Positions 1-64,000 of a stretch of 64,000 nucleotides of DNA are shown in pieces (position 1 is the first letter of the stretch; every line of letters starts with the position of its first letter). The stretch spans positions 1,632 through 65,631 of the forward strand of contig JBBAVV010000002.1 in NCBI GenBank assembly GCA_040397545.1. Reading direction: 5' to 3'. This DNA is from Pirellulales bacterium. Lineage in GTDB: Bacteria > Planctomycetota > Planctomycetia > Pirellulales > UBA1268. A model generated the notes under the pieces. It had not been told where the DNA came from and did no database searches. It was given only the letters and a program-made list of their open reading frames with translations. The translations under genes were made by a program, and so were the position numbers.

Positions 1-2
1 CT

Positions 3-80
3 CTGGTAGTAAGGGCCGAGGTGTCGCGGTATCCAATGAATGGCGAGGAAGCACAACGGATGTTGAGGGAACTGAAGTAA
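3..80 (+). CDS. 3' end of an ORF cut by the window edge (..LVVRAEVSRYPMNGEEAQRMLRELK*); possibly the immunity gene of a preceding cassette
   Basis: Frame is open from the window edge to TAA at 78-80. Same orientation as toxin cassette 1 and immediately upstream of it. Confidence 0.2.
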   Translation: MVVRAEVSRYPMNGEEAQRMLRELK

Positions 81-238
81 TGATTGCGGCAGCGATCATG
101 TCGGCATTCACGCAGCCAGCTCGACAAAATGCGTGAGGAGCATGGCTGGCCGGCTGGGTTTTCGGAGAGGGGAGAAGGTGCAGCCGCCAAGCCTATGTAA
201 AGCGTAACACGGCGATCTCCGAAGCGGGGTTCGCCTGA

Positions 239-1624
239 ATGTCGATCGTGGGGCCGGCATGGGCCGCGGTGGCCGACGCCATCGGCGCGTTTGCCGACGC
301 CTCGCAGGCCTGGGCTGACGCGGTCGGCAGTGCCTTTGTCGGCTGGGCGATGGCCCAAGCCCAGGCGGGTGCGGACTTCGGGATCGCAGGGGCGATCGCG
401 GGTGCCACTGCCGGCAAAGCCGCCGCGGCAGCGGGCTCGATCTATTCCGCGGCGGTCTCCAAGGCTGCGGGCGATCTGATGCGGGCGTTGAACGCGGTCC
501 AGACAGGCTTTGTCGACGCCGCGACAGAAGCGAGCGTCAAGGCGACGAAGGCGATCGCGGCCGCGGAGACGGTCGAGCGCAAGGCCGTCGCGAAGGCCGA
601 CGTCGTTCTCGCCCAGGATCTCCAGTCCGCCTGGGGAACGTACGCGGCGGCCGAGCGATCCGCCGTCACCCTCAATGCCCGCGAGCGCGCGACGATCGGC
701 GCCGACTCCAAAAAGGAAGTCGCCGGAGCGGAGCTCGCAGCGGTCAAGACCGTCGCCCCGGCCCGAAAGACGTCGATGGTCGCCACGGCCGAGGCCAATG
801 GGGTCTATCACGTCAAAGTGACGAGCATCGTCGCCGACTCGGGGATGCTCGGTGGGGAGATCAAGGTCGAAGCGACGAAGGCGAAAGCCTTGAGCATCAG
901 CGCCTGGCTGGGGAAGAAGGCCCAGGGGCTGTGGGACACGGCGAAGGACGTCGTCGGCACGATCAGCAAGTCGTACGACACCATCAGCCTGGCGGCCCAT
1001 ACCGCCTTGGGTGCGGGCGGAATGATTCCCGCCTTCGGTATCTTTCCCGACGCCGCTGATCTCGCCCTTACGCTCGTAGAGCTCCCGTTCGGGAAGTCAG
1101 ACGGCAAGGATGTCGCGCTGGCGACGGTGAGCCTCGTAACCACAGCTGCCCCGGGGCCGGTTGACATAGCCGCCGGCGGCGTGAAACTGACCGCGAGAAT
1201 GGCCAAGGCGGGCGCCAAGGTCGCCGATGCAGGAAGGCCCTTTATTGATGGGGCGGCGGCGGCTGGACACAGCCTGCAAGCGCAGGCCAGAGTGCAGAAG
1301 GTGAGGAACGCGACTTGGGGAGCTGTCGTCGAGCACGGCGAGACGGCGATGGACCACATTCGCAGGGGCCATTTCCACGACTCGCGACCTGGTCGAGCAA
1401 CGAGTAGATTCAGCGAGGCAAATAGCTTGCCGGGAAAGATCAAGGCCTTGGTCCAGGAGGCCGTGGCGAAAGGAAATCACTCAATAAACAGCCGAGGCCA
1501 GACGTCGATTCGGCACACGTTTGACGAGGTCATCGGCGCAGATGCCAATGGACGTAAGACAAGGTCACTTCGAATATTCATAGACGAACTCAGTAACGTC
1601 GTTAACGCGTTTCCTGTCCACTAA
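239..1624 (+). CDS. polymorphic-toxin-like protein 1: Ala/Gly-rich N-terminal module, PT-TG-like linker, C-terminal EndoU-like RNase domain (tentative)
   Basis: 461-aa ORF. The first ~210 aa contain a glycine-zipper stretch (GADFGIAGAIAGATAGKAAAAAG) and are shared with ORF 2110-3642. The unique lower-GC C-terminal half has GMIPAFGIFPDAADL..FGKSDGKD (PT-TG-like). It ends HIRRGHFHDSRPGRATSRFSE..IKALVQEAVAKG..LRIFIDELSNVVNAFPVH, which resembles bacterial EndoU-type toxin domains. A small ORF follows 12 nt downstream. Confidence 0.8.
   Translation: MSIVGPAWAAVADAIGAFADASQAWADAVGSAFVGWAMAQAQAGADFGIAGAIAGATAGKAAAAAGSIYSAAVSKAAGDLMRALNAVQTGFVDAATEASVKATKAIAAAETVERKAVAKADVVLAQDLQSAWGTYAAAERSAVTLNARERATIGADSKKEVAGAELAAVKTVAPARKTSMVATAEANGVYHVKVTSIVADSGMLGGEIKVEATKAKALSISAWLGKKAQGLWDTAKDVVGTISKSYDTISLAAHTALGAGGMIPAFGIFPDAADLALTLVELPFGKSDGKDVALATVSLVTTAAPGPVDIAAGGVKLTARMAKAGAKVADAGRPFIDGAAAAGHSLQAQARVQKVRNATWGAVVEHGETAMDHIRRGHFHDSRPGRATSRFSEANSLPGKIKALVQEAVAKGNHSINSRGQTSIRHTFDEVIGADANGRKTRSLRIFIDELSNVVNAFPVH
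293..870 (+). repeat. 578-bp direct repeat, copy 1 (5' module of toxin gene 1)
   Basis: Aligns without indels to 2287-2864 at a constant offset of 1994 nt. About 55 mismatches counted by eye. Confidence 0.9.
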
Positions 1625-1636
1625 TTAACATCCACC

Positions 1637-2095
1637 ATGATCACTATAGATTACTCACTCAAGCCGTCGACAATACAGAGGGATCGAAGCACCTTTAACA
1701 TGCATACGCTCGACGAAGTCGGCCTAAGAAAAATTGGCCGAGGAAGACTCTTCGTCGTCGACGATAAACAGCGAGTCTATTTCATAGTTGATTCGCAAGT
1801 GCTCGACTACGCCAATCAGCTCGTCGGCGTAGTTTCTGAGTTTGAAAGGGGGAATCGCGAGACTTTCGCGGTCTCACCGGACTTCTTCAGCAACAACCTT
1901 CGATTTACACTCGATCCGCAATCGAGAGACATGGAGGTGTACGAAGAAAATGGCGGCAGCTTTCGATTGAACTTCAAGTACAAGGCATTCAAGGAAGCGA
2001 TCCGTATTTTCTATCAGGGTATGCTAAGAGATTTTTTGCTTTACTATCCGGAACTGTCTGATAACATCGCCTTTCAACGACTCGTCTCTCAGTAG
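1637..2095 (+). CDS. putative cognate immunity protein 1 (hypothetical, 152 aa)
   Basis: Small same-strand ORF 12 nt after the toxin 1 stop. Markedly lower GC than the flanking core. No recognisable family. Confidence 0.6.
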   Translation: MITIDYSLKPSTIQRDRSTFNMHTLDEVGLRKIGRGRLFVVDDKQRVYFIVDSQVLDYANQLVGVVSEFERGNRETFAVSPDFFSNNLRFTLDPQSRDMEVYEENGGSFRLNFKYKAFKEAIRIFYQGMLRDFLLYYPELSDNIAFQRLVSQ

Positions 2096-2109
2096 GTCGA
2101 CACCGCTTC

Positions 2110-3642
2110 TTGAACGGGCTGTTTTCCCGGGAGGAAAAAAGGGGGAAAGGTGCCAGCAACAAATCTAGGGCGGCGCGACCAGTAGGTCGCCGGGCAGGGC
2201 TGGCGTGGGCCACGATCGTGGAGCCGGCGTGTTGCGCGGCGGCAGCGGCCCAAGCCGCGGCCGCCGCCGCAGCGATCGGCGAGCTAGCCGACGCCTCACG
2301 GGCCTGGCAAAACGCGGTCGGCAGCGCGTTTGTCGGCTGGGCCATGGCCCAAGCCCAGGCTGGTGCCGACTTCGGGATCGCCGGCGCGATCGCGGGTGCC
2401 ACGGCCGGCAAAGCCGGCGCGGCAGCGGGCACGATCTATTCCGCGGCGGTCTCCAAGGCTGCTGGGGATCTGACGCGGGCGCTCAATGCGGTTCAGACCG
2501 GATTTGTCGACGCCGCGACAGCGGCGAGCGTCAAGGCGACGAAGACGATCGCGGCGGCGGAGACGGTCGAGCGAAAGGCCGTCGCGAAGGCCGACGTCGT
2601 TCTCGCCCAGGATCTCCAGTCCGCCTGGGGCACGTACGCGGCAGCCGAGCGATCCGCCGTGACTCTCAACGCCCGCGAGCGGGCGACGATCGGCGCCGAC
2701 TACAAAAAGGAAGTCGCCGGAGCGGAGCTCGCAGCGGTCAAAGCCGTCGCCCCGGCCCGGAAGACCTCGATGGTCGCCACGGCCGAGGCCAACGGCGTCT
2801 ATCACGTCAAAGTGACGGGCATCGTCGCCGACCTGGGGATTCTCGGCGGGGAAATCAAGGTCGAGCAGGTGAAGGCATCCCACAGCCTGATCTCGCCGGC
2901 AACGCTCAAGAAATGGCTCGACGTGCTCTCCACCTGCGGCGACATGACTGTGGCCGCCGTCAAGGGGCTCGCGCAGGGGGCGGCGAACAGCCCCAATGGA
3001 GCGCAGGACAGTTTCGCCCACACCGGAAACCTGTTCTTAACCTACGTCAATACGGTCGCGGACGTCACCGATGCATTTGTCGGAACACCCAAGGACCAGC
3101 GGATTCGCGTGCCGATGATCCCCTTGGTCGACTGGTCGCGAGGCCGCTTCGTGGCTGAGACCGACTCCGATCACGGCACGAGCAAGACCGCAGGCGGATT
3201 CGGCCTCGGTGTCCTTGGGCCAATGGGGTATGCAAGGCTTGCATCCCTGCGAAACCTGAGCACTGTTGACGGAGCCGGACTCCTCGCAAAGAACCTAGCA
3301 ACAAGGGCTTGGCCAGCCGCTTCCGTCGAAACTGCCATTGCAAGACATGCCGGCAACAATTGCACAACATGGCTGACGGCCACTGGAAAGCGAATTTTTG
3401 AGAATCCACAGACTGGTCGACAGGTGGTTGTGGACCTCCAGGGAGGCTATTTTCGTATTTTTCAGCCAAATGCAGTGGGGAGCAGCAAGGGAACCTACCT
3501 CAACATGTTAGGACGTGAGGTCCGTCCGGCTCGTCACACACCGAACGGGATCCAGAATCCGTTGCTGAGGGATCTGGACAAGGGAATGTGGCAGCAAGAA
3601 ACACACTTCTTCATCGAAGAGATTCTTCGCAAGGCGAGGTGA
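2110..3642 (+). CDS. polymorphic-toxin-like protein 2: same N-terminal module, unrelated C-terminal domain of unknown family
   Basis: 510-aa ORF. The start is uncertain: TTG at 2110 in the track, while homology to cassette 1 begins near 2215. Residues AWQNAVGSAFVGWAMAQAQAGADFGIAG..GGEIKVE parallel toxin 1. The sequence then diverges into a lower-GC C-terminus (..GKRIFENPQTGRQVVVDLQGGYFRIFQPN..ETHFFIEEILRKAR). Confidence 0.75.
   Translation: MNGLFSREEKRGKGASNKSRAARPVGRRAGLAWATIVEPACCAAAAAQAAAAAAAIGELADASRAWQNAVGSAFVGWAMAQAQAGADFGIAGAIAGATAGKAGAAAGTIYSAAVSKAAGDLTRALNAVQTGFVDAATAASVKATKTIAAAETVERKAVAKADVVLAQDLQSAWGTYAAAERSAVTLNARERATIGADYKKEVAGAELAAVKAVAPARKTSMVATAEANGVYHVKVTGIVADLGILGGEIKVEQVKASHSLISPATLKKWLDVLSTCGDMTVAAVKGLAQGAANSPNGAQDSFAHTGNLFLTYVNTVADVTDAFVGTPKDQRIRVPMIPLVDWSRGRFVAETDSDHGTSKTAGGFGLGVLGPMGYARLASLRNLSTVDGAGLLAKNLATRAWPAASVETAIARHAGNNCTTWLTATGKRIFENPQTGRQVVVDLQGGYFRIFQPNAVGSSKGTYLNMLGREVRPARHTPNGIQNPLLRDLDKGMWQQETHFFIEEILRKAR
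2146..2170 (+). repeat. 25-nt cassette-junction motif AAAGGTGCCAGCAACAAATCTAGGG
   Basis: 23 of 25 nt identical to 4028-4052. Both copies lie just downstream of an immunity-type ORF. A weaker relative (GAAGGTGCAGCCGCCAAGCCT) lies at 174-194, upstream of toxin 1. Confidence 0.6.
2287..2864 (+). repeat. 578-bp direct repeat, copy 2 (5' module of toxin gene 2)
   Basis: See 293-870. Similarity stops at the codons for GGEIKVE in both genes. Confidence 0.9.
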
Positions 3643-3645
3643 CCG

Positions 3646-4008
3646 ATGCAAATGAGCCAACTTTTTCGCCGCGGGATTCTTAGGCCGGTCGACGACACCG
3701 CCGCAAATGAACTGTCGTCATTCCACATCACGCAGCCTATTTTAGTTGAGTGGCTGCCCATTCCATCGGATGGCCAGTTTCAGCTGATCTGGGACTCCGG
3801 ACTTTTTCAGCGGATAAATGAGGCCTGTGGGCTTGCCATCTCCGACTTCGAAGAAGTTGAATTACCATGGAGCCGCATTCGTGACGCGATTCAAGCAGCC
3901 CAACTGAGCAGGTCGCAAGATCCGCACGTGAGAGCGTTCACCGTCATGACAACAACCCTCCTTGAGCGGGCATGGCAGTCAGAGCACAGCGTGTTTTTTG
4001 TTTTATAG
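3646..4008 (+). CDS. putative cognate immunity protein 2 (hypothetical, 120 aa)
   Basis: ATG lies 3 nt after the toxin 2 stop. Low GC. No recognisable family. Confidence 0.6.
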   Translation: MQMSQLFRRGILRPVDDTAANELSSFHITQPILVEWLPIPSDGQFQLIWDSGLFQRINEACGLAISDFEEVELPWSRIRDAIQAAQLSRSQDPHVRAFTVMTTTLLERAWQSEHSVFFVL

Positions 4009-4027
4009 CTTGGTTTCCTTCGGTCAA

Positions 4028-4052
4028 AAAGGTGCCAGCCACCAAATCTGGG
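4028..4052 (+). repeat. 25-nt cassette-junction motif, second copy (AAAGGTGCCAGCCACCAAATCTGGG)
   Basis: Matches 2146-2170. It is followed by ~200 nt with no intact toxin ORF before the convergent sulfotransferase gene. Confidence 0.6.
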
Positions 4053-4262
4053 AGAGTTGGGCGATCTGCTGGCAGCGGATGCAATCGCTGCTCAAGCAGA
4101 AGCTTCGCAGGCGGAGCCAGCGGCGCTGGTCCGCATTGACGGGCGCCGCTGCAGGCCACGCCACGGGCACGGCGGGGGCGCCGACGCTCGAGCGAGCTCG
4201 CTGGCTTTGTTGAGGCCGATATCGCTCGAGGCTCGAGCCGCGTCGGTGGTCTATCGTTGACG

Positions 4263-4979
4263 TCAGGCTGCCCGGCGGGCTGGCGATGCCACCGCCGACT
4301 GACGGCGGTAGTACCAGCCGAAGTAGCTGCGGGCGGCCGGCGCCAGAGCGCCGGCTTCGTCGAGGTATGGCGAGAGATCGCGGACCGGGCGCGGGCCGAC
4401 GTTGCAGCGATCGAGGCTCGTCACCGGGGTCTCGATCCCCCACTCGTCGGTCAGGGCGGCGAGGTCGTCGTCGATGGATTCCAGGTCGAGCAGCCGGGTG
4501 TTCTCCCAGGCCTGCCCGCCGACGTCGAAGAAGTTGTCGTACTTGGGGAGTTCCCGCCGCAGGATCGCGCGCTCGAGAAAGGTCCGGAACGAGTCGGTCT
4601 TCGCGGCGGCGATCAGCGGTGTGATCGGCTCGGTGCCGAAGTCGTAGCTCTTCCAATACTCGAACAACGACACGAGCATCGCCAGCGGCTCGCGGACGAC
4701 GCCGATGATCCGCAGCGGCGGCGGCTGATGGGGGAGGATGTGGCGGGCGAGGCTGCCGACGGCGTTCCGCCCCGATCGCCCCAGGAAACGGAGGGACTGC
4801 GGGGCGATCCCGAGCCGGTCGAGCGATTCCCGGACCGAGAGGTGGCTGACCGGGTGGATCGGGTCGGGTTTGACGAAGGCGGCGTCCGGGAACGTCGCCC
4901 GGAACCACTTCACCATCGAGTGCCCGGCGGTCTTCGGGTAGTGGGCGAAGGCGATCCCATGCCGGCGACTGTAGAGCAT
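4263..4979 (-). CDS. sulfotransferase family protein
   Basis: N-terminal AHYPKTAGHSM (PAPS 5'-phosphosulfate-binding-loop type) and IIGVVREPLAMLVSLF (3'-phosphate-binding-motif type). 238 aa. Confidence 0.65.
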   Translation of the reverse strand: MLYSRRHGIAFAHYPKTAGHSMVKWFRATFPDAAFVKPDPIHPVSHLSVRESLDRLGIAPQSLRFLGRSGRNAVGSLARHILPHQPPPLRIIGVVREPLAMLVSLFEYWKSYDFGTEPITPLIAAAKTDSFRTFLERAILRRELPKYDNFFDVGGQAWENTRLLDLESIDDDLAALTDEWGIETPVTSLDRCNVGPRPVRDLSPYLDEAGALAPAARSYFGWYYRRQSAVASPARRAA

Positions 4980-5255
4980 CGATTCCCCCTCCGCATGCCG
5001 CCAACGGATCCCTTCCCTGGGATCGCAGCGCGGCTGTGGCGTTATCGGCGCGAAGCTAAAGCCTTCTTAAGACATCCTGGGCGGGCTGAAGCAGCTTCTC
5101 CAGCCGGCCGTCTCAGGTTGGAAAAATGGGCGGGTCGGGCAAGCCCTGCCGGCGGGAAGGGACGCGACGGTGGTGTCGCGGGGAGGGATTTCTATGATGG
5201 AACATCGAGCGGGGGCCGCGCCCCGTGACGCCCAGACACCAAAGAGGAATGCCCG

Positions 5256-6104
5256 ATGAGCCCGCTTGCCGCTGCGATCCCCTCCCCTGCCCCGACCGCC
5301 CGGCAGCCGCTCCGCCTGGTGATGCACGGTGCCGCGGGGAGAATGGGGCAGCGAATCATCGCCTGTGCGGCGGCGGAACCGGCGCAGTGGACGCTCGTGG
5401 CGGCGGTCGATCGGGCCGGTCACCCTCGGACCGGGACCGACGCCGGGACCCTCGCCGGAGTGACGGCGGCCGGTGTCGCCATCAGCGACGGCTGGACCTG
5501 CTCGGCCGATGTCGTCATCGATTTCTCCCTCCCCGGCGCCGTGGCAGCGATCGCGGCGGAATGCGTCGCCCGGAAGGTGCCGCTGGTCGTGGCGACCACC
5601 GGCCTCGAGGTCTCCGACCAGGCAGCGATCCACGAGGCCGCCAAGCAGATCGCCGTCCTCCAGTCCCCGTCGATGAGCCTGGCTGTGAATGTGGCGATGG
5701 ATCTCGTGTCGCGAGCCGCGGCGCTCCTCCACCGCACCGGCGTGCGGGCCGATGTGGAGATCATCGAGTGCCACCACCGCCACAAGGAGGATTCGCCGAG
5801 CGGCACGGCGCTCAAGTTCGGTCATCTCGTCGCGGCCGCGATGGGGCAGACGAGGGCCGCCCACGGCCGCGAGGGGCGCCCCGGCGCCCGGCCGGCCGAC
5901 GAAATCGGCTACCACGCCGTCCGCGGCGGTGACAATCCCGGCGAGCACACGATCCTCTTCGGCCTCGAGGGGGAATCGCTCTCCGTCAACGTCCGGGCGA
6001 CCAACCGCGACTGCTATGCCCGTGGGGCCCTGGCTGCTGCGGCGTTCCTCGCCGGGAAGCCGGCGGGGCTCTATTCGATGCGCGACGTGCTCGGGATCGC
6101 CTGA
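5256..6104 (+). CDS. dapB: 4-hydroxy-tetrahydrodipicolinate reductase
   Basis: N-terminal Rossmann segment LRLVMHGAAGRMGQ. Carries the DapB signature EIIECHHRHKEDSPSGTALKFG. The 282-aa length fits. Confidence 0.9.
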   Translation: MSPLAAAIPSPAPTARQPLRLVMHGAAGRMGQRIIACAAAEPAQWTLVAAVDRAGHPRTGTDAGTLAGVTAAGVAISDGWTCSADVVIDFSLPGAVAAIAAECVARKVPLVVATTGLEVSDQAAIHEAAKQIAVLQSPSMSLAVNVAMDLVSRAAALLHRTGVRADVEIIECHHRHKEDSPSGTALKFGHLVAAAMGQTRAAHGREGRPGARPADEIGYHAVRGGDNPGEHTILFGLEGESLSVNVRATNRDCYARGALAAAAFLAGKPAGLYSMRDVLGIA

Positions 6105-6281
6105 CGGTGCGCCGAATTGTCGCGCTGAGTTTGATGTCCTGACGGGTGTGGCGGGGACCGGATGTCACACGCCCGGTCGACCGCGGCTACAATCTCTCCG
6201 CGCGTAGCCCGGGGGGTTCGGCCGCGTCGTCGGGCACGCCCCCCCACTTTCACTTGCATCCTTTTTTTCGCAGGGATCAGC

Positions 6282-9200
6282 ATGCGACTCACGGCCTGGC
6301 TCCGCTCGCTCACGTTCGTCGGCCTGATACTCCTCGGAAGTGTGGCGCCGGCGGACGATTTTCCCGCGCCGCCGAACACCGAGAAGTCGACCGAGCTCCC
6401 GATGGATCCGGCCGAGGTCTGCCGGACAGCGAAGCTCCCCCCCGGCTTCGCGCTCCAGGTGTTTGCCGCCGAGCCCGACGTCCAAAACCCGATCGGCCTG
6501 TGTACCGATGCACGAGGCCGGGTGTGGGTGGCGGAGAACTTCACCTGGGCGGGGAGCAACCTCGGGGGGTGGGATGACACGCTGCGCGACCGGGTCACGG
6601 TGCTCACCGATACCGATGGCGACGGGAAGCATGACGAGCGGACGGTGTTTTGGGATGGCGGCACGAGGCTGACGAGCGTGGCGGTGGGACTCGGAGGGGT
6701 GTGGGTGATCGACCTGCCCCATCTCCTCTTCATCCCCGATCGCGACGAAGATCTCGTCCCCGACGGCCCCCCCGAGATCGTCCTCGACGGCATCGACGAG
6801 AAAAGCGTCGGCCACACCCCGTGCAACGGCCTGAAGTGGGGCCCGGATGGCTGGCTGTGGGCCCGGCACGGGATCCAGGCAACGTCGCGGATCGGCGTCC
6901 CGGGGGCGGGGGATTCGCAGCGGGTGGAGATCAACACCGGCGTGTGGCGCTACCATCCCGGCCGCAAGGTCGTCGAGGGGGTGATCTCCGGGATGACGAA
7001 CTCCTGGGGCACCGACTTCGACGAGCATGGCGAAGCGTTCGTCATCAACACCGTCATCGGCCATCTGTGGCATGCCGTCCACGGGGCGCACACCGAGCGG
7101 ATGTATGGCACCGATCTGGAGTCGCATGTCTACGATCTCGTCCCGCAGGTGGCTGACCACGTCCATTGGGATACCGGCGAGAAGTGGAGCGACATCCGCT
7201 TCGGCGTCTCCGACAAGACCAGCGCCGCCGGCGGGGGCCATGCCCACATCGGCCTGATGATCTACGGCGGCACCAACTGGCCGCGCGAGTACCGCGGCGG
7301 GGTGTTCACGCTCAACCTCCACGGCCGGCGGATCAACCACGACCGCCTCGCCCCACTCGGGGCCGGCTACACCGCGTCGCACGGCGACGATCTCTGCTTC
7401 ATCGTCGATCCGTTCTATCGCGGCATGGATCTCGTCAGCGGCCCCGACGGCGGGGTCTACATCGCCGATTGGTCCGACACCGGCGAGTGCCACGACCATG
7501 ACGGCGTCCACCGCACCAGCGGCCGGATCTACAAGCTCGTCTACGGTGCCCCGCGGAACCCGGCCCGCGTCGATGTCGCCGCGCTCGAAGGGACGGCCCT
7601 GCGCGGCAATCTCCTCGTCGCCGACCAGTGGTGGAGCCGTGCGGCGGTGCGCGAGTGGCAGAGGCGGGCGCTGCGGGGCGACGACCTCGCCGCCGACATC
7701 GCCTGGCTCCGCGGGCATGCCGCGGAGGCCGCCGATCCCGCCCACCGCCTCCGCGCCCTGTGGGCCCTGGCCGCGATCGACCAGCCGGCGGTGGCCCTCG
7801 ATGAGGCCTTCCTGCTGGCGCGCCTCGACGATCCCGATCCGTTCGTGCGCAGCTGGGGGGTGCGGCTCCTGGTCGACGCCTGTTCGGCGGGGGGCCGGCA
7901 GCCCTCTCCGGCGGCGGTCGAGAGGCTCGTGGCCCTGGCCGGCACCGATCTGGCCGGCCCGGTGCAGCTCCATCTCGCCTCGGCGGTCGGTCGGCTCGCC
8001 GACGGCCCCGCCTGGGAGCTCGCGGGTGCGCTTGCCCCCCACGACACCTTCGCCACCGACGCCCAGTTTCCGAAGCTCGTGTGGTTTGGGCTGGCGCCGT
8101 CGGTCGCCCGGCATCCCGATGCGGCGGTGGCCCTCGCCGGCACCGCGGCGCTGCCGCAGCTGCGGCGCAACCTCGCCCGGTGGGTGGCCGGCCGTGTCGA
8201 CGAGCGCCCCGACCTCGTGGCGACGCTCCTCAAGACGGCCGTCGACGGGGATCCGCTGCGGCGCCGGGACCTCGTCACCGGCCTGGCCGACGGCCTCCGC
8301 GGCTGGCGGCAGGCCGCCCCTCCGGCCGGCTATGCAGACCTGTCGGCGGCGCTTGCCGCGGCTCCCGACGAGGCCACCGTGCAGGCCGTCCGCGAGCTCG
8401 ACGTCCTGTTCGGCGCGGGACGGGGCATGGAGACGGTTCGGCAGGTGGCCCTCGACGGCTCAGCCGCGCCCGAGGCCCGTCGCCAGGCGGTGCGGACGCT
8501 CGTGGCCACGGTGCCCGAGGATGGCGCCGCGCTTCTCCAAGGGCTTCTGGGGGACCGTCCCGTGATCGCCGAGGCGCTGGCGGGACTGGCCCGCTACGAC
8601 CATCCCGATACCCCGGAGAAAGCCCTCGGCCCGGCGGGGATCTTTGCCCCTGCCGACCGGGCGGCGCTGGTCGATCTCCTCGCCTCGCGCCCGCCCTATG
8701 CCGCGAAGCTCCTCGACGCCGTCGAGAGGGGGCAGGTCCGGGCCGAGGAGATCTCGGCCTTCCATGCCCGCCAGATCGCCGATTTCGGCGACGAGGCGCT
8801 CGCGGAGCGGCTCGGGAAGCTGTGGGGTCAGGTGCGCGTCAGCGCGGCTGACAGGAAAGAGCTCATCGAGCGCTGGCGGAACGAGCTCTCCTCCGACGTC
8901 ATCGCGGCCGCCGATCGGGGCCACGGCCGGGTGCTGTTTGCCAGGGACTGCGCGAGCTGCCATGTCCTGTTCGGCGAGGGGCGCAAGCTCGGCCCCGATC
9001 TGACCGGCTCAAATCGCAAGAACCTCGACTACCTCCTCGAGAACGTCATCGATCCCGGCGCGAGTGTCGGGGCCGACTTTCGGGCGGTGTCGTTCGTTCT
9101 CTCCGACGGCCGGGCGCTGACCGGCGTGATCAGTGCCGCCGACGACCGGACCCTCACCATCCAGACCGCCCAGGCGCCGATCGTCCTCGACCGCCACGAC

Positions 9201-9356
9201 ATCGCCGAGCAGGTGGTTCAGGAGCAGTCGCTCATGCCCGACGGGCTCCTCTCGAAGCTCTCGGCCGACGATGTCCGCGACCTCGTCGCCTACCTGACAT
9301 CACCCGATCAGGTTCCCCTGCCGGACGACAAGACGGCAGCCTCCGACAAGCCTTGA
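6282..9356 (+). CDS. PVC-type haem-binding protein (putative membrane-bound dehydrogenase domain, HEAT-like repeats, C-terminal cytochrome c)
   Basis: Signal peptide MRLTAWLRSLTFVGLILLGSVAPADD starts at the internal ATG 6282. C-terminal CASCHVLFGEGRKLGPDLTG haem motif, ending ..MPDGLL..DLVAYL. The architecture is common in Planctomycetota/Verrucomicrobiota. Confidence 0.8.
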   Translation: MRLTAWLRSLTFVGLILLGSVAPADDFPAPPNTEKSTELPMDPAEVCRTAKLPPGFALQVFAAEPDVQNPIGLCTDARGRVWVAENFTWAGSNLGGWDDTLRDRVTVLTDTDGDGKHDERTVFWDGGTRLTSVAVGLGGVWVIDLPHLLFIPDRDEDLVPDGPPEIVLDGIDEKSVGHTPCNGLKWGPDGWLWARHGIQATSRIGVPGAGDSQRVEINTGVWRYHPGRKVVEGVISGMTNSWGTDFDEHGEAFVINTVIGHLWHAVHGAHTERMYGTDLESHVYDLVPQVADHVHWDTGEKWSDIRFGVSDKTSAAGGGHAHIGLMIYGGTNWPREYRGGVFTLNLHGRRINHDRLAPLGAGYTASHGDDLCFIVDPFYRGMDLVSGPDGGVYIADWSDTGECHDHDGVHRTSGRIYKLVYGAPRNPARVDVAALEGTALRGNLLVADQWWSRAAVREWQRRALRGDDLAADIAWLRGHAAEAADPAHRLRALWALAAIDQPAVALDEAFLLARLDDPDPFVRSWGVRLLVDACSAGGRQPSPAAVERLVALAGTDLAGPVQLHLASAVGRLADGPAWELAGALAPHDTFATDAQFPKLVWFGLAPSVARHPDAAVALAGTAALPQLRRNLARWVAGRVDERPDLVATLLKTAVDGDPLRRRDLVTGLADGLRGWRQAAPPAGYADLSAALAAAPDEATVQAVRELDVLFGAGRGMETVRQVALDGSAAPEARRQAVRTLVATVPEDGAALLQGLLGDRPVIAEALAGLARYDHPDTPEKALGPAGIFAPADRAALVDLLASRPPYAAKLLDAVERGQVRAEEISAFHARQIADFGDEALAERLGKLWGQVRVSAADRKELIERWRNELSSDVIAAADRGHGRVLFARDCASCHVLFGEGRKLGPDLTGSNRKNLDYLLENVIDPGASVGADFRAVSFVLSDGRALTGVISAADDRTLTIQTAQAPIVLDRHDIAEQVVQEQSLMPDGLLSKLSADDVRDLVAYLTSPDQVPLPDDKTAASDKP

Positions 9357-9468
9357 GCGAACGCGCCGGGAGCGCCGGCGGAAGCGGCGCGTGGGGTGAA
9401 AGTCTTGGACTGCCGCCGGATTGCGTTGGGAGGGTACATTTTCCGGCATCCGCCGGTCAGGCGGAGGA

Positions 9469-11706
9469 ATGGCTGGCTTGCAGGAGTGGCACGTGGCGGA
9501 CGACGATCGGCTCATCGTGCAGGCGAAGCTCCTCTACCGCGGCCCCAACCGCTGGTCGGCGCTGCCGGTCCACGAGGTGGAGGTCGACGCCGGGAGTCTG
9601 GCCGAATGGTCTCTCCGCAGCGATGCTCCCGCCATGGGCAGGATCGCCGGATGGCGGGAACGCCTCGAGACGACGCCCTACGAGGTCGCCGCGGAGCGGG
9701 CTGCGACCGGAGAATCACCGCCGCGGCGGGCCGGCCCGTCCTTCGACGAGCTCGCCACGGCCTCCGGCCCCGGGCCGGTCCTCCTCTGGCTCGAGGCCAC
9801 GCTCCTGGCGACGGCCGGGATCGTGCCCCGTTTCGCCCGCTGGGTGGGCGGCGGTCGGAGATTCCGCCTGGCGGTCGAGCTCGACGACGAGGAGGTGTCG
9901 GCCGCCGCGCTCGAGCTGGCGCGGAAACTGTTGCTGGCGGCGATCGACGACGGCCCGGTCGACGTCGGGGAGGAGCTGGCGACGTTCGCCGAATTCGCCG
10001 ACGACTCGCGGCTGGGGCCGAGCACGCGCGCGATCGTCCGCGCCGCCCAGGCCCGGGGCATCCCCTGCCGCCGGGTCACGAACAACAGCCTCTGCCAACT
10101 CGGCGAGGGGGTGTGGAAACGGCGGATCTGGACCGCCGAGACCGACGCCACCGGCGCCATCGCCGAGGCGCTGGCGCAGGACAAGCAGATGACCCGCATG
10201 CTCCTCGAGCAGGTCGGGGTGCCGGTGCCGCGCGGCCGGGTGGCGACGAGCGTCGAGGAGGCCTGCCTGGCCGCCGCGGAGCTCGGCTTCCCCGTCGTCG
10301 TCAAGCCGCGCGACGGCAATCACGGGCGCGGCATCTCGTTCGGGGTCCGTGACGACGACGACATGCACGAGGCGTTCGAGATCGCCATCCGCGAAAATCA
10401 CCGCCGCTCCGGCGGCGTGATCGTCGAGCAGTTCGCCCATGGCGTCGCCCATCGCCTCCTTGTCGTGGGGGAGCGGTGCGTGGCGGCGGCCCGTGGTCAG
10501 AACGACGTCGTCGTCGGCGATGGCGTGCGCACGATCCGCGAGCTCGTCGATGACGCCAACCGCGACCCGCTCCGCGGACCGAACTTCACCGATATCCTCT
10601 CGGTCATGAAGCTCAACGATCTGGCGGTGGGGCTGCTGCGGCGGCAGTCGCTCGAGCCGGGGAGCATCCCCGCCGTGGGGCGCCGCGTGACGATCAAGGT
10701 CAACGGCGACCTGACCACCGACGAGACCGACGAGATCCATCCCGACGTCGCCCGTCACGCCGTTCTCGCCGCCCGGGCCGTCGGGCTCGATATCGCCGGC
10801 ATCGATCTCGTCGCCGAGGAGATCGGCCGCCCCCTGTGGGAGCAGCGGGGGATGGTGATCGAGGTCAACGCCGGACCGGGGATGTTCATGCACATCGCCC
10901 CGAAGCAGGGGAAACCGCGACCGGTGGGGGAAGCGATCGTCGACTTGATGTTCAAGGGGGAGGACGATGGTCGCGTACCGGTGATCGCCGTCGCCAATGG
11001 TCCGGTGTCCGGGGAGGTGGCTGGTGCTGTGGCCGGTTTTCTCCGCGGCGGGGGCATCGTCGCCGGGATGGCGGCCGGGACGCGGATCGATGTGCCGGGG
11101 CAGGCCTCGTACGAGTTCCCCGGTTCTGATCGCGACCGCGCGATCGCGCTGCTGGCCCATCCGCACGTCGAGGCGGTGATCCTCGTGAGCCGGCCGGCCG
11201 ACGCGGCGGTCGAGGGGCTCGCCACGCTCCACTGCGAGGTCGCCGTCCTCGCGCCGATCGCCGGTCCCGACGACACCGCCTCGGGGCCGATCGATCCCGC
11301 CACCGCCACGTTCCTCCACGCGATCGAGCCGGACGGCGTGGCGATCCTCGACGCAGCGGCCCCCACGGCCGATGCGATCCTCGCCTCCGTTGGCCAGCGG
11401 GTGGTCCTCGTCGTCGACGGGCCGGTCGTGGGGGCGGTCGCTGCCCGCGTCGGCGCCCATCGGATCTCCGGTGGACGTGTCGTCCACCGCACCGGCACGG
11501 TGGCCAGGCTCTGCGCCGGGCGGGCCGAGCATGATCTCTCCGCCGCTGATCTCGCGGCGGTCATCCCGGCACTTCCGGCCGGCATCGCCGGGGCTGTGGC
11601 GCTAGCGGCGGTGTGGGCGGCGGGGCTCCTCCCCAGGGATCGGCTCATCTCCCCCGGCCCGGTCGCGGCCCGACTGCGGTTCGCCGCGGGAGGTGGCGAT
11701 GCGTGA
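9469..11706 (+). CDS. cyanophycin-synthetase-like protein with intact ATP-grasp domain and degenerate Mur-ligase-type domain (CphA2-like?)
   Basis: N-terminal LLYRGPNRWSALPVHEV, ATP-grasp FPVVVKPRDGNHGRGISFGV, and VIEVNAGPGMFMHIAP..PRPVGEAIVDLMF. Where CphA has the P-loop (..AVTGTNGKTT..) this protein reads VPVIAVANGPVSGEVA. The start was chosen at ATG 9469. Confidence 0.75.
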   Translation: MAGLQEWHVADDDRLIVQAKLLYRGPNRWSALPVHEVEVDAGSLAEWSLRSDAPAMGRIAGWRERLETTPYEVAAERAATGESPPRRAGPSFDELATASGPGPVLLWLEATLLATAGIVPRFARWVGGGRRFRLAVELDDEEVSAAALELARKLLLAAIDDGPVDVGEELATFAEFADDSRLGPSTRAIVRAAQARGIPCRRVTNNSLCQLGEGVWKRRIWTAETDATGAIAEALAQDKQMTRMLLEQVGVPVPRGRVATSVEEACLAAAELGFPVVVKPRDGNHGRGISFGVRDDDDMHEAFEIAIRENHRRSGGVIVEQFAHGVAHRLLVVGERCVAAARGQNDVVVGDGVRTIRELVDDANRDPLRGPNFTDILSVMKLNDLAVGLLRRQSLEPGSIPAVGRRVTIKVNGDLTTDETDEIHPDVARHAVLAARAVGLDIAGIDLVAEEIGRPLWEQRGMVIEVNAGPGMFMHIAPKQGKPRPVGEAIVDLMFKGEDDGRVPVIAVANGPVSGEVAGAVAGFLRGGGIVAGMAAGTRIDVPGQASYEFPGSDRDRAIALLAHPHVEAVILVSRPADAAVEGLATLHCEVAVLAPIAGPDDTASGPIDPATATFLHAIEPDGVAILDAAAPTADAILASVGQRVVLVVDGPVVGAVAARVGAHRISGGRVVHRTGTVARLCAGRAEHDLSAADLAAVIPALPAGIAGAVALAAVWAAGLLPRDRLISPGPVAARLRFAAGGGDA

Positions 11707-13132
11707 GCGTCGTGTGGACCGTCGACAGCCGCCGGCGATGTCGCGGCGCGGGTTCCTCGATCTGTCGGTCGGCGGGGCGGCCGGCGCCGGGCTCGGGCTC
11801 ACGCTCGGCGGCCTCCTCCGGGCCCGCGTCGCCGGCGCCGAGCTGGCGGTGGCCCGTCCGATCCGCTCCTGCATTCTCCTCTTCTGGTACGGCGGCCCGA
11901 GCCATCTCGACACGTTCGACATGAAGCCGTCGGCCCCCGCCGATATCCGCGGCGAGTTTGCCTCGATCTCCACCGCGGTACCCGGCGTGCAGATCTGCGA
12001 GCACCTCCCGGGGCTGGCCCGGGTGATGGACAAGATCGCGATCGTGCGAAGCATGCACCACGAGGCGAATCTCCACGATTCGGCTTCGATCCATGCCCTC
12101 ACCGGCCGGCCTCTCGAAGGACCGGACCGGGAGCTGTTCGTGCCGACGCGGCAGTTCCATCCCTCCCACGGCAGCGTCGTCTCGGCGCTCAATCCGGCCC
12201 CGGTCGGCGAGGTGCCCTTCGCCTCGCTGCCGCATGTGTTTCGCAATGTCCATCCTGTGCCCTGCCAGGGGGCCGGCTTCCTCGGGGCCGCGCACGACCC
12301 GCTGCTCATCGACGTCGATCCGGTCGCGCGGACGTATCCTGTCGATGCCCTCCTGCCGCGGCAGGGCTCCGATGCCTTCCGTCGCGCAGGCCGCCTCGGC
12401 CTCCTCTCGGCCCTCGACCACGCCACCGCGGCGGTGCCCGGAGCCAATCCCTTTTCCGCCTTCACAGATCGGGCCTGTCGCCTCCTCGAATCGGAGGCGA
12501 TCCGCGAGGCGCTCGATGTCTCGCGGGAGCCGGCGCGTGTCCGGGAGGCCTACGGCTTCACAGCCGACCCCCTTTCCGCCGGCGAAGTCAACGGCGGCGG
12601 CGGCGAGATGGGGGTGGCGCGGCAGATGCGGGGGCAAAATCTCCTCGTGGCGAGGCGGCTCGTCGAGGCGGGGGTGCCGTTTGTGAATGTCTACGACTAC
12701 CGCCAGCAGGGGCAAAACTGGGACGCCCACGTCAAGTGCGCCAGCCAGCACAAGAACCATCTCCTCCCGATCGCCGATCGGTCGCTCGCCGCGCTGATCA
12801 CCGATCTCGACGAGCGTGGCCTCCTCGAATCGACGCTCGTCGTGGCGATGGGGGAGTTCGGGCGGACGCCGAAGATCAATTCAGGCGCCGGCCGCGACCA
12901 TTGGCCCCACTGCTATTCGGTGCTCTTGGCCGGCGGCGGGATCCAGGGAGGGGCGATCCATGGGGCGAGCGACCGGAGCGGCGCGTTTCCGGTGGCCGAT
13001 CCGGTCGAGCCGGGGGATCTGGCCGCGACGATCTTCTGGCGATTCGGGATCGATCCTGCCCGGGAGATCCACGACCCGCTCGGCCGTCCGCATCGCATCG
13101 CCACGGGCTCTCCTGTCCGGGCGATCTTCTGA
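11699..13132 (+). CDS. DUF1501 domain protein (sulfatase-like fold), TAT signal
   Basis: MSRRGFLDLSVGGAAGAG twin-arginine leader. GEFGRTPKINSGAGRDHWPHCYS motif. GGAGG lies 6 nt upstream of ATG 11699. Overlaps the cphA-like stop. Confidence 0.85.
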   Translation: MRERRVDRRQPPAMSRRGFLDLSVGGAAGAGLGLTLGGLLRARVAGAELAVARPIRSCILLFWYGGPSHLDTFDMKPSAPADIRGEFASISTAVPGVQICEHLPGLARVMDKIAIVRSMHHEANLHDSASIHALTGRPLEGPDRELFVPTRQFHPSHGSVVSALNPAPVGEVPFASLPHVFRNVHPVPCQGAGFLGAAHDPLLIDVDPVARTYPVDALLPRQGSDAFRRAGRLGLLSALDHATAAVPGANPFSAFTDRACRLLESEAIREALDVSREPARVREAYGFTADPLSAGEVNGGGGEMGVARQMRGQNLLVARRLVEAGVPFVNVYDYRQQGQNWDAHVKCASQHKNHLLPIADRSLAALITDLDERGLLESTLVVAMGEFGRTPKINSGAGRDHWPHCYSVLLAGGGIQGGAIHGASDRSGAFPVADPVEPGDLAATIFWRFGIDPAREIHDPLGRPHRIATGSPVRAIF

Positions 13133-13163
13133 CAACGCCGGCGGGAGATGAGTGGCGGCCGCC

Positions 13164-14678
13164 TTACCCGCGCGCCGGCGGGAGGCGAAACGGCGCCCGG
13201 TACTCCAGCCGCTCGAGATCGCGGGCCGGCCCCGCCACGAGCACCGGCCCGCTGTCGGCGGCGAGGGCCTGGGCGCTGGTCGACTTTCCTGCCGCCGTCT
13301 CGACCCACTCTCCGCAGCGGATCGTGCCACCGGCCGGGTCGCAGCCATTGGCCACGAGCATCCGGCGGACGCGGTCGACAAGTTGGGCCGCGTCATCCTG
13401 CGGCTCCCGGGCGGCGATCCGCTCCACGATGCTCTCGAAGGGGAGTTCCGTGCCGAGCCGATAGGAAATGTTACCGAGATGGCACAGCGCCGTCGACTGC
13501 ACCCCTTCGCCGATCTCGGCGGCGAGGCGCTGCGGATCGTGGGCCCGGACCGCAGCGAGGAAGTTGGCGACATGATTGGAGAAGTGATTCCCCTCGCCGG
13601 GAAGTGTTTTCACCGGTCTGCCGGCAAGGTCGAGGACGGCCACCTCCGGGCTGTGCGCCTTCCAAACGACGCTTCCCTCGGTGCCGTGGATCTGCACGCC
13701 CATCCCCAGTCCGTCGACGTCGGCGACAGCTTTCAGATTGCGGATCTCGGTAACGAGGGTCACGTCGGGGAAGAGCGTCAGGCTCGTTTGGGTGTGGGGC
13801 GTCTCGGCGGCGTCGGCGTAGCCTGAGCGGGTGCCGAAGGAGAGCGTCGCCGAGCCGGGCCCCGAGAGGTCGAGCATGGTCCGGGCGGCGTCGAGGAAAT
13901 GGATCCCGTTGTTGCCGAGGTCGCCGTCGCCGGTCGGCCAGAACCAGTGCCAGTCGTAGTGGAACTGCGGCCGCGAAAGCGGAGCGAGGGCTGCTGGTCC
14001 GCAGAACAGGTCGTAGTTGATCCCCGGCGGCGGCCGGAAACCGCCCGGGCCCCCGATCGGCGCCCGGTGGCTCGTGTAGAGCATCCGGGCGAGCATCGGC
14101 TGGCCGATCCCACCGGCGGCGAGAAAGGCCCGCGCCTCGCGGAGGCAGGGGAGCGAGCGGGCCTGGGTTCCCCCCTGACAGACGCGCCCCAGCCGGCGGG
14201 CCGTGGCCGCCAGGCGCTGCCCCTCCTCGATCGAATGGCAGACCGGCTTTTCGACGTAGGTGTCCTTGCCGGCCTCCATCGCGAGGATCGCGGCGAGGGC
14301 ATGCCAGTGGTTCGGCGTGGCGACGGTGACGATGTCGAGGGAGGCGTCGTCGAGGGGCGTCCGCAGATCGGAGGCGACGCGCGGCCGCTGCGCCTGCTTC
14401 GTGGCGATCTGGTCGGCGAGCTTCTCGGCGCGGCCGCGATCGGGGTCGCAGACCCAGCTCACGCGGGCCCCGTGCCGACCGGAGAGCAGTTCCTCGGCAT
14501 GGGCGGGACCGCGGATGCCGCAGCCGAGGATTGCGACGGAAACCTCGTCAACCGGGGAACCCACGGCCGCAGCGTCGTCGGCCCGGCCCGAGCGCCACCA
14601 TCCCCCCTGCCCCACGAGCGCTGCCAGGGCCGCGCTACCGGCGACGGCCCGGCGCCGTGTGAACCGTTTCCCTCGCAT
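13164..14678 (-). CDS. Gfo/Idh/MocA family oxidoreductase with TAT signal
   Basis: MRGKRFTRRRAVAGSAALAAL leader, Rossmann VAILGCGIRG, and EKPV(C)HS motif (YVEKPVCHSIEEG). Confidence 0.85.
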   Translation of the reverse strand: MRGKRFTRRRAVAGSAALAALVGQGGWWRSGRADDAAAVGSPVDEVSVAILGCGIRGPAHAEELLSGRHGARVSWVCDPDRGRAEKLADQIATKQAQRPRVASDLRTPLDDASLDIVTVATPNHWHALAAILAMEAGKDTYVEKPVCHSIEEGQRLAATARRLGRVCQGGTQARSLPCLREARAFLAAGGIGQPMLARMLYTSHRAPIGGPGGFRPPPGINYDLFCGPAALAPLSRPQFHYDWHWFWPTGDGDLGNNGIHFLDAARTMLDLSGPGSATLSFGTRSGYADAAETPHTQTSLTLFPDVTLVTEIRNLKAVADVDGLGMGVQIHGTEGSVVWKAHSPEVAVLDLAGRPVKTLPGEGNHFSNHVANFLAAVRAHDPQRLAAEIGEGVQSTALCHLGNISYRLGTELPFESIVERIAAREPQDDAAQLVDRVRRMLVANGCDPAGGTIRCGEWVETAAGKSTSAQALAADSGPVLVAGPARDLERLEYRAPFRLPPARG

Positions 14679-14721
14679 CGGGTGCCCCTTGCCAAAAAGA
14701 CGAACCTCGGCGACGTCTCCG

Positions 14722-16158
14722 TCAGCCCATCAGCTCCGCGATCGGCTTGCCATGGTCGACGACCGGCGTCGGCCGGCCATTGAGATCGTCGATCATCACC
14801 CGCGGGGCATCGATGCCGAGGTGGTGGTAGATCGTCGCCAGGAAATCCCCCGCCGTGCAGCGGCGCTCGGTGACATCCTCCCCCTTGCGATCGGTGGCCC
14901 CGACGACGCGGCCGGTCTGGATGCCGCCGCCGGCCCAGATGTTGGAATAGGCCCGCGGCCAGTGATCGCGGCCCGGCTGCTTCGTGCCGGCCGGGGCGCT
15001 GGCGGCTCCCTCCCCTGTGCTCGGCGAATACTCGATCCGCGGCGTGCGGCCAAACTCACCGGTGACGACAACGAGCACGCGCTTGTCGAGGCCGCGGTCG
15101 TAGAGGTCTTCGATGAGCGCCGTCACCGACTGATCGTAGGCATCGGCCCGGTAGCGGAGGGCATCGAAGACATGGTGGTTGACGGCATGGTCGTCCCAGT
15201 TGCCGACGCGGCCACACAAGGGACCGGCGAGCTGCGTGGTGACGATGTCGACCCCCGCCTCGACGAGCCGGCGGCACATGAGGAGCTGTTGCCCCCAGGC
15301 ATTGCGGCCGTAGCGGTCGCGCGTCGAATCATCCTCGCGCGAAAGGTCGAAGGCCTCCTTCGTGCGGGCGTTGGTGAGAAGCGTCATCGCTTGGGTTTCG
15401 AATTGGTCGAGGGCCTGAAAGTCGGCCTGCTTTTCAATCGCCCGCTCGAGGGCATCGAATTGCTGGCGGAGGGCGACGCGGCGGTCGAGTCTGGCGCCGT
15501 CACGCCCCGAGGCGGTGCCGATGTGGGGCACCGTGAAGCTCGGCTGGTTCGGGTCGCCGGAGACGACAAACGGCTGGTAGGCGTCGCCGAGATAGGCCGG
15601 CCCGTTGTATTCCAGCGGTGGGCTGACGCCGACGTAGCGCGGGAGCGGGTTGTCGCGCGGCCCCTCCTTGGCGCGGAGGTAGTTGGCCACCGTCATCCAG
15701 TCAGGGTATTTCGGCTTCGGCTTGTCGCGCGTGTCGGGATCGCCGGAGAGCATCTGCATCGAACCGGCCGGATGGCCACCGGCCGTCTGCTGCATCGACC
15801 GCAGCACGGTGAACTTGTCGGCGATCCGCGCCTGCCGGGGGAGGAGCTCCGTGAACTGCACCCCGGGGATCTTCGTCTGGATCGTCTGGAAGGGCCCACG
15901 GTACTCGCTCGAGATATCGGGCTTGGGGTCGTAGGTGTCGATGTGGGAGGCGCCACCGGGGAGCCAAACCATGATCACGGCGGTCGGCTGCTTGCCGGCG
16001 GCCGGCGTCTCGGCCCGCGCCCGGAGAATACCGGGGAGCGAGAGCCCCCCGAGGCCGGCCATGCCGATGCGGAGGAGCTCGCGGCGCCCCATCGCGCCGG
16101 CGTGTGGCACCGGCATCCGTCCGAACGGACCGGGGCAGTTGACGGGAAACTGGCTCAT
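14722..16158 (-). CDS. DUF1501 domain protein
   Basis: GEFGRTPRIE..GRDHWPRAYS motif. The start overlaps the upstream gene stop by 4 nt. Confidence 0.85.
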   Translation of the reverse strand: MSQFPVNCPGPFGRMPVPHAGAMGRRELLRIGMAGLGGLSLPGILRARAETPAAGKQPTAVIMVWLPGGASHIDTYDPKPDISSEYRGPFQTIQTKIPGVQFTELLPRQARIADKFTVLRSMQQTAGGHPAGSMQMLSGDPDTRDKPKPKYPDWMTVANYLRAKEGPRDNPLPRYVGVSPPLEYNGPAYLGDAYQPFVVSGDPNQPSFTVPHIGTASGRDGARLDRRVALRQQFDALERAIEKQADFQALDQFETQAMTLLTNARTKEAFDLSREDDSTRDRYGRNAWGQQLLMCRRLVEAGVDIVTTQLAGPLCGRVGNWDDHAVNHHVFDALRYRADAYDQSVTALIEDLYDRGLDKRVLVVVTGEFGRTPRIEYSPSTGEGAASAPAGTKQPGRDHWPRAYSNIWAGGGIQTGRVVGATDRKGEDVTERRCTAGDFLATIYHHLGIDAPRVMIDDLNGRPTPVVDHGKPIAELMG

Positions 16159-18326
16159 GGCGTGGCCTCCTTGGGTGCGGGGCTCACCGGCCCTGCGGGG
16201 GTCACCCGCAGATGGATCGGCGTCGAGACGAGGATTTCGGCGATGTCGGTGGGAGCGGGGGGCGTGGCCTGACCGGCCACCACCGGGGCATACTTCGTCA
16301 CGGCGCTGGTGACCAGCGCGAAGGCATGGTTACCCGGCGGGATCTTCAGCTTGGCAAGATCGATGGTCAGCGCCTTGGGCGCCGCGACGTCGAGCTCGAA
16401 GCCGGGGATCTGATCGAAGCCGGGGCCGATGACGCGCATCTGGAGCGTGGCGCCCTGCACGCCGGCGCGCTGGACGAGCTCCCAGGGCACGCTGACTGTC
16501 GACCCCTCGACAGCTTCCAGCGGCGTCTCCGCGGCCACCCCGGCCCCGGTCGTGCGGAGCGTGAGGGGCGATGGCTCGCTGCCACCGGCCGAGACGGTGG
16601 CGTCGGCGAGGAGCCGCGGGAAGGGAATCTCCGACCAGCCATCGCGGATCGGCCAGCACTGCCCGGCGAGCCGGCAGGGGCGCTCGAGCGCTTCTCCGTC
16701 GGCCGTCCCCCGGCCGGTGATCGAGACGCTGGCCAGGTTTCGCGGCGGGGAATCGGCTGCCGTCAAGAGGATCTGGCCGCGCGTCGCTCCGGCCGGGATC
16801 CGCAGGCCGGTGGCGCTGACGCCTTCCGGCAACCCGCTCACGGCCAGCTCGATCGGGCCTTCGAAGCCATCGCGGCGGATCGCCGCCACTTCGAGGCTCA
16901 CCGTTCCGCCGCCGCGCAGCGCCAGTGGCTTGGAGAGGGCTGCCCGGTCGCCGTTGCGCAGTTCCATGTGGAGCGGCCAGCAGACGAGGGCGAAGTCGGG
17001 CCGGGCCTTGCGGATCAGGAGCCGGTAGATCGCCTCCGGTTCATCGCGCGTGCCGCCGAACAGATCGCGGATCTGGAGCCGGTGCGTGCCGGTCTCCTTG
17101 ATCTCGAGCCGGCCGAGGCAATCGGCCGAGCCGGCCTCGTACGGAGGGCCGTCGTAGGCGTAATGGTTCGTCGACGGCTTGATCGGCGCGGCGATATCGG
17201 ACAGCTCAGCCAGATCCTCAAACGGCGCGGGGGCTCCGCCGGAGGGGGCCGGGAGGCGGCGCTGGACGACGATGGCCGGGTTCGTCGGCGCTGCGAGCCG
17301 TTCGGAGGCGACCTCGATCCACCACACCTCCCCCGCGGTGGCCTCGAACTCGAAGCTGTCGACGTCGGCCGCCGGGAAGAATCGCCCGCCGAGATCGAGC
17401 GGCAGCGTCACCTGCTGGGCCGCTGACGGATCGGGCCCCTCGATCTCCTCCACGGCGGGCTTCGCCGGCAGCCCGGGGGGAGGCCAAGAGAAGGCGAGGA
17501 CCGGCGCGACGGCTGCCTGCCGCTCCGGGAGCGGCGCGCCGGCGGGGAGATCGTGGGCAAGGAGCCGGTAGAAGCACTCGGGCCCCCCCTGGAACGAGAG
17601 GTCGTGAAGCTTGACGAAATACGTGGCGGTGGCCGGGGCGGTGAAGTCGAGGAGGCCGCCGCGACGTTCGGCAACGAGATCGGCGCCGGTGGCGTCTGCC
17701 AGGATCAGGACGGGCCGCAGCTTCGACTCGATCCCGCGCGCCGCACAGTCGACGACGACGCGCTGCCCTTGTTGGAGCTCGAGCCGGTAGTAATCGGCGG
17801 CCTGCGCGGTCGCCTGGGCATTGCAGACCATCCCCATGCCAAGCGGAAAGGCCGTTGCCGGGGTCGTATTGGCTGCAGTGCGGAGCGTCTCGGGGTCGAT
17901 CCCGACGGTGAACACGCGCGGCGACGATACCCCCAGCCCCGTCATCATCCGGGCATCGTGGAGCCCCGCCGGCACGTCGGAGGCGATACTCACGAGGAAT
18001 CGATCCTTCTCCGCCTTTCCCTCGGCCGAGAGAACCGGCGTGGCGGTCAGGCCGGGATGGGAAAAGAGGAGCCGCGGGGGAACCGTCTCGCCCCCCGCGT
18101 CCCAGCCGTCGAGGGCCTCACCGGTCACCTTCACCTCGACCGTCGTCGCCCCCCCTTCCCCCGGCTTCTGGGCGCCGGCCGGCACGAGTGTGAGGAGGCG
18201 CGGCAGCGGCAGGCAGACCGACTGGCCGCGGAGATCGGCCCCGGAGAGGGCTGCCATCGACAGGGCGAGCGACCAGACGCCGCACCAGCGGGAGGCAAAC
18301 CGACGCACAGGATTTGGGTGGAACAT
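16155..18326 (-). CDS. secreted hypothetical protein (723 aa) between the DUF1553 and DUF1501 genes
   Basis: Signal-like N-terminus RWCGVWSLALSMAALSGADLRG. Long uninterrupted ORF co-directional with and tightly spaced to its neighbours. Confidence 0.7.
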   Translation of the reverse strand: MFHPNPVRRFASRWCGVWSLALSMAALSGADLRGQSVCLPLPRLLTLVPAGAQKPGEGGATTVEVKVTGEALDGWDAGGETVPPRLLFSHPGLTATPVLSAEGKAEKDRFLVSIASDVPAGLHDARMMTGLGVSSPRVFTVGIDPETLRTAANTTPATAFPLGMGMVCNAQATAQAADYYRLELQQGQRVVVDCAARGIESKLRPVLILADATGADLVAERRGGLLDFTAPATATYFVKLHDLSFQGGPECFYRLLAHDLPAGAPLPERQAAVAPVLAFSWPPPGLPAKPAVEEIEGPDPSAAQQVTLPLDLGGRFFPAADVDSFEFEATAGEVWWIEVASERLAAPTNPAIVVQRRLPAPSGGAPAPFEDLAELSDIAAPIKPSTNHYAYDGPPYEAGSADCLGRLEIKETGTHRLQIRDLFGGTRDEPEAIYRLLIRKARPDFALVCWPLHMELRNGDRAALSKPLALRGGGTVSLEVAAIRRDGFEGPIELAVSGLPEGVSATGLRIPAGATRGQILLTAADSPPRNLASVSITGRGTADGEALERPCRLAGQCWPIRDGWSEIPFPRLLADATVSAGGSEPSPLTLRTTGAGVAAETPLEAVEGSTVSVPWELVQRAGVQGATLQMRVIGPGFDQIPGFELDVAAPKALTIDLAKLKIPPGNHAFALVTSAVTKYAPVVAGQATPPAPTDIAEILVSTPIHLRVTPAGPVSPAPKEATP

Positions 18327-18353
18327 CGAAAGGCTCCTCGATCGTGCGGGCAG

Positions 18354-20672
18354 CTAGTGGTTGAAGAGGAACTCTTTGGCATTCAGAAGCGCCCAGAGGA
18401 GATCCTCGAGGTTTTCGCGCCGGGCCTGGGGCTCGGGGAGCGGTTGGCCGTCGGGGGAGGTGCGCGGCTCGGCGATCACCCCCACGGCCTGCGCCATCTC
18501 GGCGTCGCTGGGGAGGCGCGCGAAGGTGGCGAGGAACACCTCGCGAATCCTGTCGGGATCGGTGGAATTGTCCTTCGAGAGCCGGTCGGCACGGCCGCCG
18601 TCGGCGGAGAGCTTCGCCTTGATGTCGGCTGCCGAGAGGAGGTGGAGGCTCTGGGAGAGGCTCGACGACTGCACCCGCTCGCACTCGCAGACGCTCTGCC
18701 CGTCGGGGCGGCCGAACACCTGGAGAAAGGGGGAGGAGCGGTTGTAGCTCGTGTCGGGGAGCGCGATCGCCCGCGTCCCCGCGGGGAGATTCGCGAAAGT
18801 CGTGCTCGATCCGGTGACGGCGTCGATCGAATCGAGGAGCACCTCCGCCGGGAGCCGGCGGGGGAGGAAATGGGAGAAGTGCTGAAGATCGTCGGCATTC
18901 CCCTCCAGCGGCACGGCGCTGGTCTGGTAAGTCCGCGAGAGGACGATTGCTCGGACGAGACTCTTCAGATCGTACTTCGACTGCCGGAAGCTTTCGGCCA
19001 GGCCGTCGAGGAGCGCCGGGTTCGTGGGGGGATTGGTGTCGCGCAGATCATCCTCCGGCTCGACCAGCCCGCGGCCGAGGAAGTGCTTCCAGTAGCGGTT
19101 GACCAGCGCCCGGGCGAAGAACGGGTTGTCGGGGCGGACGAGCCAGTCAGCCAGCCGGAGCCGGGGATCCTCGTCGGCGGGGATCGGTCCCTCCGGAGTG
19201 CCGAGCGCCGATGGGGAGATCCTGGCGCTCGTCTTCGGGTTCACCGCCGCGGCCACGCCGCGCTTGTGGAAGATGAGATCCTCGCCACGGGTCGATGTCG
19301 AGCGCCTCCCGACCTGGCTGAAGTAGGCAGCGAGGCCGTGGTAGTCGTCCTGGCTCCAACGCTCGAAGGGATGGTGGTGGCACTGGGCGCACCCGATCCG
19401 CACCCCGAGAAAGAGCTGGGCCACGTCCTCGATCTGATCCTTCGGCTCCTTGACGCGCTTGTACCAGGCGACGGGGGGATTCTCGACGATCGTGCCGGTG
19501 GCGGCGAGGAGCTCGCGGACGAAGCGATCGTACGGCTTGTTGGCCAGGAGACTGTCGCGCACCCAGGAGTGGAAGGCGAAGTTCGACACCGTGTCGCTGG
19601 CGTCGTCGCGCCGGTTCTTGAGCAGCGCCGTCCACTTGTTGGCAAACCAGTCGGCATACCCGGGGCTCGCCAGGAGACGGTCGACGAGCCGCTCGCGCTT
19701 GTCGGGGGCGGAGTCGGCGCGGAACGCCTCCGCTTCCGCGGCGGTGGGGATCGAGCCGGTGACGTCGAGCGACACCCGGCGGAGAAACGTGGCGTCGTCG
19801 CATTCCGGCGACAGCGGCACGCCGACGGCCCGGCAGCGCTCGAAGACATGCTCGTCGATGAAGTTCCGCGGCGTCGGGAGCTCGGCCAGCGACGGGCCAT
19901 GGGGAACGGTGCAGGTCGCCACGGCGACCTGCCCCTGGAAGCGGACCATGACCGCGGCCGTGCCAGGGATCGATCCGACGGTGACCAGCCCCGCGCTATC
20001 GACCTCGGCCCTGGCCCGGTCGTTTGACTCATAGAGCGCCAGCGCCGTCACGTCGCGCGTGCTGCCGTCGACATGGCGGGCGATCGCCCGCAGGCCTTGG
20101 CTCCCCCCAGGAGCGAGCGTCACCCCGGCCGGTTCGACGATGAGCCTGTCGAGCGCCGGCAGGTCCCCAGGCCCGAGCCCGGCCCCCTCGCCGATCCACC
20201 GCAGGAGCACTCGATGGGCGTCGGAGCCCGGGGCGATCCGCTGCCCCCCGCCGTGGGGCACGCTCGCGGTCGCCTTCAGAAGGAGCAGGCTTTGCTCGGG
20301 GGCCGCGGTCGACACCCGCCGGCCGCGCGCCTCCTTCAGAAGGTGGTCGTAGTCTTCGTCGGGCTGGAAGCCGAGGAGCGACAGCTGAAAGCCGTTTTGT
20401 CCCCCCCCCGCCTTGGCATGGCAGGCTCCCATGTTGCAGCCGGCCTTGGTGAGGATCGGCACGACGTCGGCGGTGAAGCTCACCGCCCGCTCGGGCGGCA
20501 CGAGCGAGGCGGCGCGGGCCGGCGTTGCGACAGGAGCGAGCGCAACGATCGCCAGCATGGCGGCGGGGAGCCAGCGCCCGGCCCGGGCGGCCGACGGGGG
20601 AAGGCCGGCCCACGGCGACTTCCGGGGAAGGGATGGGGCCATGCGTCGCGCGTCCCTTCGGTACGGTGCCAT
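18354..20672 (-). CDS. DUF1549/DUF1553 (PSCyt2/PSD1) domain protein
   Basis: CNMGACHAKAGGGQNGFQLSLLGF, GCAQCHHHPFERWSQDDY, and ALVNRYWKHFLGRGLVEPEDDLR motifs. The exact start is uncertain. Confidence 0.85.
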   Translation of the reverse strand: MAPYRRDARRMAPSLPRKSPWAGLPPSAARAGRWLPAAMLAIVALAPVATPARAASLVPPERAVSFTADVVPILTKAGCNMGACHAKAGGGQNGFQLSLLGFQPDEDYDHLLKEARGRRVSTAAPEQSLLLLKATASVPHGGGQRIAPGSDAHRVLLRWIGEGAGLGPGDLPALDRLIVEPAGVTLAPGGSQGLRAIARHVDGSTRDVTALALYESNDRARAEVDSAGLVTVGSIPGTAAVMVRFQGQVAVATCTVPHGPSLAELPTPRNFIDEHVFERCRAVGVPLSPECDDATFLRRVSLDVTGSIPTAAEAEAFRADSAPDKRERLVDRLLASPGYADWFANKWTALLKNRRDDASDTVSNFAFHSWVRDSLLANKPYDRFVRELLAATGTIVENPPVAWYKRVKEPKDQIEDVAQLFLGVRIGCAQCHHHPFERWSQDDYHGLAAYFSQVGRRSTSTRGEDLIFHKRGVAAAVNPKTSARISPSALGTPEGPIPADEDPRLRLADWLVRPDNPFFARALVNRYWKHFLGRGLVEPEDDLRDTNPPTNPALLDGLAESFRQSKYDLKSLVRAIVLSRTYQTSAVPLEGNADDLQHFSHFLPRRLPAEVLLDSIDAVTGSSTTFANLPAGTRAIALPDTSYNRSSPFLQVFGRPDGQSVCECERVQSSSLSQSLHLLSAADIKAKLSADGGRADRLSKDNSTDPDRIREVFLATFARLPSDAEMAQAVGVIAEPRTSPDGQPLPEPQARRENLEDLLWALLNAKEFLFNH

Positions 20673-21017
20673 GGGGTGTTCCAGGATCGGGGCGCGGGCC
20701 TGCCGAGGGAGCGCAAAAGCCCGGTGTGCAAGCTCATCCCCGCAGAAATCCTATCCTTTTCCAGGGGGAGGGTCCACCTGGAGCGCACCCCCATCTATCC
20801 ATCGACCGTGGGGATCAAGATTGTGGAGTTCGCCATCCGGAAGGTACAATGCTTGCCGGGGGGGATGTCTGTCGTCAGCTCCATAGTTCGGCACCAACGC
20901 GATCGACACCAGGAAACTATCACCGGCGAACAGACGGCAAGGAAGCGCCTCGGACTTTGACAGTCTGGGCATGAAGCCCGGGGTTGTATGTTCTTTCCCA
21001 CCAAAAGGGGGTGAACC

Positions 21018-21644
21018 ATGCCGCTCTCCGTGACCTGCACCTGTGGACTCGTCTATTCGGTTTCTTTAACGCGGGCCGGCAGCGTGATTGCCTGCCGCTG
21101 CGGTCGCGCAATCGCTGTTCCAGAGGCGAATCGGCCGACACCGCCACCGGTTTCCGCGCTCGGCCGGGATCAGCCGCGGGAGGCGAGCACCGCCGACGAC
21201 ACGATCCACGCCATCAAGCGGATGATCCGCACGCGCGAACTGCCGGCGCCGGGCAAATGCCCCCACTCCGGCAAGCCTGGCAACGACGTCATCGTCTTCA
21301 GGCTTCACTTCGACCCCGTGGCCGAGGAGGCGCTGGCGGCCACCGAGCAGGCCTCGGCGGCGGCGGGCGGCTGGAGTCTGTTCGGCCTGTTTTCCGGCAA
21401 GCGGGGGACGGCCATGGTGAAGCAGCCCTCGGAGAGCCTCGGCCGCGATGTGTGGGTCGATATGCCGGTGCGGGTGGCACACGAAGCCCATGCCGAGATT
21501 CTCCTCTCGCGGAGCCAGCAGCACCTCCGCGACATGCTCCGCACCGTGCCGATCTACGCACAGCTCCTCGCCGAGCATCGCACGGCGCGGATCGAAACGC
21601 TCCCCCGCCACAGCGACGGCCAGCCGAATCACGCCCGCCACTGA
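21018..21644 (+). CDS. hypothetical protein with N-terminal Cys-rich zinc-ribbon-like motif
   Basis: MPLSVTCTCGLVYSVSLTRAGSVIACRCGRAIAVPE. 208-aa ORF in a divergent intergenic context. Confidence 0.55.
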   Translation: MPLSVTCTCGLVYSVSLTRAGSVIACRCGRAIAVPEANRPTPPPVSALGRDQPREASTADDTIHAIKRMIRTRELPAPGKCPHSGKPGNDVIVFRLHFDPVAEEALAATEQASAAAGGWSLFGLFSGKRGTAMVKQPSESLGRDVWVDMPVRVAHEAHAEILLSRSQQHLRDMLRTVPIYAQLLAEHRTARIETLPRHSDGQPNHARH

Positions 21645-21908
21645 TGCGCCGCGGCGGCGGCGGCGGGGCTGGGGCGGGCCCCCGGAGGCTGGCGGCCACC
21701 AGCGCGCCGGTGAGCCTCCGACCCGCCGGCATTCGGTGTTTCCCCCCGCGCCTCCTCCCCCTACGATCCCCTCTCGGATACCGACCGCGGCTGGAGTCGC
21801 CCCCGGGGGCCGGCCGTGGGTCAATCGCCCTTTCGACCTAGTGCCCGGGACCGACCAGCAGGTGCGGCGGCGGGGGCCACGGAATGCCTGTGAGGAGATC
21901 GCATCCCC

Positions 21909-22583
21909 GTGTTCCCGATCTTGCGTCAACCGCCGGTGACCCAGCGGGGAATGGTGATCTTCGCGCTCCAGCTCCTGATGGTCGTTCTGATTCCCGTCCT
22001 CGACGACGGTGGGCAAATCGTGCCGATGCCCTACGCGGCCGCGGCGCTCACGGTGGCGATGCTGACGGTCCGATTCCTCGGCTACCAGCGTACCGCTGGG
22101 GCGATCGCCGCGGTCGGCATCGCCGCGATCGTCTGGGAGATCGGTGTGCCCAGCGTCCCCTCGCTGTTGCGGCTTCCGCTCTGGCTGGCGATCGTCGCCG
22201 CCTGCATCACTTCCGCGGTGCTGTGCATCAAGTCGGCCTTCGCCCTCCGCATGCCCCCGGTGCAGCGGATCTTCTGCGGGGCCGCGAGCTTTGTTTTGAT
22301 CGGCTTCTTGTTCGCGAGCCTCCACGCGCTGGTCGGAATCGGCACTGGGAACGGCTACACGCTCGTCGGCGGCGTCGAGGAGGCCCGGCCGCTGCGGTGG
22401 GTCGATTTCATCTGGTTGAGCTTCTCCACGCTCACCACCTCCGGCTTCGGCGATCTGGCGCCTGTGAATGCCACGGCCTGCGCGATCGCGACCCTCGAGT
22501 CGCTGTGCGGGATCCTCTTCCCGGCCACGCTCATCGCCCGGATCACCTCGCTCCCTGCGGCCCCCCACGGGAGTAGCGGCTAG
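21909..22583 (+). CDS. two-TM potassium-channel-like protein
   Basis: Several hydrophobic helices and the selectivity-filter-like sequence TLTTSGFGDLAP. Confidence 0.7.
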   Translation: MFPILRQPPVTQRGMVIFALQLLMVVLIPVLDDGGQIVPMPYAAAALTVAMLTVRFLGYQRTAGAIAAVGIAAIVWEIGVPSVPSLLRLPLWLAIVAACITSAVLCIKSAFALRMPPVQRIFCGAASFVLIGFLFASLHALVGIGTGNGYTLVGGVEEARPLRWVDFIWLSFSTLTTSGFGDLAPVNATACAIATLESLCGILFPATLIARITSLPAAPHGSSG

Positions 22584-22960
22584 TCGTCGCTCGGCTGGAG
22601 CGGTGGCACTTCCCAGGTATCGACCTCGACGACGGCGACGATGTGCGCCGCGTTGATCGAGCTGTTGGCCCGCTCGTCGGCGGAGAGCTTGACGAGGGGG
22701 AAGTGCCCCCAGGGAAAGCCGTCCTTCTTGAACGGCACGATGATCTCGACGTCGAGCCACACCTGCCCGCCGGGGGCCGCTCGGACGTTGCGGACCTGGT
22801 CGATAATGAGGACATGCCCTGTGCCCAGGAGCACGCCGAAGCGGGTCCCCTCCTGGGCGAGCCGTTCGGCGAACCAGGCCGGGAGGAGCTCGGCCGCCTG
22901 CCGCCGCCAGTCGCTCGGGGGTGAAGCCGGACGGCCGTTGGAGTGGTCACCTGTCGCCAT
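22580..22960 (-). CDS. hypothetical protein (126 aa)
   Basis: Only the distal part of track ORF 22580-23665 looks protein-like, from MATGDHSNG.. The upstream part is Arg/Pro/Ser-rich frame noise. Confidence 0.45.
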   Translation of the reverse strand: MATGDHSNGRPASPPSDWRRQAAELLPAWFAERLAQEGTRFGVLLGTGHVLIIDQVRNVRAAPGGQVWLDVEIIVPFKKDGFPWGHFPLVKLSADERANSSINAAHIVAVVEVDTWEVPPLQPSDD

Positions 22961-23289
22961 TGGAGCGGTTCCCAGAGCGGTGGCGGTCGGGGCGCGGGGC
23001 CGTGCCGCCGTGGCGGGCCGGTGTTGAACTTCCCGGGAATCTAACAGGCGGGGCCTGACGAGAGCCAAAAAAAGCTCCCATGAGACGCCCTTGTCACGTG
23101 CGGGCGGGGCTGGCACCTCCACTTCCGGCAGGGCCGTTCGGCGTGCGGCTGAGGCGGCGGATCGGGCGGGCAGTCTCTCTTTCCCCGTCGGCTGGATTGC
23201 CGCTAGGCTTATTATGGCGCCGCATCCGGCACGTCGTCGGGTGGCATTCGCGAGGCGTCCGCCAACGTCATCAGGAAGGGAGTCGATCG

Positions 23290-23376
23290 ATGGGCAAGGG
23301 CAACAACAGCCAGAAGAACGACAAGAAGAACAAGAAGCCGAAGCAGGAAAAGCCCAAGGCCGCGCCGAAGAAGTGA
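23290..23376 (+). CDS. 28-aa Lys/Asn-rich micro-protein MGKGNNSQKNDKKNKKPKQEKPKAAPKK
   Basis: AGGAAGGGAG lies upstream of the ATG. 26 of 27 sense codons after the ATG end in G/C (AAG, AAC, CCG) despite the A-rich amino-acid content. This matches the host codon bias. Confidence 0.4.
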   Translation: MGKGNNSQKNDKKNKKPKQEKPKAAPKK

Positions 23377-23552
23377 TCGCGGCGGCCCGCCGTCTGGCCC
23401 CTGGCCGGCGGTGGATCGGGTGGACACGCGCCACGGATGGCCTTGGCCCACCGACAGCCAACGCTACGGCCGGCGTCCCGCCAAGGGGCGCCGGCCGTCG
23501 CCGTCGGATCGGGCGCCGGCCGTCGCCGTCGGGAGAGGATGACGAGGTTTTT

Positions 23553-24051
23553 TCACCCCGGCAGCTGGAATGAGACCCACTCGGAGGTGGCGCTCCCCTG
23601 GCTGTCCTCGGGGGTATGCCCGGCGGGGGTCGTGAAAGTGACGTCGTCGACGGTCTCCCCGGCATACTCCGCCTGGCCCCGGCTCATCGAGACCGCAACG
23701 ACGCCCGGCGCCGAGCGGGCGTATTTCACGGCGGCGAGCATGTCGGCCGTGGCGTTGCTCTTGGCCTCAACGAGGAGACTCGAGCGCCTCGGGGGCGTGG
23801 AGAAGCGATGGTCGCCCCTGGCGGCGATCCCTGCTCCGCGCTTGCCACCATCCCATGGTGTGCTCCCTTCGCGGCGACGTGCCCAGGCCGGCGGACGCCC
23901 ACTTTGGCGCTCGTTGCCCCGCGGCGTGGCGAAGCCTTTGGACCTTTGGAGAAGCCATCGGCATCGGGCGGGTCCCGGTCGGTGCCCGATCGGCTCCGGC
24001 GTCAGCCCCCCGCTCGTCGGGAGGGTCGTTGGCCGTCAGGGTCGGCGCCAA
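23553..24051 (-). pseudogene. remnant of an S53 (sedolisin-like) peptidase gene
   Basis: One frame reads ..SSLLVEAKSNATADMLAAVKYARSAPGVVAVSMSRGQAEYAGETVDDVTFTTPAGH.., resembling the central region of S53 peptidases. The upstream part (..HAPEA..) is in another frame. No catalytic-Ser region follows. Confidence 0.4.
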
Positions 24052-24119
24052 CCACCCCGTCGATGGAGCCGGTAGAGCGCCACGACGACAGAGCCGGAGG
24101 GGCTAGAGGCATCATCCCA

Positions 24120-25022
24120 TCATCCGGCCCGTCGCCGCCGGGCGATCCGCTTCCGCTTGGCCACCCAGCCGGCCGCGGCGAGGCCGGCGAGCGCCAGCGC
24201 CCAGGTGGACGGCTCCGGCACCACCTCGAGCTTTCCAGTGATCTCGTCGAAGCGGAGGAATTGATCCGAGGTTCCGTACGTCGAGACCCATTCGTCGGTT
24301 CCCAGACGGTAGAAGTTGACGCCCGAGTAGACGCCGGTGCCGGCGGCGATCACCGACGAGAAATGCCCGATGGGGTTGCCGCCGGCGAGCGCGAAGAGTT
24401 GGAACTCCTGGCCATTGGCGACCGGAACCTGGTTGGCGAAGTCGAGGCGGAGCGTGCCGTCGAACGTGACGCCGCTGCTGTTGTTGATCCGCAGCGAGTC
24501 GTAGTTGACGCCGGCTGTGCCGGAGAACTCGCCGTTGGCGTTGATGGTGAACGACGCCATCCCCTCCGGCCCGAAGCCCAACGAACCGACGGTCAAGAGT
24601 GAGGGGACGGCACCGATGCCCGGCGAGATCGTGCCCCCCGATGCCACCGTCACCGTCTGGGCGATCGTTCCGGAGCCGGCAAGGAGGGCCCCCGACTCGA
24701 CGACGACCGCCGAGCGGGAGAGAACTCCGTCGACGATGAGGCCACCGGCCGCGACGGTCGTCTGGCCGGTGGAGCCGAAGCTTCCGGCGGTGGTGAGGGT
24801 GAGCGTGCCACTCCCCGCCTTCGTGAGCGTGCCGTTGCCGGCGAGCGTGCCACCGTAGCTGGCAGCCCCGGAGCGGTCGAAGACGAGCGCGCCGTTGAAA
24901 TCGAGACTGGCCTGGAGGACACCCCCTGTTCCGCCCGTACCGATCCGCAGCACGCCCCCGGCCTGGAGATCGATGCTGTTGGCCGTCGATTCCGAATCAC
25001 CAGCCCCATCCGCCGCGCCCAA
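24120..25022 (-). CDS. autotransporter-associated beta-strand-repeat protein with PEP-CTERM anchor, probably 5'-frameshifted
   Basis: Repeats GGVLRIGTGGTG.. and GNGTLTKAGSGTLTLT... C-terminal VVPEPSTWALALAGLAAAGWVAKRKR. No signal peptide in this frame. The conserved leader lies at 25019-25132 in another frame. Confidence 0.6.
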   Translation of the reverse strand: MGAADGAGDSESTANSIDLQAGGVLRIGTGGTGGVLQASLDFNGALVFDRSGAASYGGTLAGNGTLTKAGSGTLTLTTAGSFGSTGQTTVAAGGLIVDGVLSRSAVVVESGALLAGSGTIAQTVTVASGGTISPGIGAVPSLLTVGSLGFGPEGMASFTINANGEFSGTAGVNYDSLRINNSSGVTFDGTLRLDFANQVPVANGQEFQLFALAGGNPIGHFSSVIAAGTGVYSGVNFYRLGTDEWVSTYGTSDQFLRFDEITGKLEVVPEPSTWALALAGLAAAGWVAKRKRIARRRRAG

Positions 25023-25105
25023 TCTCGCGCCGCACGGCGGCGGACACGGTTGACGACACGATCACGAAACCGTCGCCAAAGAATCGTGGCATGAATCCGT
25101 CCCCA
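25019..25105 (-). repeat. conserved leader-coding repeat, copy 1 (WGRIHATILWRRFRDRVVNRVRRRAARDW)
   Basis: Matches 25875-25961 at the peptide level, with many synonymous codon differences. Confidence 0.7.
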
Positions 25106-25453
25106 CCAGCCCCGACTCCATTCCCGCTTCATGGGACATCCTTTGCGTTATCAGGCTGTGAATCGAGTGCCCCACCGCTCGATGCGGCGGCCGTCGACCA
25201 CAGAAACCGAGGGCGTTTCCTCCGGTCGACAACGCGGAAAAGATCGGGAACGACTTTTCCCAAGCCCAAGACTGTTCGAGAGAAGACATTTCCCGCGGCT
25301 GCGGGCAGTCAGTACGGACCAGCGCGGGCAATCAGCGCCGGCAATCAGCGCCGGCAAGAGGCGGAACAAAAAGCGGTCGCCACGGCCGAAATGGTCGAAA
25401 CCAGCGGCGTTTTCGGCTTAAAAAAAAGCTTTAGGGCATGGTAGGCGATGCCG

Positions 25454-25948
25454 TCAATTTTGCAAGGATCGGGTTGTTTTTCTGGCTCGTCGGCAGAATC
25501 GGTGGGTGAAAAATGGGAGGCGGGAGTTTGCGTAGTCGCCGGCAACGGCCCACTCAGTGGTGATCGTTCCGTTCGCCGCGTTGTCCAGATCGGGAGCGTT
25601 GCGAATGCCGCTGCCGTCGACATACGCGGTAGAGCCGCCGACGCCATCGGTCACCTGCCGGGGGCGATTGCCCGGCAGAGCACCGGCAAGCCCATCGGCG
25701 CGGACAACTTGCAATTGCACCGCCTCGCCAACCTGAAAGTTGTGTTGGTTCGAGTCGGGTCCGCTGGAGGTGGAGAGCGTCAAAAGAGAGTCGTCACCAT
25801 AGCCCGCGACGCTGGCCGTTAGCATCGCTCGGCCTTCGAGCGACTCCATCTGCGCCGAGCCCCACTCGCTTGCCCCAGTCGCGCGCCGAGCGCTGGCGGG
25901 CCCGCAGCAACACCCGGTCGCGGAATCTTCTCCAGACAACCGTGGCAT
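25454..25948 (-). CDS. secreted-protein fragment with ESLEGRAMLTA-type leader motif, probably frameshifted and truncated
   Basis: ..SEWGSAQMESLEGRAMLTASVAGYGDD.. follows an Arg-rich leader encoded in a different frame (25875-25961). No C-terminal anchor. Confidence 0.45.
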   Translation of the reverse strand: MPRLSGEDSATGCCCGPASARRATGASEWGSAQMESLEGRAMLTASVAGYGDDSLLTLSTSSGPDSNQHNFQVGEAVQLQVVRADGLAGALPGNRPRQVTDGVGGSTAYVDGSGIRNAPDLDNAANGTITTEWAVAGDYANSRLPFFTHRFCRRARKTTRSLQN

Positions 25949-25961
25949 GGATCCGTCCCCA
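25875..25961 (-). repeat. conserved leader-coding repeat, copy 2 (WGRIHATVVWRRFRDRVLLRARQRSARDW)
   Basis: See 25019-25105. Confidence 0.7.
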
Positions 25962-25964
25962 CGC

Positions 25965-26050
25965 GCGGCGCTCCGGACCAGCGAGCTTCAGCGGCTCGAG
26001 GCCCAACTCCATCCCCACTTCCTCTTCAACGCCCTGACGGCGGTGCTCGC
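25965..26050 (+). pseudogene. fragment of a LytS/His_kinase-type sensor kinase (H-box only)
   Basis: Translates to AALRTSELQRLEAQLHPHFLFNALTAVLA, the phospho-acceptor motif of PF06580-type kinases. No TM region or ATPase domain on either side. Confidence 0.6.
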
Positions 26051-26082
26051 CTGCCGGCACGATCCTCGTCCCCACCGACGAA

Positions 26083-26505
26083 GTGCTGTGGATTGAGGCC
26101 CGGCAGAACTATTCACTGATCCATCGCGCGGGCGGAGGTCCGCTCCTCGTGAAACGCCTGCTCGGCGATTTCGGTGAGGAGCTTCCGTCGGGGCGATTCG
26201 CGCGCATCGGCCGGTCGCTCGTCGTCAATCTTCGTTCGCTTCGCACCGTCAGCAGGCTCGACGGGAGCGGGACCCTGCTCGAGTTTGCCGATTCGTCTGA
26301 AACGCTCGTCGTCGGCCGAGCCGCGATGGCCAGGCTCCGACAACGGCTCTCCCTCCAACCACCGAGCGAATCGGTGCTTGAAGAGAACGCCGGCAACGGT
26401 TCGCCGACCGCTCCCCTGTTCTCCCGGCCCGGCTGCAATCGCGCCGTCGGCAGGCGTCAGTGCTGGTCTGACGACGTCGTCTGGCGGTCGTCGGTGAGGG
26501 AATAG
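26083..26505 (+). pseudogene. LytTR DNA-binding domain remnant (receiver domain missing)
   Basis: ILVPTDEVLWIEARQNYSLIHRAGGGPLLVKRLLGDFGEELPSGRFARIGRSLVVNLRSL.. is a LytTR domain. It directly abuts the kinase H-box fragment in another frame. Confidence 0.6.
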
Positions 26506-26721
26506 CCGGTGAAGCAGGCGGCGACGAGGGCTGCCATAACGGCCAGGAGGATGTCGATGGATGCCATGGACGAGGCCTCGGAGTGGACGGCGACCGCCCG
26601 GGGGACAGGCGGCGACTCGGATTTCGACAGTGCTTCAAGCCCGGGGGGAGTCAAACGGACAGCTGATCGGTCGTGTCGGTCGGAGATGGCGGGGAGTGAA
26701 GCCGTGCCCGGCCCTCCGGCG

Positions 26722-27489
26722 TCAGGCGGCCCGGGACAAGGGGGGCGATCGGCGGCGGACCTGGCTGGAAAAGGGGAGCACGGTGGGGATCGGTGCACTG
26801 CGGACGAGATTCATTCCCCCCTGGAAGTGGTGGGCTGATCCGGGAACGATCCGGCCGTCGGGGATCAGCCCCCCCGCATCGCCGTGCAGTTCGACCGAGC
26901 CGTGCCGGGTGGTCCAGGACGAGGGGACGACATCATCGAACCGGATACGATTGACTTCGGGGCCGATGCCGGTGGGCTTCAGAACGATCAAATCCCCTTC
27001 GATGAACGCGTCATGGGCACGGAGATCCCGTTCCCACCGGGCGAGGATGGGGGGCTTGTCGTCGCTGTAGCGCATCGAGACGTCGAGCCGATCGTCGGCG
27101 GTGGCCCGGCCGAAGGCGGTCCGCCCGTCGTCGATCAGCGCGATCGACGCGGCCACGTATTTGGGAAAGCCGAGGTGATGCCCCCCTTGCCTGGCGACCC
27201 AGGTCGTGACCGGCATCGTTACCGGAAACCATCCTTCGACCCCGTCGTGGGATGCCCGGAGGAGCATCGACCATTCTTGGTAGCAGGTCAGTGGCCAGGG
27301 GCTGACCTGGAGATAGTCGACGAGGAACAGCTTCACGACCGGCCTGGCCGGCATCGCGAGGCGATCGGGGAGATACTGGCGGTAAAGGCCGGGATCGTCC
27401 GGCCCGTAGTGGGCGGTGATCGCGTTGAGCTCGAGGAATTGGCCGCCGTTGTGGGCGAAGAGGAGCCAGTCGAGGAGAGTCCGGATCAT
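26722..27489 (-). CDS. acetoacetate-decarboxylase-like (ADC family) protein
   Basis: CYQEWSMLLRASHDGVEGWFPVTMPVTTWVARQGGHHLGFPKYVAASIAL resembles the ADC-family core (Y-x-E .. GRE-x-WG-x-PK). The start was set at MIRTLLD. Confidence 0.5.
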   Translation of the reverse strand: MIRTLLDWLLFAHNGGQFLELNAITAHYGPDDPGLYRQYLPDRLAMPARPVVKLFLVDYLQVSPWPLTCYQEWSMLLRASHDGVEGWFPVTMPVTTWVARQGGHHLGFPKYVAASIALIDDGRTAFGRATADDRLDVSMRYSDDKPPILARWERDLRAHDAFIEGDLIVLKPTGIGPEVNRIRFDDVVPSSWTTRHGSVELHGDAGGLIPDGRIVPGSAHHFQGGMNLVRSAPIPTVLPFSSQVRRRSPPLSRAA

Positions 27490-27582
27490 CGGTTCGTCCT
27501 CGGAGAATGGCTGGGGCAGAGGACTCGAGGCGGGACGGTAGCGAAACCGACGCCCTCTCGCCACCGCATTCCGGGCCGGCTT

Positions 27583-28035
27583 TCAGCCCTGATGCGGTCG
27601 GGTCTGTTCGGCCGTCCGCGGCGGGGGGGGCGGGCAGAAGCAGAGCCGGGCCGGCTCTCCCCGGCGGCCGATGACGATCGCCACCTGGCCAAACTCCAGG
27701 CCGAGCTGCACCGCGGCCTTTTGCCCGATGCCGAGGACGAGCAGGCTCGGCTCCGGCGGCCAATCGTTCCCCTCCCCGACTCCCTCCCCTTCCAGCATCG
27801 GCAGGCCGAGGCAGGCGATGCGGCGGGCGAGGTCTGCCATCCGGCGCCGGTTCTCGGCGGCGTCGAGGGGGAGCGAGCCCGGATTGCAGGCGGTAATGTA
27901 GGCCCAATGTTCGTGCCCGTGATCGGTGAGGAGGGCGTCGAGGGGGGCCGAAAGCGCGCCGCAGCGAATGGTGAAGCGGTCGCCAACCCGGTAGTCGGTC
28001 GCTTCGTAGGCTTCTTTGAGTGGATGGTCGGTCAT
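27583..28035 (-). CDS. DUF3293-like protein
   Basis: HWAYITACNPGS..AENRRRM..L..LGLP..GEG..WPPEPSLLVLGI..A..LG..FGQVAIV pattern. Start at MTDHPLKE. Confidence 0.55.
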   Translation of the reverse strand: MTDHPLKEAYEATDYRVGDRFTIRCGALSAPLDALLTDHGHEHWAYITACNPGSLPLDAAENRRRMADLARRIACLGLPMLEGEGVGEGNDWPPEPSLLVLGIGQKAAVQLGLEFGQVAIVIGRRGEPARLCFCPPPPPRTAEQTRPHQG

Positions 28036-28386
28036 GATCACCCTTCCTTCCGAGGGACCGCCATCGTGACAGCCGCCAAGCCGCTGCGGTAGACACATGT
28101 CACCAGGGCGCGGGGTGGGGCAATCTGTCCGGAGCATCCGAGCTCCAGCGGTGGGTTCATCGTCACAGCCGGCTCCACGGTGGCGAGGATTGCGGTTGGG
28201 GTGAAAAGTGTTGCTTTCTCAACGCCCCGCCGAGCCCTTATCTCCGGGGCAGACCCGGCCTGGATTCATCGCCGCCGGTATGGGAAGGTCCGGGGGGCCG
28301 GGGGATCTCCGGCGCGGACGGCGGCCAAGCCCCGCCGGCGGGCCCAGGCGGCGGCCGGTCTCTCCCCTGCTCCCGCGAGGTCAGGC

Positions 28387-29019
28387 ATGGAATACGACGA
28401 CACGTTCAATGGCAGCCCGGCCGCCGGGATCGACCTCCTGCAGTGGGATGAGAAAAACCGGGCGTTCTGGACCGATCGCCTCGGGCGCCGCTATCTCCTC
28501 TCGGTCGTGCCGACGCGCGCGAGAACGGGGAAGATCCTGGAGATCGGAGCGGCTTGGTACAACAAATATCAAAAGGAGGTCGTGGGCCGGGAGAACGAGC
28601 TCACCATCTTCGACATCAAAGAGCCTGATCACCCCGACATCGTCTCCATTGCCGGTCTCGACCGGTACGTCCGCTTCGACATGACCGCGAGTACCGCGGC
28701 GACCGACGCCCCCGGCGGCGCGCTTGTAGGCGGCTTCTGCAACGCTTTCGACGAGATCCGCAGCTGGGGTGTGCTCTCCCACTACGGCTTCGCGAGGGAC
28801 CAGTGCCGACAGTACCTCGACAATGTTCGTGGCTTTCTCAAGGACGGCGGGCAGGCGATCTTCAAGCTCGATCGCGATACCCACAAGGCGAAGAAGTATC
28901 CGCCGACGATCACCCTGGAGTTTCTCGAGGAGTTGATCCGGGAGCGGTTCACGATCTGCCACACCGACACGCTCGTGGGCAACACCCCGGGAAACGTCCA
29001 CTACGTCGAGAAGCGGTGA
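28387..29019 (+). CDS. putative SAM-dependent methyltransferase-like protein
   Basis: GKILEIGAAWYN (motif-I-like) and LKDGGQAIFKL (post-II/III-like). 210 aa from MEYDD. Confidence 0.45.
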   Translation: MEYDDTFNGSPAAGIDLLQWDEKNRAFWTDRLGRRYLLSVVPTRARTGKILEIGAAWYNKYQKEVVGRENELTIFDIKEPDHPDIVSIAGLDRYVRFDMTASTAATDAPGGALVGGFCNAFDEIRSWGVLSHYGFARDQCRQYLDNVRGFLKDGGQAIFKLDRDTHKAKKYPPTITLEFLEELIRERFTICHTDTLVGNTPGNVHYVEKR

Positions 29020-29149
29020 GCGACTCCGCCCCCGTTCTTCCCCGCTCACGATTCTCGCCCGGGGCGGATGAACCGGGATGAACCTCCCCTTCCGGTCTGC
29101 GGGGAGGTTTTCGACCGCAACAGACGGGGCGGGATCGGCTTCACGCCGG

Positions 29150-29420
29150 TGCGCTCCAGCTCGGCCCGCGTGAGCGAGTGGCCGCGGGAGGATGGCACGA
29201 CAGCCCGCATCGTGCAACTCGTCGTCGCCGACTGTGGCCGCACCGTCGACGAGTGGAAGCTCCTCCCCGGTCGCGAGAATCACCTCTTCGATGGCTGGGT
29301 GATGGCGACCGTGGCCGCCAGCGCCGCGGGGATCACCGCGGTCGGGGCGGAGCCGTCGCCGGAGCGGCGGCGAAAGCGGGTGAAGGTGCCGAAGGCATGG
29401 GCGTTGCGGAAGACGATCAC
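29150..29420 (+). pseudogene. GpA-type phage terminase large-subunit remnant, copy A
   Basis: ..EWPREDGTTARIVQLVVADCGRTVDEWKLLPGRENHLFDGWVMATVAASAAGITAVGAEPSPERRRKRVKVPK. Only the last ~80 codons survive, with internal deletions relative to copy B. Confidence 0.6.
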
Positions 29421-29691
29421 GGTCAAGCAGGCCGAGTGGCGACGGAGCGGCCGCGGCGATTCGATCCGCAACAGTTCGGGCCAGCCCCACCATCACTCTC
29501 CTCACGGAAGGTCCTTCCTGCCAATCCCGACCGGGCTGTGGTATGGCTGCCTGTTTCATCGCTTTTGGGGTCTTCAGCCGCTTGCGAACCGAGAGGCGAT
29601 TTGAAATACTGTCGACCGGGAGAGATTTTTTGAGGTCGATGGTTCCGAATGACCATCGGCTCTCGCTTCACACGCAGGAGTTCCGCCCCCG

Positions 29692-30414
29692 ATGAATCGC
29701 TTCGTTCGATCTTTTGCTCATGTGGTCATCGCCACCCTCGCCGCAGTCGCTGCCGCCCAGGCTGAGGCAACGCAATTGGTAATCTCTGGATCGGCGAATT
29801 TTCCCACGAGTTTCACCGCATTCACTGATAGTGTGAGCACGGCGTATCTCTACTTCGATAACAGCGGCGTGGCGTCTGCCCCCATGACCCCGTTCAACGC
29901 ATCGCTTGGAACGCTCGACAAGGTCAACGTTGATTGGGATTTCGGTGGGTCGTTCAACGGCACCACCGGCAGTAGCGGCGGCGGCGCGGGTATTGGTTTT
30001 GGAGGATCCATGTATGTGAACTCGATCTCGTATGCCGGGAACGGGGGTGGAAATGGAATTGATGGGATTGCACCAAGCACACTGTTTTCGTTCACGGTGT
30101 CCAACGTCGCTACCCACAATGAGTTCCTTTCCTCGGAGGCCGGCGTGAGCTACAGTTCAGCGATTTGGGCCGCTTTTACCGGCGTTTCTCCGTATACCGT
30201 CTCTCTCGATTCCGGAACGGGGTCTTATGGTTCGTACGACGGAGTCGCCAGTGGCACGATGACCACCTACCGAAATGTGATCGTGTCATACACATACACA
30301 CCGTCCGCAGTCCCTGAGATAGAGCCCGCTACTGGCTCGAGCGACCTCTCGCTCGTCGCTGGTGTGCTCGCGATGATCGAGCAGCGGCGTCGGCGTGCCA
30401 CGCTCGCAACTTAA
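29692..30414 (+). CDS. secreted protein with PEP-CTERM-like anchor (cargo A)
   Basis: Signal peptide MNRFVRSFAHVVIATLAAVAAAQA. C-terminal VPEIEPATGSSDLSLVAGVLAMIEQRRRR. Confidence 0.75.
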   Translation: MNRFVRSFAHVVIATLAAVAAAQAEATQLVISGSANFPTSFTAFTDSVSTAYLYFDNSGVASAPMTPFNASLGTLDKVNVDWDFGGSFNGTTGSSGGGAGIGFGGSMYVNSISYAGNGGGNGIDGIAPSTLFSFTVSNVATHNEFLSSEAGVSYSSAIWAAFTGVSPYTVSLDSGTGSYGSYDGVASGTMTTYRNVIVSYTYTPSAVPEIEPATGSSDLSLVAGVLAMIEQRRRRATLAT

Positions 30415-30445
30415 TCGAGCAGACCTGTTGATCGCTGATCCACTC

Positions 30446-30486
30446 CCGGGCCGGGCATCGCAAGGTGCCCGGCCCGGTTTCTTTTT
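30446..30486 (+). terminator. rho-independent terminator
   Basis: Perfect 12-bp stem CCGGGCCGGGCA / TGCCCGGCCCGG with an 8-nt loop, followed by TTTCTTTTT. Lies 32 nt after the PEP-CTERM gene stop. Confidence 0.8.
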
Positions 30487-30614
30487 GGGGGCATAGGGTC
30501 GTGCGCGTTGAACGCATGCGCGATAGGTACGCCCCATCGAACCGGGAACGAGTCCCGATATCTCTCCGCCACACCCCCTGCGCGTTCATGCCTATCCCTA
30601 CAACAATCGGAGGC

Positions 30615-30830
30615 ATGAACAATCCAATCACCGTCAGCCGACCCCGTGTCGCCGAGATGATCGGCCGAAAGTCGGGCACGCTTCGAGCATGGAGTTCGCA
30701 GACTCCGCCCTGCGTCCACGTCCTCGACTTCGACGCCCTGGGAATCCGAAGCGAGATCCTGGCGGGCTTCGCCCTTCGACGCGGCGCCTGCAACAACTTC
30801 GGGCCCCTCTCTCCGCCGCGCGGGCCTTCC
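30615..30830 (+). pseudogene. deletion fusion: AlpA-like HTH N-terminus joined to an internal fragment of the HExxH-protein gene
   Basis: MNNPITVSRPRVAEMIGRKSGTLRAWSSQTPP matches the start of ORF 38946. It is followed directly by CVHVLDFDALGIRSEILAGFALRRG, which matches IHVVSFEALGIRNNILAGFILARG at residues ~93-116 of ORF 39163. Confidence 0.65.
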
Positions 30831-30979
30831 GACAGCCGCAGGATGGGCAGCCGATGGGTGATGGGGCCGGGCGCCGATTGGCGGCCGCTGTCCCGCATCG
30901 ATTTGGCCGTGATAGCAGGAGCACTTAGACTGCGATCGACTCGGTTGTCGCCGGGTACTCGTGCCGTGGAGCAGCAGCA

Positions 30980-31486
30980 ATGGGGGAGTACCGCATTCCT
31001 TTCGACGATGTGTTCTTGGTCGAGATCCTCGGTCGGCATCGCCGCACCAAGAAACGCCGCATGATCGCGATCAAGGGCTTCGTCGGATGTTTCCTCGTCT
31101 TTGCCGCCGTTTCGTCACTCATGCAGGGGTGGCCCGGCATGGCGGCCTTCTGGGTGTTTTTGGTCGTGGCAATACTTTTCTCGCATCGGATCGATTACTG
31201 GCTCGCCCAGCGGGCATTTCGTCGATCACCGTCATGCGGCAAAATCGTCACACTCACGGTAGGGCCGGAGGGAGTACACACCGTCTCGAACACCCACGAC
31301 GCGAAGGTGGCGTGGGCAGCGTACACCAGCGCCTCCATCTTTCCGGACGGCATGATGCTGTATCAGGGACCGGGTGTCTTTCAGTGGCTCCCCGACCGAT
31401 TGCTCGTATCGGGGACCCGAGCGGGTGCGGAATCGATCGTGCGAACGCAGATCAACGATGTTCGAGTTGTGCTTGCCGGAGGTTGA
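30980..31486 (+). CDS. YcxB-like membrane protein (168 aa)
   Basis: Two central TM helices (GFVGCFLVFAAVSSL, AAFWVFLVVAILF) followed by a small soluble domain. The topology is typical of the YcxB-like family. Confidence 0.5.
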   Translation: MGEYRIPFDDVFLVEILGRHRRTKKRRMIAIKGFVGCFLVFAAVSSLMQGWPGMAAFWVFLVVAILFSHRIDYWLAQRAFRRSPSCGKIVTLTVGPEGVHTVSNTHDAKVAWAAYTSASIFPDGMMLYQGPGVFQWLPDRLLVSGTRAGAESIVRTQINDVRVVLAGG

Positions 31487-31651
31487 GTCTCGTGCCCTGT
31501 CCCCTTTAACGGGGCCACGGTTGGAGCGAGAATCCGGCGTGATCGAGGCGTTGGGAGGGGCATCGATGCCACCCGGAAAGCGAGGCCAAGAGGTGGGGAG
31601 GCGGCTCCTCCGTCCACGTCGTGGCCTCTGGCACGCACCCGGAGCAACCCG

Positions 31652-32368
31652 GTGAGAACTTCACCGCCTCCAGCGCCAAGCTCAACCTTGCCGATAGCCA
31701 CCCCGGCGGGCCCGAAGCCACGCTCCAGGCCGGGTTCACGAAGCTGGTCGATAGGCTCCCCGGAGCGCGGTTGGCCGCGGGAAGATGACACCACGGCCCG
31801 CATCGAACAACTCGTCGTCGATGCCAACTGGGGCCAGTCAACGCAGACGGTTCGCGAGTTCTGCCGGCGGCACGCCTCGAGCGCCATCGTTCTCCCCAGC
31901 CACGGCCGCGGGATCGGGCCGACGGCTCGCCCCGTTCCCGACCGGAAGGAGAATCCCGGGGAACGGATCGGCCCCGGCTGGAAGATCGGCACCATCAGCG
32001 GCCAGCGCGGATTGCTCTTCGACGCGAATCAATGGAAGCGCTTTCTGGCTGCCCGGCTGAAGACTACGGTCGGCGATCCGGGCGCCCTCACCTTCCACCA
32101 GGCGGAGCATGGCATGCTCCTCGATCGCCTCACCTCCGAGCAGCCGATCGTCGACAGCGCCCGCGGCCGGACCGTCGACGAGTGGAAGCTCCGCCCCGGG
32201 CGGGGAAATCACCTCTTCGACTGCTGTGTGATGGCGACCGTCGCCGCCAGCGCCGCCGGGATCACCGTCGTCGGGGCGGAGCCGTCGCCGGAGCGACAGC
32301 GAAAGCGGGTGGAGATCCCGAAGGCGGGGGCGCCGAGGACGATCTCGACCATGCGTGGCAAGTGGTGA
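31652..32368 (+). pseudogene. GpA-type phage terminase large-subunit remnant, copy B (C-terminal ~240 codons)
   Basis: TARIEQLVVDANWGQSTQTVREFCRR.., LLFDANQWKRFLAARL, and TFHQAEHGMLLDRLTSEQP..GRTVDEWKLRPGRGNHLFDCCVMATVAASAAG. These fit the nuclease/C-terminal part of lambda GpA-like terminases. The ATPase domain is absent. Confidence 0.65.
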
Positions 32369-32769
32369 AGGCGGACGATCTACCCCGCGATCCCGTCGCC
32401 TACGGGGCGGCAAAACGTCAGGACAATCCGTCTCCGACGGGGTGACACGGGAATCGTGATCCCACTGGTCGTCAGAGTTGACAGGCTGGAACACTGCCGA
32501 TCTGAGGCAACTTGCTGTGCGAGCCAAGTGTCGTCGAGGAGTGATTGGCGTCCTGCAGCCAGCGGTTGAAGTCCTTCCGAAAGGGAAGTAAGAATGGAGG
32601 GAGTGCGTGTTGTGCGCTGGCTGTGCCTATCGGTTTCTTAAACAATCCCTATGACCAGCACCGACGTGAATAAAGCACGCCCACCGAAACGCAGGCGTGA
32701 TAACACAAAGACGTCAGTTGCACTAATGACTAAATAAATACGGCGTTGGGGTAGAGGAGATCACTTCGC

Positions 32770-33390
32770 ATGATGTCGAACAAGCCTTCATTCGTAGACA
32801 AAACGGCGGATCGCGGGGACTACTTGGTTGAGTGCTACCGCTCCGGCCATGAAGAGTTGATGTTTCGCGTGTCTCATCGCGACAACTGGCTCAAAATTCA
32901 AATGCTAGCGCAGACAACGTTTCTGGCGCTAGCGTTTGGCGTGGAAGTGGCGGGTGTCAAGGCGACATCCAGTATTCCAACGGCGCTGGCGCTTGCACTG
33001 CCGACGGCATTAACCTTGACCTGCCTTTACGTTGTCGAAGACCGACTAATCGGTTTGATTTCCCGATACCTCGGTCGGCTATCGGATCTCGAAGCCAGTT
33101 TGACGAAGAGCGACGCGGTTATCGAATACATCGGTTCCTCCTCAGAAATTCGCGAATATGCGAATAGCGTACTGCCATTTCGTGTGCTGGCACAAGTCGT
33201 TGCGTTCGCACTTGTTCCTACACTTCTCTCGACATATCGGTTTGCCAACGTTCCTGAATGGCCGTGGTACACAAAAGTAGAGATCGTGCTCAATGCAGCA
33301 TGCTTTGAGTTAATACTAACTCTATTGCACATGTCCTACAAAGAGCGCAAAACTTCCGGCCGTGCCAAGTTTACTAACCCAAGCGAATAG
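32770..33390 (+). CDS. multi-pass membrane protein of unknown family (low-GC cargo B)
   Basis: 206-aa ORF with 4-5 hydrophobic helices. Local GC is far below the flanks, including AT-rich flanking sequence 32600-32770. Confidence 0.6.
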   Translation: MMSNKPSFVDKTADRGDYLVECYRSGHEELMFRVSHRDNWLKIQMLAQTTFLALAFGVEVAGVKATSSIPTALALALPTALTLTCLYVVEDRLIGLISRYLGRLSDLEASLTKSDAVIEYIGSSSEIREYANSVLPFRVLAQVVAFALVPTLLSTYRFANVPEWPWYTKVEIVLNAACFELILTLLHMSYKERKTSGRAKFTNPSE

Positions 33391-33654
33391 ATCCGAAATA
33401 AGTTTCTGCTCAATAAAATGAAAAGCCCGAGTCGCGGCTCTGGCGATTTCTGAAATCAACGATAAGAGCCGCCGCCTGGTTCCGCTGGTCTTTAGGAGGC
33501 ACTGAAGCGGCGTGGTCGGCATGGGTGAGCATGAGTCGGCAGTCGTCCGCGGTCCGCCCCTGAGGTCTGGCAAGAGCCAGAAATCGCGACTTGTCCCGAT
33601 TCCTCTCTGCCACACCCCATTCGCCATTGGTCAGCATCCATACACATTCAGGGC

Positions 33655-33954
33655 ATGAACACACCACATGCCGTTCCACGATCCCTTCCTGCCGAGATGA
33701 TCGGCCGAAAACCTAGCACGCTGCGGTCCTGGGCTTCACAGACGCCGCCCCGCGGACCCCGCCCCGTCAAGACCGGACCGACGCAGCAGGCCCGCACGTT
33801 CTACCCCGTGGTCGAGATCCCCGACTGGCTCGCCGATCCCGTGGCCTACGAGGCACGAAGAAGGCCGCCCAATGCCCCCGTGGCTGACATCACATCCGAC
33901 GAGGCCCGGATGTCGCCGCGTACCGCTTTAGGCGGGGGTGGGGCTCGGAGCTGA
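33655..33954 (+). CDS. AlpA/excisionase-family HTH protein, copy B (3' end fused by an indel to the start of the next, deleted gene)
   Basis: MNTPHAVPRSLPAEMIGRKPSTLRSWASQTPPRGPRPVKTGPTQQARTFYPVVEIPDWLADPVAYEA parallels ORF 38946. It continues ..PVADITSDEA, the start of the ORF 39163 homologue, then homology is lost. Confidence 0.6.
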   Translation: MNTPHAVPRSLPAEMIGRKPSTLRSWASQTPPRGPRPVKTGPTQQARTFYPVVEIPDWLADPVAYEARRRPPNAPVADITSDEARMSPRTALGGGGARS

Positions 33955-34093
33955 TTGATGCAGCACGAGCAGTGCTCTTCACCCAGATGCTCCCGCGATC
34001 CCCAGGGCAAGCGCTCCCCGCGGGGCAATAAAGTTCGGTGGTGTTTTTTCCCAATCTGGTAGGGTCGACCCGCGCACGGGCGTCTGGGAGGGG

Positions 34094-34300
34094 ATGGAAG
34101 TCCCGGAACGGGCGCCAGGGAAACCCGACCTCGGAAGACGATTTGCCATCTCTTCGTTTGCGGAGCGGTGGAAAAGCGTAGGCCGATCGACGCAAAACGA
34201 TTCTGTTGTTCACACTGGCTCGATTCGCCAGTCGCGGCGAAACATTTTCGGCTGCCCGCCCGAACGGACTTTCGTCTGGTGTACTTTCCGAAAGGATCAT
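34094..34300 (+). repeat. ~200-bp repeat upstream of cargo gene, copy 1
   Basis: Aligns to 37555-37761 (GACCTCGGAAGACGA..GCCATC..CGGTGG..AGCGTAGGCCGATC..TCGATTCGCCAGTCGCG..GGACTTT..ACTTTCCGAA.GGATCA). The first part can be read as PDLGRRFAISSFAERWKSVGRSTQNDSVV. Confidence 0.75.
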
Positions 34301-34302
34301 TC

Positions 34303-35412
34303 ATGCGTTTACGACCATCATCGTTTCGGGGTGTGGCGATTGCGGCGGTGTTTCTTTTCGCCGCACTCGCCTCCGTTGTGCCTGCTCCTGCTCGTGCCGT
34401 CACGATCGACATGGTGAAGGTGGGCAACGCCGGCAACGCCGACGACACGGGGGGGAGCTATATTGGCCGCGTGGACTACAGCTATCAGATCAGCAAGTAC
34501 GACGTGACGATTGGTCAGTACACGGCGTTTCTGAATGCGGCCGATCCCACTGGCATCAATCCCAACGCTATCTACAACTCGGAAATGGGAACTCATACGA
34601 GCATCTCCGGTATCTCCTACGACTCGACCGCGTCAGACGGAGCGAAGTACAGCGCTATCGGCCCGGCTGGAACAGCGTATGGCCAGACCGCAGCAAACCG
34701 CCCGATCACGTACGTGAGTTGGTTTGACGCCGCGAGGTTTGCGAACTGGATGACGAACGGCCAGGGAGGCCCCGGGACCACGGAGACGGGGGCGTACAAT
34801 CTCTTGACCGCCGATCCCGGCGTGGCCCCGGCAAAGACTCCCGGCGCGGCGTTCTCCATCCCGACTGCAAACGAGTGGTACAAGGCGGCCTATTTTTCAC
34901 CGAACTACGGCGGGCCAGGCCTCGAGGGCTACTACAAGTACGCTACGCAGAGCGATGCCGGGCCGGGCAACATCATCGGGAGCGGGAACAACCAGGTAAA
35001 TTACCACGCTGTTGTATGGTCCGTGACGCAGCAGGGGGGGGATGTTGTTCCGAACCAAAATTACCTGACGGATGTGGGGGCGTTCACGAACAGTCCGTCA
35101 TATTATGGAACGTTCGACCAGAGCGGGAACGTGGATCAGTGGAATGATCTCGATGGTGCTGCCGGCACGGTTCGTGGCTTTCGGGGCGGCTATTGGTACA
35201 GCGGGCTTGCCGATTTCGTGTCCTCCTCCGGCAGCAACTCGCGCGATCCGTTTTACGAGCACGACGGCCTTGGTTTTCGTCTTGTCTCGGTGCCCGAGAT
35301 CGACCCGAGTCACTTTGGTCCCGCTCTGGCCCTGGTGCTCGGGTCGCTGGGGCTGCGTGAATATGGGCGGCAAGCCGGTCGTCGCCGAGCAGGTGCAAAG
35401 CGGGTTCGCTAG
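34303..35412 (+). CDS. formylglycine-generating-enzyme (SUMF1/FGE) fold protein with PEP-CTERM-like anchor
   Basis: Signal MRLRPSSFRGVAIAAVFLFAALASVVPAPARA. ISKYDVTIGQYTAFLN, RPITYVSWFDAARFANWM, and GFRGGYW..GLGFRLVSVPEIDPSHFGPALALVLGSLGL. Confidence 0.8.
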   Translation: MRLRPSSFRGVAIAAVFLFAALASVVPAPARAVTIDMVKVGNAGNADDTGGSYIGRVDYSYQISKYDVTIGQYTAFLNAADPTGINPNAIYNSEMGTHTSISGISYDSTASDGAKYSAIGPAGTAYGQTAANRPITYVSWFDAARFANWMTNGQGGPGTTETGAYNLLTADPGVAPAKTPGAAFSIPTANEWYKAAYFSPNYGGPGLEGYYKYATQSDAGPGNIIGSGNNQVNYHAVVWSVTQQGGDVVPNQNYLTDVGAFTNSPSYYGTFDQSGNVDQWNDLDGAAGTVRGFRGGYWYSGLADFVSSSGSNSRDPFYEHDGLGFRLVSVPEIDPSHFGPALALVLGSLGLREYGRQAGRRRAGAKRVR

Positions 35413-35419
35413 CGACAGG

Positions 35420-35532
35420 TCCAGTTTGACCGCCGCAACGAGTTCGGCGGGCTGGAGCACGCCGCACCGGTCGCCCCTGGGTGGCGAAGGACGGAGAAGG
35501 AGGGCAAGCAGGCGCGGAAGGCCGTGGGGTAG
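35420..35532 (+). pseudogene. 3' fragment of a thermonuclease (SNase-like) gene
   Basis: Reads IQFDRRNEFGGLEHAAPVAPGWRRTEKEGKQARKAVG*. It aligns to the last ~55 codons of 43885-44379 with an internal deletion. Confidence 0.6.
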
Positions 35533-35549
35533 GGGCGGTAGAACGCCGG

Positions 35550-35577
35550 CTGTGTGCCCGCCGGCGGGCTGTGTGCC
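35550..35577 (+). repeat. pair of direct 9-mers CTGTGTGCC (19-nt spacing) just after the nuclease fragment stop
   Basis: Positional analogue of the CTGTCTACA pair at 44394-44423. Confidence 0.5.
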
Positions 35578-35648
35578 CCCGACTCCAGCGCCTCGGGCTG
35601 CTCGTTGCACCGATCGATTCCAACCATCCTGATGCTTTTGGAGATCCG

Positions 35649-36434
35649 ATGACGAACGCCAATGAGCCGGCCTGGCGGCTGAAGTGCGACGGCTGCGGCA
35701 AGGTCCTGTCCGGTCCGATCAGCCTCGCCGGCCGCCAAGTGAAATGCCCCAAATGCGCGCATGCGTTTCGCGTTCCCGATGCGAAACCGACGGCAACGCC
35801 GGCGGATCTCGCTCCGCCCACGGCACCGATTCCCAACCGCGGCGCCGCCAGAAGCACGGCTTCGGATCCGGGCAATGTCAGCCTGTCGCGCGCGAAACTG
35901 GAGGTCTTGTACCCCAACTTCTTCACCCCCAGCGGGCTCCTGATGCGACTTTGGAAGAGTCTCGCAGGCAGTGCGCCGTTCTCGCCCTCGGGCATCGACA
36001 AGCATCTGCAGTTCGGCGACAGTCGCGCGGCGGTTGTGGTTTCGGTGTCGCCGCTGCTGGTGGCCGCGTATTCCGATGAGCGCGATTGCGTCGTAATGCT
36101 CGAGTTTTCGGAGGAGCTTGTGGCGACCTATCGCCTGAAACCGGGCTCACGGTTGATCACCGTCAACACGTATATGCAGGGCCCCAAGCGACCCGTCGCC
36201 GACTTGATCGAAGGGCCGCTTTCGCGGGGCCATTGGCACAACGTGATACCCATGATCGCCGATTTCCTATCGGACGACATGGGCACGATCGAGAGCCGAA
36301 AACAGGCGATCAGAGACGAGGAATGGCAGCGAACGGCCAAGCTGGGCGCGGAGTATATGCAAAAGAAGCCCGGCAAGGCCCGCGACGGTCGACCCCTCGG
36401 CAGCTGGAAGCCGTGCGTCACCAGCTTGTTCTGA
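35649..36434 (+). CDS. hypothetical protein with N-terminal zinc ribbon
   Basis: WRLKCDGCGKVLSGPISLAGRQVKCPKCAHAFRVPD. 261 aa from ATG 35649. Confidence 0.6.
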   Translation: MTNANEPAWRLKCDGCGKVLSGPISLAGRQVKCPKCAHAFRVPDAKPTATPADLAPPTAPIPNRGAARSTASDPGNVSLSRAKLEVLYPNFFTPSGLLMRLWKSLAGSAPFSPSGIDKHLQFGDSRAAVVVSVSPLLVAAYSDERDCVVMLEFSEELVATYRLKPGSRLITVNTYMQGPKRPVADLIEGPLSRGHWHNVIPMIADFLSDDMGTIESRKQAIRDEEWQRTAKLGAEYMQKKPGKARDGRPLGSWKPCVTSLF

Positions 36435-36553
36435 ACCCAGCCTGATCTACGTTCTGTCTGAAAACGGTTTGGTGAGTCGCCGCACGGGTCTGTCATTGGT
36501 GTTCCGACAAGGAGGTCGGCCATCAGGAAACGGCACGAAGTCAGGGACGATCA

Positions 36554-37357
36554 ATGGGAAGTGATCCACCCCATCCTTCCCAGGCGGACGGCTCGACCTT
36601 CCGCCCGTCGCTGGTACTGATCGACGGCCCGCAGACGGACGAGGTCGCAGGCTCCCCGACGCAGGTTGCAAACCGGCTGGAGATCATGACCGGCGCTATC
36701 CTCGGTCTGGCCGGCCCCGGCCAGAACTTCGCGGGGCTGTGCACGATCACCGTCATCAAGCCGCACGACCTCGCCGATCAACTCCTCGACCGCGACGCTC
36801 ACCCCGAGTGGCAGGGCAAACGCACGCGGCTTGTCTACCAGTGGCCTGACCGGGAAGACCTTTTGGCGCAGTACGCCGAGCTTCGCCGGGACGGGCTGCG
36901 AAGCGGAGTCGCGATCGACATCCAAGAGCGGTTGCTCTTCTGGTCGGTCGCATCGTGGGGCGGAGGCTACAGCGGGCATCTCCTGGCCTACGGCACGCAC
37001 CCCGAGCAGCCCGGCGCCAACTTCACCGCCGCCAGCGCCAAGCGAACGCTTGCCGATGTCCACCCCGGCGGCTTCACCTTCCACCAGGCGGAGCACCACA
37101 TGCTCCTCGACCACCTCACCTCCGAGCAGCCGATCGCCGTCAGCGCCCGTGGCCGGACCGTCGACGAGTGAAAGCTCCCCCCCGTCCGGGGAAATCACCT
37201 CTTCGACTGCTGTGTGATGGCGACCGTCGCGGCGAGCGCCGCCGGGATCACCGCCGTCGGGGCGGAGCCGTCGCCGGAGCGGCAGCGGAAGCGAGTGGAG
37301 ATCCCGAAGGCGGGGGCGCCGCGGCAAAAGATTTCGACGAAGCGCGGGAAATGGTGA
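36554..37357 (+). pseudogene. GpA-type phage terminase large-subunit remnant, copy C (in-frame stop, internal deletions)
   Basis: VAIDIQERLLFWSVASWGGGYSGHLLAYG.. and TFHQAEHHMLLDHLTSEQP..GRTVDE*KLPPVRGNHLFDCCVMATVAASAAG. TGA at 37169-37171 interrupts the frame. Confidence 0.65.
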
Positions 37358-37554
37358 AGGCCAGTGGATCGCTTCTGGTCATACCATACATGAACGTGCA
37401 TAAGACGCTTCTGCATTTGTAAAATGCTCGTATGCGAAAATAATCCGAGCCGCATTGCCGGGCAAGGAGTCCAGACGCATTCAGCCGCAAGTTGACATGG
37501 CCAGGGAAATCTGATCTAGCTGGTTTGTCGAGGGCGTGAAGCGGGGGAAGCGAT

Positions 37555-37761
37555 TTGATCCCCGAGCAGACGCCAGAGGCACCTGACCTCGGAAGACGAG
37601 TTGCCATCGAGTCGCTTGCGAAGCGGTGGCGAAGCGTAGGCCGATCCACGCTGAACGATTCAGTCGTCAAAGCGTGTCGATTCGCCAGTCGCGCCGAAAG
37701 CGTTTTTCGGCCGCTCGTCGTGGACGGACTTTGGTCCGTGTCTTACTTTCCGAAGGGATCA
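37555..37761 (+). repeat. ~200-bp repeat upstream of cargo gene, copy 2
   Basis: See 34094-34300. Here it is followed by a 16-codon stub (ATG 37806) and then the low-GC PEP-CTERM gene. Confidence 0.75.
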
Positions 37762-37950
37762 ACCGCACGGCATTTTCCCACCGGCGAACTCTTGCGGACC
37801 CATTCATGAATGCAACCCCAGAGCGTCCATCAAAACAATGCATTATCAATAGATGAGGGCCCAGGCGTTATGAAGAAAGCACTAGATCCAGGCTAGCAGT
37901 GCATAGTCAATCCGACAACGACTTAAGTGATCCCTGCCTCGGAAGAATTA

Positions 37951-38742
37951 ATGAAGACCAGAAGCCTACTGATCGCTATCGTTCTGTCAGGCAACGCCCT
38001 GCTTCCTAGTCATGCGAACAGCGAACCGTTGTACAATATCGATGGACTAGTCGTTAAATCAACGGACTACAACAAAGATGACATTCCTGTTTTTCTTAAA
38101 ATGCTGAGCGCCTTAACGGGCGGGGCCTATTCCATCGACGAAAAAACTGGCCAAGTGGCGATCACGGATGGTCATGCAGGAACAGGTAAGAGCGCCGATC
38201 GTATCAATACAATATTGGCAGACAAGACCCATACCACAACAATCTGGCTCGCACTGCCCGGACTGTTTGACAAGACAACGATTGGCCGATGGAGGGGCGG
38301 CGGAACCCAAAGCATCGATGTGCGTGATGTCGGGAAGTTCCCGACTGATGCGACAAAAGGGATTGACACCCAATCTAGTATTTTGATTCATGAGATCTAT
38401 GAAGCTTATCAAGGTGCGCTCGGAGCAACATCCGATGCGGCACACATTGACGGCGTCTCGGCCGGAAATGAGGAATTGAAGGAGAAGGGCGGAACTACAT
38501 ACGGGCAACGCTACGATTTATTGAACGGCAATGAAGGCCCTGACTATTTTGATGTGCCGTTTATCACTCCGTCGAAACCGGGCTCGGCCCCATACTACGA
38601 GAGAATATGGTTTATCGACTACGACGTGACTAAGGTTGAGGTTGCCCTCAAACCAATCCCCGAGCCCTCCACATACGCCATGGCCTTGACCGCCCTGGCC
38701 TGCGGTGGTTGGCAGATGTTCCGGCGTCGCCGATCGCGCTGA
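37951..38742 (+). CDS. secreted protein with PEP-CTERM anchor (low-GC cargo C)
   Basis: Signal MKTRSLLIAIVLSGNALLPSHA. C-terminal IPEPSTYAMALTALACGGWQMFRRRRSR. GC well below the flanks. Confidence 0.75.
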   Translation: MKTRSLLIAIVLSGNALLPSHANSEPLYNIDGLVVKSTDYNKDDIPVFLKMLSALTGGAYSIDEKTGQVAITDGHAGTGKSADRINTILADKTHTTTIWLALPGLFDKTTIGRWRGGGTQSIDVRDVGKFPTDATKGIDTQSSILIHEIYEAYQGALGATSDAAHIDGVSAGNEELKEKGGTTYGQRYDLLNGNEGPDYFDVPFITPSKPGSAPYYERIWFIDYDVTKVEVALKPIPEPSTYAMALTALACGGWQMFRRRRSR

Positions 38743-38780
38743 CCGCCGCCTGAACCCTCGACGACCAGTCTGATTCACAA

Positions 38781-38820
38781 CCGGGCCTGGCATCGCAAGG
38801 TGCTGGTCCGGTGTTTTTTG
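38781..38820 (+). terminator. rho-independent terminator (diverged copy of 30446-30486)
   Basis: Imperfect stem CCGGGCCTGGCA / TGCTGGTCCGG with the same CATCGCAAGG loop region, followed by TGTTTTTTG. Confidence 0.65.
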
Positions 38821-38945
38821 TGGGGATAGGGTCGTGCCCGTCGAAGACCGCCGCGACACTCACGGCCCCTAAATCGGGAATTGTCCCGATTCCTCTTTGC
38901 CACACCCCGTACGGCATTTGTGATCGTCCATGCACATTGAGTTGC

Positions 38946-39179
38946 ATGGACACACCGCATGCCGTTTCCCGAGCCCGTGCCGCCGAAATGATCGGCCGCA
39001 AGCCCGCCACCCTCCGAGCATGGGCCGCACAGAATCCCCAGCGCGGCCCCCGCCCCACGAAGACCGGGACGGCCCGGCAGGCCCGCACGCTCTACCCCGT
39101 GGACGAGATCCGCGAGTGGCTCGCCGATCCCGTGGCCTACGAAGCCCAACGGGGGCCGCCAAATGTCCCCCGTGGCTGA
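38946..39179 (+). CDS. AlpA/excisionase-family HTH protein, copy C (intact)
   Basis: MDTPHAVSRARAAEMIGRKPATLRAWAAQNPQRGPRPTKTGTARQARTLYPVDEIREWLADP. 77 aa. Overlaps the next gene by 17 nt. Confidence 0.7.
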   Translation: MDTPHAVSRARAAEMIGRKPATLRAWAAQNPQRGPRPTKTGTARQARTLYPVDEIREWLADPVAYEAQRGPPNVPRG

Positions 39180-40065
39180 CATCACCACCGATGAGGCCCT
39201 CGCCGTCGCCGTCGCAATCAAGCAGGCCCGCATGGCAAGCATGAATCCCTTCGCCGTCCGTCGGGCCGAGCGGTTGCTCTTCGAAGCTCCGGGGCGCAAG
39301 GCATACCGCCACAAGCTCGCCCGCACCGAGGCAGACGACGTTCAAGAGCTTCTCGACCGCCACGGCCGCGGAATCGTCGCCGGCGCCGCCGAGATGCTGC
39401 GAACCGTCGATCCGATCGCCCTCGAGTCCGCCCCAATTCATGTCGTCAGCTTCGAGGCTCTGGGAATCCGCAACAACATCCTGGCCGGCTTCATCCTCGC
39501 CCGCGGGAGCTTCTCGACCTTCTGTTCCCGGCTCCCGCCGGCCGCCCGGCCCGGTCCGGTCGTCGCGATCAACCTTCGGGGGATCGTCGCCGGGGCCGTT
39601 CGAGAGATGCCGGCCGACGCGACCGAAGAGGAGATCATCGCCGACGCTGCCCAACTCGTGCGCCTTGTCGCTCTCCACGAGTACGCGCACGTCGTCGAAT
39701 CGGCCGCCGCGGGCCAGCCGTTCGACGCCCCTCGTATCGGCACCAGCGCCGAGCGGCTGAAGGCCGTCGCCCTCGCGATCGCCAGCCCGCCGCCGATGGC
39801 GGTCACCATCGCCAACCACCCCGCCCCCTGGGTCCGGGCGCTGTTCCACGCATGGCAACGGAGCCCGGAGCGTAAGGCTCAACGCTGGCTCTGGAACCAG
39901 ATCGGGAGCTACTTCAGCGGCGAGCCCGGCCACCTGGTCGAAGCCCTCCGCGACGACCCAAGCGACGGGCGCGAGCCGATCGTCGACATCCTGCGGCGAC
40001 CGGCCCCAGACCGATTCACGACCTTGACGACCGAGAGATTCAAAGCATTGGAGGCCCAAGCATGA
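39163..40065 (+). CDS. hypothetical protein with HExxH motif (putative metallopeptidase)
   Basis: 300 aa. LVRLVALHEYAHVVESAAAG contains HEYAH. Lies immediately downstream of and overlapping the HTH gene. Confidence 0.65.
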   Translation: MSPVADITTDEALAVAVAIKQARMASMNPFAVRRAERLLFEAPGRKAYRHKLARTEADDVQELLDRHGRGIVAGAAEMLRTVDPIALESAPIHVVSFEALGIRNNILAGFILARGSFSTFCSRLPPAARPGPVVAINLRGIVAGAVREMPADATEEEIIADAAQLVRLVALHEYAHVVESAAAGQPFDAPRIGTSAERLKAVALAIASPPPMAVTIANHPAPWVRALFHAWQRSPERKAQRWLWNQIGSYFSGEPGHLVEALRDDPSDGREPIVDILRRPAPDRFTTLTTERFKALEAQA

Positions 40066-40841
40066 CGAGCACGATTGAAGCCCTTCGAGGGCGCGAGCAG
40101 AAGGCGGAGCGTGAAGCTCTGGAGCAGATCGCAGTAGCAGCCCGGACCGTCGCGGCCGGCGGGACAACCGACCTGGAAACGGTGAGCACCGCGCTTGCCA
40201 CGCTGGGAAAGTCATCCACCGACTTCGAGGCCGCCGTCGCTCTGGCTCGTCAGCGGGCGGAGTGGCTGGCTCTGGTCGAAAAGCTCCCCAGCGTCAAAAG
40301 CAATCTCGGGAAGGTCGAAACTGCCCTACAGATCGAGGGGGAGAAGTTCCTCGCCGCGCAGACCACCTACGCGGAGAAGGCGACCGTTCTCCGCTTCGAG
40401 CTCGACGAGGCCAACGCAGCCATCCGTGACGGCACCACCGCCCGCGAGCGGCTCCTCGATCCAAAGAATGTCCCAGGCGCGATCGCGGCGGAGTATGCGG
40501 AGGCCGTCGCCCAGGCTCGTGCCGCGGAATCTGCACGCCACAGGGCCGAGACTCAACTCGGCGAGATCGCCGGCAAGCTGTCGTCGGCAGCCGACTGGGT
40601 CAAGCGCATCAGCGGCCAGGAGGTGGAGGAGATCGACCCGAGCACCTGGAAAGCTCCCGAGGGCTCGCCCGACTGGCAGCGCGACGGCCACCACGGAGAG
40701 CTTGAATCCAAGCTCAAGAAGTGGCGTGAGATCGGCCGGGAGCGCGACGCAATCCGCGCCGCCCTCGCCACGGCCACCAAGGATTTCGCCACCTGGAAGA
40801 AGAAGCGCGACGGAATGGCTTCAGGAGTTCTCAAGTCATGA
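40062..40841 (+). CDS. coiled-coil hypothetical protein
   Basis: 259 aa, heptad-like and Ala/Glu/Lys/Arg-rich. ATGA start/stop overlap with both neighbours. Confidence 0.6.
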   Translation: MTSTIEALRGREQKAEREALEQIAVAARTVAAGGTTDLETVSTALATLGKSSTDFEAAVALARQRAEWLALVEKLPSVKSNLGKVETALQIEGEKFLAAQTTYAEKATVLRFELDEANAAIRDGTTARERLLDPKNVPGAIAAEYAEAVAQARAAESARHRAETQLGEIAGKLSSAADWVKRISGQEVEEIDPSTWKAPEGSPDWQRDGHHGELESKLKKWREIGRERDAIRAALATATKDFATWKKKRDGMASGVLKS

Positions 40842-41149
40842 GCACCGACCCGGCCGTTCAGGCCAAGTCAGACGCGACCCTCGCCGTGTTCGACATCCTC
40901 GCCGAGCGGGGCGCCCGCTCCGGCAAGGGATTCATGCGGACCGCCTTCACCCCGCAGGGGCGGCGGAAGGCGATCGCCGACGCGCTCGCCCCGTTCGTGC
41001 CGGCGGGGACCACCCGCGACAACGTCGAAGCGGTTTCCCAGGCGCTCGCCCGTCGGCTCCTCTCCGATCCGAACGTACGAGCGCAGATCGAGACGCGGGC
41101 AGCAACGCTGCCGGGAATCAGATCAACGAACGTGCCCCCGGGGAGGTAG
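40838..41149 (+). CDS. hypothetical protein (103 aa)
   Basis: 4-nt overlap with the upstream gene. Same strand in a compact operon. Confidence 0.5.
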   Translation: MSTDPAVQAKSDATLAVFDILAERGARSGKGFMRTAFTPQGRRKAIADALAPFVPAGTTRDNVEAVSQALARRLLSDPNVRAQIETRAATLPGIRSTNVPPGR

Positions 41150-41278
41150 CCCCCCGGTGGCAACGCGCCGCGGGCTCGCCGGGGATGGAGACTCCACCGG
41201 CGACCCGCGGGCAGCGGCGGCGGACACCCTCCGAGACAGCCCGCCCTCTCGGCATGATGCACCTCCAAGGAGGAAATC

Positions 41279-41545
41279 ATGCCAATCACGACTTCAATGG
41301 TGGCGACGGTTCGTTTAGGGGACGGCGCCACGCTCGCCGCATGGTGGGATGGCGGCCGCCACATCGGCATCCACATGGACTGCGGCCACGGCCCCGAGCC
41401 GGTCGACCGGTGGGACGTGTGGAATCCCGTTTGGAACTGCCCGCTGATCGAGCCGACGCGGGATTCCTTCGAGCGGTTCCTCCGGGGCCGGCTGGCGGAA
41501 CCGAGGATGCTCGCCGACCTGGTCGCCGCGGGAGGTGAGCGTTGA
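41279..41545 (+). CDS. hypothetical protein (88 aa)
   Basis: AGGAGGAAATC lies just upstream of the ATG. 4-nt overlap with the downstream ParB-like gene. Confidence 0.55.
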   Translation: MPITTSMVATVRLGDGATLAAWWDGGRHIGIHMDCGHGPEPVDRWDVWNPVWNCPLIEPTRDSFERFLRGRLAEPRMLADLVAAGGER

Positions 41546-42018
41546 GCAAAACCCGCGACGAACTGACGGAGACGAAGCTTATCTCGATCGACCTGATCGA
41601 GCGCGAGCCGCTGATCGAGGCGCGGATCGAGCCGGTCGACCGCCACATCGTTCAGGCGATTGTGTGGTCGATCCGCAACGGCATTTCCCCGCCGCCGATC
41701 CTGGTCTACGCCGTCGGTCCGAGGCGCGGGAAGCGGTTCCTCCTGGTCGATGGTCGCAACCGGATCGCCGCCACCCGCTCCATCGGCGAGAAGGAGATCA
41801 TGGCGGAGATCGTCGACGGGACGCTCGAACAGGCCGCATGGGCCGCCGCGGGCGTCAACGGCCGCCCGCAGCAGACCCGGAGCCCCGCGGAGGTGTGGCT
41901 GGCTGTGGAAATGGCAATCCGAGCCGCGCCCCGATCGGAAGACAAGCGAATCGCCGAGCATTGCCAATGTCCGCGGGCCACGGTTCGCGACGTTCGCCAG
42001 GCGCTCGCGGTACGATGA
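41542..42018 (+). CDS. ParB-like nuclease domain protein
   Basis: LISIDLIEREPLIEARIEPVD..IVQAIVWSIRNGISPPPILVY....FLLVDGRNRIAATRSIGEKEIMAEIVDG fits the ParB/Srx N-terminal fold. Confidence 0.7.
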   Translation: MSKTRDELTETKLISIDLIEREPLIEARIEPVDRHIVQAIVWSIRNGISPPPILVYAVGPRRGKRFLLVDGRNRIAATRSIGEKEIMAEIVDGTLEQAAWAAAGVNGRPQQTRSPAEVWLAVEMAIRAAPRSEDKRIAEHCQCPRATVRDVRQALAVR

Positions 42019-42322
42019 CCGCATGACCAACCCCGCCCTCCTCGCCGTTGCCCTGGTACTCGCTGAGCATCTCGACGGTGACGCCGAGAGTTGCTGACTG
42101 ACGCTCATCCCCGAACGCCCCGTGCCAATCAAGAAGGCCGCGACCGTCTGCTAAGAGTGCCCGCGCAACATCCGGGGAACGTTCTCGTGCGTGCACGGGT
42201 GACGGACTCGCGCAAAGCGCACAAACTGGCTCGTCCCGACCTGTCACCGAAAGTGACGTTTGCATCGACCCGCGCATGCTGTTCCGGTTCGCGGGCTGCG
42301 GAGATTTCGCGACCGAACCTAC

Positions 42323-42751
42323 TTATTCTTGGACCTTAACGCTGCCCTTTTCGAAAGGCGGTTTTTGCTGTAGCCGCCGCATCCGAGCTAATGCTGCACG
42401 ATTGAAACGGAAGAACCGATCACGAGAAGGAGAACCGCCCTGAGGAATGGCCATTACCTTGACCAATCTATCACCGACGAGAAGCAAAACGTCTCCAGCT
42501 TCAGAGATAGTTACTATCGATGACTTGCCTTCAGCCGTCAGCGAAGTCACAGAACCGCCGGACTCCGGCCGACTCTCGCCAGGGGGCAATGATCTGCCGG
42601 AGATCGGCGTCGAAAGCCTTGTCGAACATGAAGGAACATATTCGCCGCGCCCCGCTCTAAGCCGTGCCGAGATGAGATTCTGAATGTCTTGACTGATCTT
42701 GGGGCCGATGAAAATCGAACCGGGCAAAGAGTCGCCGGTTTTGGCGGGCAT
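42323..42751 (-). CDS. hypothetical protein (142 aa), weakly supported
   Basis: Co-directional ORF 55 nt downstream of the TM-GAF-like gene inside the low-GC island. No family signal. A competing plus-strand ORF (42447-42683) exists. Confidence 0.3.
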   Translation of the reverse strand: MPAKTGDSLPGSIFIGPKISQDIQNLISARLRAGRGEYVPSCSTRLSTPISGRSLPPGESRPESGGSVTSLTAEGKSSIVTISEAGDVLLLVGDRLVKVMAIPQGGSPSRDRFFRFNRAALARMRRLQQKPPFEKGSVKVQE

Positions 42752-42805
42752 GATGCACCTCGGGGCTCACTTGAGGAATGTGGGGGGTGAAACTGCGCGG
42801 CGGAC

Positions 42806-43615
42806 CTAAGTTCTGGCAAGGCTGGAAGCAAACGAAGTCGCACAAATCGCAACCGTATCGACTGCGGATTGGGAGAAGTAGTTCTCGTCCGAAGATTCAA
42901 AGTAAAGCACAGCGCAAGGGTTGTCTGCTGGATTGTCCCCGTCTTGGATCGCCAAGGCAAGAAAACTCCTTGCCGATGGATTCACGCGACGCAGGACATC
43001 TGGCGGCATGCTGTAGTTTTGAGTCAACACGCGGTGCCATTCGCTGGATGGGGTCGTCACTGAATTCGTGACCAGTACCGGACTTTGAGGATTCCGAAAC
43101 GCCGCACCTACAACACCAACGCTGAACGGTATTCTTTGCCCGAAACAGTCGTCCTCGACACGCCCATGGTACTTGTGGCCAACGTAGTCTGTTACCTGCT
43201 CGAGAACCGTTTGGCCTTTATGCTGAACGGGCTTGTAGACGCACCCGCATAGCTCAGGATCTTGAGAGTCCGGCAAGCCCACGCGTACCAAAGCATCGAT
43301 GGTGAAAATCAAGCCCGCCTCGTTGGCCATTTTCCATCCTCGGTGCAGTCCGATCACCTCATGGCTCAGAGTGGTGAACTTCAGCCAGCCTAGAATAATG
43401 GTAATGACGCACGTTGTGACTATGCCCCAGAAACTAAGGGTCTCGTTCCATGGTTTCGGTGGACCACCGAACGGGTAATATCGAAACGCGGTGGCAAACG
43501 CGGCCAGCGAGGCACTCCACGTCAAAAGCGCCTCGTAGATGGATGGCCTTCTAAACCAATCGGACAAAGTCAAGGCGGCGGAAGCCTTAAAGCTCGTATC
43601 TGCCATCGACACCAT
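42806..43615 (-). CDS. membrane-anchored protein with C-terminal GAF-like domain (low-GC island)
   Basis: Two N-terminal TM helices (LLTWSASLAAFATAF, FWGIVTTCVITIILGWL). The C-terminus carries RIPFSVGVVGAAFRNPQSPVLV .. ARSFLALAI..NPCAVLYFESSDENYF, a GAF-like pattern. Confidence 0.65.
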   Translation of the reverse strand: MVSMADTSFKASAALTLSDWFRRPSIYEALLTWSASLAAFATAFRYYPFGGPPKPWNETLSFWGIVTTCVITIILGWLKFTTLSHEVIGLHRGWKMANEAGLIFTIDALVRVGLPDSQDPELCGCVYKPVQHKGQTVLEQVTDYVGHKYHGRVEDDCFGQRIPFSVGVVGAAFRNPQSPVLVTNSVTTPSSEWHRVLTQNYSMPPDVLRRVNPSARSFLALAIQDGDNPADNPCAVLYFESSDENYFSQSAVDTVAICATSFASSLART

Positions 43616-43884
43616 CCAAACAGCTTGTCGGAGTGTAACGTGATGACCTGCTTGGGGGGACAGGCGTGCCCCCTACGCCAAGAAGTCTATTGAAGATCCT
43701 CAGAATGTGCCAATAGAGGCGTCAAGTGCGTCCGATTCCGACGATTTCGGCCAATGGCCTAGAAATGTGGCCGGCGTCTGAAACCGCCGGTTCCGTAAAA
43801 TCGCGGGAGATTCGTGATTTTGCTTGATCGTCCACCCGTCGCGGCTTCTCGCTGATACCCAAATGATCCGCCCCTTCATCGTAG

Positions 43885-44379
43885 GCTCCTACTCTGTGTC
43901 ATAACCGCACAGGCCGTCGCCGCGCCACGGCCAAAGTCACGGGCACGGTCGTCAGCGTCAACGGCGCGGACACCGTAAACGCAAGGACCGACGACGGCCA
44001 GACGCTCAAGGTCCGGCTCCACGGCATCGCCGCCCCGGAGGCCGTGCAGGCCTTCGGCAACGTCTCAAAACAGGCCCTCGGCGATCTGATCGCCGGCAAG
44101 ACCGTGTCGGTGGAGGAGGTAGACCGCGACCGCTACGGGCGGGTGGTCGGGCGGGTGACGATCGGCGGGAAGCTGGTCAACGCCGAGCAGGTTCGTGCCG
44201 GGCTGGCATGGCAATACATCCAGTTCGACCGGCGAAACGAGTTCGGCGCCCTCGAGGACGACGCCCGCAGGCACCGCCGCGGGTTGTGGGCCGACGCCGC
44301 CCCGGTCGCCCCGTGGGAGTGGCGGAGGACGGAAAAGGACCGCAAGACGGCCCGGAACGCCGCTGGGGTGGGCCGGTAG
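43885..44379 (+). pseudogene. thermonuclease (staphylococcal-nuclease-like), 5'-truncated
   Basis: ..KVTGTVVSVNGADTVNARTDDGQTLKVRLHGIAAPE..QAFG..DRDRYGRVVGRV..GLAWQY..ARRHRRGLWA. The frame opens at a TAG at 43882-43884, exactly where the low-GC island ends. No signal peptide. The first usable start codon (GTG 44044) falls inside the domain. Confidence 0.65.
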
Positions 44380-44393
44380 GTGAGCGCTGCGGC

Positions 44394-44423
44394 CTGTCTA
44401 CACTGGCGACCAGTCTGTCTACA
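44394..44423 (+). repeat. pair of direct 9-mers CTGTCTACA (21-nt spacing) 15 nt after the nuclease stop
   Basis: Exact copies at 44394-44402 and 44415-44423. Inverted partners at 44600-44620. Confidence 0.7.
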
Positions 44424-44599
44424 TGGCCCTCCGATCCTGAACGCCAGCGATCTCCCTCCAGTCCGAGCGACACGAGCGCCGATTCCCACGACGGGGAAGG
44501 CTGGATATACTCCGCGTTCCCGCAGGTTTTTCGGCCGAAACGCGGCTGTTTCATGGTCCGGGTTAGCTCCCCAAACGGAGCGACCAAATCCGGTTTCGA

Positions 44600-44620
44600 T
44601 GTAGACAGCAATGTAGACAG
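44600..44620 (+). repeat. pair of 9-mers TGTAGACAG (inverted copies of CTGTCTACA) 19 nt upstream of the tRNA
   Basis: Exact copies at 44600-44608 and 44612-44620. Confidence 0.7.
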
Positions 44621-44638
44621 CCCGAAAAAAGCCTGTTT

Positions 44639-44720
44639 GGAGGGTAAGCGAATGGTTAGCGGCCACACTGGAAATGTGGTGCCGGGAAACCGGTTGTGGG
44701 TTCGAATCCCATGCCCTCCG
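44639..44720 (+). tRNA. tRNA-Ser(GGA)-like gene, class II, with a weak D-stem
   Basis: Acceptor GGAGGGT/GCCCTCC. Anticodon stem CCACA/TGTGG with loop CTGGAAA (anticodon GGA). Long variable arm CCGG-GAAA-CCGG. T-arm GTGGG-TTCGAAT-CCCAT. The D-arm GCGAATGGTTAGCG pairs poorly in the canonical register, and position 8 is A. Confidence 0.65.
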
Positions 44721-44951
44721 CTCTGATAATGCCCCGGTCTCCACGCGACCGGGAGGGACCGAGGCCGGCCTGAAAACCGGCACCTCGCGCCTGCCGATCC
44801 CCCGCCCCCCGGCGGGCCTGCCAGCCTCTGCTCCACCGCTCACCGCCTCCCGCCCCTCGCCCGTTCTGTCTGCCCCCGCCGCTCCGCTCCGCCGCTCCGC
44901 CCTGCCGCCCGCCCGCCCCGCCCTGCCCCACCGAGCCCACCTCCCCCTTCG

Positions 44952-46751
44952 ATGGCCGTTCTCCTCGACATCAAGAACGCCACGAAGCGGTATGGCCATC
45001 AGGTCCTCCTCGAGGACGCCTCCGCCACGATCACCGACGACGGCAAGATCGGGTTCGTCGGCCGCAATGGCGCCGGCAAGAGCACCCTCCTGCGGATCAT
45101 CCTCGGCGAAGAGGAGCTCGACTCCGGCGACATCGTCCGCTTCCCCCGGCTCCGGTTGGGCTATTTGCGGCAGCATGATCCGTTTCTCCCCGGCGAGACG
45201 GCGCTCGAGTTTCTGATCCGCGACAGCTCCCAGCCCGACTGGAAGTGCGGCGAGGTCGCCGGCCAGTTCGAGCTCAAGACCGCCCAGCTCCAGGGCCCCG
45301 TCGCCAAGCTCTCCGGCGGCTGGCAGACGCGCGTCAAGCTCGCCGCGCTCCTCCTCCATGAGCCGACGCTCCTCCTCCTCGACGAACCGACCAACTTCCT
45401 CGACCTGCGGACGCAGATCCTCCTCGAGCACTTCCTCCGGGGCTACAAGGAAGCCTGCCTGATCGTCTCCCACGACCGGGCCTTCCTCGCCGCCACCTGC
45501 GACCAGACCCTCGACCTCTCCCACGGGAAACTGACCGTCTTCCCCGGGAAGGTCGACGCCTATCTCCAGTTCGAGAAGGAACAGCGCGAACACGTCGAGC
45601 GGACCAATGCCGCCGTCCTCGCCAAGCGCCGCCAGCTCGAAGACTTCATCAACCGCAACAAGGCCCGCGCCTCGACCGCCTCGCGGGCGAAGTCGAAGGA
45701 GAAGCAACTCGAGAAACTCGAGGTCGAGGAGCTCGTCGTCGACGCCCCCACCGCCGCCATCCGCTGCCCGCGCGTCTCGCCACGGAGAGGCCCGGCCGTC
45801 CGCTGCCGCGACCTGGCCGTCGGCTACCCTGACCGGACCGTCGCCGATGGGATCGACGTCGAGATCGTCCACGGCTCACGGGCCGCGATCGTCGGCGACA
45901 ACGGCCAGGGAAAGACGACCTTCCTACGGACGATCGTCGATTCGCTCCAGCCGATCAAAGGGGAGGTGAAGTGGGGCCACGGCTGCGAGGTCGGAATCTA
46001 CGCCCAGCATGTCTACACGAGCCTGACCGAAACCGACACCGTTCTCGGCTACCTCGAACGCTCGGCGATGATCGGTACGAAACAGCAGCAGATCCTCGAC
46101 CTCGCCGGCGCCATGCTCTTCCGCGGCAAGGCGGTGGAGAAGAAGGTCAAGGTCCTCTCCGGCGGTGAGCGGGCCCGGCTCTGCATGGCCGGATTGCTCC
46201 TCGGGCCCTTCAACGTTCTCGTTCTCGACGAACCGGGCAACCACCTCGATGTCGAGACCGTCGACGCCCTCGCCCAGGCTCTCCTCGCCTACGAAGGGAC
46301 CGTGATCTTCACCAGCCACGACCGGTCGTTCATGCAGACGGTGGCCACGAACGTCATCGAGGTCAAGGACGGCCGCGTCGTGAATTATCTTGGCGACTAT
46401 GGCGCCTACCTCGCCGCCGTCACCAAGGAGATCGACGACGCCGAGGCCGCCGACGGCGGGCGGCCGGCCGCGCGCAAGCCCCCGCCGGCCGACCGCGGCG
46501 GCAAGATGGTCGCGACCGCACCGGCCAAGGGGGAATCGCCCCGCAACGAGCGCGATCTGCGGCGCGAGCTCTCCAATCTCGAGCGCTCGATCGCCAAGCT
46601 CGACGCCGAGAAGAAGCAGGCCAACGCCGCGCTCCTGGCCGCCACCGATCCCGCCGAGGCTGTCCGCCTCCATGGCGAGATGACGGCCCTGGCCGGGAAG
46701 CTCTCCGAGGCAGAGGAGCGCTGGCTCGCGATCCAGGAACAGCTCGGCTGA
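44952..46751 (+). CDS. ABC-F family ATPase (two ABC domains, C-terminal coiled coil)
   Basis: Walker A GRNGAGKST and GDNGQGKTT. Signatures LSGGWQTRV and LSGGERARL. No TM domain. Charged helical tail. Confidence 0.9.
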   Translation: MAVLLDIKNATKRYGHQVLLEDASATITDDGKIGFVGRNGAGKSTLLRIILGEEELDSGDIVRFPRLRLGYLRQHDPFLPGETALEFLIRDSSQPDWKCGEVAGQFELKTAQLQGPVAKLSGGWQTRVKLAALLLHEPTLLLLDEPTNFLDLRTQILLEHFLRGYKEACLIVSHDRAFLAATCDQTLDLSHGKLTVFPGKVDAYLQFEKEQREHVERTNAAVLAKRRQLEDFINRNKARASTASRAKSKEKQLEKLEVEELVVDAPTAAIRCPRVSPRRGPAVRCRDLAVGYPDRTVADGIDVEIVHGSRAAIVGDNGQGKTTFLRTIVDSLQPIKGEVKWGHGCEVGIYAQHVYTSLTETDTVLGYLERSAMIGTKQQQILDLAGAMLFRGKAVEKKVKVLSGGERARLCMAGLLLGPFNVLVLDEPGNHLDVETVDALAQALLAYEGTVIFTSHDRSFMQTVATNVIEVKDGRVVNYLGDYGAYLAAVTKEIDDAEAADGGRPAARKPPPADRGGKMVATAPAKGESPRNERDLRRELSNLERSIAKLDAEKKQANAALLAATDPAEAVRLHGEMTALAGKLSEAEERWLAIQEQLG

Positions 46752-46805
46752 AGCCGGGGACGCCTGCCGCACCACCACCGCCGCTCCCCGGGCGAGTCAG
46801 CGCCG

Positions 46806-47540
46806 TCAGGCAAAGATCCGCCGCAGATCGGCCGGCCGGCGGAACGTCCCGTCGGGCTGGAAGCGGTTGACCGGGTGGGGAGCGATGGCTGAGCGCGGAT
46901 GAAAATCCTCGCGCCGCGTGAGCAACGCGATCGGCCGATTCAGAATCCCCTTCGAGGCCAGGAAGGCCGACCGATCGACGAGCTCCAGGGGAGAATTGTA
47001 GAAGGCGGGGAGATCCTCGAGCTCGTCGTGCGGATCGATCGCCGCGGCGTCGAGCATCCCCGGCAGCTGATACATCAGCGCCCAGCCGTAGATCTCGACC
47101 ACCCCGGGAGCGCGTTCGACGTGCACCCGATCCTCCCAGGGTTGGGACGGGGCCGGCGCCGCGGAGCCGGTGGGAGCGTCGCTCGCCGCGGCCAGCGGCG
47201 GGATCGACGTCACGTCGCAGCAGGAGACGAGCGCTGCGGCCACCCGGCAGGTCTCCCCGCGCTGTCGCCGCCAAGCCACGACCCGCTCGAGGTCGATCGG
47301 TCGCGAGGGGGCATCGGGGAGGAGCGACCGGCCCGGCAGAACGTCGACATGCCAGCTCCCGCGCGGGATTCCCCGCTCCGACCGCACCCAGCCCCCCAGC
47401 GAACGGGAGAGGATCGCCGGCCCGACGATGAGCGGACGGTAGAGGCGCCGCAGGGGCCGGCCCGATCGGTCGGCTGCCGAGGATTCCCAACCGACCAGCC
47501 GGACACGGGCTGATCGGATCCTGCCGAGGTTGTCGCTCAT
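46806..47540 (-). CDS. hypothetical protein (244 aa)
   Basis: Long ORF. The start was chosen at MSDNLGRIRSARVRL. No recognisable motif. Confidence 0.5.
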   Translation of the reverse strand: MSDNLGRIRSARVRLVGWESSAADRSGRPLRRLYRPLIVGPAILSRSLGGWVRSERGIPRGSWHVDVLPGRSLLPDAPSRPIDLERVVAWRRQRGETCRVAAALVSCCDVTSIPPLAAASDAPTGSAAPAPSQPWEDRVHVERAPGVVEIYGWALMYQLPGMLDAAAIDPHDELEDLPAFYNSPLELVDRSAFLASKGILNRPIALLTRREDFHPRSAIAPHPVNRFQPDGTFRRPADLRRIFA

Positions 47541-47909
47541 GGTGCGTCTCCTGGGAGGACCCCTGCATCTGCTGCAGGACCGATCCTCCAAAGATCAAGG
47601 CGTACAGACGAGCCAAAACCGGACGCTCCCCGGGGAAAATCCGCATCTGCCCGGTTCCACCCGGTGTTTTCGCTCCTTCCCCCGCTCCTCCGCAAGCTCG
47701 ATCGACGGGGCCGGCTGCCGTCGGAGCGCCGCGCCGCCCCAGGCACCGGTGGCGGAAAACTGAAAAAAGCTCTCTGTCGGAGGGCCGGAGGAAAAACGGC
47801 GCCGCTTTCGGGGTACCGGCCGCGCGCTTGCCGATGCGACACTGCATGCTCCACCCAGCCACGGCGGACCCCCCTCGGCTCCCCCTCCGATCCCCTGCCG
47901 ATCCTCTTC

Positions 47910-49274
47910 ATGTCCATGTCCATGCCCCCTGCCCTGTTTCCCCCGTGTCCGCCGTCTGGCGATTTCCCCCCGATCCCGAGCACCGGGCTCGCTTGGCTGC
48001 GCGACATGGTCGCCCGGCGCTCCGCGGCATCCGCGATCCTCGGCCGGGGGGCCCTTGCCACCGGGGAGACGTGGCAGGCCCACCGGCTGACGAGCCAAGC
48101 CTGGCGCGGAGCGGATTGGGTCCACGAGCTCGACATCGTTCTCCCCGCGCGGCCCACGGTCGGCCACGGCCCGATGCTGCTGTGGGTCGGCGGCGGCACC
48201 AGCGCCGAGCTGCCCGCCGCCGGCACGAGTCTCGGGGAGGCCCCCCGGGGGGTCGGCTGGCTGGCCCCCCTCGTCGCGGCCACCGGCCTCCCAGCGGCAC
48301 TGGTCCGGCAGGTCCCGAACCAGCCGTTGTGTGGCGGGATGGTCGAGGATGACCTCGTGGCCCATTCGTTCGTCGAGTTCGTCCGCAGCGGCGAGCGCGA
48401 CTGGCCGCTCCTCCTGCCGATGACCGCCGCGGTCGCCGCCGCGATGGACACCGCTGGCGCGGCAGCCGGCGCGGATCGATTCCGGGTCGAAGGCTTCGTG
48501 CTCGGCGGCACGAGCAAGCGCGGCTGGGCGAGTTGGCTCGCCGCGGCGGCCGACGACCGGGTGCTCGGCCTCGTGCCGGCGGTCATCGACATGCTCCGCC
48601 TCGATCGCCATGTGCCGCTGCAGCTGGCAACCTTCGGCGGGCGGATGTCGGAGCGGCTCGACGACTACACCTCGCGTGGCATCGAGCAGATCCTCGTCAC
48701 CCCGCGCGGCCGGGAGCTGATCGACGTCGTCGACCCCTGGTCGCACCGCGCCCACCTCGGCCAGCCGAAGATCGTGGCGCTGGGAACGAACGACCCGTAC
48801 TGGCCACTCGGGGCGCTCGATCTCTATCTCGACGGGCTCCCCGGAACGACCGCCGTCTCCTACGCCCCCAATGCCGGCCACGGGATCCCCGGCGACCGAC
48901 TCCCCGGTCTCCTCACGGCCCTCCTCCTCCATGTCGCCGGAAGCCGTCCTCTTCCCCGGCTCCGCTGGTCGTTCGAGCCCCGCCCCGCCGGCTCCCTGGC
49001 CTGCCTCGCGTGCGACGAAACGCCGACGGAGATCATCGCCTGGCAGGCCAGCGCCGACGGGCCCGACTTCCGCGCTGCCCGCTGGACGCCGAGCCCCCAC
49101 CGCGGCGCGCGCGATCCGGCTGGCGGCGGATGGATCGTGCCGCTGTGCCCCGGTGGCCAGCGGTGGAGCGCGGCGCTCGTCGAATGCCGCTTCGACCGTC
49201 TTGCTCACCCGCTGTGGCTGACGACGAGCGTCCACCGGCTGCCCCCTGTGTCGCTCGCCTCCGACAGCCGCTAG
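47910..49274 (+). CDS. PhoPQ-activated pathogenicity-related (PqaA-type) alpha/beta-hydrolase-like protein
   Basis: WVHELDIVLP, VLGGTSKRGWASWLAAAADDRVLGLVPAVIDMLRLD, and ALGTNDPYWP patterns. The start is uncertain (GTG 47664 to ATG 47910). Confidence 0.6.
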   Translation: MSMSMPPALFPPCPPSGDFPPIPSTGLAWLRDMVARRSAASAILGRGALATGETWQAHRLTSQAWRGADWVHELDIVLPARPTVGHGPMLLWVGGGTSAELPAAGTSLGEAPRGVGWLAPLVAATGLPAALVRQVPNQPLCGGMVEDDLVAHSFVEFVRSGERDWPLLLPMTAAVAAAMDTAGAAAGADRFRVEGFVLGGTSKRGWASWLAAAADDRVLGLVPAVIDMLRLDRHVPLQLATFGGRMSERLDDYTSRGIEQILVTPRGRELIDVVDPWSHRAHLGQPKIVALGTNDPYWPLGALDLYLDGLPGTTAVSYAPNAGHGIPGDRLPGLLTALLLHVAGSRPLPRLRWSFEPRPAGSLACLACDETPTEIIAWQASADGPDFRAARWTPSPHRGARDPAGGGWIVPLCPGGQRWSAALVECRFDRLAHPLWLTTSVHRLPPVSLASDSR

Positions 49275-49345
49275 GCTTCGCTCTGCCTTCCGGCGCCTGC
49301 TGCTGCTCTCGCCTGCCCAACCTTGCCCTTCTTGGTGCCCCGCCG

Positions 49346-49843
49346 ATGCGCTGGTTCTGGATCGACCGCTGCACCGAGTTCGTCCGCCACACGCGGGCCA
49401 CGGCCATCAAGGCGGTCACGCTCGCCGAGGGGCATCTCCACGATCATTTCCCCGGAGCGCCGATCGTACCGGCAACGCTGATCCTCGAGGGGATGGCGCA
49501 AACCGGCGGGCTGCTCGTCGCCGACCACCTCGATTACAAGCTCCAGGTTGTCCTCGCCAAGGTGGCGGCGGCCGACTTCCGCTTCGAGGCGGTTCCCGGC
49601 GATGTCCTCCGCTTCGAGGCGGTGCTTGTCGAGACGATGCCGAGCGGGTCGCTCGTCAGGGTCACCACCCGGGTCGGCGACCGGATCCAGGGGGAGGCCG
49701 AGTTGTTCTTCGGGCACCTCGTGGCGGGGACGGCGATCCCCAAGCTCTTCAAGGACGGGGAGATGCTCACCTGGATCGACCAGCTGCGGATCTGCGAGGT
49801 GGCCACGAACCCCGACGGCTCGAAGGCGCCGCGGATGGTGTGA
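49346..49843 (+). CDS. FabA/FabZ-like hotdog-fold dehydratase
   Basis: HLHDHFPGAPIVPATLILEGMAQTGG active-site-type motif. 165 aa. Confidence 0.7.
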   Translation: MRWFWIDRCTEFVRHTRATAIKAVTLAEGHLHDHFPGAPIVPATLILEGMAQTGGLLVADHLDYKLQVVLAKVAAADFRFEAVPGDVLRFEAVLVETMPSGSLVRVTTRVGDRIQGEAELFFGHLVAGTAIPKLFKDGEMLTWIDQLRICEVATNPDGSKAPRMV

Positions 49844-49858
49844 CGCTGCGCCCGCCGG

Positions 49859-51322
49859 TCATGGTCGAGCGGTGAGCTTCTCCAGCGCCCCCAGCGGCAC
49901 TTCGACCCAGTCGGGGCGGTTGGCCAGTTCGTAGGCCAACTCATAGACCGCCTTGTCGAGCGTGAAGGCGGCGAGCAGGCGCCGCTCCTCGTCGGCATCG
50001 GCCGGCCACCAGGGCTCCCCTGCGGCGCCGCGGCGGTAGGCCGCGAGGAACGCGTGGGCGAGCGGGGCCGGATCACCATGGCCAAGCCCGTGGATCCGAT
50101 CGACATGCGTGTATAAATAGTCGAAAGAGCGCAGCATCCCCGCCACATCCTTGGCGGCACTGGTCTTGGTGCGACGCTCGGCGATCGACCGTGTCGGCTC
50201 CCCCTCGAAGTCGATCGGCATCACCCGCTCGGCGCTTGCATCGACGAGCACCTGGCCGAGGTGATAATCGCCATGAACGCGGATGTCGGCGGCCGTCGTA
50301 CCGGCGGCGGCGAGCTTTTCGAGCTCGGCGCTGATGCCGGGGGCCAGCTCGGCCAGGTGGGCGAGCCGGGGGGCGAGCGCCGGCGACGAGGGCGCGGCGA
50401 GCGCGGAAGCGGCGAGGACGTTGCGGGCGTGGGTGGCGAGCCGGTGGCCGAGCGCGCGGCGCCCCGCGGCCGTGGCCGGCTCGGGGGCGAAGTCGGGAAA
50501 ATCGCCGCGCGAGGCGAGGGCCCGGTGCATCTGCGCGGTCGCTGTGCCGAGCCGACGGGCCAACTCAAGAATCGGCTCCCTGTTGGCCTCGTCGAGCCCG
50601 CCGTCGGCCAGCCACCCGACGAGCACGTCCCAGGCGCTCGTGCAGCCGGGCTCGAAGGTGTGGAGCGTGGCCACGGCCGAGGGCTCGCCATCCAGCGCTG
50701 CCGGGAGATACTCGACCCAGCCCCGCAGCCCGGGCGTTCCCCGCCAGTCGGTCGAGGTGGCGAAAAACCGGCCGAACTCGACCTCGGGATGGAGCCCCGG
50801 CCGCGCCTGCCGCAGAAGCTTGAGCACGAGAGCGCCGTCCGGCGCGGCTCCCCCCTCGATGACCAGCGAGGTGTTTGACGCGTCCGCGCCGAGGGGCCGG
50901 ACCCGGAGCCCGGCGGTGGGAAATGCCGAGCGGGGGAGCGGGGCGTCTTCGGACCCGCGCGCCCCGACGGGCCGACCGACGAGGCTTCCCTGGAGGCCCG
51001 TCACTTGCCCTCCGCCGAGCGCGAGCATGGCGAGCGCTGCGGCGAGTGCCGGATCGGCTGCTGCGTCGCGGCCGGTGAGCGGATCGACCGGGATGACGAG
51101 CTCCGCTCCGGCGCTGTCGACGAGCGCGACGGCCAGCCCCCCCGTCCCCGGGATCTCCATCCGATCGATGACGCGGACGCTGCCGGCAGCGCGGTCCTTG
51201 CCCGGAAACCAGCGGGCTGTCGGGAGCCACGGAGCGATTCGGGCCGCGAGGTCGGCAAGCGCCCCGGCAGAATCGGCAGGAGTGGCAGGAGTGGCAGGAT
51301 GGTCGTGGGCTTCAGCGGACAC
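49859..51322 (-). CDS. mak: maltokinase (maltose 1-phosphate forming), Pep2/Mak-like
   Basis: Kinase motif IRVHGDYHLGQVLVD, then IDFEGEP. Overlaps the glgE stop by 11 nt. Confidence 0.75.
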   Translation of the reverse strand: MSAEAHDHPATPATPADSAGALADLAARIAPWLPTARWFPGKDRAAGSVRVIDRMEIPGTGGLAVALVDSAGAELVIPVDPLTGRDAAADPALAAALAMLALGGGQVTGLQGSLVGRPVGARGSEDAPLPRSAFPTAGLRVRPLGADASNTSLVIEGGAAPDGALVLKLLRQARPGLHPEVEFGRFFATSTDWRGTPGLRGWVEYLPAALDGEPSAVATLHTFEPGCTSAWDVLVGWLADGGLDEANREPILELARRLGTATAQMHRALASRGDFPDFAPEPATAAGRRALGHRLATHARNVLAASALAAPSSPALAPRLAHLAELAPGISAELEKLAAAGTTAADIRVHGDYHLGQVLVDASAERVMPIDFEGEPTRSIAERRTKTSAAKDVAGMLRSFDYLYTHVDRIHGLGHGDPAPLAHAFLAAYRRGAAGEPWWPADADEERRLLAAFTLDKAVYELAYELANRPDWVEVPLGALEKLTARP

Positions 51323-53321
51323 AGGCGAGGGGCTCCGGGGTGAGGCGGAGAACGTGGAGCGGCTTCGAGGGCGTGCAGACGATGCGCGGAGTGAAGCCCA
51401 CCGGCCAGCGCTCGTCTGCCGCGGTGAGGAGATCGTGGACCTGGATCGCCTCCGCCCGATCGAGCCCGAGGGGGGCCCGGTCGAGGTGGAGGAGGCCGGC
51501 GCGGGAACGATTCGGCTCGAGGTTCACGATCACGAGGATCATGGTGCCACTGGCGGGGTCGTGGCGGACCCAGGCGAGGAGATGGTCGTCGTCGATCGTC
51601 TGTACCAGCGGCGGTCGATTGAGCACGAAGCTCGGCTCGGCGCGGCGGATCTGATTGAGCCGGGCGATGAACGGCGCGAGGCTCCCGGGGGCGTCGAGAT
51701 CGCGGTGCCGCAGTTGGTATTTCTCCGAGTCGAGGTATTCCTCGCTTCCCGGTCGGTGGGGCTCGGCTTCGAGGAGCTCCATCGCCGGTCCGTAGATCCC
51801 CCAGGTGCCGACCGAGAGCGCGGCGAGGGCCAGCCGGACCTCGAACATCGGCCGGCCCCCCTCCTGGAGCGTGGCGTGGAGGATGTCGGGGGTGTTCGGC
51901 CAGAAGGCGGGGCGGAAGAAATCGGCGAGCGGCGGCGTCGTCACCTCCGTGAGGTAGTCGGCCGTCTCCTCCTTGCCGGTCCGCCAGGTGAAGTAGGTGT
52001 ACGACTGCGTGAAGCCGAGCTTGGCAAGGCGGAACATCGTTTTTGGCCGGGTGAAGGCCTCGGAAAGGAAGAGGACGTCGGGGTGATCGCCATGGACCTC
52101 CGTGATCAGCCATTCCCAGAACGCGAACGGTTTGGTGTGGGGATTGTCGACCCGGAAGATCTTCACCCCCTCTCCCACCCAGAAGAGGACGACCTCCAGA
52201 AGCGCCTGCCAGAGCGCCTCCCACGCCGGGCAGGCGAAATCGAAGGGGACGATGTCCTGATACTTCTTCGGCGGATTCTCGGCGTAGCGGATCGTGCCGT
52301 CGGGGCGATGGCGGAACCACTCCGGATGCGCGCTGACCCAGGGATGATCGGGAGCGCACTGGACTGCGAGATCGAGGGCCAGCTCGAGCCCCAAGCCCGC
52401 CGCCCGGTGGCGGAGCCGGGCGAAGTCGGTGTGGTCCCCCAGCGCGGGATGAATGGCCGTGTGCCCCCCCTCGGCGGCCCCGATCGCCCACGGGCTGCCG
52501 ACGTCGTCCGGGGCTGCGGTGACGGTATTGTTGCGCCCCTTGCGATGGGCGCGGCCGATGGGGTGGATCGGTGTCAGGTAGAGGACGTCAAATCCCATCT
52601 GTTGCACATATTCGAGTCGCTCGGCGAGGTCGGCCAACGTGCCGTGCCTCCCCGGCTCCCCCGACCAGGAGCGGGGAAAGACCTCGTACCAGCTCCCCAC
52701 CGCCGCCCGATGGCGATCGACCCACACCGGCCGGGGCGCTGCGAGGTGGACGGCGGTGCCGGTGGTGTCGGCCACGAGGCGGGCCGCCCGGGCCATCGAT
52801 TCGACGAGCCCCGCAGCGGCAGCCAGCGTCGGCCAGTCGTCGTCGTCGAACCGCGCACAGGCCGCCTCGAGGACGGCGCGGAGGGGGGCCGGAGCCTGCG
52901 CGGCGACGGTGCTGACCAGCGCCCGCCCCACCGCCCGTTCCGCCGTCACCGGCTCCCCCGCTTCCAGCCGCCGGGCGAGGTCCCGGAGCCAGGAGGCGTA
53001 GTCGTCGACTCGGGCGACGACGTCGTATTCCCAAGCGCCGATCCGCTCCAAGGGCACCGTGCCGAGCCAGGCATCGTTGCCGATGCAGACCATCGGCACG
53101 TCGATCCAGGGGCCGGACGTGCCGGGGCGAACGCGGAGCCGGCAGTCGAGCTCGTCGTGGCCGTCGCAGACGATGTCGGCGCCGACGACGAGCGCCTCCC
53201 CGACGACCCGTTTGACGGCGAACCGGCCTCCGTCGACCTCCGGGCTGACCCGGTCGATCGCGACCCGCGACGGGGCCATGGGGAGCGTGGCGGCCGGGCC
53301 GATCTGCCGGGGGGAAGGCAT
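51312..53321 (-). CDS. glgE: alpha-1,4-glucan:maltose-1-phosphate maltosyltransferase
   Basis: N-terminal RVAIDRVSPEVDGGRFAVKRVVGE. GH13 core motifs VLYLTPIHPIG, FRVDNPHTKP, LFLSEAFT. 669 aa. Confidence 0.85.
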   Translation of the reverse strand: MPSPRQIGPAATLPMAPSRVAIDRVSPEVDGGRFAVKRVVGEALVVGADIVCDGHDELDCRLRVRPGTSGPWIDVPMVCIGNDAWLGTVPLERIGAWEYDVVARVDDYASWLRDLARRLEAGEPVTAERAVGRALVSTVAAQAPAPLRAVLEAACARFDDDDWPTLAAAAGLVESMARAARLVADTTGTAVHLAAPRPVWVDRHRAAVGSWYEVFPRSWSGEPGRHGTLADLAERLEYVQQMGFDVLYLTPIHPIGRAHRKGRNNTVTAAPDDVGSPWAIGAAEGGHTAIHPALGDHTDFARLRHRAAGLGLELALDLAVQCAPDHPWVSAHPEWFRHRPDGTIRYAENPPKKYQDIVPFDFACPAWEALWQALLEVVLFWVGEGVKIFRVDNPHTKPFAFWEWLITEVHGDHPDVLFLSEAFTRPKTMFRLAKLGFTQSYTYFTWRTGKEETADYLTEVTTPPLADFFRPAFWPNTPDILHATLQEGGRPMFEVRLALAALSVGTWGIYGPAMELLEAEPHRPGSEEYLDSEKYQLRHRDLDAPGSLAPFIARLNQIRRAEPSFVLNRPPLVQTIDDDHLLAWVRHDPASGTMILVIVNLEPNRSRAGLLHLDRAPLGLDRAEAIQVHDLLTAADERWPVGFTPRIVCTPSKPLHVLRLTPEPLACVR

Positions 53322-53492
53322 GAGAAACTCCGGGCGGAGCCGACGCGGCCGGGGGGGGCCGGCGCTGGCGGGGAGGGAGCGGGCGGGGAGGGAGACGCGG
53401 AGGGCGGAAGGGAGTGTAGAAAAAGATCCGGCGGAGCGGCGACCGATCGTCTGCCCCCCTCCGCCCCCAGCCCCTCACCCCGAGGCTCCGCG

Positions 53493-54377
53493 ATGTCGCC
53501 CGCTGCCGATGAAGCTGCCCCCCCGACGGTCGATGTCGAGATCCCCGTCGATGTCGCCGGTCGGCGGCGCACGGCCGTGTGCTGTGTGCCGGACGTTCCC
53601 CCGCCGGCCGCCGGCTGGCCGGTCGTGCTCGCCTTCCATGGTGGGCAGAGCCACCCCCGGCAGATGCGCGGGTTCTCCGGGCTTGACGACCTCGCCGCGG
53701 CGGGGGAAGCGGTCGTCGTCTATCCGGCGGGGACCGGCAGCCGGGAGGGAGTTTTGACGTGGAACGGCGGCAACTGCTGCGGGGAGGCTCTCGCGTCGGC
53801 CAGTGACGATGTCGGCTTCGTCGCCGCGCTCCTCGATCGGTTGATCGGGCGGCTGCCGGTCGACCCGCGGCGGATCCATGCCACGGGGATGTCGAACGGG
53901 GCGATGATGGCCTATCGAGTGGGGGCTGAATTGGCGGGGAGGATCGCCTCGATCGCGCCGGTAGCCGGCCCGCTTGCGCTCGCCCGGATCGCCCCCTCCC
54001 GCCCTGTGCCGGTTCTCCATTTCCACGGCTCGCTCGACCAATTCACGCCGCTGGAGGGGGGCGTGGGGCGGCGAAGCGTAACCGGCACCCACCATCGCGG
54101 CATCGTCGCCGGGCTCCTCGACTGGGTGCGGGCCAACGAGCTCGATCCGGAAGCGGTGCGGACGTCGATCCCCACGACCGATGCCGGGATCACGATCGAA
54201 CGGATCGCCTGGGGAAGCTCTGACGAGGCGGAGGTGGTGCTCTACCGGATCGACGGGGCGGGGCACACCTGGCCGGGGCGCGTGCCCGATTCGTTCTACC
54301 TCGGCACGTCAGCCGTCGGCTTCCCCGCCAACCCGCTGATCCTCGACTTCTTTCGGCGGCATCCCCTCCCCGGTTGA
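53493..54377 (+). CDS. PHB-depolymerase/LpqC-family esterase
   Basis: PVVLAFHGG, nucleophile elbow ATGMSNGAMMAY, and VLHFHGSLD. Only the last 294 codons of track ORF 50283-54377 are used. Confidence 0.7.
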   Translation: MSPAADEAAPPTVDVEIPVDVAGRRRTAVCCVPDVPPPAAGWPVVLAFHGGQSHPRQMRGFSGLDDLAAAGEAVVVYPAGTGSREGVLTWNGGNCCGEALASASDDVGFVAALLDRLIGRLPVDPRRIHATGMSNGAMMAYRVGAELAGRIASIAPVAGPLALARIAPSRPVPVLHFHGSLDQFTPLEGGVGRRSVTGTHHRGIVAGLLDWVRANELDPEAVRTSIPTTDAGITIERIAWGSSDEAEVVLYRIDGAGHTWPGRVPDSFYLGTSAVGFPANPLILDFFRRHPLPG

Positions 54378-54388
54378 TCCCGGCGGCT

Positions 54389-55606
54389 TCAGTCGTCGAG
54401 CCGGTAAAGCGCGGTGTCGGTGCGGAGGAAGAGCGCTCCGTCGGCCGCGGCGAGCGAGGCGAGGGTCCGGCCGGGGAGCTCGTTGGTCGCCAACTCCTGG
54501 AAGGTCTTCCCGGGGGCAATGACTTTCGTGACCCCATTTTCATCGGTGATGTAAATCCGACCGGCGGCGAGGAGGGGGGAAGCGGTGCAGTCGCCGCCGA
54601 GACGCTCCTGCCAGTGGACGTCACCGCTGCGGGCATCGAGGCAGGAGATGACGCCGTTGTCGCTCACGAGGTAAAGCTCGTCACCGACCAGCAGCGGCGA
54701 GGCGTTTCGCGGCACGGCCTTCGTCGACTTCCAGACGACCCGGTCGTCGCCGAGCTCCCCCGTGCCGTCGAGGGGGAGGGCATAGAACACCGGCGTGTCG
54801 TAGCCGGAGCTGACGAACGCCAGGCCGAAGCCGGTGACGGGGCGCGGTACGTTGGAGTAGCCGCCTGGATAGCGGAACCGCCAGCGTTCCTCGCCGCTCT
54901 CCGGGGCGTAGGCGATGACGAACTCACCCCCGCAACTGACAACGAGGGGCTTCCCCTCCACGTCGACGACCGTCGGCGTCGAGTAGGCCATCCGCCCCTC
55001 ACCCCGCGGCTTTCGCCACACCTCCTGCCCCGTTGCCTTGTCGAGGGCGACGACGAACTGGACATCGGTGCCATCGCAGGCGATGACGAGGAGATCGCCG
55101 ACCACGACGGGCGATCCGGCCGGGCCGTGACGGTGGTTGTAGTCGAGCTTGGTCTTCCAGAGGATCTCCCCTTCCCGCGACAGGCAGGCGGTGCCGTGGC
55201 TGCCGAAGTGGACAAACACCCGCTCCCCATCGATCACCGGCGTCGGCGAGGCGTGACTGTTTTTGGTGTGGACGCTCCCCGGCTCGGCAGGGGCGAAGAC
55301 CTCGATCGACTGTTCCAGAGCGCCGCTGCCGGCATCGAGCCGCAGCACCCGCAGTGAGCGGCCGTCGTCGACGCCGGTCGTCAGCCAGACCTTCCCGCCG
55401 GCGATGGCCGGTGAGGACCACCCCAACCCGGGGATGTCTGCCTTCCAGACGACATGCTCGGTGGGGCTCCACGTCAGAGGGAGGCCCTGTTCGTCGGAGT
55501 GACCCTGCTGCCCGGGGCCACGGAACTCGGTCCAGTCCCCCGCCCCGGCGACGGCCGTGGGAAGGAACAGGGCCAGGGCGATCGGGAGGATGGATCGGGA
55601 GGACAT
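54389..55606 (-). CDS. PQQ-like beta-propeller repeat protein (secreted)
   Basis: Signal MSSRSILPIALALFLPTAVAGAGDW. Repeated ..W......SSP.. blades. Confidence 0.75.
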   Translation of the reverse strand: MSSRSILPIALALFLPTAVAGAGDWTEFRGPGQQGHSDEQGLPLTWSPTEHVVWKADIPGLGWSSPAIAGGKVWLTTGVDDGRSLRVLRLDAGSGALEQSIEVFAPAEPGSVHTKNSHASPTPVIDGERVFVHFGSHGTACLSREGEILWKTKLDYNHRHGPAGSPVVVGDLLVIACDGTDVQFVVALDKATGQEVWRKPRGEGRMAYSTPTVVDVEGKPLVVSCGGEFVIAYAPESGEERWRFRYPGGYSNVPRPVTGFGLAFVSSGYDTPVFYALPLDGTGELGDDRVVWKSTKAVPRNASPLLVGDELYLVSDNGVISCLDARSGDVHWQERLGGDCTASPLLAAGRIYITDENGVTKVIAPGKTFQELATNELPGRTLASLAAADGALFLRTDTALYRLDD

Positions 55607-55785
55607 CGGAGGGGCTCCGGGGGAATGGGGCCGGCAGGATACCAGCGGGGGCTGCCGCCGCGTCGACAACGCTCCGGGCATGGCCTAGCCTAACGGACAG
55701 TGGACAGAGTCATCCGCGGCCCTGGCCCACTCGATCCGAATCCTCCCCGCGCCCCTGCCGGGCGCGGGCCCACTGTGGCGCCCCG

Positions 55786-57129
55786 ATGTCCCCTGCCCCG
55801 AACCCCCGCCGCGCCTCCCCCCGGCCTCCTGCCGACAGGCGGCGGCACGGCCCGCATGCCCCGGTCTCGGCCGGGGGGCGGTGGACGCCGGCCCGGCTGG
55901 CGATCGTGGGGATTCTCACCCTCGCCGCCACGGCCGTGATCGTTCGGGGGATCGTCACCTGGAACGAAGCCCGGGCGAAACGGCTCGGGATCGCCTGCCG
56001 GGAGGCCCATGAGGCCGGGGACTATGCCGCGGAGGAACGGCTCGCCACCGCCTGGAACGGCCTCGAACCGGCGGCCGCCGAGCCGCTCTTCTTCCTCGCT
56101 CAGGCTCAGCTCGGCCTCGGGAAGCAGCGCGCGGCGGCCGACACCCTCGGCCGGCTTCCCGACGGCGACCGGCTGACGCTCACGGCGCTCGGCGATCGAG
56201 CCGATCTTCTCTTTGGCGATCTCCAGGACCCGCGCGAGGCCGCCCGGACGTGCGAGCGGATCCTCGCCCTCGATCCGGCCAATGGTGAAGCGCACCGCCG
56301 GCTCTGTTTCTTTTACGCCGCCACGCTCCAGCGGGAGAAGCTCGCCGCCCAGGCCCGGAAGGCGGTCGAGCTCGGCTGCGAGACGCCGGAGACGTATGTC
56401 TACGTCGTCGGCTCCGACTGGCTGACCCTCTCCAACACCGCCGCGGTCAACGGCCATTGGCTCAAGGCCGCGCCCGACGACGAACTGTTTCTCGTCGCTG
56501 CCGCCCGCGGGTTTGTCAGCAACAGCGGTCTGGAGGAGGACGTCGCAGGGAGCGAGGTGGGGGAGGGAACGGGGGAGGAACGGCAGGTTCCCGAGCACGA
56601 TCGGCGGCTCAAGGAGCTCCTCGATCGCTTCCCCGGCAATCTCGAGATCCTCGCCTATTTCCTTCAAAAGGCGACCACCCGCGGCGACATCGACGACGTG
56701 ACGGCGCTCCTCGGCCAGGCCCCGACCGACGCCGAGGCCGACAACCGCTTTTGGCGCTTCAAGGGTTGGGTCCATGCCCAGAGCGACCAGCCGGCCGAGG
56801 CGGAGGCGGCCTACCGTCGGGCCCTCGAGATCGATCCCTATGACTTCGCCACGCAGCACCAGCTCGGGGGGGCCTTGAGGAAGGGGGGAAAGCTCGAGGA
56901 AGCGGCCGATTTTGCCCGTCTGGCGGCGCAGGGGCGGGGACTGCGGAAGTCGATTTTGGAGCAGCCGGATGTCCGCGCCATCCCTCCGCCCCTCCTCCGC
57001 GAGATGGGGAGCTACGCCGGGGGCTGCGGGGACCGCGACGTCGCCGACCGGATCGCCGCCCGCCTCGCGCAGATCGGCACGCCCTCTTCCGGCAGCGGGC
57101 CTGCTCGTTCCAAGGTGCAAATCCCTTGA
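55786..57129 (+). CDS. TPR-repeat protein with N-terminal TM anchor
   Basis: LAIVGILTLAATAVIVRGI helix followed by multiple A..Y..AL..DP TPR-type repeats. Start chosen at ATG 55786. Confidence 0.65.
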   Translation: MSPAPNPRRASPRPPADRRRHGPHAPVSAGGRWTPARLAIVGILTLAATAVIVRGIVTWNEARAKRLGIACREAHEAGDYAAEERLATAWNGLEPAAAEPLFFLAQAQLGLGKQRAAADTLGRLPDGDRLTLTALGDRADLLFGDLQDPREAARTCERILALDPANGEAHRRLCFFYAATLQREKLAAQARKAVELGCETPETYVYVVGSDWLTLSNTAAVNGHWLKAAPDDELFLVAAARGFVSNSGLEEDVAGSEVGEGTGEERQVPEHDRRLKELLDRFPGNLEILAYFLQKATTRGDIDDVTALLGQAPTDAEADNRFWRFKGWVHAQSDQPAEAEAAYRRALEIDPYDFATQHQLGGALRKGGKLEEAADFARLAAQGRGLRKSILEQPDVRAIPPPLLREMGSYAGGCGDRDVADRIAARLAQIGTPSSGSGPARSKVQIP

Positions 57130-57445
57130 CGGCGGCAGCGTGATGGAATTAGATTTCATATGGGTGGGTCGTTCGGGGATCCCGGAAAAGATTTGTCTTC
57201 CGGGATGACAAGACTCGATGGATCCAGGATCCGGGTTCGCAGCCACTTGCGGCGTCGGGTTCTGGGGCACCGGGCTCGGGGGCGTCGGCCGGGGAGTTCC
57301 CCGTCATGTTCCCGCCGATCAAGCCGAGCGGCCGGCTCGTTTGTTCCTCATCATTCGCACCTTCATCAATTTCCTCCGTAGACGTTCCCGACCGGCGTCA
57401 TTCCGCCACGGCGCGTCTGTTCGGAAGCAAGGCACCTTAAGCACC

Positions 57446-57934
57446 ATGTACCTTCCCGCGTTTCCCATCGTGCGTCCGCTCCACGCCCTCTTTCTGGCGA
57501 GCGTCGCCCTGACGGTCGCCGGCTGCGGTGCCGGCGGCCCGGCCTTTCACCCCGTCAGCGGGAAGCTGACCATCGACGGGCAGATCCCCGCCAATGTCCA
57601 GGTCTCCTTCTATCCGGTCGACGGCAAGGGGCCGATCGCCTCCGGCACCGTTGATGCCGGTACGGGGCGGTACGAGCTCACCAGCAGCGGCGGGGTCGGC
57701 AAGCCCGCCGGCAAGGGGGCGGTCGCCGGCAAGTACAAGGTCGTCCTGAATGTCGGCAGCGGCGGTGGCACCTCGAACGAGGCAATGATGGCGCAGTACA
57801 GCGGCGGCAATAATCAGGGGAAGGCTCCAGCCGTGCCGAAGGCTTCTTTCAGCAAGGAGTTCGGTTCGGCCACCACGAGCCCCAAGGAGGTCGAGGTCAA
57901 GTCGGGTGCCAACGCGATCGATCTCGCCCTGTAA
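57446..57934 (+). CDS. lipoprotein with carboxypeptidase-regulatory-like beta-sandwich
   Basis: Lipobox LTVAGC, then VSGKLTIDGQIPANVQVSFYPVDGKG..GRYEL. This is the type of small gene usually paired with DUF1559 genes. Confidence 0.65.
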   Translation: MYLPAFPIVRPLHALFLASVALTVAGCGAGGPAFHPVSGKLTIDGQIPANVQVSFYPVDGKGPIASGTVDAGTGRYELTSSGGVGKPAGKGAVAGKYKVVLNVGSGGGTSNEAMMAQYSGGNNQGKAPAVPKASFSKEFGSATTSPKEVEVKSGANAIDLAL

Positions 57935-58173
57935 TCACTGCGGGGGATCGCTGCGGTGGCCCGTTCAACGTTTGATGTCGGATTTGTCGGTCCCGGTTCC
58001 CGCGTTTTGCTTCAATTCTTCATTCCTTCGCCTGCGGATCCCGGTTGATTCGGTTTCCAGGTTCCCGTTCAAAGTCTTCTCAAGATCGATTTTCCAGGGC
58101 CGTTCAAGACGGCGGACTTCTCTCAGATTTCTCTCAGATTTCTCTCATCGGCTTCATTCACGGAGATTCACTG

Positions 58174-59238
58174 ATGTCCATGCAAACCCTCTTCAGGGGG
58201 CGTGCCCGCGGGGCGTTCACGCTCGTTGAGTTGCTCGTTGTGATCGCGATCATCGGCACGCTCGTCGGCCTGCTCCTCCCGGCGGTTCAGGCCGCCCGCG
58301 AGGCCGCCCGTCGGAGCAATTGTTCAAACAAACTCAAGCAGATGGGTTTGGCCATTCAAAACCACGCTTCTGCCAAGCAGGACGTCCTTCCTTACAACAA
58401 GGATCAGGCGATCTGTGGCAACGGCAATTCGACGACCGGCAGGAGGGAGTTCAACCTCTCCAACGACGGGGCTTGGTCGTGGGTGTTCATGGCGCTCCCC
58501 TACATGGAAGAGAATGCCATCTACAATCAGTTCACTCAGAGTCTGAATACCTACGACACGAGCACCAGCCCGAGCAATCTCTCGCTCGCTGCCAAGCCGC
58601 TGAAGGGCTTTCTCTGCCCGTCGAACACGTCGATGGATCCGGTGCGCAGTGGTCAGGCCGCCAGCTACTTCAACTGGAATGGCTACACATTCGGCGCTGC
58701 CGACTACACCGGCAGCCTCGGGCATGTGTGGGCCGGCTGGCACGACTGTGGAGCGATCCCGACGTTTACCGATCCGGAAAACAAGGGGCGGTTCAACAAG
58801 GGGCAAAACCCCGGTACGCCGTGGGTCAACGGCGAGTGCTGGGATGAGCAGGCCAACTACAACGGCGTCTTCAAGCAGGTCGGCCCGCGGAAGCTTTCCG
58901 ACATCGTGGACGGTACGTCGCGGACGATCTCCGTCTTCGAAAACATGCACTGGCGGGGCGGTAACGGCGCCAACTTCGACTACAACAGCCAAGCGGATGC
59001 TGCCTGGATCAATCCCAACGCTGTTGTCGACAGCCTGCTGAAGCCCCTCAACAACACCAACCCCGCTTGGCAGCAGGGGGCTGGTGATCAGCGGTGCCAC
59101 GGCTGGAGCAGCAACCATCCCAACGGTGCGCATGCGGGCCGGGCTGACGGGAGCGTGGGCTACTTCAACGAGAACATGGATCACTGGGTGCGTTACTGCC
59201 TCGCCACGGCCAGGGGCCGTGAGTCGCAGAACGAATAA
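58174..59238 (+). CDS. DUF1559 protein with prepilin-type N-terminal cleavage/methylation domain
   Basis: RGAFTLVELLVVIAIIGTLVGLLLPAVQAAREAARRSNCSNKLKQMGLAIQNH and C-terminal GWSSNHPNGAHAGRADGSV. Confidence 0.9.
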   Translation: MSMQTLFRGRARGAFTLVELLVVIAIIGTLVGLLLPAVQAAREAARRSNCSNKLKQMGLAIQNHASAKQDVLPYNKDQAICGNGNSTTGRREFNLSNDGAWSWVFMALPYMEENAIYNQFTQSLNTYDTSTSPSNLSLAAKPLKGFLCPSNTSMDPVRSGQAASYFNWNGYTFGAADYTGSLGHVWAGWHDCGAIPTFTDPENKGRFNKGQNPGTPWVNGECWDEQANYNGVFKQVGPRKLSDIVDGTSRTISVFENMHWRGGNGANFDYNSQADAAWINPNAVVDSLLKPLNNTNPAWQQGAGDQRCHGWSSNHPNGAHAGRADGSVGYFNENMDHWVRYCLATARGRESQNE

Positions 59239-59405
59239 TTCGATGGCGTTTTCCCCGGCTGTGGCCGGGGGACGCTCTCGATCTACGAAACGAACACGGG
59301 GCCTGCCGGCGACGGCGGGCCCCGTGGCTTTTTCGGGTATCCTCTGGCGATATCCTGTGCGGGGTGGCACGCCACCGCCGGATCCACTCTGCAGCGTTCA
59401 CCGCC

Positions 59406-61253
59406 ATGCTTCGCCCCCCTTCTTCGTCCATTCCGGGCCGGATCGCTGCGAGCGTGGCCTTGGTTGTGGCCTTGGCTATCGGCTGTGCCCGGCCGCAGCC
59501 GGCCCTCGGGCCGGGCACGCCGCTGCCGCCAGCCCGGGCCCAGCCCGCGGGTGGGGCCGGGAAGGCTCCGGCGAGCGCCGCGAAAGCCTCGCCGTTCAAG
59601 TTTGAGCGACCGGTGCGCTCCGCCGGTGAGTCGGGAGACGACCCGGTCGCCTGCCCGCGCTTCGAGGATGTCAGCTCCGCCCGCGGGCTCGAGCATGTCT
59701 ACCGCAACGGTGAGGCCGGTGGGTCGCTGATGGTCGAGGCGATCGGCGGCGGGGTCGGCTGGCTCGACTTCGACCGCGACGGTCGGTGGGATCTGTATTT
59801 CAATCAGGGGGGGGATCCGGCGGCCGTCGATCGGACCGACCAACCATTCGACCGGCTCTTCCGTCGCGTCGGCACGGCCGCGGGGGACGGGGCGGGCGGG
59901 TTTGTCGATGTCACCATCCCCGCCGGGATCCGTGAGACCGGCTATGGGCAAGGGGTGGCTGTCGGAGACTTCGACGACGACGGCTTCGATGATGTCTATG
60001 TGACGAACGTCGGCGCCAACACCCTCTACCACAACCTCGGCGACGGGACGTTCGTCGATGTGACGGCTTCGGCAGGGGTCGGCGACGAACGCTGGAGCTC
60101 GTCGGCCGCCTGGGCCGATCTCGACCTCGACGGCGATCTCGATCTCTATGTCTGCAATTATGTCCGCTACGACCCCTGCCACCCGATGGACTGCCGCAAC
60201 GTCAAGGGGGAGCCGAGGATCTGCCATCCGCGCGACGTCGAGCACTGGCCCGACGAGTGCTACCAAAATCTCGGCGACGGGATCTTCCGGCCGGTGGCCG
60301 AGGCGTGGGGGCTCGTCGGCCCCGGCAACAAAGCACTGGGCGTGGCAGTGGCCGACTTCACCAACGACGGTCGCCCCGATATCTATGTCGCCAATGACAC
60401 CACCCCGAACTTCCTCTTCGTCAACGAGGGGGTGGGAGCGGATGGGGGGATCGTGTTCCGCGAGTCGGCGACGCTTCTCGGATGCGCCGTCGACCGCAAC
60501 GGGATGGCGCAGGCGAGCATGGGGCTCGCCGTGGGCGACTACGACGACAACGGCTGGCTCGACGTCTCTTCGACCCACTTCTACGACGAGTCAAACACGC
60601 TCTACCGCAACCTCGGGGCGAGCGGCTTCGAGGACGTGACCGGGCTGGTTGGGCTCCACGAGCCGACGCTCCCGCGTCTCGGCTTCGGCACGGCGATGGC
60701 CGACTTCAATGCCGATGGCCGCCAAGACTTGATCGTGGCCAACGGGCATGTCGAGAACTACCCCGGGAACCCGCTGCTGAAGATGAAGGGGCAGTTGTTC
60801 AGCTTCACCGGGAAGCGCTTCAGGGACTGCAGCAGCGCCGCCGGGGCCTACTTCGACGAGAAGCTCGTCGGCCGCGGTGTCGCCCTGGCCGATTACGACG
60901 GCGATGGCGACCTCGACGTGGCAATCGCCCATCAGAACACCCCGGCGGCGCTCCTCGAGAACCGCTCCGATTCCGGGCACTGGCTGACCTTCCAATTCAT
61001 CGGGGAGCGGAGCAACCGGCGCGGGATCGGAGCCCGAGTGACGGTGACCAGCGGCGACCGGTCGTGGATCCGTGAGCTGTGTGGCGGCACGAGTTACGCA
61101 AGCACCCACCAGCCCCTCCTGGCCGTCGGCCTGGGGGATCGGGCGGGCCCCTGCACCGTCGAGGTGCGCTGGCCCAGCGGCGTGACGCAGCGCCTCGAGG
61201 GGGTCGCGGTCGACCAGGCGCTCCTCCTCCGCGAGCCGCTCGATGGCCGCTGA
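59406..61253 (+). CDS. CRTAC1-family protein (FG-GAP/VCBS repeats plus ASPIC/UnbV domain), lipoprotein
   Basis: Lipobox LAIGC. Repeated DFDRDGRWDL, DFDDDGFDDVYV, DLDLDGDLDLYV, DYDGDGDLDV. C-terminal GARVTVTSGDRSWIRELCGGTSYAS. Confidence 0.85.
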   Translation: MLRPPSSSIPGRIAASVALVVALAIGCARPQPALGPGTPLPPARAQPAGGAGKAPASAAKASPFKFERPVRSAGESGDDPVACPRFEDVSSARGLEHVYRNGEAGGSLMVEAIGGGVGWLDFDRDGRWDLYFNQGGDPAAVDRTDQPFDRLFRRVGTAAGDGAGGFVDVTIPAGIRETGYGQGVAVGDFDDDGFDDVYVTNVGANTLYHNLGDGTFVDVTASAGVGDERWSSSAAWADLDLDGDLDLYVCNYVRYDPCHPMDCRNVKGEPRICHPRDVEHWPDECYQNLGDGIFRPVAEAWGLVGPGNKALGVAVADFTNDGRPDIYVANDTTPNFLFVNEGVGADGGIVFRESATLLGCAVDRNGMAQASMGLAVGDYDDNGWLDVSSTHFYDESNTLYRNLGASGFEDVTGLVGLHEPTLPRLGFGTAMADFNADGRQDLIVANGHVENYPGNPLLKMKGQLFSFTGKRFRDCSSAAGAYFDEKLVGRGVALADYDGDGDLDVAIAHQNTPAALLENRSDSGHWLTFQFIGERSNRRGIGARVTVTSGDRSWIRELCGGTSYASTHQPLLAVGLGDRAGPCTVEVRWPSGVTQRLEGVAVDQALLLREPLDGR

Positions 61254-61281
61254 CGGAGCGATTCAGGCCTGACGGAGCGCT

Positions 61282-63297
61282 TCAGGGGACAGCGGCAGGC
61301 GCCTCGGGATCGGGCCGGCGGGGCGGGGCGACCGCACCTTTGAGCCGTGCAATCGTCGCTCGCTCCGCTTCGGCCTCCTGGTCGTGGTTGGTGCGGGAGA
61401 GGAGCTCGGCGAGGAAGGATCGGACCGCCAGACTCGAGGGATCGAGCTCGAGGCTCGCGCGCACCGCGGCGATCGCGTCGTCGGGGCGGCCGAGGGTCAC
61501 GAGGAGCGCGCCGCGCTGGGCATGGACGGCCGCGACCCGGGGGTTGGCACTGATGAGGCGATCGAGCATCGACAGGGCTTCACGGAGCCGGCCGCCGCGC
61601 TGCATCTGCCGGGCGAGGAATGCCATCGTCTCTCCGTCGCCAGGATCGGCGGCCAGGGCCCCCTCCCAGCAGGCGGCCGCGGCGTCCATCCGCCCGGTCG
61701 AGGCGTAGAGTTGCCCGAGGCCGCGGAGCGCCTCGACGTCGCCGGCGAGCGCGGCGACGAGCGCCCGCTGGTCGCCGCGCTCGACCCCGTCCGGCACGAG
61801 GGCGGAGATCGCCTCCTGGGCCGCCCGCGTGCTCTTCGCGGTGCCGGGGAGCGAGGCGAGGGCGAGCCCGCGGGCCCGGGCAAGCTCACGGGGGGGAACG
61901 CGCGCGGCGGCGTCGTCGAAAGGGACCAGGCCCGCGGGCGCACCGCGCGGGGCCGGAGTGGCATCGTCGGGGCGCCTTGGGACTCGGTGGTCCGACATCG
62001 CCGTATGGGCCACTTCCACGAGATCCTGCGACGGCATGTGGCAGCGGATGCACGAACCGGCGGCCGGGGGGGCGTCGCGTTCGACCGCCGGCAGCGAGCA
62101 CGGCTGCTCCTCGTGGCAGGCTTGGCACTTCGTTCGGTAGAAGGCATCGATCTCTTCCGGGGCCGGTTTGGCGTGGGGATCGTGGCAGGAGATGCAGCCG
62201 AGGGTGCCCCCGGTCCCCTGCCAGCAGCGGCTCTGCCGCATCTGCTCGACCTGGCTAACCGGCTTCGCACCGGAGGCTGCCGCGGCCCGCTCGTCGTGGA
62301 CGAACACGAGGAGTGTGTCGTCGAGGAAATCGCCGGGGCGGAAGTCGTAGAACCCGCGGCCGAAGCGGGGGATCGTCGCCTCGCCACCGAGATGGCATTG
62401 GTTGCAGACCGCTTCGCGGCGCTGCGGTTCGAGGTCGACCGGATTGACGATTCCCAAGTCGGTGGCGGTCACCCCGGGGGCAAGAGCGGCCATCGTCGCC
62501 ACGTGCTCCCCGCCGGGCCCATGGCAGCGCTCGCAGCCGATCGCCGCCTCCGCGAAAACCCGCGACGAATACCTCCCGCTGCCGTCGGCGGCGTGCTCCA
62601 CGAGCCCCGCATGGCAATGGAGGCAACCGTCCCCGATCGCCCGCTCGAAGCGCAGCCCCCGGTCGTGCTCATAGCCCGGGGAGAGCCCATACCGACCGGT
62701 GCCGCTGTACCAGCCGATCGGAGATTGGGTGAGCAGCCCGTCGTGGTCGAGAAGATAGGAGCGGCCGCGCGTCCCGGAGCCGACCGCGAACCGCACCGGC
62801 AGGCCCTGGTCGTAGATCGGCCGGCCGTCGGCGTCGAAGACGCGCTCGTGGTGGAGAACGATGCCGTCGCGCTCCTCGACCACGTACTCCCGCTCCCGAT
62901 CGGTGAACGCTCGCACCTCGCTGCGCTCCTCGACCGGCCGCTCCCCGGGCACGGTGTCCATCGCCTGGCCCATCGGGTGCTTGGCGAAGCTCTCGGCGAT
63001 CGCGGCGTGACAGCCGCTGCAGGCCTGCGAGCCGACATACCCGGAGGGGCGCGGCGCGGGGGTCTCGAGGGCCGCTACCGGTGCGCGGGGGGCCGGAGGG
63101 GAGCGGGGAACGATCGTGGCCCCAGCCGGCTCCGGACGGGCCTCCGCGCGAGGAGCCTCGACCCCCGCGGGGGGCGCAGCGTCGTTCCCCCCCTGCCCCC
63201 CGCCGACCGATGCCGGTCGCCACCACAGCGACAGCCCGGCGATCCCGACGACCACGGCAGCGGCGACGAAGAGAGCGGAGTTGCGGGACCGGGCCAT
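61282..63297 (-). CDS. multihaem cytochrome c domain plus TPR-repeat protein
   Basis: Seven CxxCH motifs (CSGCH, CLHCH, CERCH, CNQCH, CISCH, CQACH, CIRCH) followed by TPR repeats. N-terminal TM. Convergent with the CRTAC1 gene, a frequent pairing. Confidence 0.8.
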   Translation of the reverse strand: MARSRNSALFVAAAVVVGIAGLSLWWRPASVGGGQGGNDAAPPAGVEAPRAEARPEPAGATIVPRSPPAPRAPVAALETPAPRPSGYVGSQACSGCHAAIAESFAKHPMGQAMDTVPGERPVEERSEVRAFTDREREYVVEERDGIVLHHERVFDADGRPIYDQGLPVRFAVGSGTRGRSYLLDHDGLLTQSPIGWYSGTGRYGLSPGYEHDRGLRFERAIGDGCLHCHAGLVEHAADGSGRYSSRVFAEAAIGCERCHGPGGEHVATMAALAPGVTATDLGIVNPVDLEPQRREAVCNQCHLGGEATIPRFGRGFYDFRPGDFLDDTLLVFVHDERAAAASGAKPVSQVEQMRQSRCWQGTGGTLGCISCHDPHAKPAPEEIDAFYRTKCQACHEEQPCSLPAVERDAPPAAGSCIRCHMPSQDLVEVAHTAMSDHRVPRRPDDATPAPRGAPAGLVPFDDAAARVPPRELARARGLALASLPGTAKSTRAAQEAISALVPDGVERGDQRALVAALAGDVEALRGLGQLYASTGRMDAAAACWEGALAADPGDGETMAFLARQMQRGGRLREALSMLDRLISANPRVAAVHAQRGALLVTLGRPDDAIAAVRASLELDPSSLAVRSFLAELLSRTNHDQEAEAERATIARLKGAVAPPRRPDPEAPAAVP

Positions 63298-63489
63298 GGC
63301 GGCGACGAGGCTCCGATGCGGGGGGGCGATGAAACCTGGATACAGGATAGTGGCGACAGGGTGCCGGTTGCCATGCCGGCGACCGGCCCTGCCTGCACCG
63401 GGCACCCATCCGACGTTGGTGCCAGACACGGCAGTCTGGATTCGAGGTTCCCCGGGCCGCTGATCCGGTGCCTGCCGGTGCGGCCCTTG

Positions 63490-64000
63490 TCACCACCAGC
63501 CGAGGCGAGTCCACCACGACGACAGCCGGGGGCACGGCCCCACGGCGGCGCCGCCGGCGCACCGACCCGCGCACCAGTCGCAGACGTAGGCCACCTTCCG
63601 CTTGATCGTCGGCACGTCCTCCTCCACGGTCTCCTTTTTCAGTTGTTTGCGGCTGAGCACCCATGACGGGCACCGGCATCGGTCCTGGCAGCCGTTCGTA
63701 CAACCGCCGCGATTCCCGTATTTTCCCCACGGCCATGGCCTGCTGCCGCAGCCGGCGATACAAATCGGCTCGCACTCCACGTCAAATTCGACCTTCGGTT
63801 GCTTCTTCGTGCCGGGCTCGCAGACGCAGATCGCCGTAAGACCACACGTCGCGCCGCAGTGCATGCAGGCAGGAGTTGTGTCCGCTTTCGCCGTCTTCTT
63901 GGCCGACTGCTCCTGGTCGCCCTTCGCCTTCCCGGGAGCCTTCTGGTTGCTCGCATCGATCGGGTCGGCGGTGGTCTGCTCCTTGTCGTTGGCCCCGCAG
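63490..64000 (-). CDS. cysteine-rich hypothetical protein (5' end beyond window)
   Basis: The frame stays open to the window edge (..DKEQTTADPIDASNQKAPGKAKGDQEQSAKKTAKADTTPACMHCGATCGLTAICVCEP..). More than 20 Cys in the last 124 aa. Confidence 0.5.
   Translation of the reverse strand, partial: CGANDKEQTTADPIDASNQKAPGKAKGDQEQSAKKTAKADTTPACMHCGATCGLTAICVCEPGTKKQPKVEFDVECEPICIAGCGSRPWPWGKYGNRGGCTNGCQDRCRCPSWVLSRKQLKKETVEEDVPTIKRKVAYVCDWCAGRCAGGAAVGPCPRLSSWWTRLGWW

Follow-up and report, generated by a model that had tools for sequence, protein, structure and literature searches.

Toxin/immunity cassettes at the probable distal end of a lineage-specific polymorphic toxin array in freshwater Planctomycetia

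What sets one class of polymorphic toxin system apart from another is the carrier or trafficking region (CdiA, Rhs, LXG, MafB, MuF and others). In a polymorphic toxin system in the sense of Zhang et al. (2012, PMC3482391), a shared constant region is joined to varied C-termini, each followed by a downstream immunity gene that co-varies with it, and truncated cassettes are found nearby; the same study lists planctomycete polymorphic toxins and notes a solo WXG protein and a YueA-like ATPase in planctomycetes. Orphan modules in CDI and Rhs loci were defined by Poole et al. (2011, PMC3150448). The locus described here, positions 1-4262 of the window (the whole 64,000-nucleotide stretch of DNA that was analyzed), resembles the former in each of these features, and its layout fits the definition of the latter. 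We interpret it, with a probability of roughly 0.7, as the far end of a cassette array from a polymorphic toxin system that is specific to a lineage of freshwater Planctomycetia.

Two large open reading frames (T1 and T2) are each followed by a small one (I1 and I2), with 12 nt between T1 and I1 and 3 nt between T2 and I2 (Table 1). GC content was found to fall from about 0.70 in the part shared by T1 and T2 to 0.47-0.53 in their C-terminal halves and the small ORFs. The ORF coordinates, spacing and GC drop given in a preliminary description of this DNA were all reproduced. Signal peptides, judged by eye, are absent from T1 and T2, and none of the four proteins matched Pfam, NCBIfam, PHROGs, PADLOC or PDB sequences. 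The shared part, hereafter the constant region, is 85% identical between T1 and T2 over 224 residues (E = 3e-101) and 90.5% identical as DNA (263-870 versus 2254-2864); a third copy was sought across the 64-kb window and none was found. As described earlier, it is an Ala/Gly-rich region of about 210 residues that carries a glycine zipper, GADFGIAGAIAGATAGKAAAAAG, located at T1 residues 44-66 (nt 368-436). It closes with a near-invariant junction motif, EANGVYHVKVT.I.AD.G.LGGEIKVE (EANGVYHVKVTGIIADLGILGGEIKVE), and the near-invariant columns of a 68-sequence alignment run from E165 to A215. Profile searches of the constant region and of the C-terminal halves agreed with the preliminary description in finding no known trafficking domain (RHS, LXG, PAAR, MafB, CdiA and MuF were all absent) but supported neither of its two family assignments, EndoU and PT-TG.

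Table 1. Coordinates of features at the array end, in positions of the window.
Feature	Position	Strand	Basis or detail
3' end of a small low-GC ORF	3..80	+	frame closes with TAA at 78-80
T1, large ORF	239-1624	+	461 aa
T1 constant region (aa 1-211)	239..871	+	corresponds to head-gene codons ~1120-1310; 86% DNA identity to L011 head nt 3361-3928
T1 linker, type A (aa 212-331)	872..1231	+	linker typing
CT1, putative toxin domain (aa 332-461)	1232..1624	+	alignment with relatives
I1, small ORF, predicted cognate immunity gene of CT1	1637-2095	+	152 aa; GC about 0.48
T2, large ORF	2110-3642	+	510 aa
Degenerate junction-element copy (1-nt deletion)	2139..2163	+	sequence reading and alignment
T2 constant region	2184..2865	+	blastn of 2184-2843 against L011 head nt 3284-3944, 84.6%
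T2 linker, type B (aa 253-375)	2866..3234	+	linker typing
CT2, putative toxin domain	3235..3642	+	homologs on own and foreign scaffolds
I2, small ORF, predicted cognate immunity gene of CT2	3646-4008	+	120 aa
Conserved array terminus, I2 to flanking minus-strand gene	4009..4262	+	match to L009 and L002
Junction element core, AAAGGTGCCAGCCACCAAATCTGGG	4028..4052	+	exact match, none expected by chance

The constant region of T1 and T2 was found to be shared by 74 relatives. Among 72 members of the family the C-termini fall into 31 clusters, each with a small ORF downstream. Pfam toxin domains recognized at the same position include LHH, AHH, WHH and Colicin-DNase, Tox-MPTase4, Ntox43, DUF2380 and Mbeg1-like/Lipase_3, and the downstream immunity families found elsewhere in the family include SUKH and ankyrin. 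Cassette arrays were seen in four loci (L001, L003, L011 and L015), one of which (L003) has IS66, ISL3 and Mutator transposases inside it. Modules are shuffled within the family, with mosaic patterns of identity. The same toxins were found behind different linkers. When the window is compared to L001, the putative toxin domain of T2 (CT2) is 98.5% identical (as it is to that of L012), linker B is only 82% identical and the constant region has a dS of about 0.5; two further loci (L015 and L016) have the order T1-I1-junction-T2 5' in common with the window and then diverge. The scaffold is confined to freshwater Planctomycetia MAGs. Taken together, the constant region on about 31 different C-termini, the known toxin families at that position and the co-inherited small ORFs bear out the toxin plus immunity architecture proposed earlier, and the identification of T1/I1 and T2/I2 as polymorphic toxin/immunity cassettes is strongly supported.

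Silent-cassette arrays occur in antigenic-variation systems too, and the Ala-rich, long helical composition of the family resembles that of fibrous surface proteins and tape-measure proteins. The locus might on these grounds serve antigenic variation of a surface protein or adhesin, or else be of phage origin, as a tail, tape-measure or contractile-injection cargo locus. By contrast, the variable ends of the family are nuclease, metallopeptidase and lipase toxin domains accompanied by SUKH or ankyrin immunity genes, a small ORF is co-inherited with each variable end, searches of PHROGs and of phage genomes gave no match, and no phage or injection-system genes were detected in the flanks scanned. 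We consider such an origin extremely improbable.

The type A linker of T1 is common to 45 of the 76 family sequences (the 74 relatives, T1 and T2), and its AF2 model is helical with low confidence. By eye this linker had been called PT-TG-like; no Pfam family, PT-TG (PF14449) included, was matched at E<=5 in positions 884-1300, and hhalign brought the T1 linker into register with the genuine PT-TG domain of P0096 but with a probability of 0.4% and E = 0.15, so the assignment was not retained. The terminal domain of T1 (CT1) has the invariant pattern H-I-x3-H ... N ... G ... V-x3-F-P when aligned with its homologs in P0001, P0002, P0004, P0012 and P0014 and, behind a type B linker, in P0049. 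No Pfam or PDB sequence match was obtained for CT1, and a profile search against the PDB returned only ClpC N-domain noise (E about 0.06). For linker A together with CT1, AF2 gave a model (pLDDT 44.5) of too low quality to assess an EndoU/BECR fold, confident only in the last ~65 residues, and the best Foldseek E was 0.24. The likeness to EndoU toxins first suggested for this domain was likewise not borne out: CT1 has no match to EndoU_bacteria (PF14436) at E<=5, and P0010 and P0021, more distant relatives with an identity of only 20-23% to CT1 in the alignment, reach 15.7 and 16.8 bits with that model, below its cutoff of 25.3. In L015 the CT1 homolog P0004 has behind it a 152-aa ORF that is 97% identical to I1, and ORFs of 152 aa lie behind this homolog in L016 and behind P0002 as well. 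I1 is co-inherited with CT1 and is thus predicted to be its cognate immunity gene, and from this context CT1 is a putative toxin.

The type B linker of T2 is common to 21 family members, with tblastn identities of 48-93% in six loci (L001, L003, L004, L010, L012 and L014). Downstream of it, CT2 has a mobile core that begins at about nt 3310 (WPAAS...) and is common to three unrelated scaffolds. CT2 is 70-71% identical by BLASTP (66-67% in the alignment) to P0096 and P0097, the first of which has a PT-TG domain at 29.4 bits, and 64% identical by BLASTP (56% in the alignment) to P0098. The AF2 model of CT2 was of moderate quality (pLDDT 68 overall and 81-89 in the core), and no significant PDB match was found by sequence, profile or fold, the best Foldseek E being 0.3; a CDI toxin entry (8ey4) in the Foldseek list, at a probability of 0.54, was non-significant and was set aside. 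CT2 is therefore without a match to a known toxin family or fold, and the earlier statement that the C-terminus of toxin 2 cannot be placed holds. ORFs 92-97% identical to I2 were found behind CT2 in L001 and L012 and behind a CT2 remnant in L002. In L017, a 120-aa ORF 45% identical to I2 follows a CT2 homolog on a PT-TG scaffold, also after a 3-nt gap. I2 travels with CT2, even onto this unrelated scaffold, and is hence predicted to be the cognate immunity gene of CT2, for which toxicity is likewise predicted from context. Conservation of both small ORFs with their upstream partners, proposed as a check on the cassette reading, was thus found for I1 and I2 alike.

An intact, full-length form of the gene was identified in a related MAG (L011, positions 3254-8083; 4830 nt, 1,609 codons) and is referred to as the head gene. 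Its product has an Arg-rich N-terminus, an Ala-rich stretch of about 1,150 aa (34% Ala, almost proline-free and presumably all-helical), a zipper region of ~220 aa, a linker and a variable toxin; the linker is one of three alternative types, and one or more immunity genes follow. Homology to this gene begins at its nt 3361 for T1 (codon ~1120) and nt 3284 for T2 (codon ~1095), such that the region found in T1 and T2 corresponds to codons ~1095-1315 of 1609. What had been taken for a self-contained N-terminal module is in fact the last ~220 codons of a constant region of ~1,250 codons. T1 and T2 match only late codons of the head gene and therefore are without about 1,100 codons, including any leader. 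Cassettes T1/I1 and T2/I2 retain only ~650 bp from the end of the constant region together with linker, toxin and immunity gene and, by these homology boundaries, are 5'-truncated relative to the head gene, orphan-like cassettes at an array end; intermediate truncations or deletions of the head were seen in L013, L005 and P0051.

The head gene was found in intact form in L011 only, and its N-terminus could not be confirmed from other loci: when its first 330 aa were used in a word-indexed search, one fragment was recovered, a metagenome scan yielded one partial locus, and a genome scan returned 7 MAG loci only. Among 1.84 billion representative proteins, none was detectably homologous to the Ala-rich carrier (~1,250 aa), the constant region has no match in Pfam, NCBIfam, PHROGs, PADLOC or PDB sequences, and only trivial tandem repeats are present in the gene. 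LEPR-XLL, the NCBIfam name of an N-terminal domain with an Arg-rich N-terminus followed by an LEPRxLL-type motif, was considered for the head N-terminus. The motif, ...RRRREKRHRRARSVVGLDHEPLEPRQLMTG, occurs ahead of the first conserved Met of the L011 ORF, in this one locus only; an NCBIfam scan gave no match even at E<=10, and no literature on it was found. Genes upstream of the head in L011 are of DUF1553 and DUF1501 type, as judged by eye. The carrier, an alanine-rich protein of roughly 1,500-1,600 residues, has not been described before.

At the other side of the array, the segment from I2 to the flanking minus-strand gene is 88% identical over 242 nt to L009 and 82% identical over 225 nt to L002; the latter is syntenic with the window at this terminus, with a 252-aa minus-strand gene, dapB and a PVC haem protein. 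The array runs beyond the 5' edge of the window, as had been proposed from the partial ORF at 3-80, which is present and of low GC (the first 300 nt of the window have a GC content of 0.61 compared to about 0.70 for the genome). This ORF is probably the immunity gene of a preceding cassette cut by the window edge, an assignment made by position only because no homolog was found among the fetched loci. Since the window begins inside the array, its own genome shows no head gene.

Purifying selection still acts on the constant region (dN/dS about 0.1), with values of 0.06-0.19 overall, 0.08-0.17 for T1 compared to other copies and 0.10 at a dS of 0.25 for T1 compared to T2. This constraint exceeds the expectation for silent cassettes, so that translation and a function of their own are conceivable for the short forms. 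T1 and T2 could on this basis be autonomous, independently translated toxins of ~460 aa, with the ~210-aa region either sufficient for export or docking or co-assembling with the long form by means of the helical region they have in common, to display several toxins at once. In line with such autonomy, T1 has its own ATG right behind an in-frame TGA, with an identical start in P0001, most cassettes have a fixed 5' boundary, and short forms are far commoner than long forms in metagenomes. By contrast, the short forms are without the N-terminus of the head, any array is expected to hold more short forms than heads, and the purifying selection could also stem from frequent cycling through the head position. 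For T2, moreover, the boundary of homology offers no convincing start codon. Its formal start is TTG 2110, which is probably not the true start because homology to relatives begins only at 2184; other possible starts include GTG 2218, and the boundary codon is uninformative as a start signal, as GTG versus GTC fails to separate cassettes from long forms. No sigma-70-like promoter was detected upstream of T1 or T2, which is weak evidence in a planctomycete, and a promoter/terminator scan was uninformative. A 25-nt junction element, without a match in Rfam, lies at the cassette junctions of L001-L016, is invariant across loci and stands 51-52 nt ahead of each cassette, where, in favor of autonomy, it could be a promoter or operator; the degenerate copy at 2139..2163 sits 51 nt 5' of the boundary codon, a spacing also seen for other short cassettes. 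Overall, we regard autonomous or co-assembling short toxins as rather unlikely. Under the reading of T1/I1 and T2/I2 as truncated cassettes of an array, the retained constant region would be where homologous recombination exchanges toxin/immunity modules, both from cassette to cassette and into the head gene that is expressed, and the immunity genes would protect the cell from kin deploying those toxins. We infer this role of recombination for the T1/T2 array.

No secretion genes were linked to the family at any locus examined, and neither EssC/YueA-type ATPase nor WXG genes were present in the flanks scanned. Among the larger ORFs of the window, five gave ordinary Pfam families only (PSCyt2/PSD1, ABC-F, FG-GAP/ASPIC and GFO/IDH/MocA) and five gave no match. 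The preliminary description had placed the DNA in a lineage not known for T7SS; this was overstated, as the WXG protein and ATPase noted above are on record for planctomycetes (PMC3482391). A planctomycete-specific delivery class may be imagined, with an Ala-rich helical stalk of ~1,500 residues, a lineage-specific non-Sec leader at the N-terminus and no T5, T6 or T7 machinery, in which short cassette proteins co-assemble through the ~210-aa glycine-zipper region to place several toxins on a filament and the 25-nt element acts as cassette promoter or operator; in this full form the proposal is quite improbable. Should the system be active, it would indicate an uncharacterized route of export and delivery across the unusual planctomycete envelope. 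The practical weight of these findings is limited because all that is known of the lineage comes from fragmented freshwater MAGs and the logic of head, orphan and immunity genes is well established.

[quoted passage not shown] Unlike CDI, the family described here has no TPS domain, FHA/haemagglutinin repeats, VENN motif, CdiB partner or Sec signal (no Pfam or NCBIfam match to TPS, FHA or haemagglutinin was found in T1, T2 or the L011 head). Its stalk is Ala-rich and presumably alpha-helical in contrast to the CDI beta-helix, and its cassettes keep an unusually long constant segment of ~650 bp with a fixed boundary and strong purifying selection.

The orphan rhs-CT arrays of Rhs loci (Koskiniemi et al. 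2014, PMC3967940) and the MafB cassettes of Neisseria (Jamet and Nassif 2015, PMC4436062) similarly combine a head gene with silent cassettes, recombination-driven toxin switching and immunity repertoires. By contrast to these, RHS/YD repeats (RHS had no match anywhere in the family), linkage to PAAR/VgrG and the MafB N-terminal (DUF1020) domain are absent here. LXG/T7SS toxins share with this family a presumably helical carrier without a Sec signal, variable toxin ends with downstream immunity genes and toxin domains from a common pool (LHH, AHH and Ntox, with PT-TG on relatives), but no LXG or WXG100 match was found, and the carrier is about 1,250 aa here compared to about 200 aa. With respect to the recognized toxin families of Zhang et al. 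(PMC3482391), such domains are present in the family, whereas CT1 and CT2 themselves match none of them. The toxin/immunity modules are drawn from a common pool, the carrier is new and has no secretion system linked to it at the loci examined, and at least two putative toxin domains (CT1 and CT2) and two predicted immunity families (I1 and I2) without an assigned fold are added.

T1, the first of two large ORFs predicted to encode toxins (T1 and T2), had 74 relatives among the 5.8 billion proteins searched, every one metagenomic or from a Planctomycetia MAG. In all relatives the Ala/Gly-rich constant region common to T1 and T2 was closed by the near-invariant motif EANGVYHVKVTGI[IV]ADLGILGG[EQ]I[KH]VE (T1 aa 184-211), past which the proteins diverged into three linker types (A, T1 type; B, T2 type; C, lipase type) and then highly diverse ends. 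Clustering of the last 105 residues gave 31 C-terminal families among 72 members, with the same toxin type found behind different linkers. Pfam toxin domains in the C-terminal position included LHH, AHH, WHH and Colicin-DNase, Tox-MPTase4, Ntox43, DUF2380 and Mbeg1-like/Lipase_3, and the genes downstream included the canonical immunity families SUKH and ankyrin repeats. Taken together, one constant region joined to so many ends bears out the preliminary description in predicting a polymorphic toxin family.

Features of the window and layout of the head gene in related locus L011
Feature	Position	Strand	Remarks
T1	239-1624	+	461 aa
I1	1637-2095	+	152 aa; 12 nt after T1
T2	2110-3642	+	510 aa
I2	3646-4008	+	120 aa; 3 nt after T2
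25-nt junction element	2139-2163 (approximate)		degenerate window copy
25-nt junction element	4028-4052		window copy
dapB	5256-6104		flanking gene
PVC-type haem-binding CxxCH protein	6162-9356		flanking gene
L011 head, part 1			Arg-rich N-terminus
L011 head, part 2			~1,150 aa, 33.6% Ala, long proline-free stretches
L011 head, part 3			equivalent of T1/T2 module
L011 head, part 4			linker C and Mbeg1-like lipase

The four ORFs and their intergenic gaps had been placed correctly. T1 and T2 were 85% identical over 224 residues (E = 3e-101), and DNA 263-870 matched 2254-2864 at 90.5%; no further copy of this repeat was detected in the 64-kb window. GC fell from ~0.70 to 0.47-0.53 in the C-terminal halves, which are unrelated between T1 and T2, and in I1 and I2, the predicted cognate immunity genes. 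None of the four products matched Pfam, NCBIfam, PHROGs, PADLOC or PDB sequences. The flanking genes, which also included PSCyt2/PSD1, identify the genome as PVC-group, planctomycete-type. Beside the array lies a 238-aa gene (4263-4979, minus strand) with very weak sulfotransferase-like Pfam matches (E ~0.1); its 252-aa counterpart in locus L002 keeps synteny, between array and dapB. Elsewhere, a 1,364-aa ORF (50283-54377, plus strand) had no Pfam match at E<=1e-4, as did several other long ORFs (16155-18326, 21066-22760 and 61384-63666), some of which may be wrong-strand ORFs, frequent at 70% GC.

Longer relatives (P0041, P0050, P0054, P0062 and P0051) carried extra sequence on the N-terminal side. 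In a scan of genomes the family was confined to seven loci, all of freshwater Planctomycetia MAGs. L011 contained an intact ORF of 1,609 codons (3254-8083), the full-length head gene, followed by two ankyrin genes and the next cassette. At the DNA level, T1 266-833 matched head nt 3361-3928 of 4830 and T2 2184-2843 matched nt 3284-3944. Since the matches begin this far into the head, T1 and T2 lack roughly its first 1,100 codons. Thus, what had been described as a shared N-terminal module is in fact only the terminal part of a giant constant region, left by truncation of a larger gene. Intermediate forms were found in L013 (1,218 aa), in the L005-L007 pair of 635 aa and P0062, and in P0051 (internal deletion). 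In P0075 (263 aa; 1,069-nt JGI contig), N-terminal sequence that is unrelated (VQEAGCQMLRNL... / VQEAACVVLRKL... repeats) runs straight into part of the head gene (AKAAAAGVIYVGAV...), the product of either recombination or chimeric assembly.

The two source MAGs of L007, L009, L011, L012 and L013 (contig prefixes CAMBFA01 and CALQRA01; lake samples) are titled 'Candidatus Kuenenia stuttgartiensis'. They share with other Planctomycetia MAGs the high-GC (60-70%) toxin family and, by eye, a DUF1553/DUF1501 neighbourhood. Kuenenia is low-GC, and the species label looks wrong.

The array of locus L001 began right after housekeeping genes, and its first gene combined a longer constant region with a CT2/I2 pair (CT2 being the C-terminal toxin domain of T2) 98.5% (CT2) and 92.5% (I2) identical to the window's last cassette. 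L002 was syntenic with the right flank. Because of the T1/T2 truncation, this array start and this synteny, the two cassettes of the window are probably the final ones of an array, and the head would lie beyond the left edge.

Compared with L001, the window was a mosaic: CT2 was near-identical, linker B matched at 82%, and constant-region dS was ~0.5. L015 and L016 matched the window through T1, I1, the junction and the T2 5' end, and diverged afterwards. The L003 array (44-kb contig) contained IS66, ISL3 and Mutator transposases; their genes lie amid toxin cassettes (1238-3714, 8560-9795 and 11322-12506), the IS66-family element comprising TnpB and DDE. This interspersion suggests that arrays are hot spots for insertion and recombination.

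Constant-region dN/dS was 0.06-0.19 in every comparison (T1 versus T2, 0.10 at dS 0.25), and thus the segment kept in cassettes is not decaying. In most short (5'-truncated) cassettes the 5' boundary was fixed at the same place (...IAGAGLAWATIVGPAW). At 51-52 nt before it, ahead of nearly every cassette (L001-L016 junctions), lay a 25-nt element, AAAGGTGCCAGCCACCAAATCTGGG, that was invariant (100% conserved, compared with ~15% difference in coding sequence). One copy lay outside arrays, among housekeeping genes (L005 6396-6422). The element holds an imperfect palindrome (GGTG-CCAGC-CACC) and had no Rfam match; candidate roles are promoter/operator, recombination site and RNA element. The constraint, the fixed boundary with its element, and the T1 ATG directly behind an in-frame TGA (P0001 alike) keep alive the explanation that the short forms are themselves translated; start-codon usage at the boundary was not diagnostic, and a promoter scan was uninformative.

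The constant region matched nothing in family libraries or PDB sequences. An exhaustive HMMER search with 417 aa of it against 1.84 billion representatives found only 36 proteins, all at >=53% identity; since all are close relatives, the scaffold is lineage-restricted, with no detectable distant homologs. By eye, no Sec-type signal peptide was present, and hydrophobic segments were borderline only (maximum Kyte-Doolittle 1.67 over 19 aa; glycine zipper 1.26). Just ahead of the first conserved Met, the L011 ORF has ...RRRREKRHRRARSVVGLDHEPLEPRQLMTG..., which we take to resemble an N-terminal domain that RefSeq names 'LEPR-XLL'. This stretch occurred in one locus only, had no NCBIfam match and yielded no literature, and is a lead rather than a finding. 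No secretion genes were found flanking any locus examined, nor did Pfam detect any among the larger ORFs of the window.

The small ORFs were inherited with their toxins. A 152-aa ORF 97% identical to I1 followed the CT1 homolog P0004 in L015 (CT1 being the T1 toxin domain), and 152-aa ORFs also lay downstream of P0004 in L016 and of P0002. I2 homologs (92-97%) followed CT2 in L001 and L012, and another followed a CT2 remnant in the syntenic L002. This L002 terminus (3692-4228) is a toxin remnant, the last 57 codons of CT2, with an intact immunity gene retained. When CT1, I1, CT2 and I2 were joined as one query, the CT2 core turned up in P0096 and P0097 (70-71% identity) and in P0098 (64%), which are three unrelated scaffolds. 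P0096, from a lower-GC organism, carried a genuine Pre-toxin TG (PT-TG) domain (29.4 bits; cutoff 23.5). Just 3 nt downstream of the P0096 gene lay a 120-aa ORF with 45% identity to I2 (E = 4e-38). With its core on unrelated scaffolds and an I2-like ORF again at 3 nt, CT2/I2 is a mobile unit of predicted toxin and immunity. Both this co-inheritance and the many C-termini, on which the preliminary description had staked its proposal, favour the toxin reading.

Its finer assignments fared less well. Alignment of CT1 gave invariant positions H-I-x3-H, N, G and V-x3-F-P; an EndoU RNase identity may still hold but was not supported, as Pfam gave no match to CT1 and EndoU_bacteria scored only in the more distant P0010 (15.7 bits) and P0021 (16.8 bits), below the cutoff of 25.3. 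The CT1 AF2 model was poor, save for a C-terminal helix then beta-strands, and Foldseek with it found nothing. The CT2 model was moderate (pLDDT 68, core 81-89; helix, beta-meander, helix), and neither the sequence nor the fold of CT2 had a significant neighbour in PDB. The T1 linker, proposed as PT-TG-like, had no Pfam match; hhalign placed it in register with the PT-TG region of P0096, but at a probability of only 0.4%.

Such array layouts define orphan cdiA-CT/cdiI (PMC3150448) and orphan rhs-CT modules (PMC3967940). As read from its genes, the planctomycete system would work like CDI, Rhs and MafB loci: there is a head gene, the variable toxin is marked off by a motif, each toxin has its cognate immunity, and orphan cassettes form an array. 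It belongs to none of those families, as it lacks all of the domains that define them. Zhang et al. 2012 already listed planctomycete polymorphic toxins and mentioned WXG/YueA-like elements in the phylum; therefore, neither the system type nor its presence there is new, and the central architecture is classical. The novelty lies in the carrier, whose giant region is Ala-rich and without homologs; in the long, selectively constrained constant segment kept in cassettes; in the junction element, which is invariant; and in two predicted toxin/immunity pairs (CT1/I1 and CT2/I2) whose folds are unassigned.

Follow-up and report, generated by a model that had tools for sequence, protein, structure and literature searches.

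Apparent remnants of a previously undescribed type of phage satellite in a tandem array beside a tRNA-Ser gene of a Pirellulales bacterium

In a 64,000-nucleotide stretch of a Pirellulales bacterium contig (JBBAVV010000002.1, positions 1,632 to 65,631; hereafter the window), pieces of a phage-type large terminase (TerL) gene, helix-turn-helix (HTH) genes and thermonuclease gene ends recur beside a tRNA-Ser gene. This raises the questions of what kind of element left these copies and how they came to lie in a row. The original prediction was a tandem array of three copies, decayed to different degrees, of a phage- or satellite-like element, with repeated integration at one site as one consistent model. 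Our analysis supports the tandem array and the differential decay. The array probably consists of at least four right-half relics (units A, B, B' and C) of a satellite-like family, stacked by successive arrivals and deletion, and the family appears to represent a type of phage satellite not described before.

Repeated units and their decay

A gapped self-comparison reveals collinear repeats, with blocks within 29.15-44.62 kb that share 72-89% identity (E = 1e-15 to 1e-110) and follow one another in the same order, as had been proposed (Table 1). The terminase 3' ends (29219-29445, 32148-32371 and 37134-37332) are 82-89% identical (E = 1e-54 to 1e-110), a further terminase block pairs 31593-31709 with 36955-37071, and the HTH genes with their upstream box (30435-30714, 33581-33907 and 38770-39199) share 72-80% identity. 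Two expected truncations are evident: the unit A HTH start runs directly into a stretch from inside the HExxH gene (30717-30770 matches 39439-39492), and unit B homology is lost early in that gene, ending at 33907. The thermonuclease 3' end is indeed present twice, 35340-35541 matching 44140-44379. The count of three copies, in contrast, was too low, since it overlooked unit B', which comprises a post-terminase leader (34101-34299, 78% identical to 37559-37761), an FGE-sulfatase-like cargo gene, the nuclease 3' end, into which the end of the cargo gene extends, and a pair of short words.

Table 1. Features of the array and the adjoining tRNA gene (window positions)
Feature	Position	Strand	Remarks
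Unit A TerL remnant	29149-29445	+	codons ~534-550, 661-728 of 734-aa TerL
Unit A cargo gene	29692-30414	+	secreted protein; VPEID/PEP-CTERM-like sorting tail at end of translation
Unit A box and HTH/HExxH fusion	30552-30770	+	HTH 30615-30714 (~33 codons); HExxH piece 30717-30770
YcxB-like membrane protein gene, between units A and B	30980-31486	+	Pfam YcxB, 2e-5
Unit B TerL remnant	31593-32371	+	codons ~480-733; ORF 31652-32368
Unit B cargo gene	32770-33390	+	206-aa predicted membrane protein
Unit B box, HTH (from 33655) and first ~36 nt of HExxH gene	33581-33954	+	80.5% identity to 38871-39199
Unit B' leader and FGE-sulfatase-like cargo gene with VPEID-CTERM tail	34101-35412	+	FGE-sulfatase, 1.2e-17
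Unit B' right end: thermonuclease 3' fragment and two direct GGCTGTGTGCCC words	35340-35580	+	
Zn-ribbon protein gene	35649-36434	+	ORF open from 35481; weak Zn-ribbon matches
Unit C TerL remnant	36554-37357	+	codons 258-367, 462-517, 643-735; in-frame TGA
Unit C post-terminase leader and PEP-CTERM cargo gene (37927-38742)	37559-38742	+	
Unit C box and intact 77-aa HTH gene (38946-39179)	38871-39179	+	AlpA/HTH_17-like
HExxH protein gene	39163-40065	+	hallmark of the element family
Long-helix (coiled-coil-like) protein gene (40062-40841) and small ORFs (40838-41149, 41279-41545)	40062-41545	+	
ParB/Srx-like N-terminal-domain protein gene	41542-42018	+	phrog_1033, 4.9e-13
Unit C thermonuclease gene, split	42023-44379	+	start and signal peptide 42023-42063; body 43885-44379
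Right-end module	44394-44620	+	words, promoter-like element, inverted words
tRNA-Ser(GGA), intact, 5' end toward array	44639-44721	+	ARAGORN; Rfam tRNA, 37.7 bits

A direct pair of 9-mers does follow each nuclease 3' end, as had been noticed. The pair at 35548 and 35567 (GGCTGTGTGCCC) is of the word type that forms the right end adjoining tRNA-Ser in loci L016, L117 and L122. The pair at 44394 and 44415 (CTGTCTACA) is accompanied by a partner pair in inverted orientation (TGTAGACAG, at 44600 and 44612), which the original prediction overlooked, and a promoter-like TTCCCA-17-TATACT lies at 44483-44511 in the same module. Left and right words co-vary between strains, with at least five word types in related loci. 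The variable DNA stops at 44620, 18 nt short of the tRNA-Ser(GGA) gene, whose identity was confirmed by ARAGORN and Rfam. The same array is found in independent assemblies of related strains, among which it has been inherited vertically, and its left boundary at 29149 is common to the window and the syntenic locus L016.

The single genes between the repeats differ from one another. The C-terminal tail of the unit A cargo recurs on cargo genes of L011, L016 and L019, and a terminator with a 14-bp stem (30446-30477) lies behind this gene. The unit B cargo protein had no match in family searches and is 98.5-99.5% identical in L001 and L003. The YcxB-like gene, which is probably cargo as well, is under strong purifying selection (dN/dS 0.05-0.11).

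The GpA-type terminase assignment is borne out by a match of 31652-32368 to GpA_nuclease (PF20454) at 7.8e-19. We mapped the remnants onto the full-length 734-aa TerL of L018; this terminase has Walker A and Walker B motifs and is encoded directly upstream of the HTH-HExxH genes in L018 and L019. The window pieces are 5'-truncated parts of a ~700-aa large terminase, some of them internally deleted, and the ATPase half is missing from every copy, in agreement with the original prediction. Truncation points differ across nine remnants. By self-blastn, the unit A remnant is 82-83% identical to those of units B and C. The in-frame stop codon of unit C lies at 37169-37171, and a 392-aa protein of L003 (P0003) represents the unit C terminase without the deletion of codons 518-642.

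Might the short terminase ORFs instead be functional stand-alone GpA-type nucleases, or halves of split terminases, rather than pseudogene fragments? All 133 of the 133 close homologues of the unit B ORF are at most 416 aa long and list only PF20454, some short homologues are located on megabase contigs, and NCBI names some homologues "terminase gpA endonuclease subunit". However, the full-length ~700-aa terminases of this lineage also give PF20454 only in Pfam, and the domain pattern is therefore uninformative. Many of the short matches are cut by ~1.3-kb contigs. In addition, the window pieces begin at codons 258, 480 and 534, two of them carry internal deletions and one an in-frame stop, and the L003 orthologue of the unit B piece is annotated as an ORF of only 84 aa. 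We consider functional stand-alone nucleases extremely improbable, and treat the pieces as pseudogene fragments.

Whereas the HTH-HExxH operon is truncated in units A and B, the HTH-to-ParB ORFs of unit C are intact and overlapping; ORF coordinates confirm start/stop overlaps of 17, 4, 4 and 4 nt. The AlpA-like designation of the HTH protein is only partly upheld: its direct Pfam match to HTH_17 is weak and below threshold (E = 0.0061), but it is 45% identical to an L044 gene product with a precomputed Pfam annotation as HTH_17. In the HExxH protein, residues H172, E173, H176 and H219 are invariant, and the motif is kept in 14 of 14 homologues. This protein occurs as two allelic types, ~40% identical to each other, is matched by only 68 clusters among 1.84 billion representatives, and has no match in Pfam, PHROG, NCBIfam, PADLOC or PDB. 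The long-helix protein has AF2-predicted helices of 80 and 47 residues, modelled with low confidence; homologues of this protein and of the small ORFs keep their order in L011, L014, L016, L044, L048 and L135. The ParB-like call holds by virtue of the PHROG match, and the protein also has weak sulfiredoxin matches in PDB. Within the nuclease body, 44044-44379 matches SNase at 8.4e-19, and the gene is split by ~1.8 kb of low-GC DNA (42064-43884) that carries a 269-aa minus-strand ORF, while it is contiguous in L014 and L062. With a stop codon and a deletion in its TerL gene and a split nuclease gene, copy C is itself decaying.

Intact relatives and the type of element

A search with the family's integrases and replicases found no homologue of either in the window, bearing out the reported absence of an integrase. 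Elsewhere, the hunt for intact relatives yielded 16-17 kb elements that encode an integrase and a full TerL, lack portal, capsid and tail-assembly genes, and lie in tRNA 3' ends between perfect 44-bp repeats. Starting from the tRNA and attL, their genes are, in order, those for a tyrosine integrase, small regulators and a replicase, which is either an AAA_25/DnaB-like helicase or a DUF3987-domain primase; some variants then have an endonuclease and a 99-aa ORF before the ~700-aa TerL. A variable cargo slot, HTH_17, HExxH and long-helix genes, small ORFs, a variable right-end module and attR follow; in the window's variant the right-end module is the ParB-like protein and the thermonuclease. 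The family is one of small integrative elements of Planctomycetota.

The clearest example, L044, is a 16.9-kb element at tRNA-Val between perfect 44-bp repeats (2867-2910 and 19746-19789), with genes for integrase, AAA_25, TerL, cargo, HTH_17, and homologues of the HExxH and helical proteins. L048 is a 16.25-kb contig with a tRNA-like sequence at its end; it encodes an integrase, a DUF3987-bearing primase, TerL and HTH, together with homologues of the HExxH and helical proteins. Genes on the P0138 contig follow this order too. Neither Pfam nor PHROG detects portal or capsid genes in these three, and no small terminase, cos/pac site or capsid-size determinant was identified in the elements.

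These relatives correct one part of the original prediction, which had placed the Zn-ribbon gene in the left-end region. No intact relative has such a gene upstream of the terminase, and it is absent from L018, L019, L044, L048 and the P0138 contig; the true left half runs from integrase to replicase as described above. The Zn-ribbon/terminase junction (36434-36554) is a deletion scar common to L001, L003 and L016. The Zn-ribbon gene itself has a dN/dS of 0.24-0.49.

The type of element, which had been left open between prophage, satellite and something else, can be answered from the intact relatives. Because the intact form is 16-17 kb long, tRNA-integrating, capsid-less and TerL-encoding, it appears satellite-like rather than a defective prophage. 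Ordinary tailed prophages that lost their head and tail genes would offer another account of the copies, given that other members of the terminase lineage belong to genuine phages that encode portal and capsid, that L018 and L019 have IMG/VR entries, and that the L044 cargo slot holds a tape-measure-like gene, because of which the absence of structural genes is not absolute. The phages concerned (L045-L047 and L021-L042) are ~42 kb long, with TerL proteins 62-66% (P0172) or 36-49% identical to the element TerL. Portal and capsid genes are present on the P0172 phage contigs, and of 22 IMG/VR loci with TerL 36-47% identical, 21 have a portal gene after TerL and most a capsid gene as well. Like the elements, these phages encode a large terminase with a GpA-type nuclease domain, but there Phage_portal_2, capsid, decoration and head-tail joining genes come after the terminase, whereas the elements have cargo and the HTH-HExxH operon in that place; in no true phage does the HTH-HExxH-helical operon follow TerL. 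Moreover, L044, L048 and the P0138 contig have defined or implied ends only 16-17 kb apart that enclose neither portal nor capsid, and HExxH homologues are absent from 50,697 phage records. Prophage remnants are thus quite unlikely, and we favor a satellite-like element.

The element probably acquired its TerL from the ~42-kb phages of this terminase lineage, which are also candidate helpers. Judging from gene content only, an intact element would respond to induction by a helper phage, excise and replicate by its own replicase, its own TerL would load its DNA into capsids made by such a helper, and the HTH-HExxH-helical operon may control the helper or the capsid.

Formation and persistence of the array

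Every window copy is a right-hand half. Deletions with different end points have removed its integrase, its replicase and the ATPase half of its TerL, and the copies are now immobile. We propose that different variants arrived successively at one site, and that deletion and recombination between copies followed. Repeated integration at the tRNA-Ser site, as originally suggested, is a reasonable inference, and it stays one because the array lies 5' of tRNA-Ser, with no duplicated tRNA segment, att core or attL palindrome surviving in the window. This is the unexpected side: in all relatives whose ends are defined, the element sits on the 3' side of the tRNA that it targets and the integrase adjoins the tRNA. 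At the tRNA-Ser site, the variant present in the window was not seen in intact form.

Could a single relic instead have been duplicated in place and then diverged? The units are not separated by att scars, related strains share the array by vertical descent, and recombination between copies is evident, as the 3' end of the window's unit C terminase is 90% identical to that of unit B and only 86% to its own L003 orthologue. However, the cargo gene differs in each unit, as it does among independent intact elements, and the two surviving right ends bear different word types. The paralogous units resemble elements inserted elsewhere at least as closely as they resemble one another: the unit C HTH gene is 82-86% identical to those of L016, L019, L017, L018, L011 and L014 and 80% to that of unit B, which is nearer to L018 (84%), these identities being small and drawn from alignments of ~230 nt. 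In-place duplication is therefore unlikely in our judgment. We prefer successive arrival. Later exchange with other variants is indicated, since synonymous divergence between the window and L016 is 0.25-0.54 in operon genes versus 0.12-0.15 in the host flanks, and the HExxH gene is swapped for a 39% identical allele. Tandem remnants of this kind also occur in L011, where a second attL-type palindrome lies beyond attR, and in L014, where a nuclease fragment abuts a terminase fragment.

What survives in the window are cargo genes, mostly for exosortase-sorted surface proteins, and the still-open HTH-to-ParB operon of copy C. Rather than being neutral junk, these right-hand halves might be kept by selection as a host-beneficial module, through surface cargo or interference with helpers. 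The same half survives at four sites (tRNA-Ser; tRNA-Val in L011; tRNA-Pro in L135; L014) with deletion end points that differ at each. In L135, which lies between perfect 44-bp repeats, what is left of the integrase gene is a stub that one deletion has joined to codon 391 of TerL, and the operon that follows is 92% identical to that of the window. The copy C ORFs are intact, and several cargo genes are under purifying selection (dN/dS 0.05-0.32 for YcxB, cargo B and FGE). On the other hand, no PADLOC defence model matched, the operon is wholly deleted in L117 as well as truncated in units A and B, and the dN/dS values, 0.2-0.5 for most remnant genes, do not tell a function exercised today from one exercised earlier, while the elements were active. 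We give this selected module some weight, though we think it rather unlikely, and retain decay after successive arrivals as our reading.

Comparison with known systems

The composition of PICIs used for comparison was taken from PMC10085698. Resembling PICIs, the intact relatives carry a terminal integrase gene, a regulator of the AlpA/HTH_17 type, a primase-replicase module, one packaging gene and cargo; they measure ~16-17 kb, lack virion genes and integrate at a fixed att site. The elements differ in that their packaging gene is a ~700-aa large terminase instead of a small terminase, they have no recognised capsid-morphogenesis gene, their hosts are Planctomycetota, and their hallmark is the HTH-HExxH-helical operon after the terminase, which has no counterpart in Pfam, PHROG or the 50,697 phage records; the window, moreover, holds relics only. 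Among the four best-described satellite families, only cfPICIs carry their own large terminase (PMC10085698), as the elements do. The major capsid, portal, head-tail adaptor and connector genes of cfPICIs, in contrast, were undetected in L044, L048 and the P0138 contig.

P4-like satellites are small and capsid-less, integrate at tRNA sites and encode an integrase and a primase-helicase; P4 depends on a helper terminase and cos site, and its sid, psu and delta genes serve capsid sizing and helper control. The elements share the integrase, the DUF3987-type primase-helicase (L048), the small size, the lack of capsid genes and the tRNA site, but carry their own TerL.

VEIMEs are small, marine integrative elements with integrase, primase/helicase and AlpA genes; most lack capsid genes, and they occur in environmental metagenomes (bioRxiv 10.1101/2022.07.26.501625). 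In these respects they resemble the elements, but they are reported to have small-terminase homologues and motor-like ATPases and no phage-type large terminase, and their packaging in virions was directly shown (bioRxiv 10.1101/2022.07.26.501625), whereas packaging of the elements here is a prediction from gene content.

Finally, tycheposons of Prochlorococcus are tyrosine-recombinase elements that stack at tRNA genes by successive integration, older copies being pushed deeper into the island and leaving degenerate remnants and cargo (bioRxiv 10.1101/2020.12.28.424599). Their hallmark genes differ from those of the elements, and the window array lies 5' of its tRNA without partial tRNAs; tycheposons are still the best precedent for the way in which this array formed.

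Repeat units of the array and their inheritance

We compared the window with itself by ungapped and gapped alignment and recovered every repeat that the original prediction had listed (E 1e-15 to 1e-110). The comparison bears out three terminase 3' ends and three copies of a conserved box followed by an HTH gene. It also confirms that the HTH start of copy A is joined to an internal piece of the gene for a protein with an HExxH motif, that homology in copy B stops 36 nt inside this gene, and that a pair of short direct words comes after each of two thermonuclease 3' ends. The predicted number of copies holds for these three units but not as a total, since a fourth partial unit, B', is present: a 200-nt leader that lies 3' of the copy C terminase recurs upstream, where it precedes an FGE-sulfatase-like gene that runs into the first nuclease fragment. 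Translated self-comparison of the window (tblastx) added nothing but noise to the blastn result. Sorting tails of the PEP-CTERM or VPEID-CTERM type are found at the C-termini of cargo A, the FGE-like protein and cargo C.

The window has a G+C content of 67%, which drops from about 0.70 to 0.54-0.65 across ~25 to 44.6 kb. Planctomycete hallmark genes are present, namely PSCyt2/PSD1, DUF1559 proteins with the N-terminal methylation motif, and PEP-CTERM proteins. Both ARAGORN and the Rfam tRNA model find a single tRNA, tRNA-Ser(GGA). Coordinates of these and other features are collected in the table.

The same units, with indels, occur in the independent assemblies L001-L008, which are 95-98% identical to the window. 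The array is inherited and is no assembly artefact. In L003, the copy C terminase piece is a 392-aa ORF (P0003), relative to which copy C of the window has an extra deletion of ~370 nt and a stop codon. The copy C thermonuclease gene, whose 3' part matches SNase (PF00565) at 8.4e-19, is interrupted by 1.8 kb of foreign DNA, and the other copy is a 3' fragment only. With both its terminase and its nuclease gene disrupted, copy C is also decaying. A syntenic contig, L016 (90-94% identical), has a shorter array with the flanks seen in the window, a 279-aa ORF on the left and tRNA-Ser with an ABC-F gene on the right. This contig (CALQRA010000036.1) is labelled Candidatus Kuenenia stuttgartiensis. 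Given its G+C content of 67%, compared to ~41% for Kuenenia, and its 90-94% synteny with the window, it is probably mis-binned.

Coordinates of features in the window and in related loci
Feature	Locus	Coordinates	Remarks
611-nt direct repeat	window	263-870; 2254-2864	90% identity; G+C 0.56
Paralogous ORFs containing the 611-nt repeat	window	239-1624; 2110-3642	461 aa and 510 aa; neither matches Pfam
105-nt direct repeat, weak (70%)	window	25002-25106; 25858-25962	left edge of low-GC region
279-aa ORF	window	28180-29019	
200-nt leader	window	34101-34299; 37559-37761	unit B'; 3' of copy C terminase
HExxH gene	window	39163-40065	two allelic types
ParB-like gene	window	41542-42018	
DNA splitting the thermonuclease gene	window	42064-43884	G+C 0.56-0.58; no counterpart in any fetched locus
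269-aa ORF in the splitting DNA	window	42806-43615	minus strand; no family match
SNase match	window	44044-44379	
Left and right word pairs	window	44394-44620	
tRNA-Ser(GGA)	window	44639-44721	plus strand
Near-perfect 38-nt palindrome	window	61746-61783	
Left and right word pairs	L016	11634-11812	
Left and right word pairs	L058, L062, L072, L078, L105, L116, L117, L122		
Palindrome CCTGCCGAYGGTCGGCAG	L011	335-352; 9567-9584	word of this element: TCCCTGTTTG
Palindrome CCTGCCGAYGGTCGGCAG	L044	2944-2961	word of this element: ATACCCG
Palindrome CCTGCCGAYGGTCGGCAG	L048	14-31	
Palindrome CCTGCCGAYGGTCGGCAG	L135	6536-6553	word of this element: CGTCCCGTTT
44-bp perfect repeats, tRNA-Val 3' end	L044	2867-2910; 19746-19789	
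Tape-measure-like gene	L044	12752-15280	842 aa; PHROG 2e-69; cargo slot between terminase and HTH; sole tail gene there
44-bp perfect repeats, tRNA-Pro(CGG)	L135	6460-6503; 15137-15180	
222-aa protein	L018	267-935	HKD-like motif; PHROG endonuclease 1.3e-38
222-aa protein	L019	172-837	HKD-like motif; PHROG endonuclease 1.3e-38

Terminase remnants and the intact element family

The proposed GpA-type identity of the terminase pieces is upheld by copy B, which matches GpA_nuclease (PF20454) at 7.8e-19 (profile positions 130-290 of 294). P0003, which is copy C without the deletion, matches the phrog_15 terminase large subunit at 7.9e-23, and copy A is assigned solely through its 82-83% nucleotide identity to copies B and C. 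We mapped the pieces onto the 734-aa large terminase (TerL) of the IMG/VR contig L018, which has the Walker A and Walker B motifs of a packaging ATPase. The window copies begin at codons 258, 480 and 534 of this reference, and all three lack the ATPase half, as had been predicted. Remnants in other loci begin at codons 338 and 584 (L016), 588 (L011), 607 (L014), 606 (L117) and 391 (L135), and several carry internal deletions. The terminase pieces are pseudogenes that arose by independent deletions.

Two other explanations for these short genes were considered. All 133 homologues list PF20454 only and none exceeds 416 aa, as would be expected of a stand-alone GpA-nuclease family or a split terminase. 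Many of these short homologues are cut by the ends of ~1.3-kb contigs, full-length TerL proteins of ~700 aa likewise list PF20454 only, and the window pieces correspond to variable portions of TerL; this explanation was therefore rejected. The homologues list PF20454 alone because Pfam recognises just the nuclease domain of this TerL; its Terminase_GpA ATPase model has no match even in the L018 protein, the ATPase half of which is 26-29% identical to terminases of Mu-like phages. The second explanation, site-specific truncation of TerL by an attP inside the gene or by a terminase-targeting element, is ruled out by nine differing end points spread over codons 258-607. Probably, many of the short ORFs annotated 'terminase gpA endonuclease subunit' in planctomycete genomes are relics of the same kind.

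The HExxH protein, chosen as a marker because it is rare, led to relatives with a complete terminase gene. In the IMG/VR contigs L018 and L019, the HTH-HExxH gene pair lies directly 3' of the gene for a complete terminase of 734 aa; the number of cargo genes between terminase and HTH is zero or two. Genes for a 222-aa endonuclease and a 99-aa protein lie 5' of the terminase, and it is possible that they are packaging accessories, perhaps in the role of a small terminase. The 17.7-kb contig that encodes P0138 carries, in this order, genes for TatA/B, a 422-aa ORF, DUF1580, a methyltransferase, DUF4326, HTH_17, an AAA_25 helicase, the 222-aa and 99-aa proteins, TerL, HTH, HExxH, the helical protein, two small ORFs, a 173-aa ORF and HTH_17. 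The 422-aa ORF, which has no Pfam match, sits where the L044 element has its integrase, and the 173-aa ORF occupies the ParB position.

The L044 element, bounded by its att repeats, is 16.9 kb long; it encodes an integrase, AAA_25, TerL, two cargo proteins, HTH_17, and homologues of the HExxH and helical proteins. L048, a 16.25-kb contig ending in tRNA-like sequence, encodes an integrase, RepB_primase with DUF3987, TerL, and the HTH-HExxH-helical operon at 25-50% identity. Of the intact copy with integrase, full terminase and structural genes for which the original prediction proposed a search, the integrase and full terminase were found and the structural genes were not, apart from the tape-measure-like gene of L044. 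We found no Pfam or PHROG match to portal, capsid or connector proteins in L044, L048 or the P0138 contig, and none to a small terminase or a capsid-morphogenesis gene in the window, L044, L048 or L018. With the exception of the tape-measure-like gene, head, tail and lysis modules are absent from L044 between its att repeats, and none is found in the window. For comparison, in ~42-kb phage contigs encoding P0172, a TerL that is 66% identical over the N-terminal 425 aa, the terminase is followed by portal and capsid genes; a portal gene is also present in 21 of the 22 IMG/VR loci whose TerL is 36-47% identical, mostly together with a capsid gene.

The window is connected to this family by L135, a relic at tRNA-Pro(CGG) whose HExxH protein, helical protein and 88-aa ORF are each 92% identical to those of the window. 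Since L135 bears the window's own variant between perfect tRNA-Pro repeats, the window unit can be assigned to the tRNA-integrating family. A 72-codon integrase stub lies right after the tRNA in L135, and a single deletion joins this stub to terminase codon 391. Loss of everything from the integrase through the ATPase half of the terminase is a recurrent fate. The prediction that the window lacks an integrase also stands: none of its genes is homologous to the family integrases, and none of the ORFs scanned in the island and its flanks encodes one. Likewise, the window contains no homologue of the replicases of its relatives, which are either AAA_25 or RepB_primase with DUF3987. The Zn-ribbon gene had been placed at the left end of the element; it never occurs 5' of the terminase in intact elements, and the point where it joins the terminase remnant is a scar common to L001, L003 and L016. 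The observations behind the original prediction are confirmed, and its interpretation is supported in part and sharpened with respect to the left end and the copy number. The array consists of immobile relics of a satellite-like family.

The tRNA-Ser side and formation of the array

In L044, L135 and L011, another related locus, the target tRNA is followed on its 3' side by the element, with a duplicated tRNA 3' segment and the integrase beside the intact tRNA. Two to four direct copies of a word precede the attR core by ~125-165 nt, and the same words recur inverted in the stretch from the attL core to the integrase gene. These words look like putative arm-type sites for the integrase. All elements with a defined left end share a conserved palindrome, CCTGCCGAYGGTCGGCAG, ~35 nt after the attL core and 5' of the integrase gene. 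We searched the window for tRNA fragments, the Val and Pro att cores and the attL palindrome and found none.

The right end of the window array is built differently. The nuclease stop codon is followed by two copies of CTGTCTACA, ~60 nt, a promoter-like TTCCCA-17-TATACT, ~90 nt, two inverted copies of TGTAGACAG with 12-nt spacing, a further 18 nt, and tRNA-Ser. The 5' half of this tRNA is exactly conserved in 84 metagenome contigs. We read 24 loci, in addition to the window and L016, from 80 metagenome loci sharing this half. TATACT occurs ~105-125 nt 5' of tRNA-Ser in all read loci, a tandem word pair is present at -45 to -20 in most of them, and most of those whose contig includes the 3' flank have the same ABC-F gene there. 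The words, of ~10 nt each and of at least seven types, differ between closely related strains. In ten loci with a nuclease tail, representing five word types, the right pair reads as the reverse complement of the left. The tRNA variable arm and the downstream flank occur in changing combinations with the word type; the exchange breakpoint therefore lies at or inside the conserved tRNA-Ser 5' half. Such a right end would be consistent with entry of an element 5' of the tRNA, whose promoter the element would then supply; a relic attP would be consistent with it too. No empty tRNA-Ser site was recognised among the 80 metagenome loci. In L110, a locus from another organism, an integrase gene ~970 nt 3' of tRNA-Ser(GGA) encodes a protein 37-40% identical to the family integrases; this arrangement is the classical one, opposite to that of the window.

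An invertible promoter switch between the inverted words was rejected, as the orientation of TATACT to the tRNA is constant in all 25 loci read. The ParB-like, HTH and HExxH proteins were likewise rejected as readers of the words, because word type and protein similarity do not go together. L062 has the same word as the window, yet the ParB-like and HExxH proteins of the two are only 52% and 38% identical; conversely, the window and L016 have unlike words, yet their ParB-like proteins are 90% identical. The co-varying, strain-specific word pairs constitute a natural specificity-swap series for whichever protein reads them.

Several observations bear on how the units probably came to lie side by side. 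Cargo differs from unit to unit, and the two surviving right ends bear unlike word types. The HTH genes of copies B and C resemble one another (80%) no more than they resemble those of elements at other sites (82-86%). Independent intact elements likewise vary in the slot between terminase and HTH. Operon genes show a synonymous divergence of 0.25-0.54 between the window and L016, compared to 0.12-0.15 for host flanks, and the HExxH gene of L016 is a 39%-identical allele. This higher divergence, together with the allele replacement, suggests that the locus may have kept exchanging with incoming element variants. Since no att scars are left in the array, it may instead have arisen by duplication in place. 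Tandem relics occur elsewhere: L011 has a second attL-type palindrome after attR, and in L014 a nuclease fragment adjoins a terminase fragment. A 431-aa gene after attR in L011 was considered as an integrase gene and rejected. In tycheposons, integrative elements stack at tRNA sites and leave degenerate remnants (bioRxiv 10.1101/2020.12.28.424599).

Operon genes and comparison with known satellites

The HTH protein of copy C matches HTH_17 (PF12728) below the cut-off (E = 0.0061, 17.2 bits against a cut-off of 27), and that of copy B has no HTH_17 match in the Pfam search. The family alignment is clear, and HTH_17 is the precomputed annotation of the L044 homologue (45% identical, E 1.9e-12). 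The ParB-like identity proposed for a further operon gene agrees with a match to phrog_1033, 'ParB-like partition protein' (4.9e-13); this protein has no Pfam match at 0.01 and only weak PDB matches, to sulfiredoxin (E 0.06-0.18).

The HExxH protein has 17 homologues in a word-indexed search; among 1.84 billion representatives, 68 clusters at 50% identity match it. All 14 sequences compared share the motif and a His downstream of it. The protein has no match in Pfam, PHROG, NCBIfam or PADLOC and none in phage records. Its AF2 model (pLDDT 73.6) has no fold match in the PDB (best E = 1.1), and its profile finds a single protease among PDB sequences, weakly (E = 0.29). There are two allelic types, 38-45% identical, within operons of otherwise 55-90% protein identity (window, L011, L014, L016, L017, L018, L062), and their exchange looks like a specificity- or immunity-type swap. 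The 259-aa helical protein is predicted with low confidence to form long helices (single-sequence model, pTM 0.37), a model too poor for a fold search. Given their position just after the terminase and their conservation down to 25% identity across the family, we conjecture that the HExxH and helical genes may serve to control the helper phage or its capsid.

Our tentative reading, to which we give somewhat less than an even chance, is that the remnants belong to undescribed phage satellites of Planctomycetota that would pirate helper capsids via their own TerL, without small terminase or capsid genes, and whose hallmark would be an HTH_17-HExxH-helical operon that does not occur elsewhere. 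The variant in the window would perhaps insert 5' of tRNA-Ser, supply its promoter, and be flanked by strain-specific, co-varying words that are putative protein-binding sites. To our knowledge, 5'-side tRNA integration with promoter supply has not been described for satellites, and hardly any phages or phage parasites are known from Planctomycetota. A full-text literature search found no description of such elements in this phylum. The arrays also place exosortase-sorted surface proteins beside tRNA genes, and by depositing these genes there they would contribute to cell-surface variation.

Like PICIs and P4-like satellites, the intact element has an integrase, a putative AlpA-like regulator, a primase-replicase, accessory cargo and one packaging gene, and it has no virion genes. 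The integrase lies at one end in L044 and L048, and as a stub in L135. The window relics differ from PICIs in having neither an integrase at one end nor a primase-replicase, and the intact element differs from both in that its packaging gene is the large terminase. Of the four best-described satellite families, cfPICIs alone have a TerL, alongside capsid, portal and connector genes (PMC10085698); unlike cfPICIs, the relatives described here carry TerL without matches to any of these three. Marine virion-encapsidated elements have been reported with small terminases (bioRxiv 10.1101/2022.07.26.501625). Compared to classical tRNA-targeting elements, the window array is on the 5' side of tRNA-Ser and lacks a duplicated tRNA segment. 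The window relic has led to intact elements of 16-17 kb that combine integrase, replicase and TerL without any capsid gene, a combination not covered by the four families of PMC10085698; if confirmed, it would indicate that taking the packaging motor alone is a viable satellite strategy.
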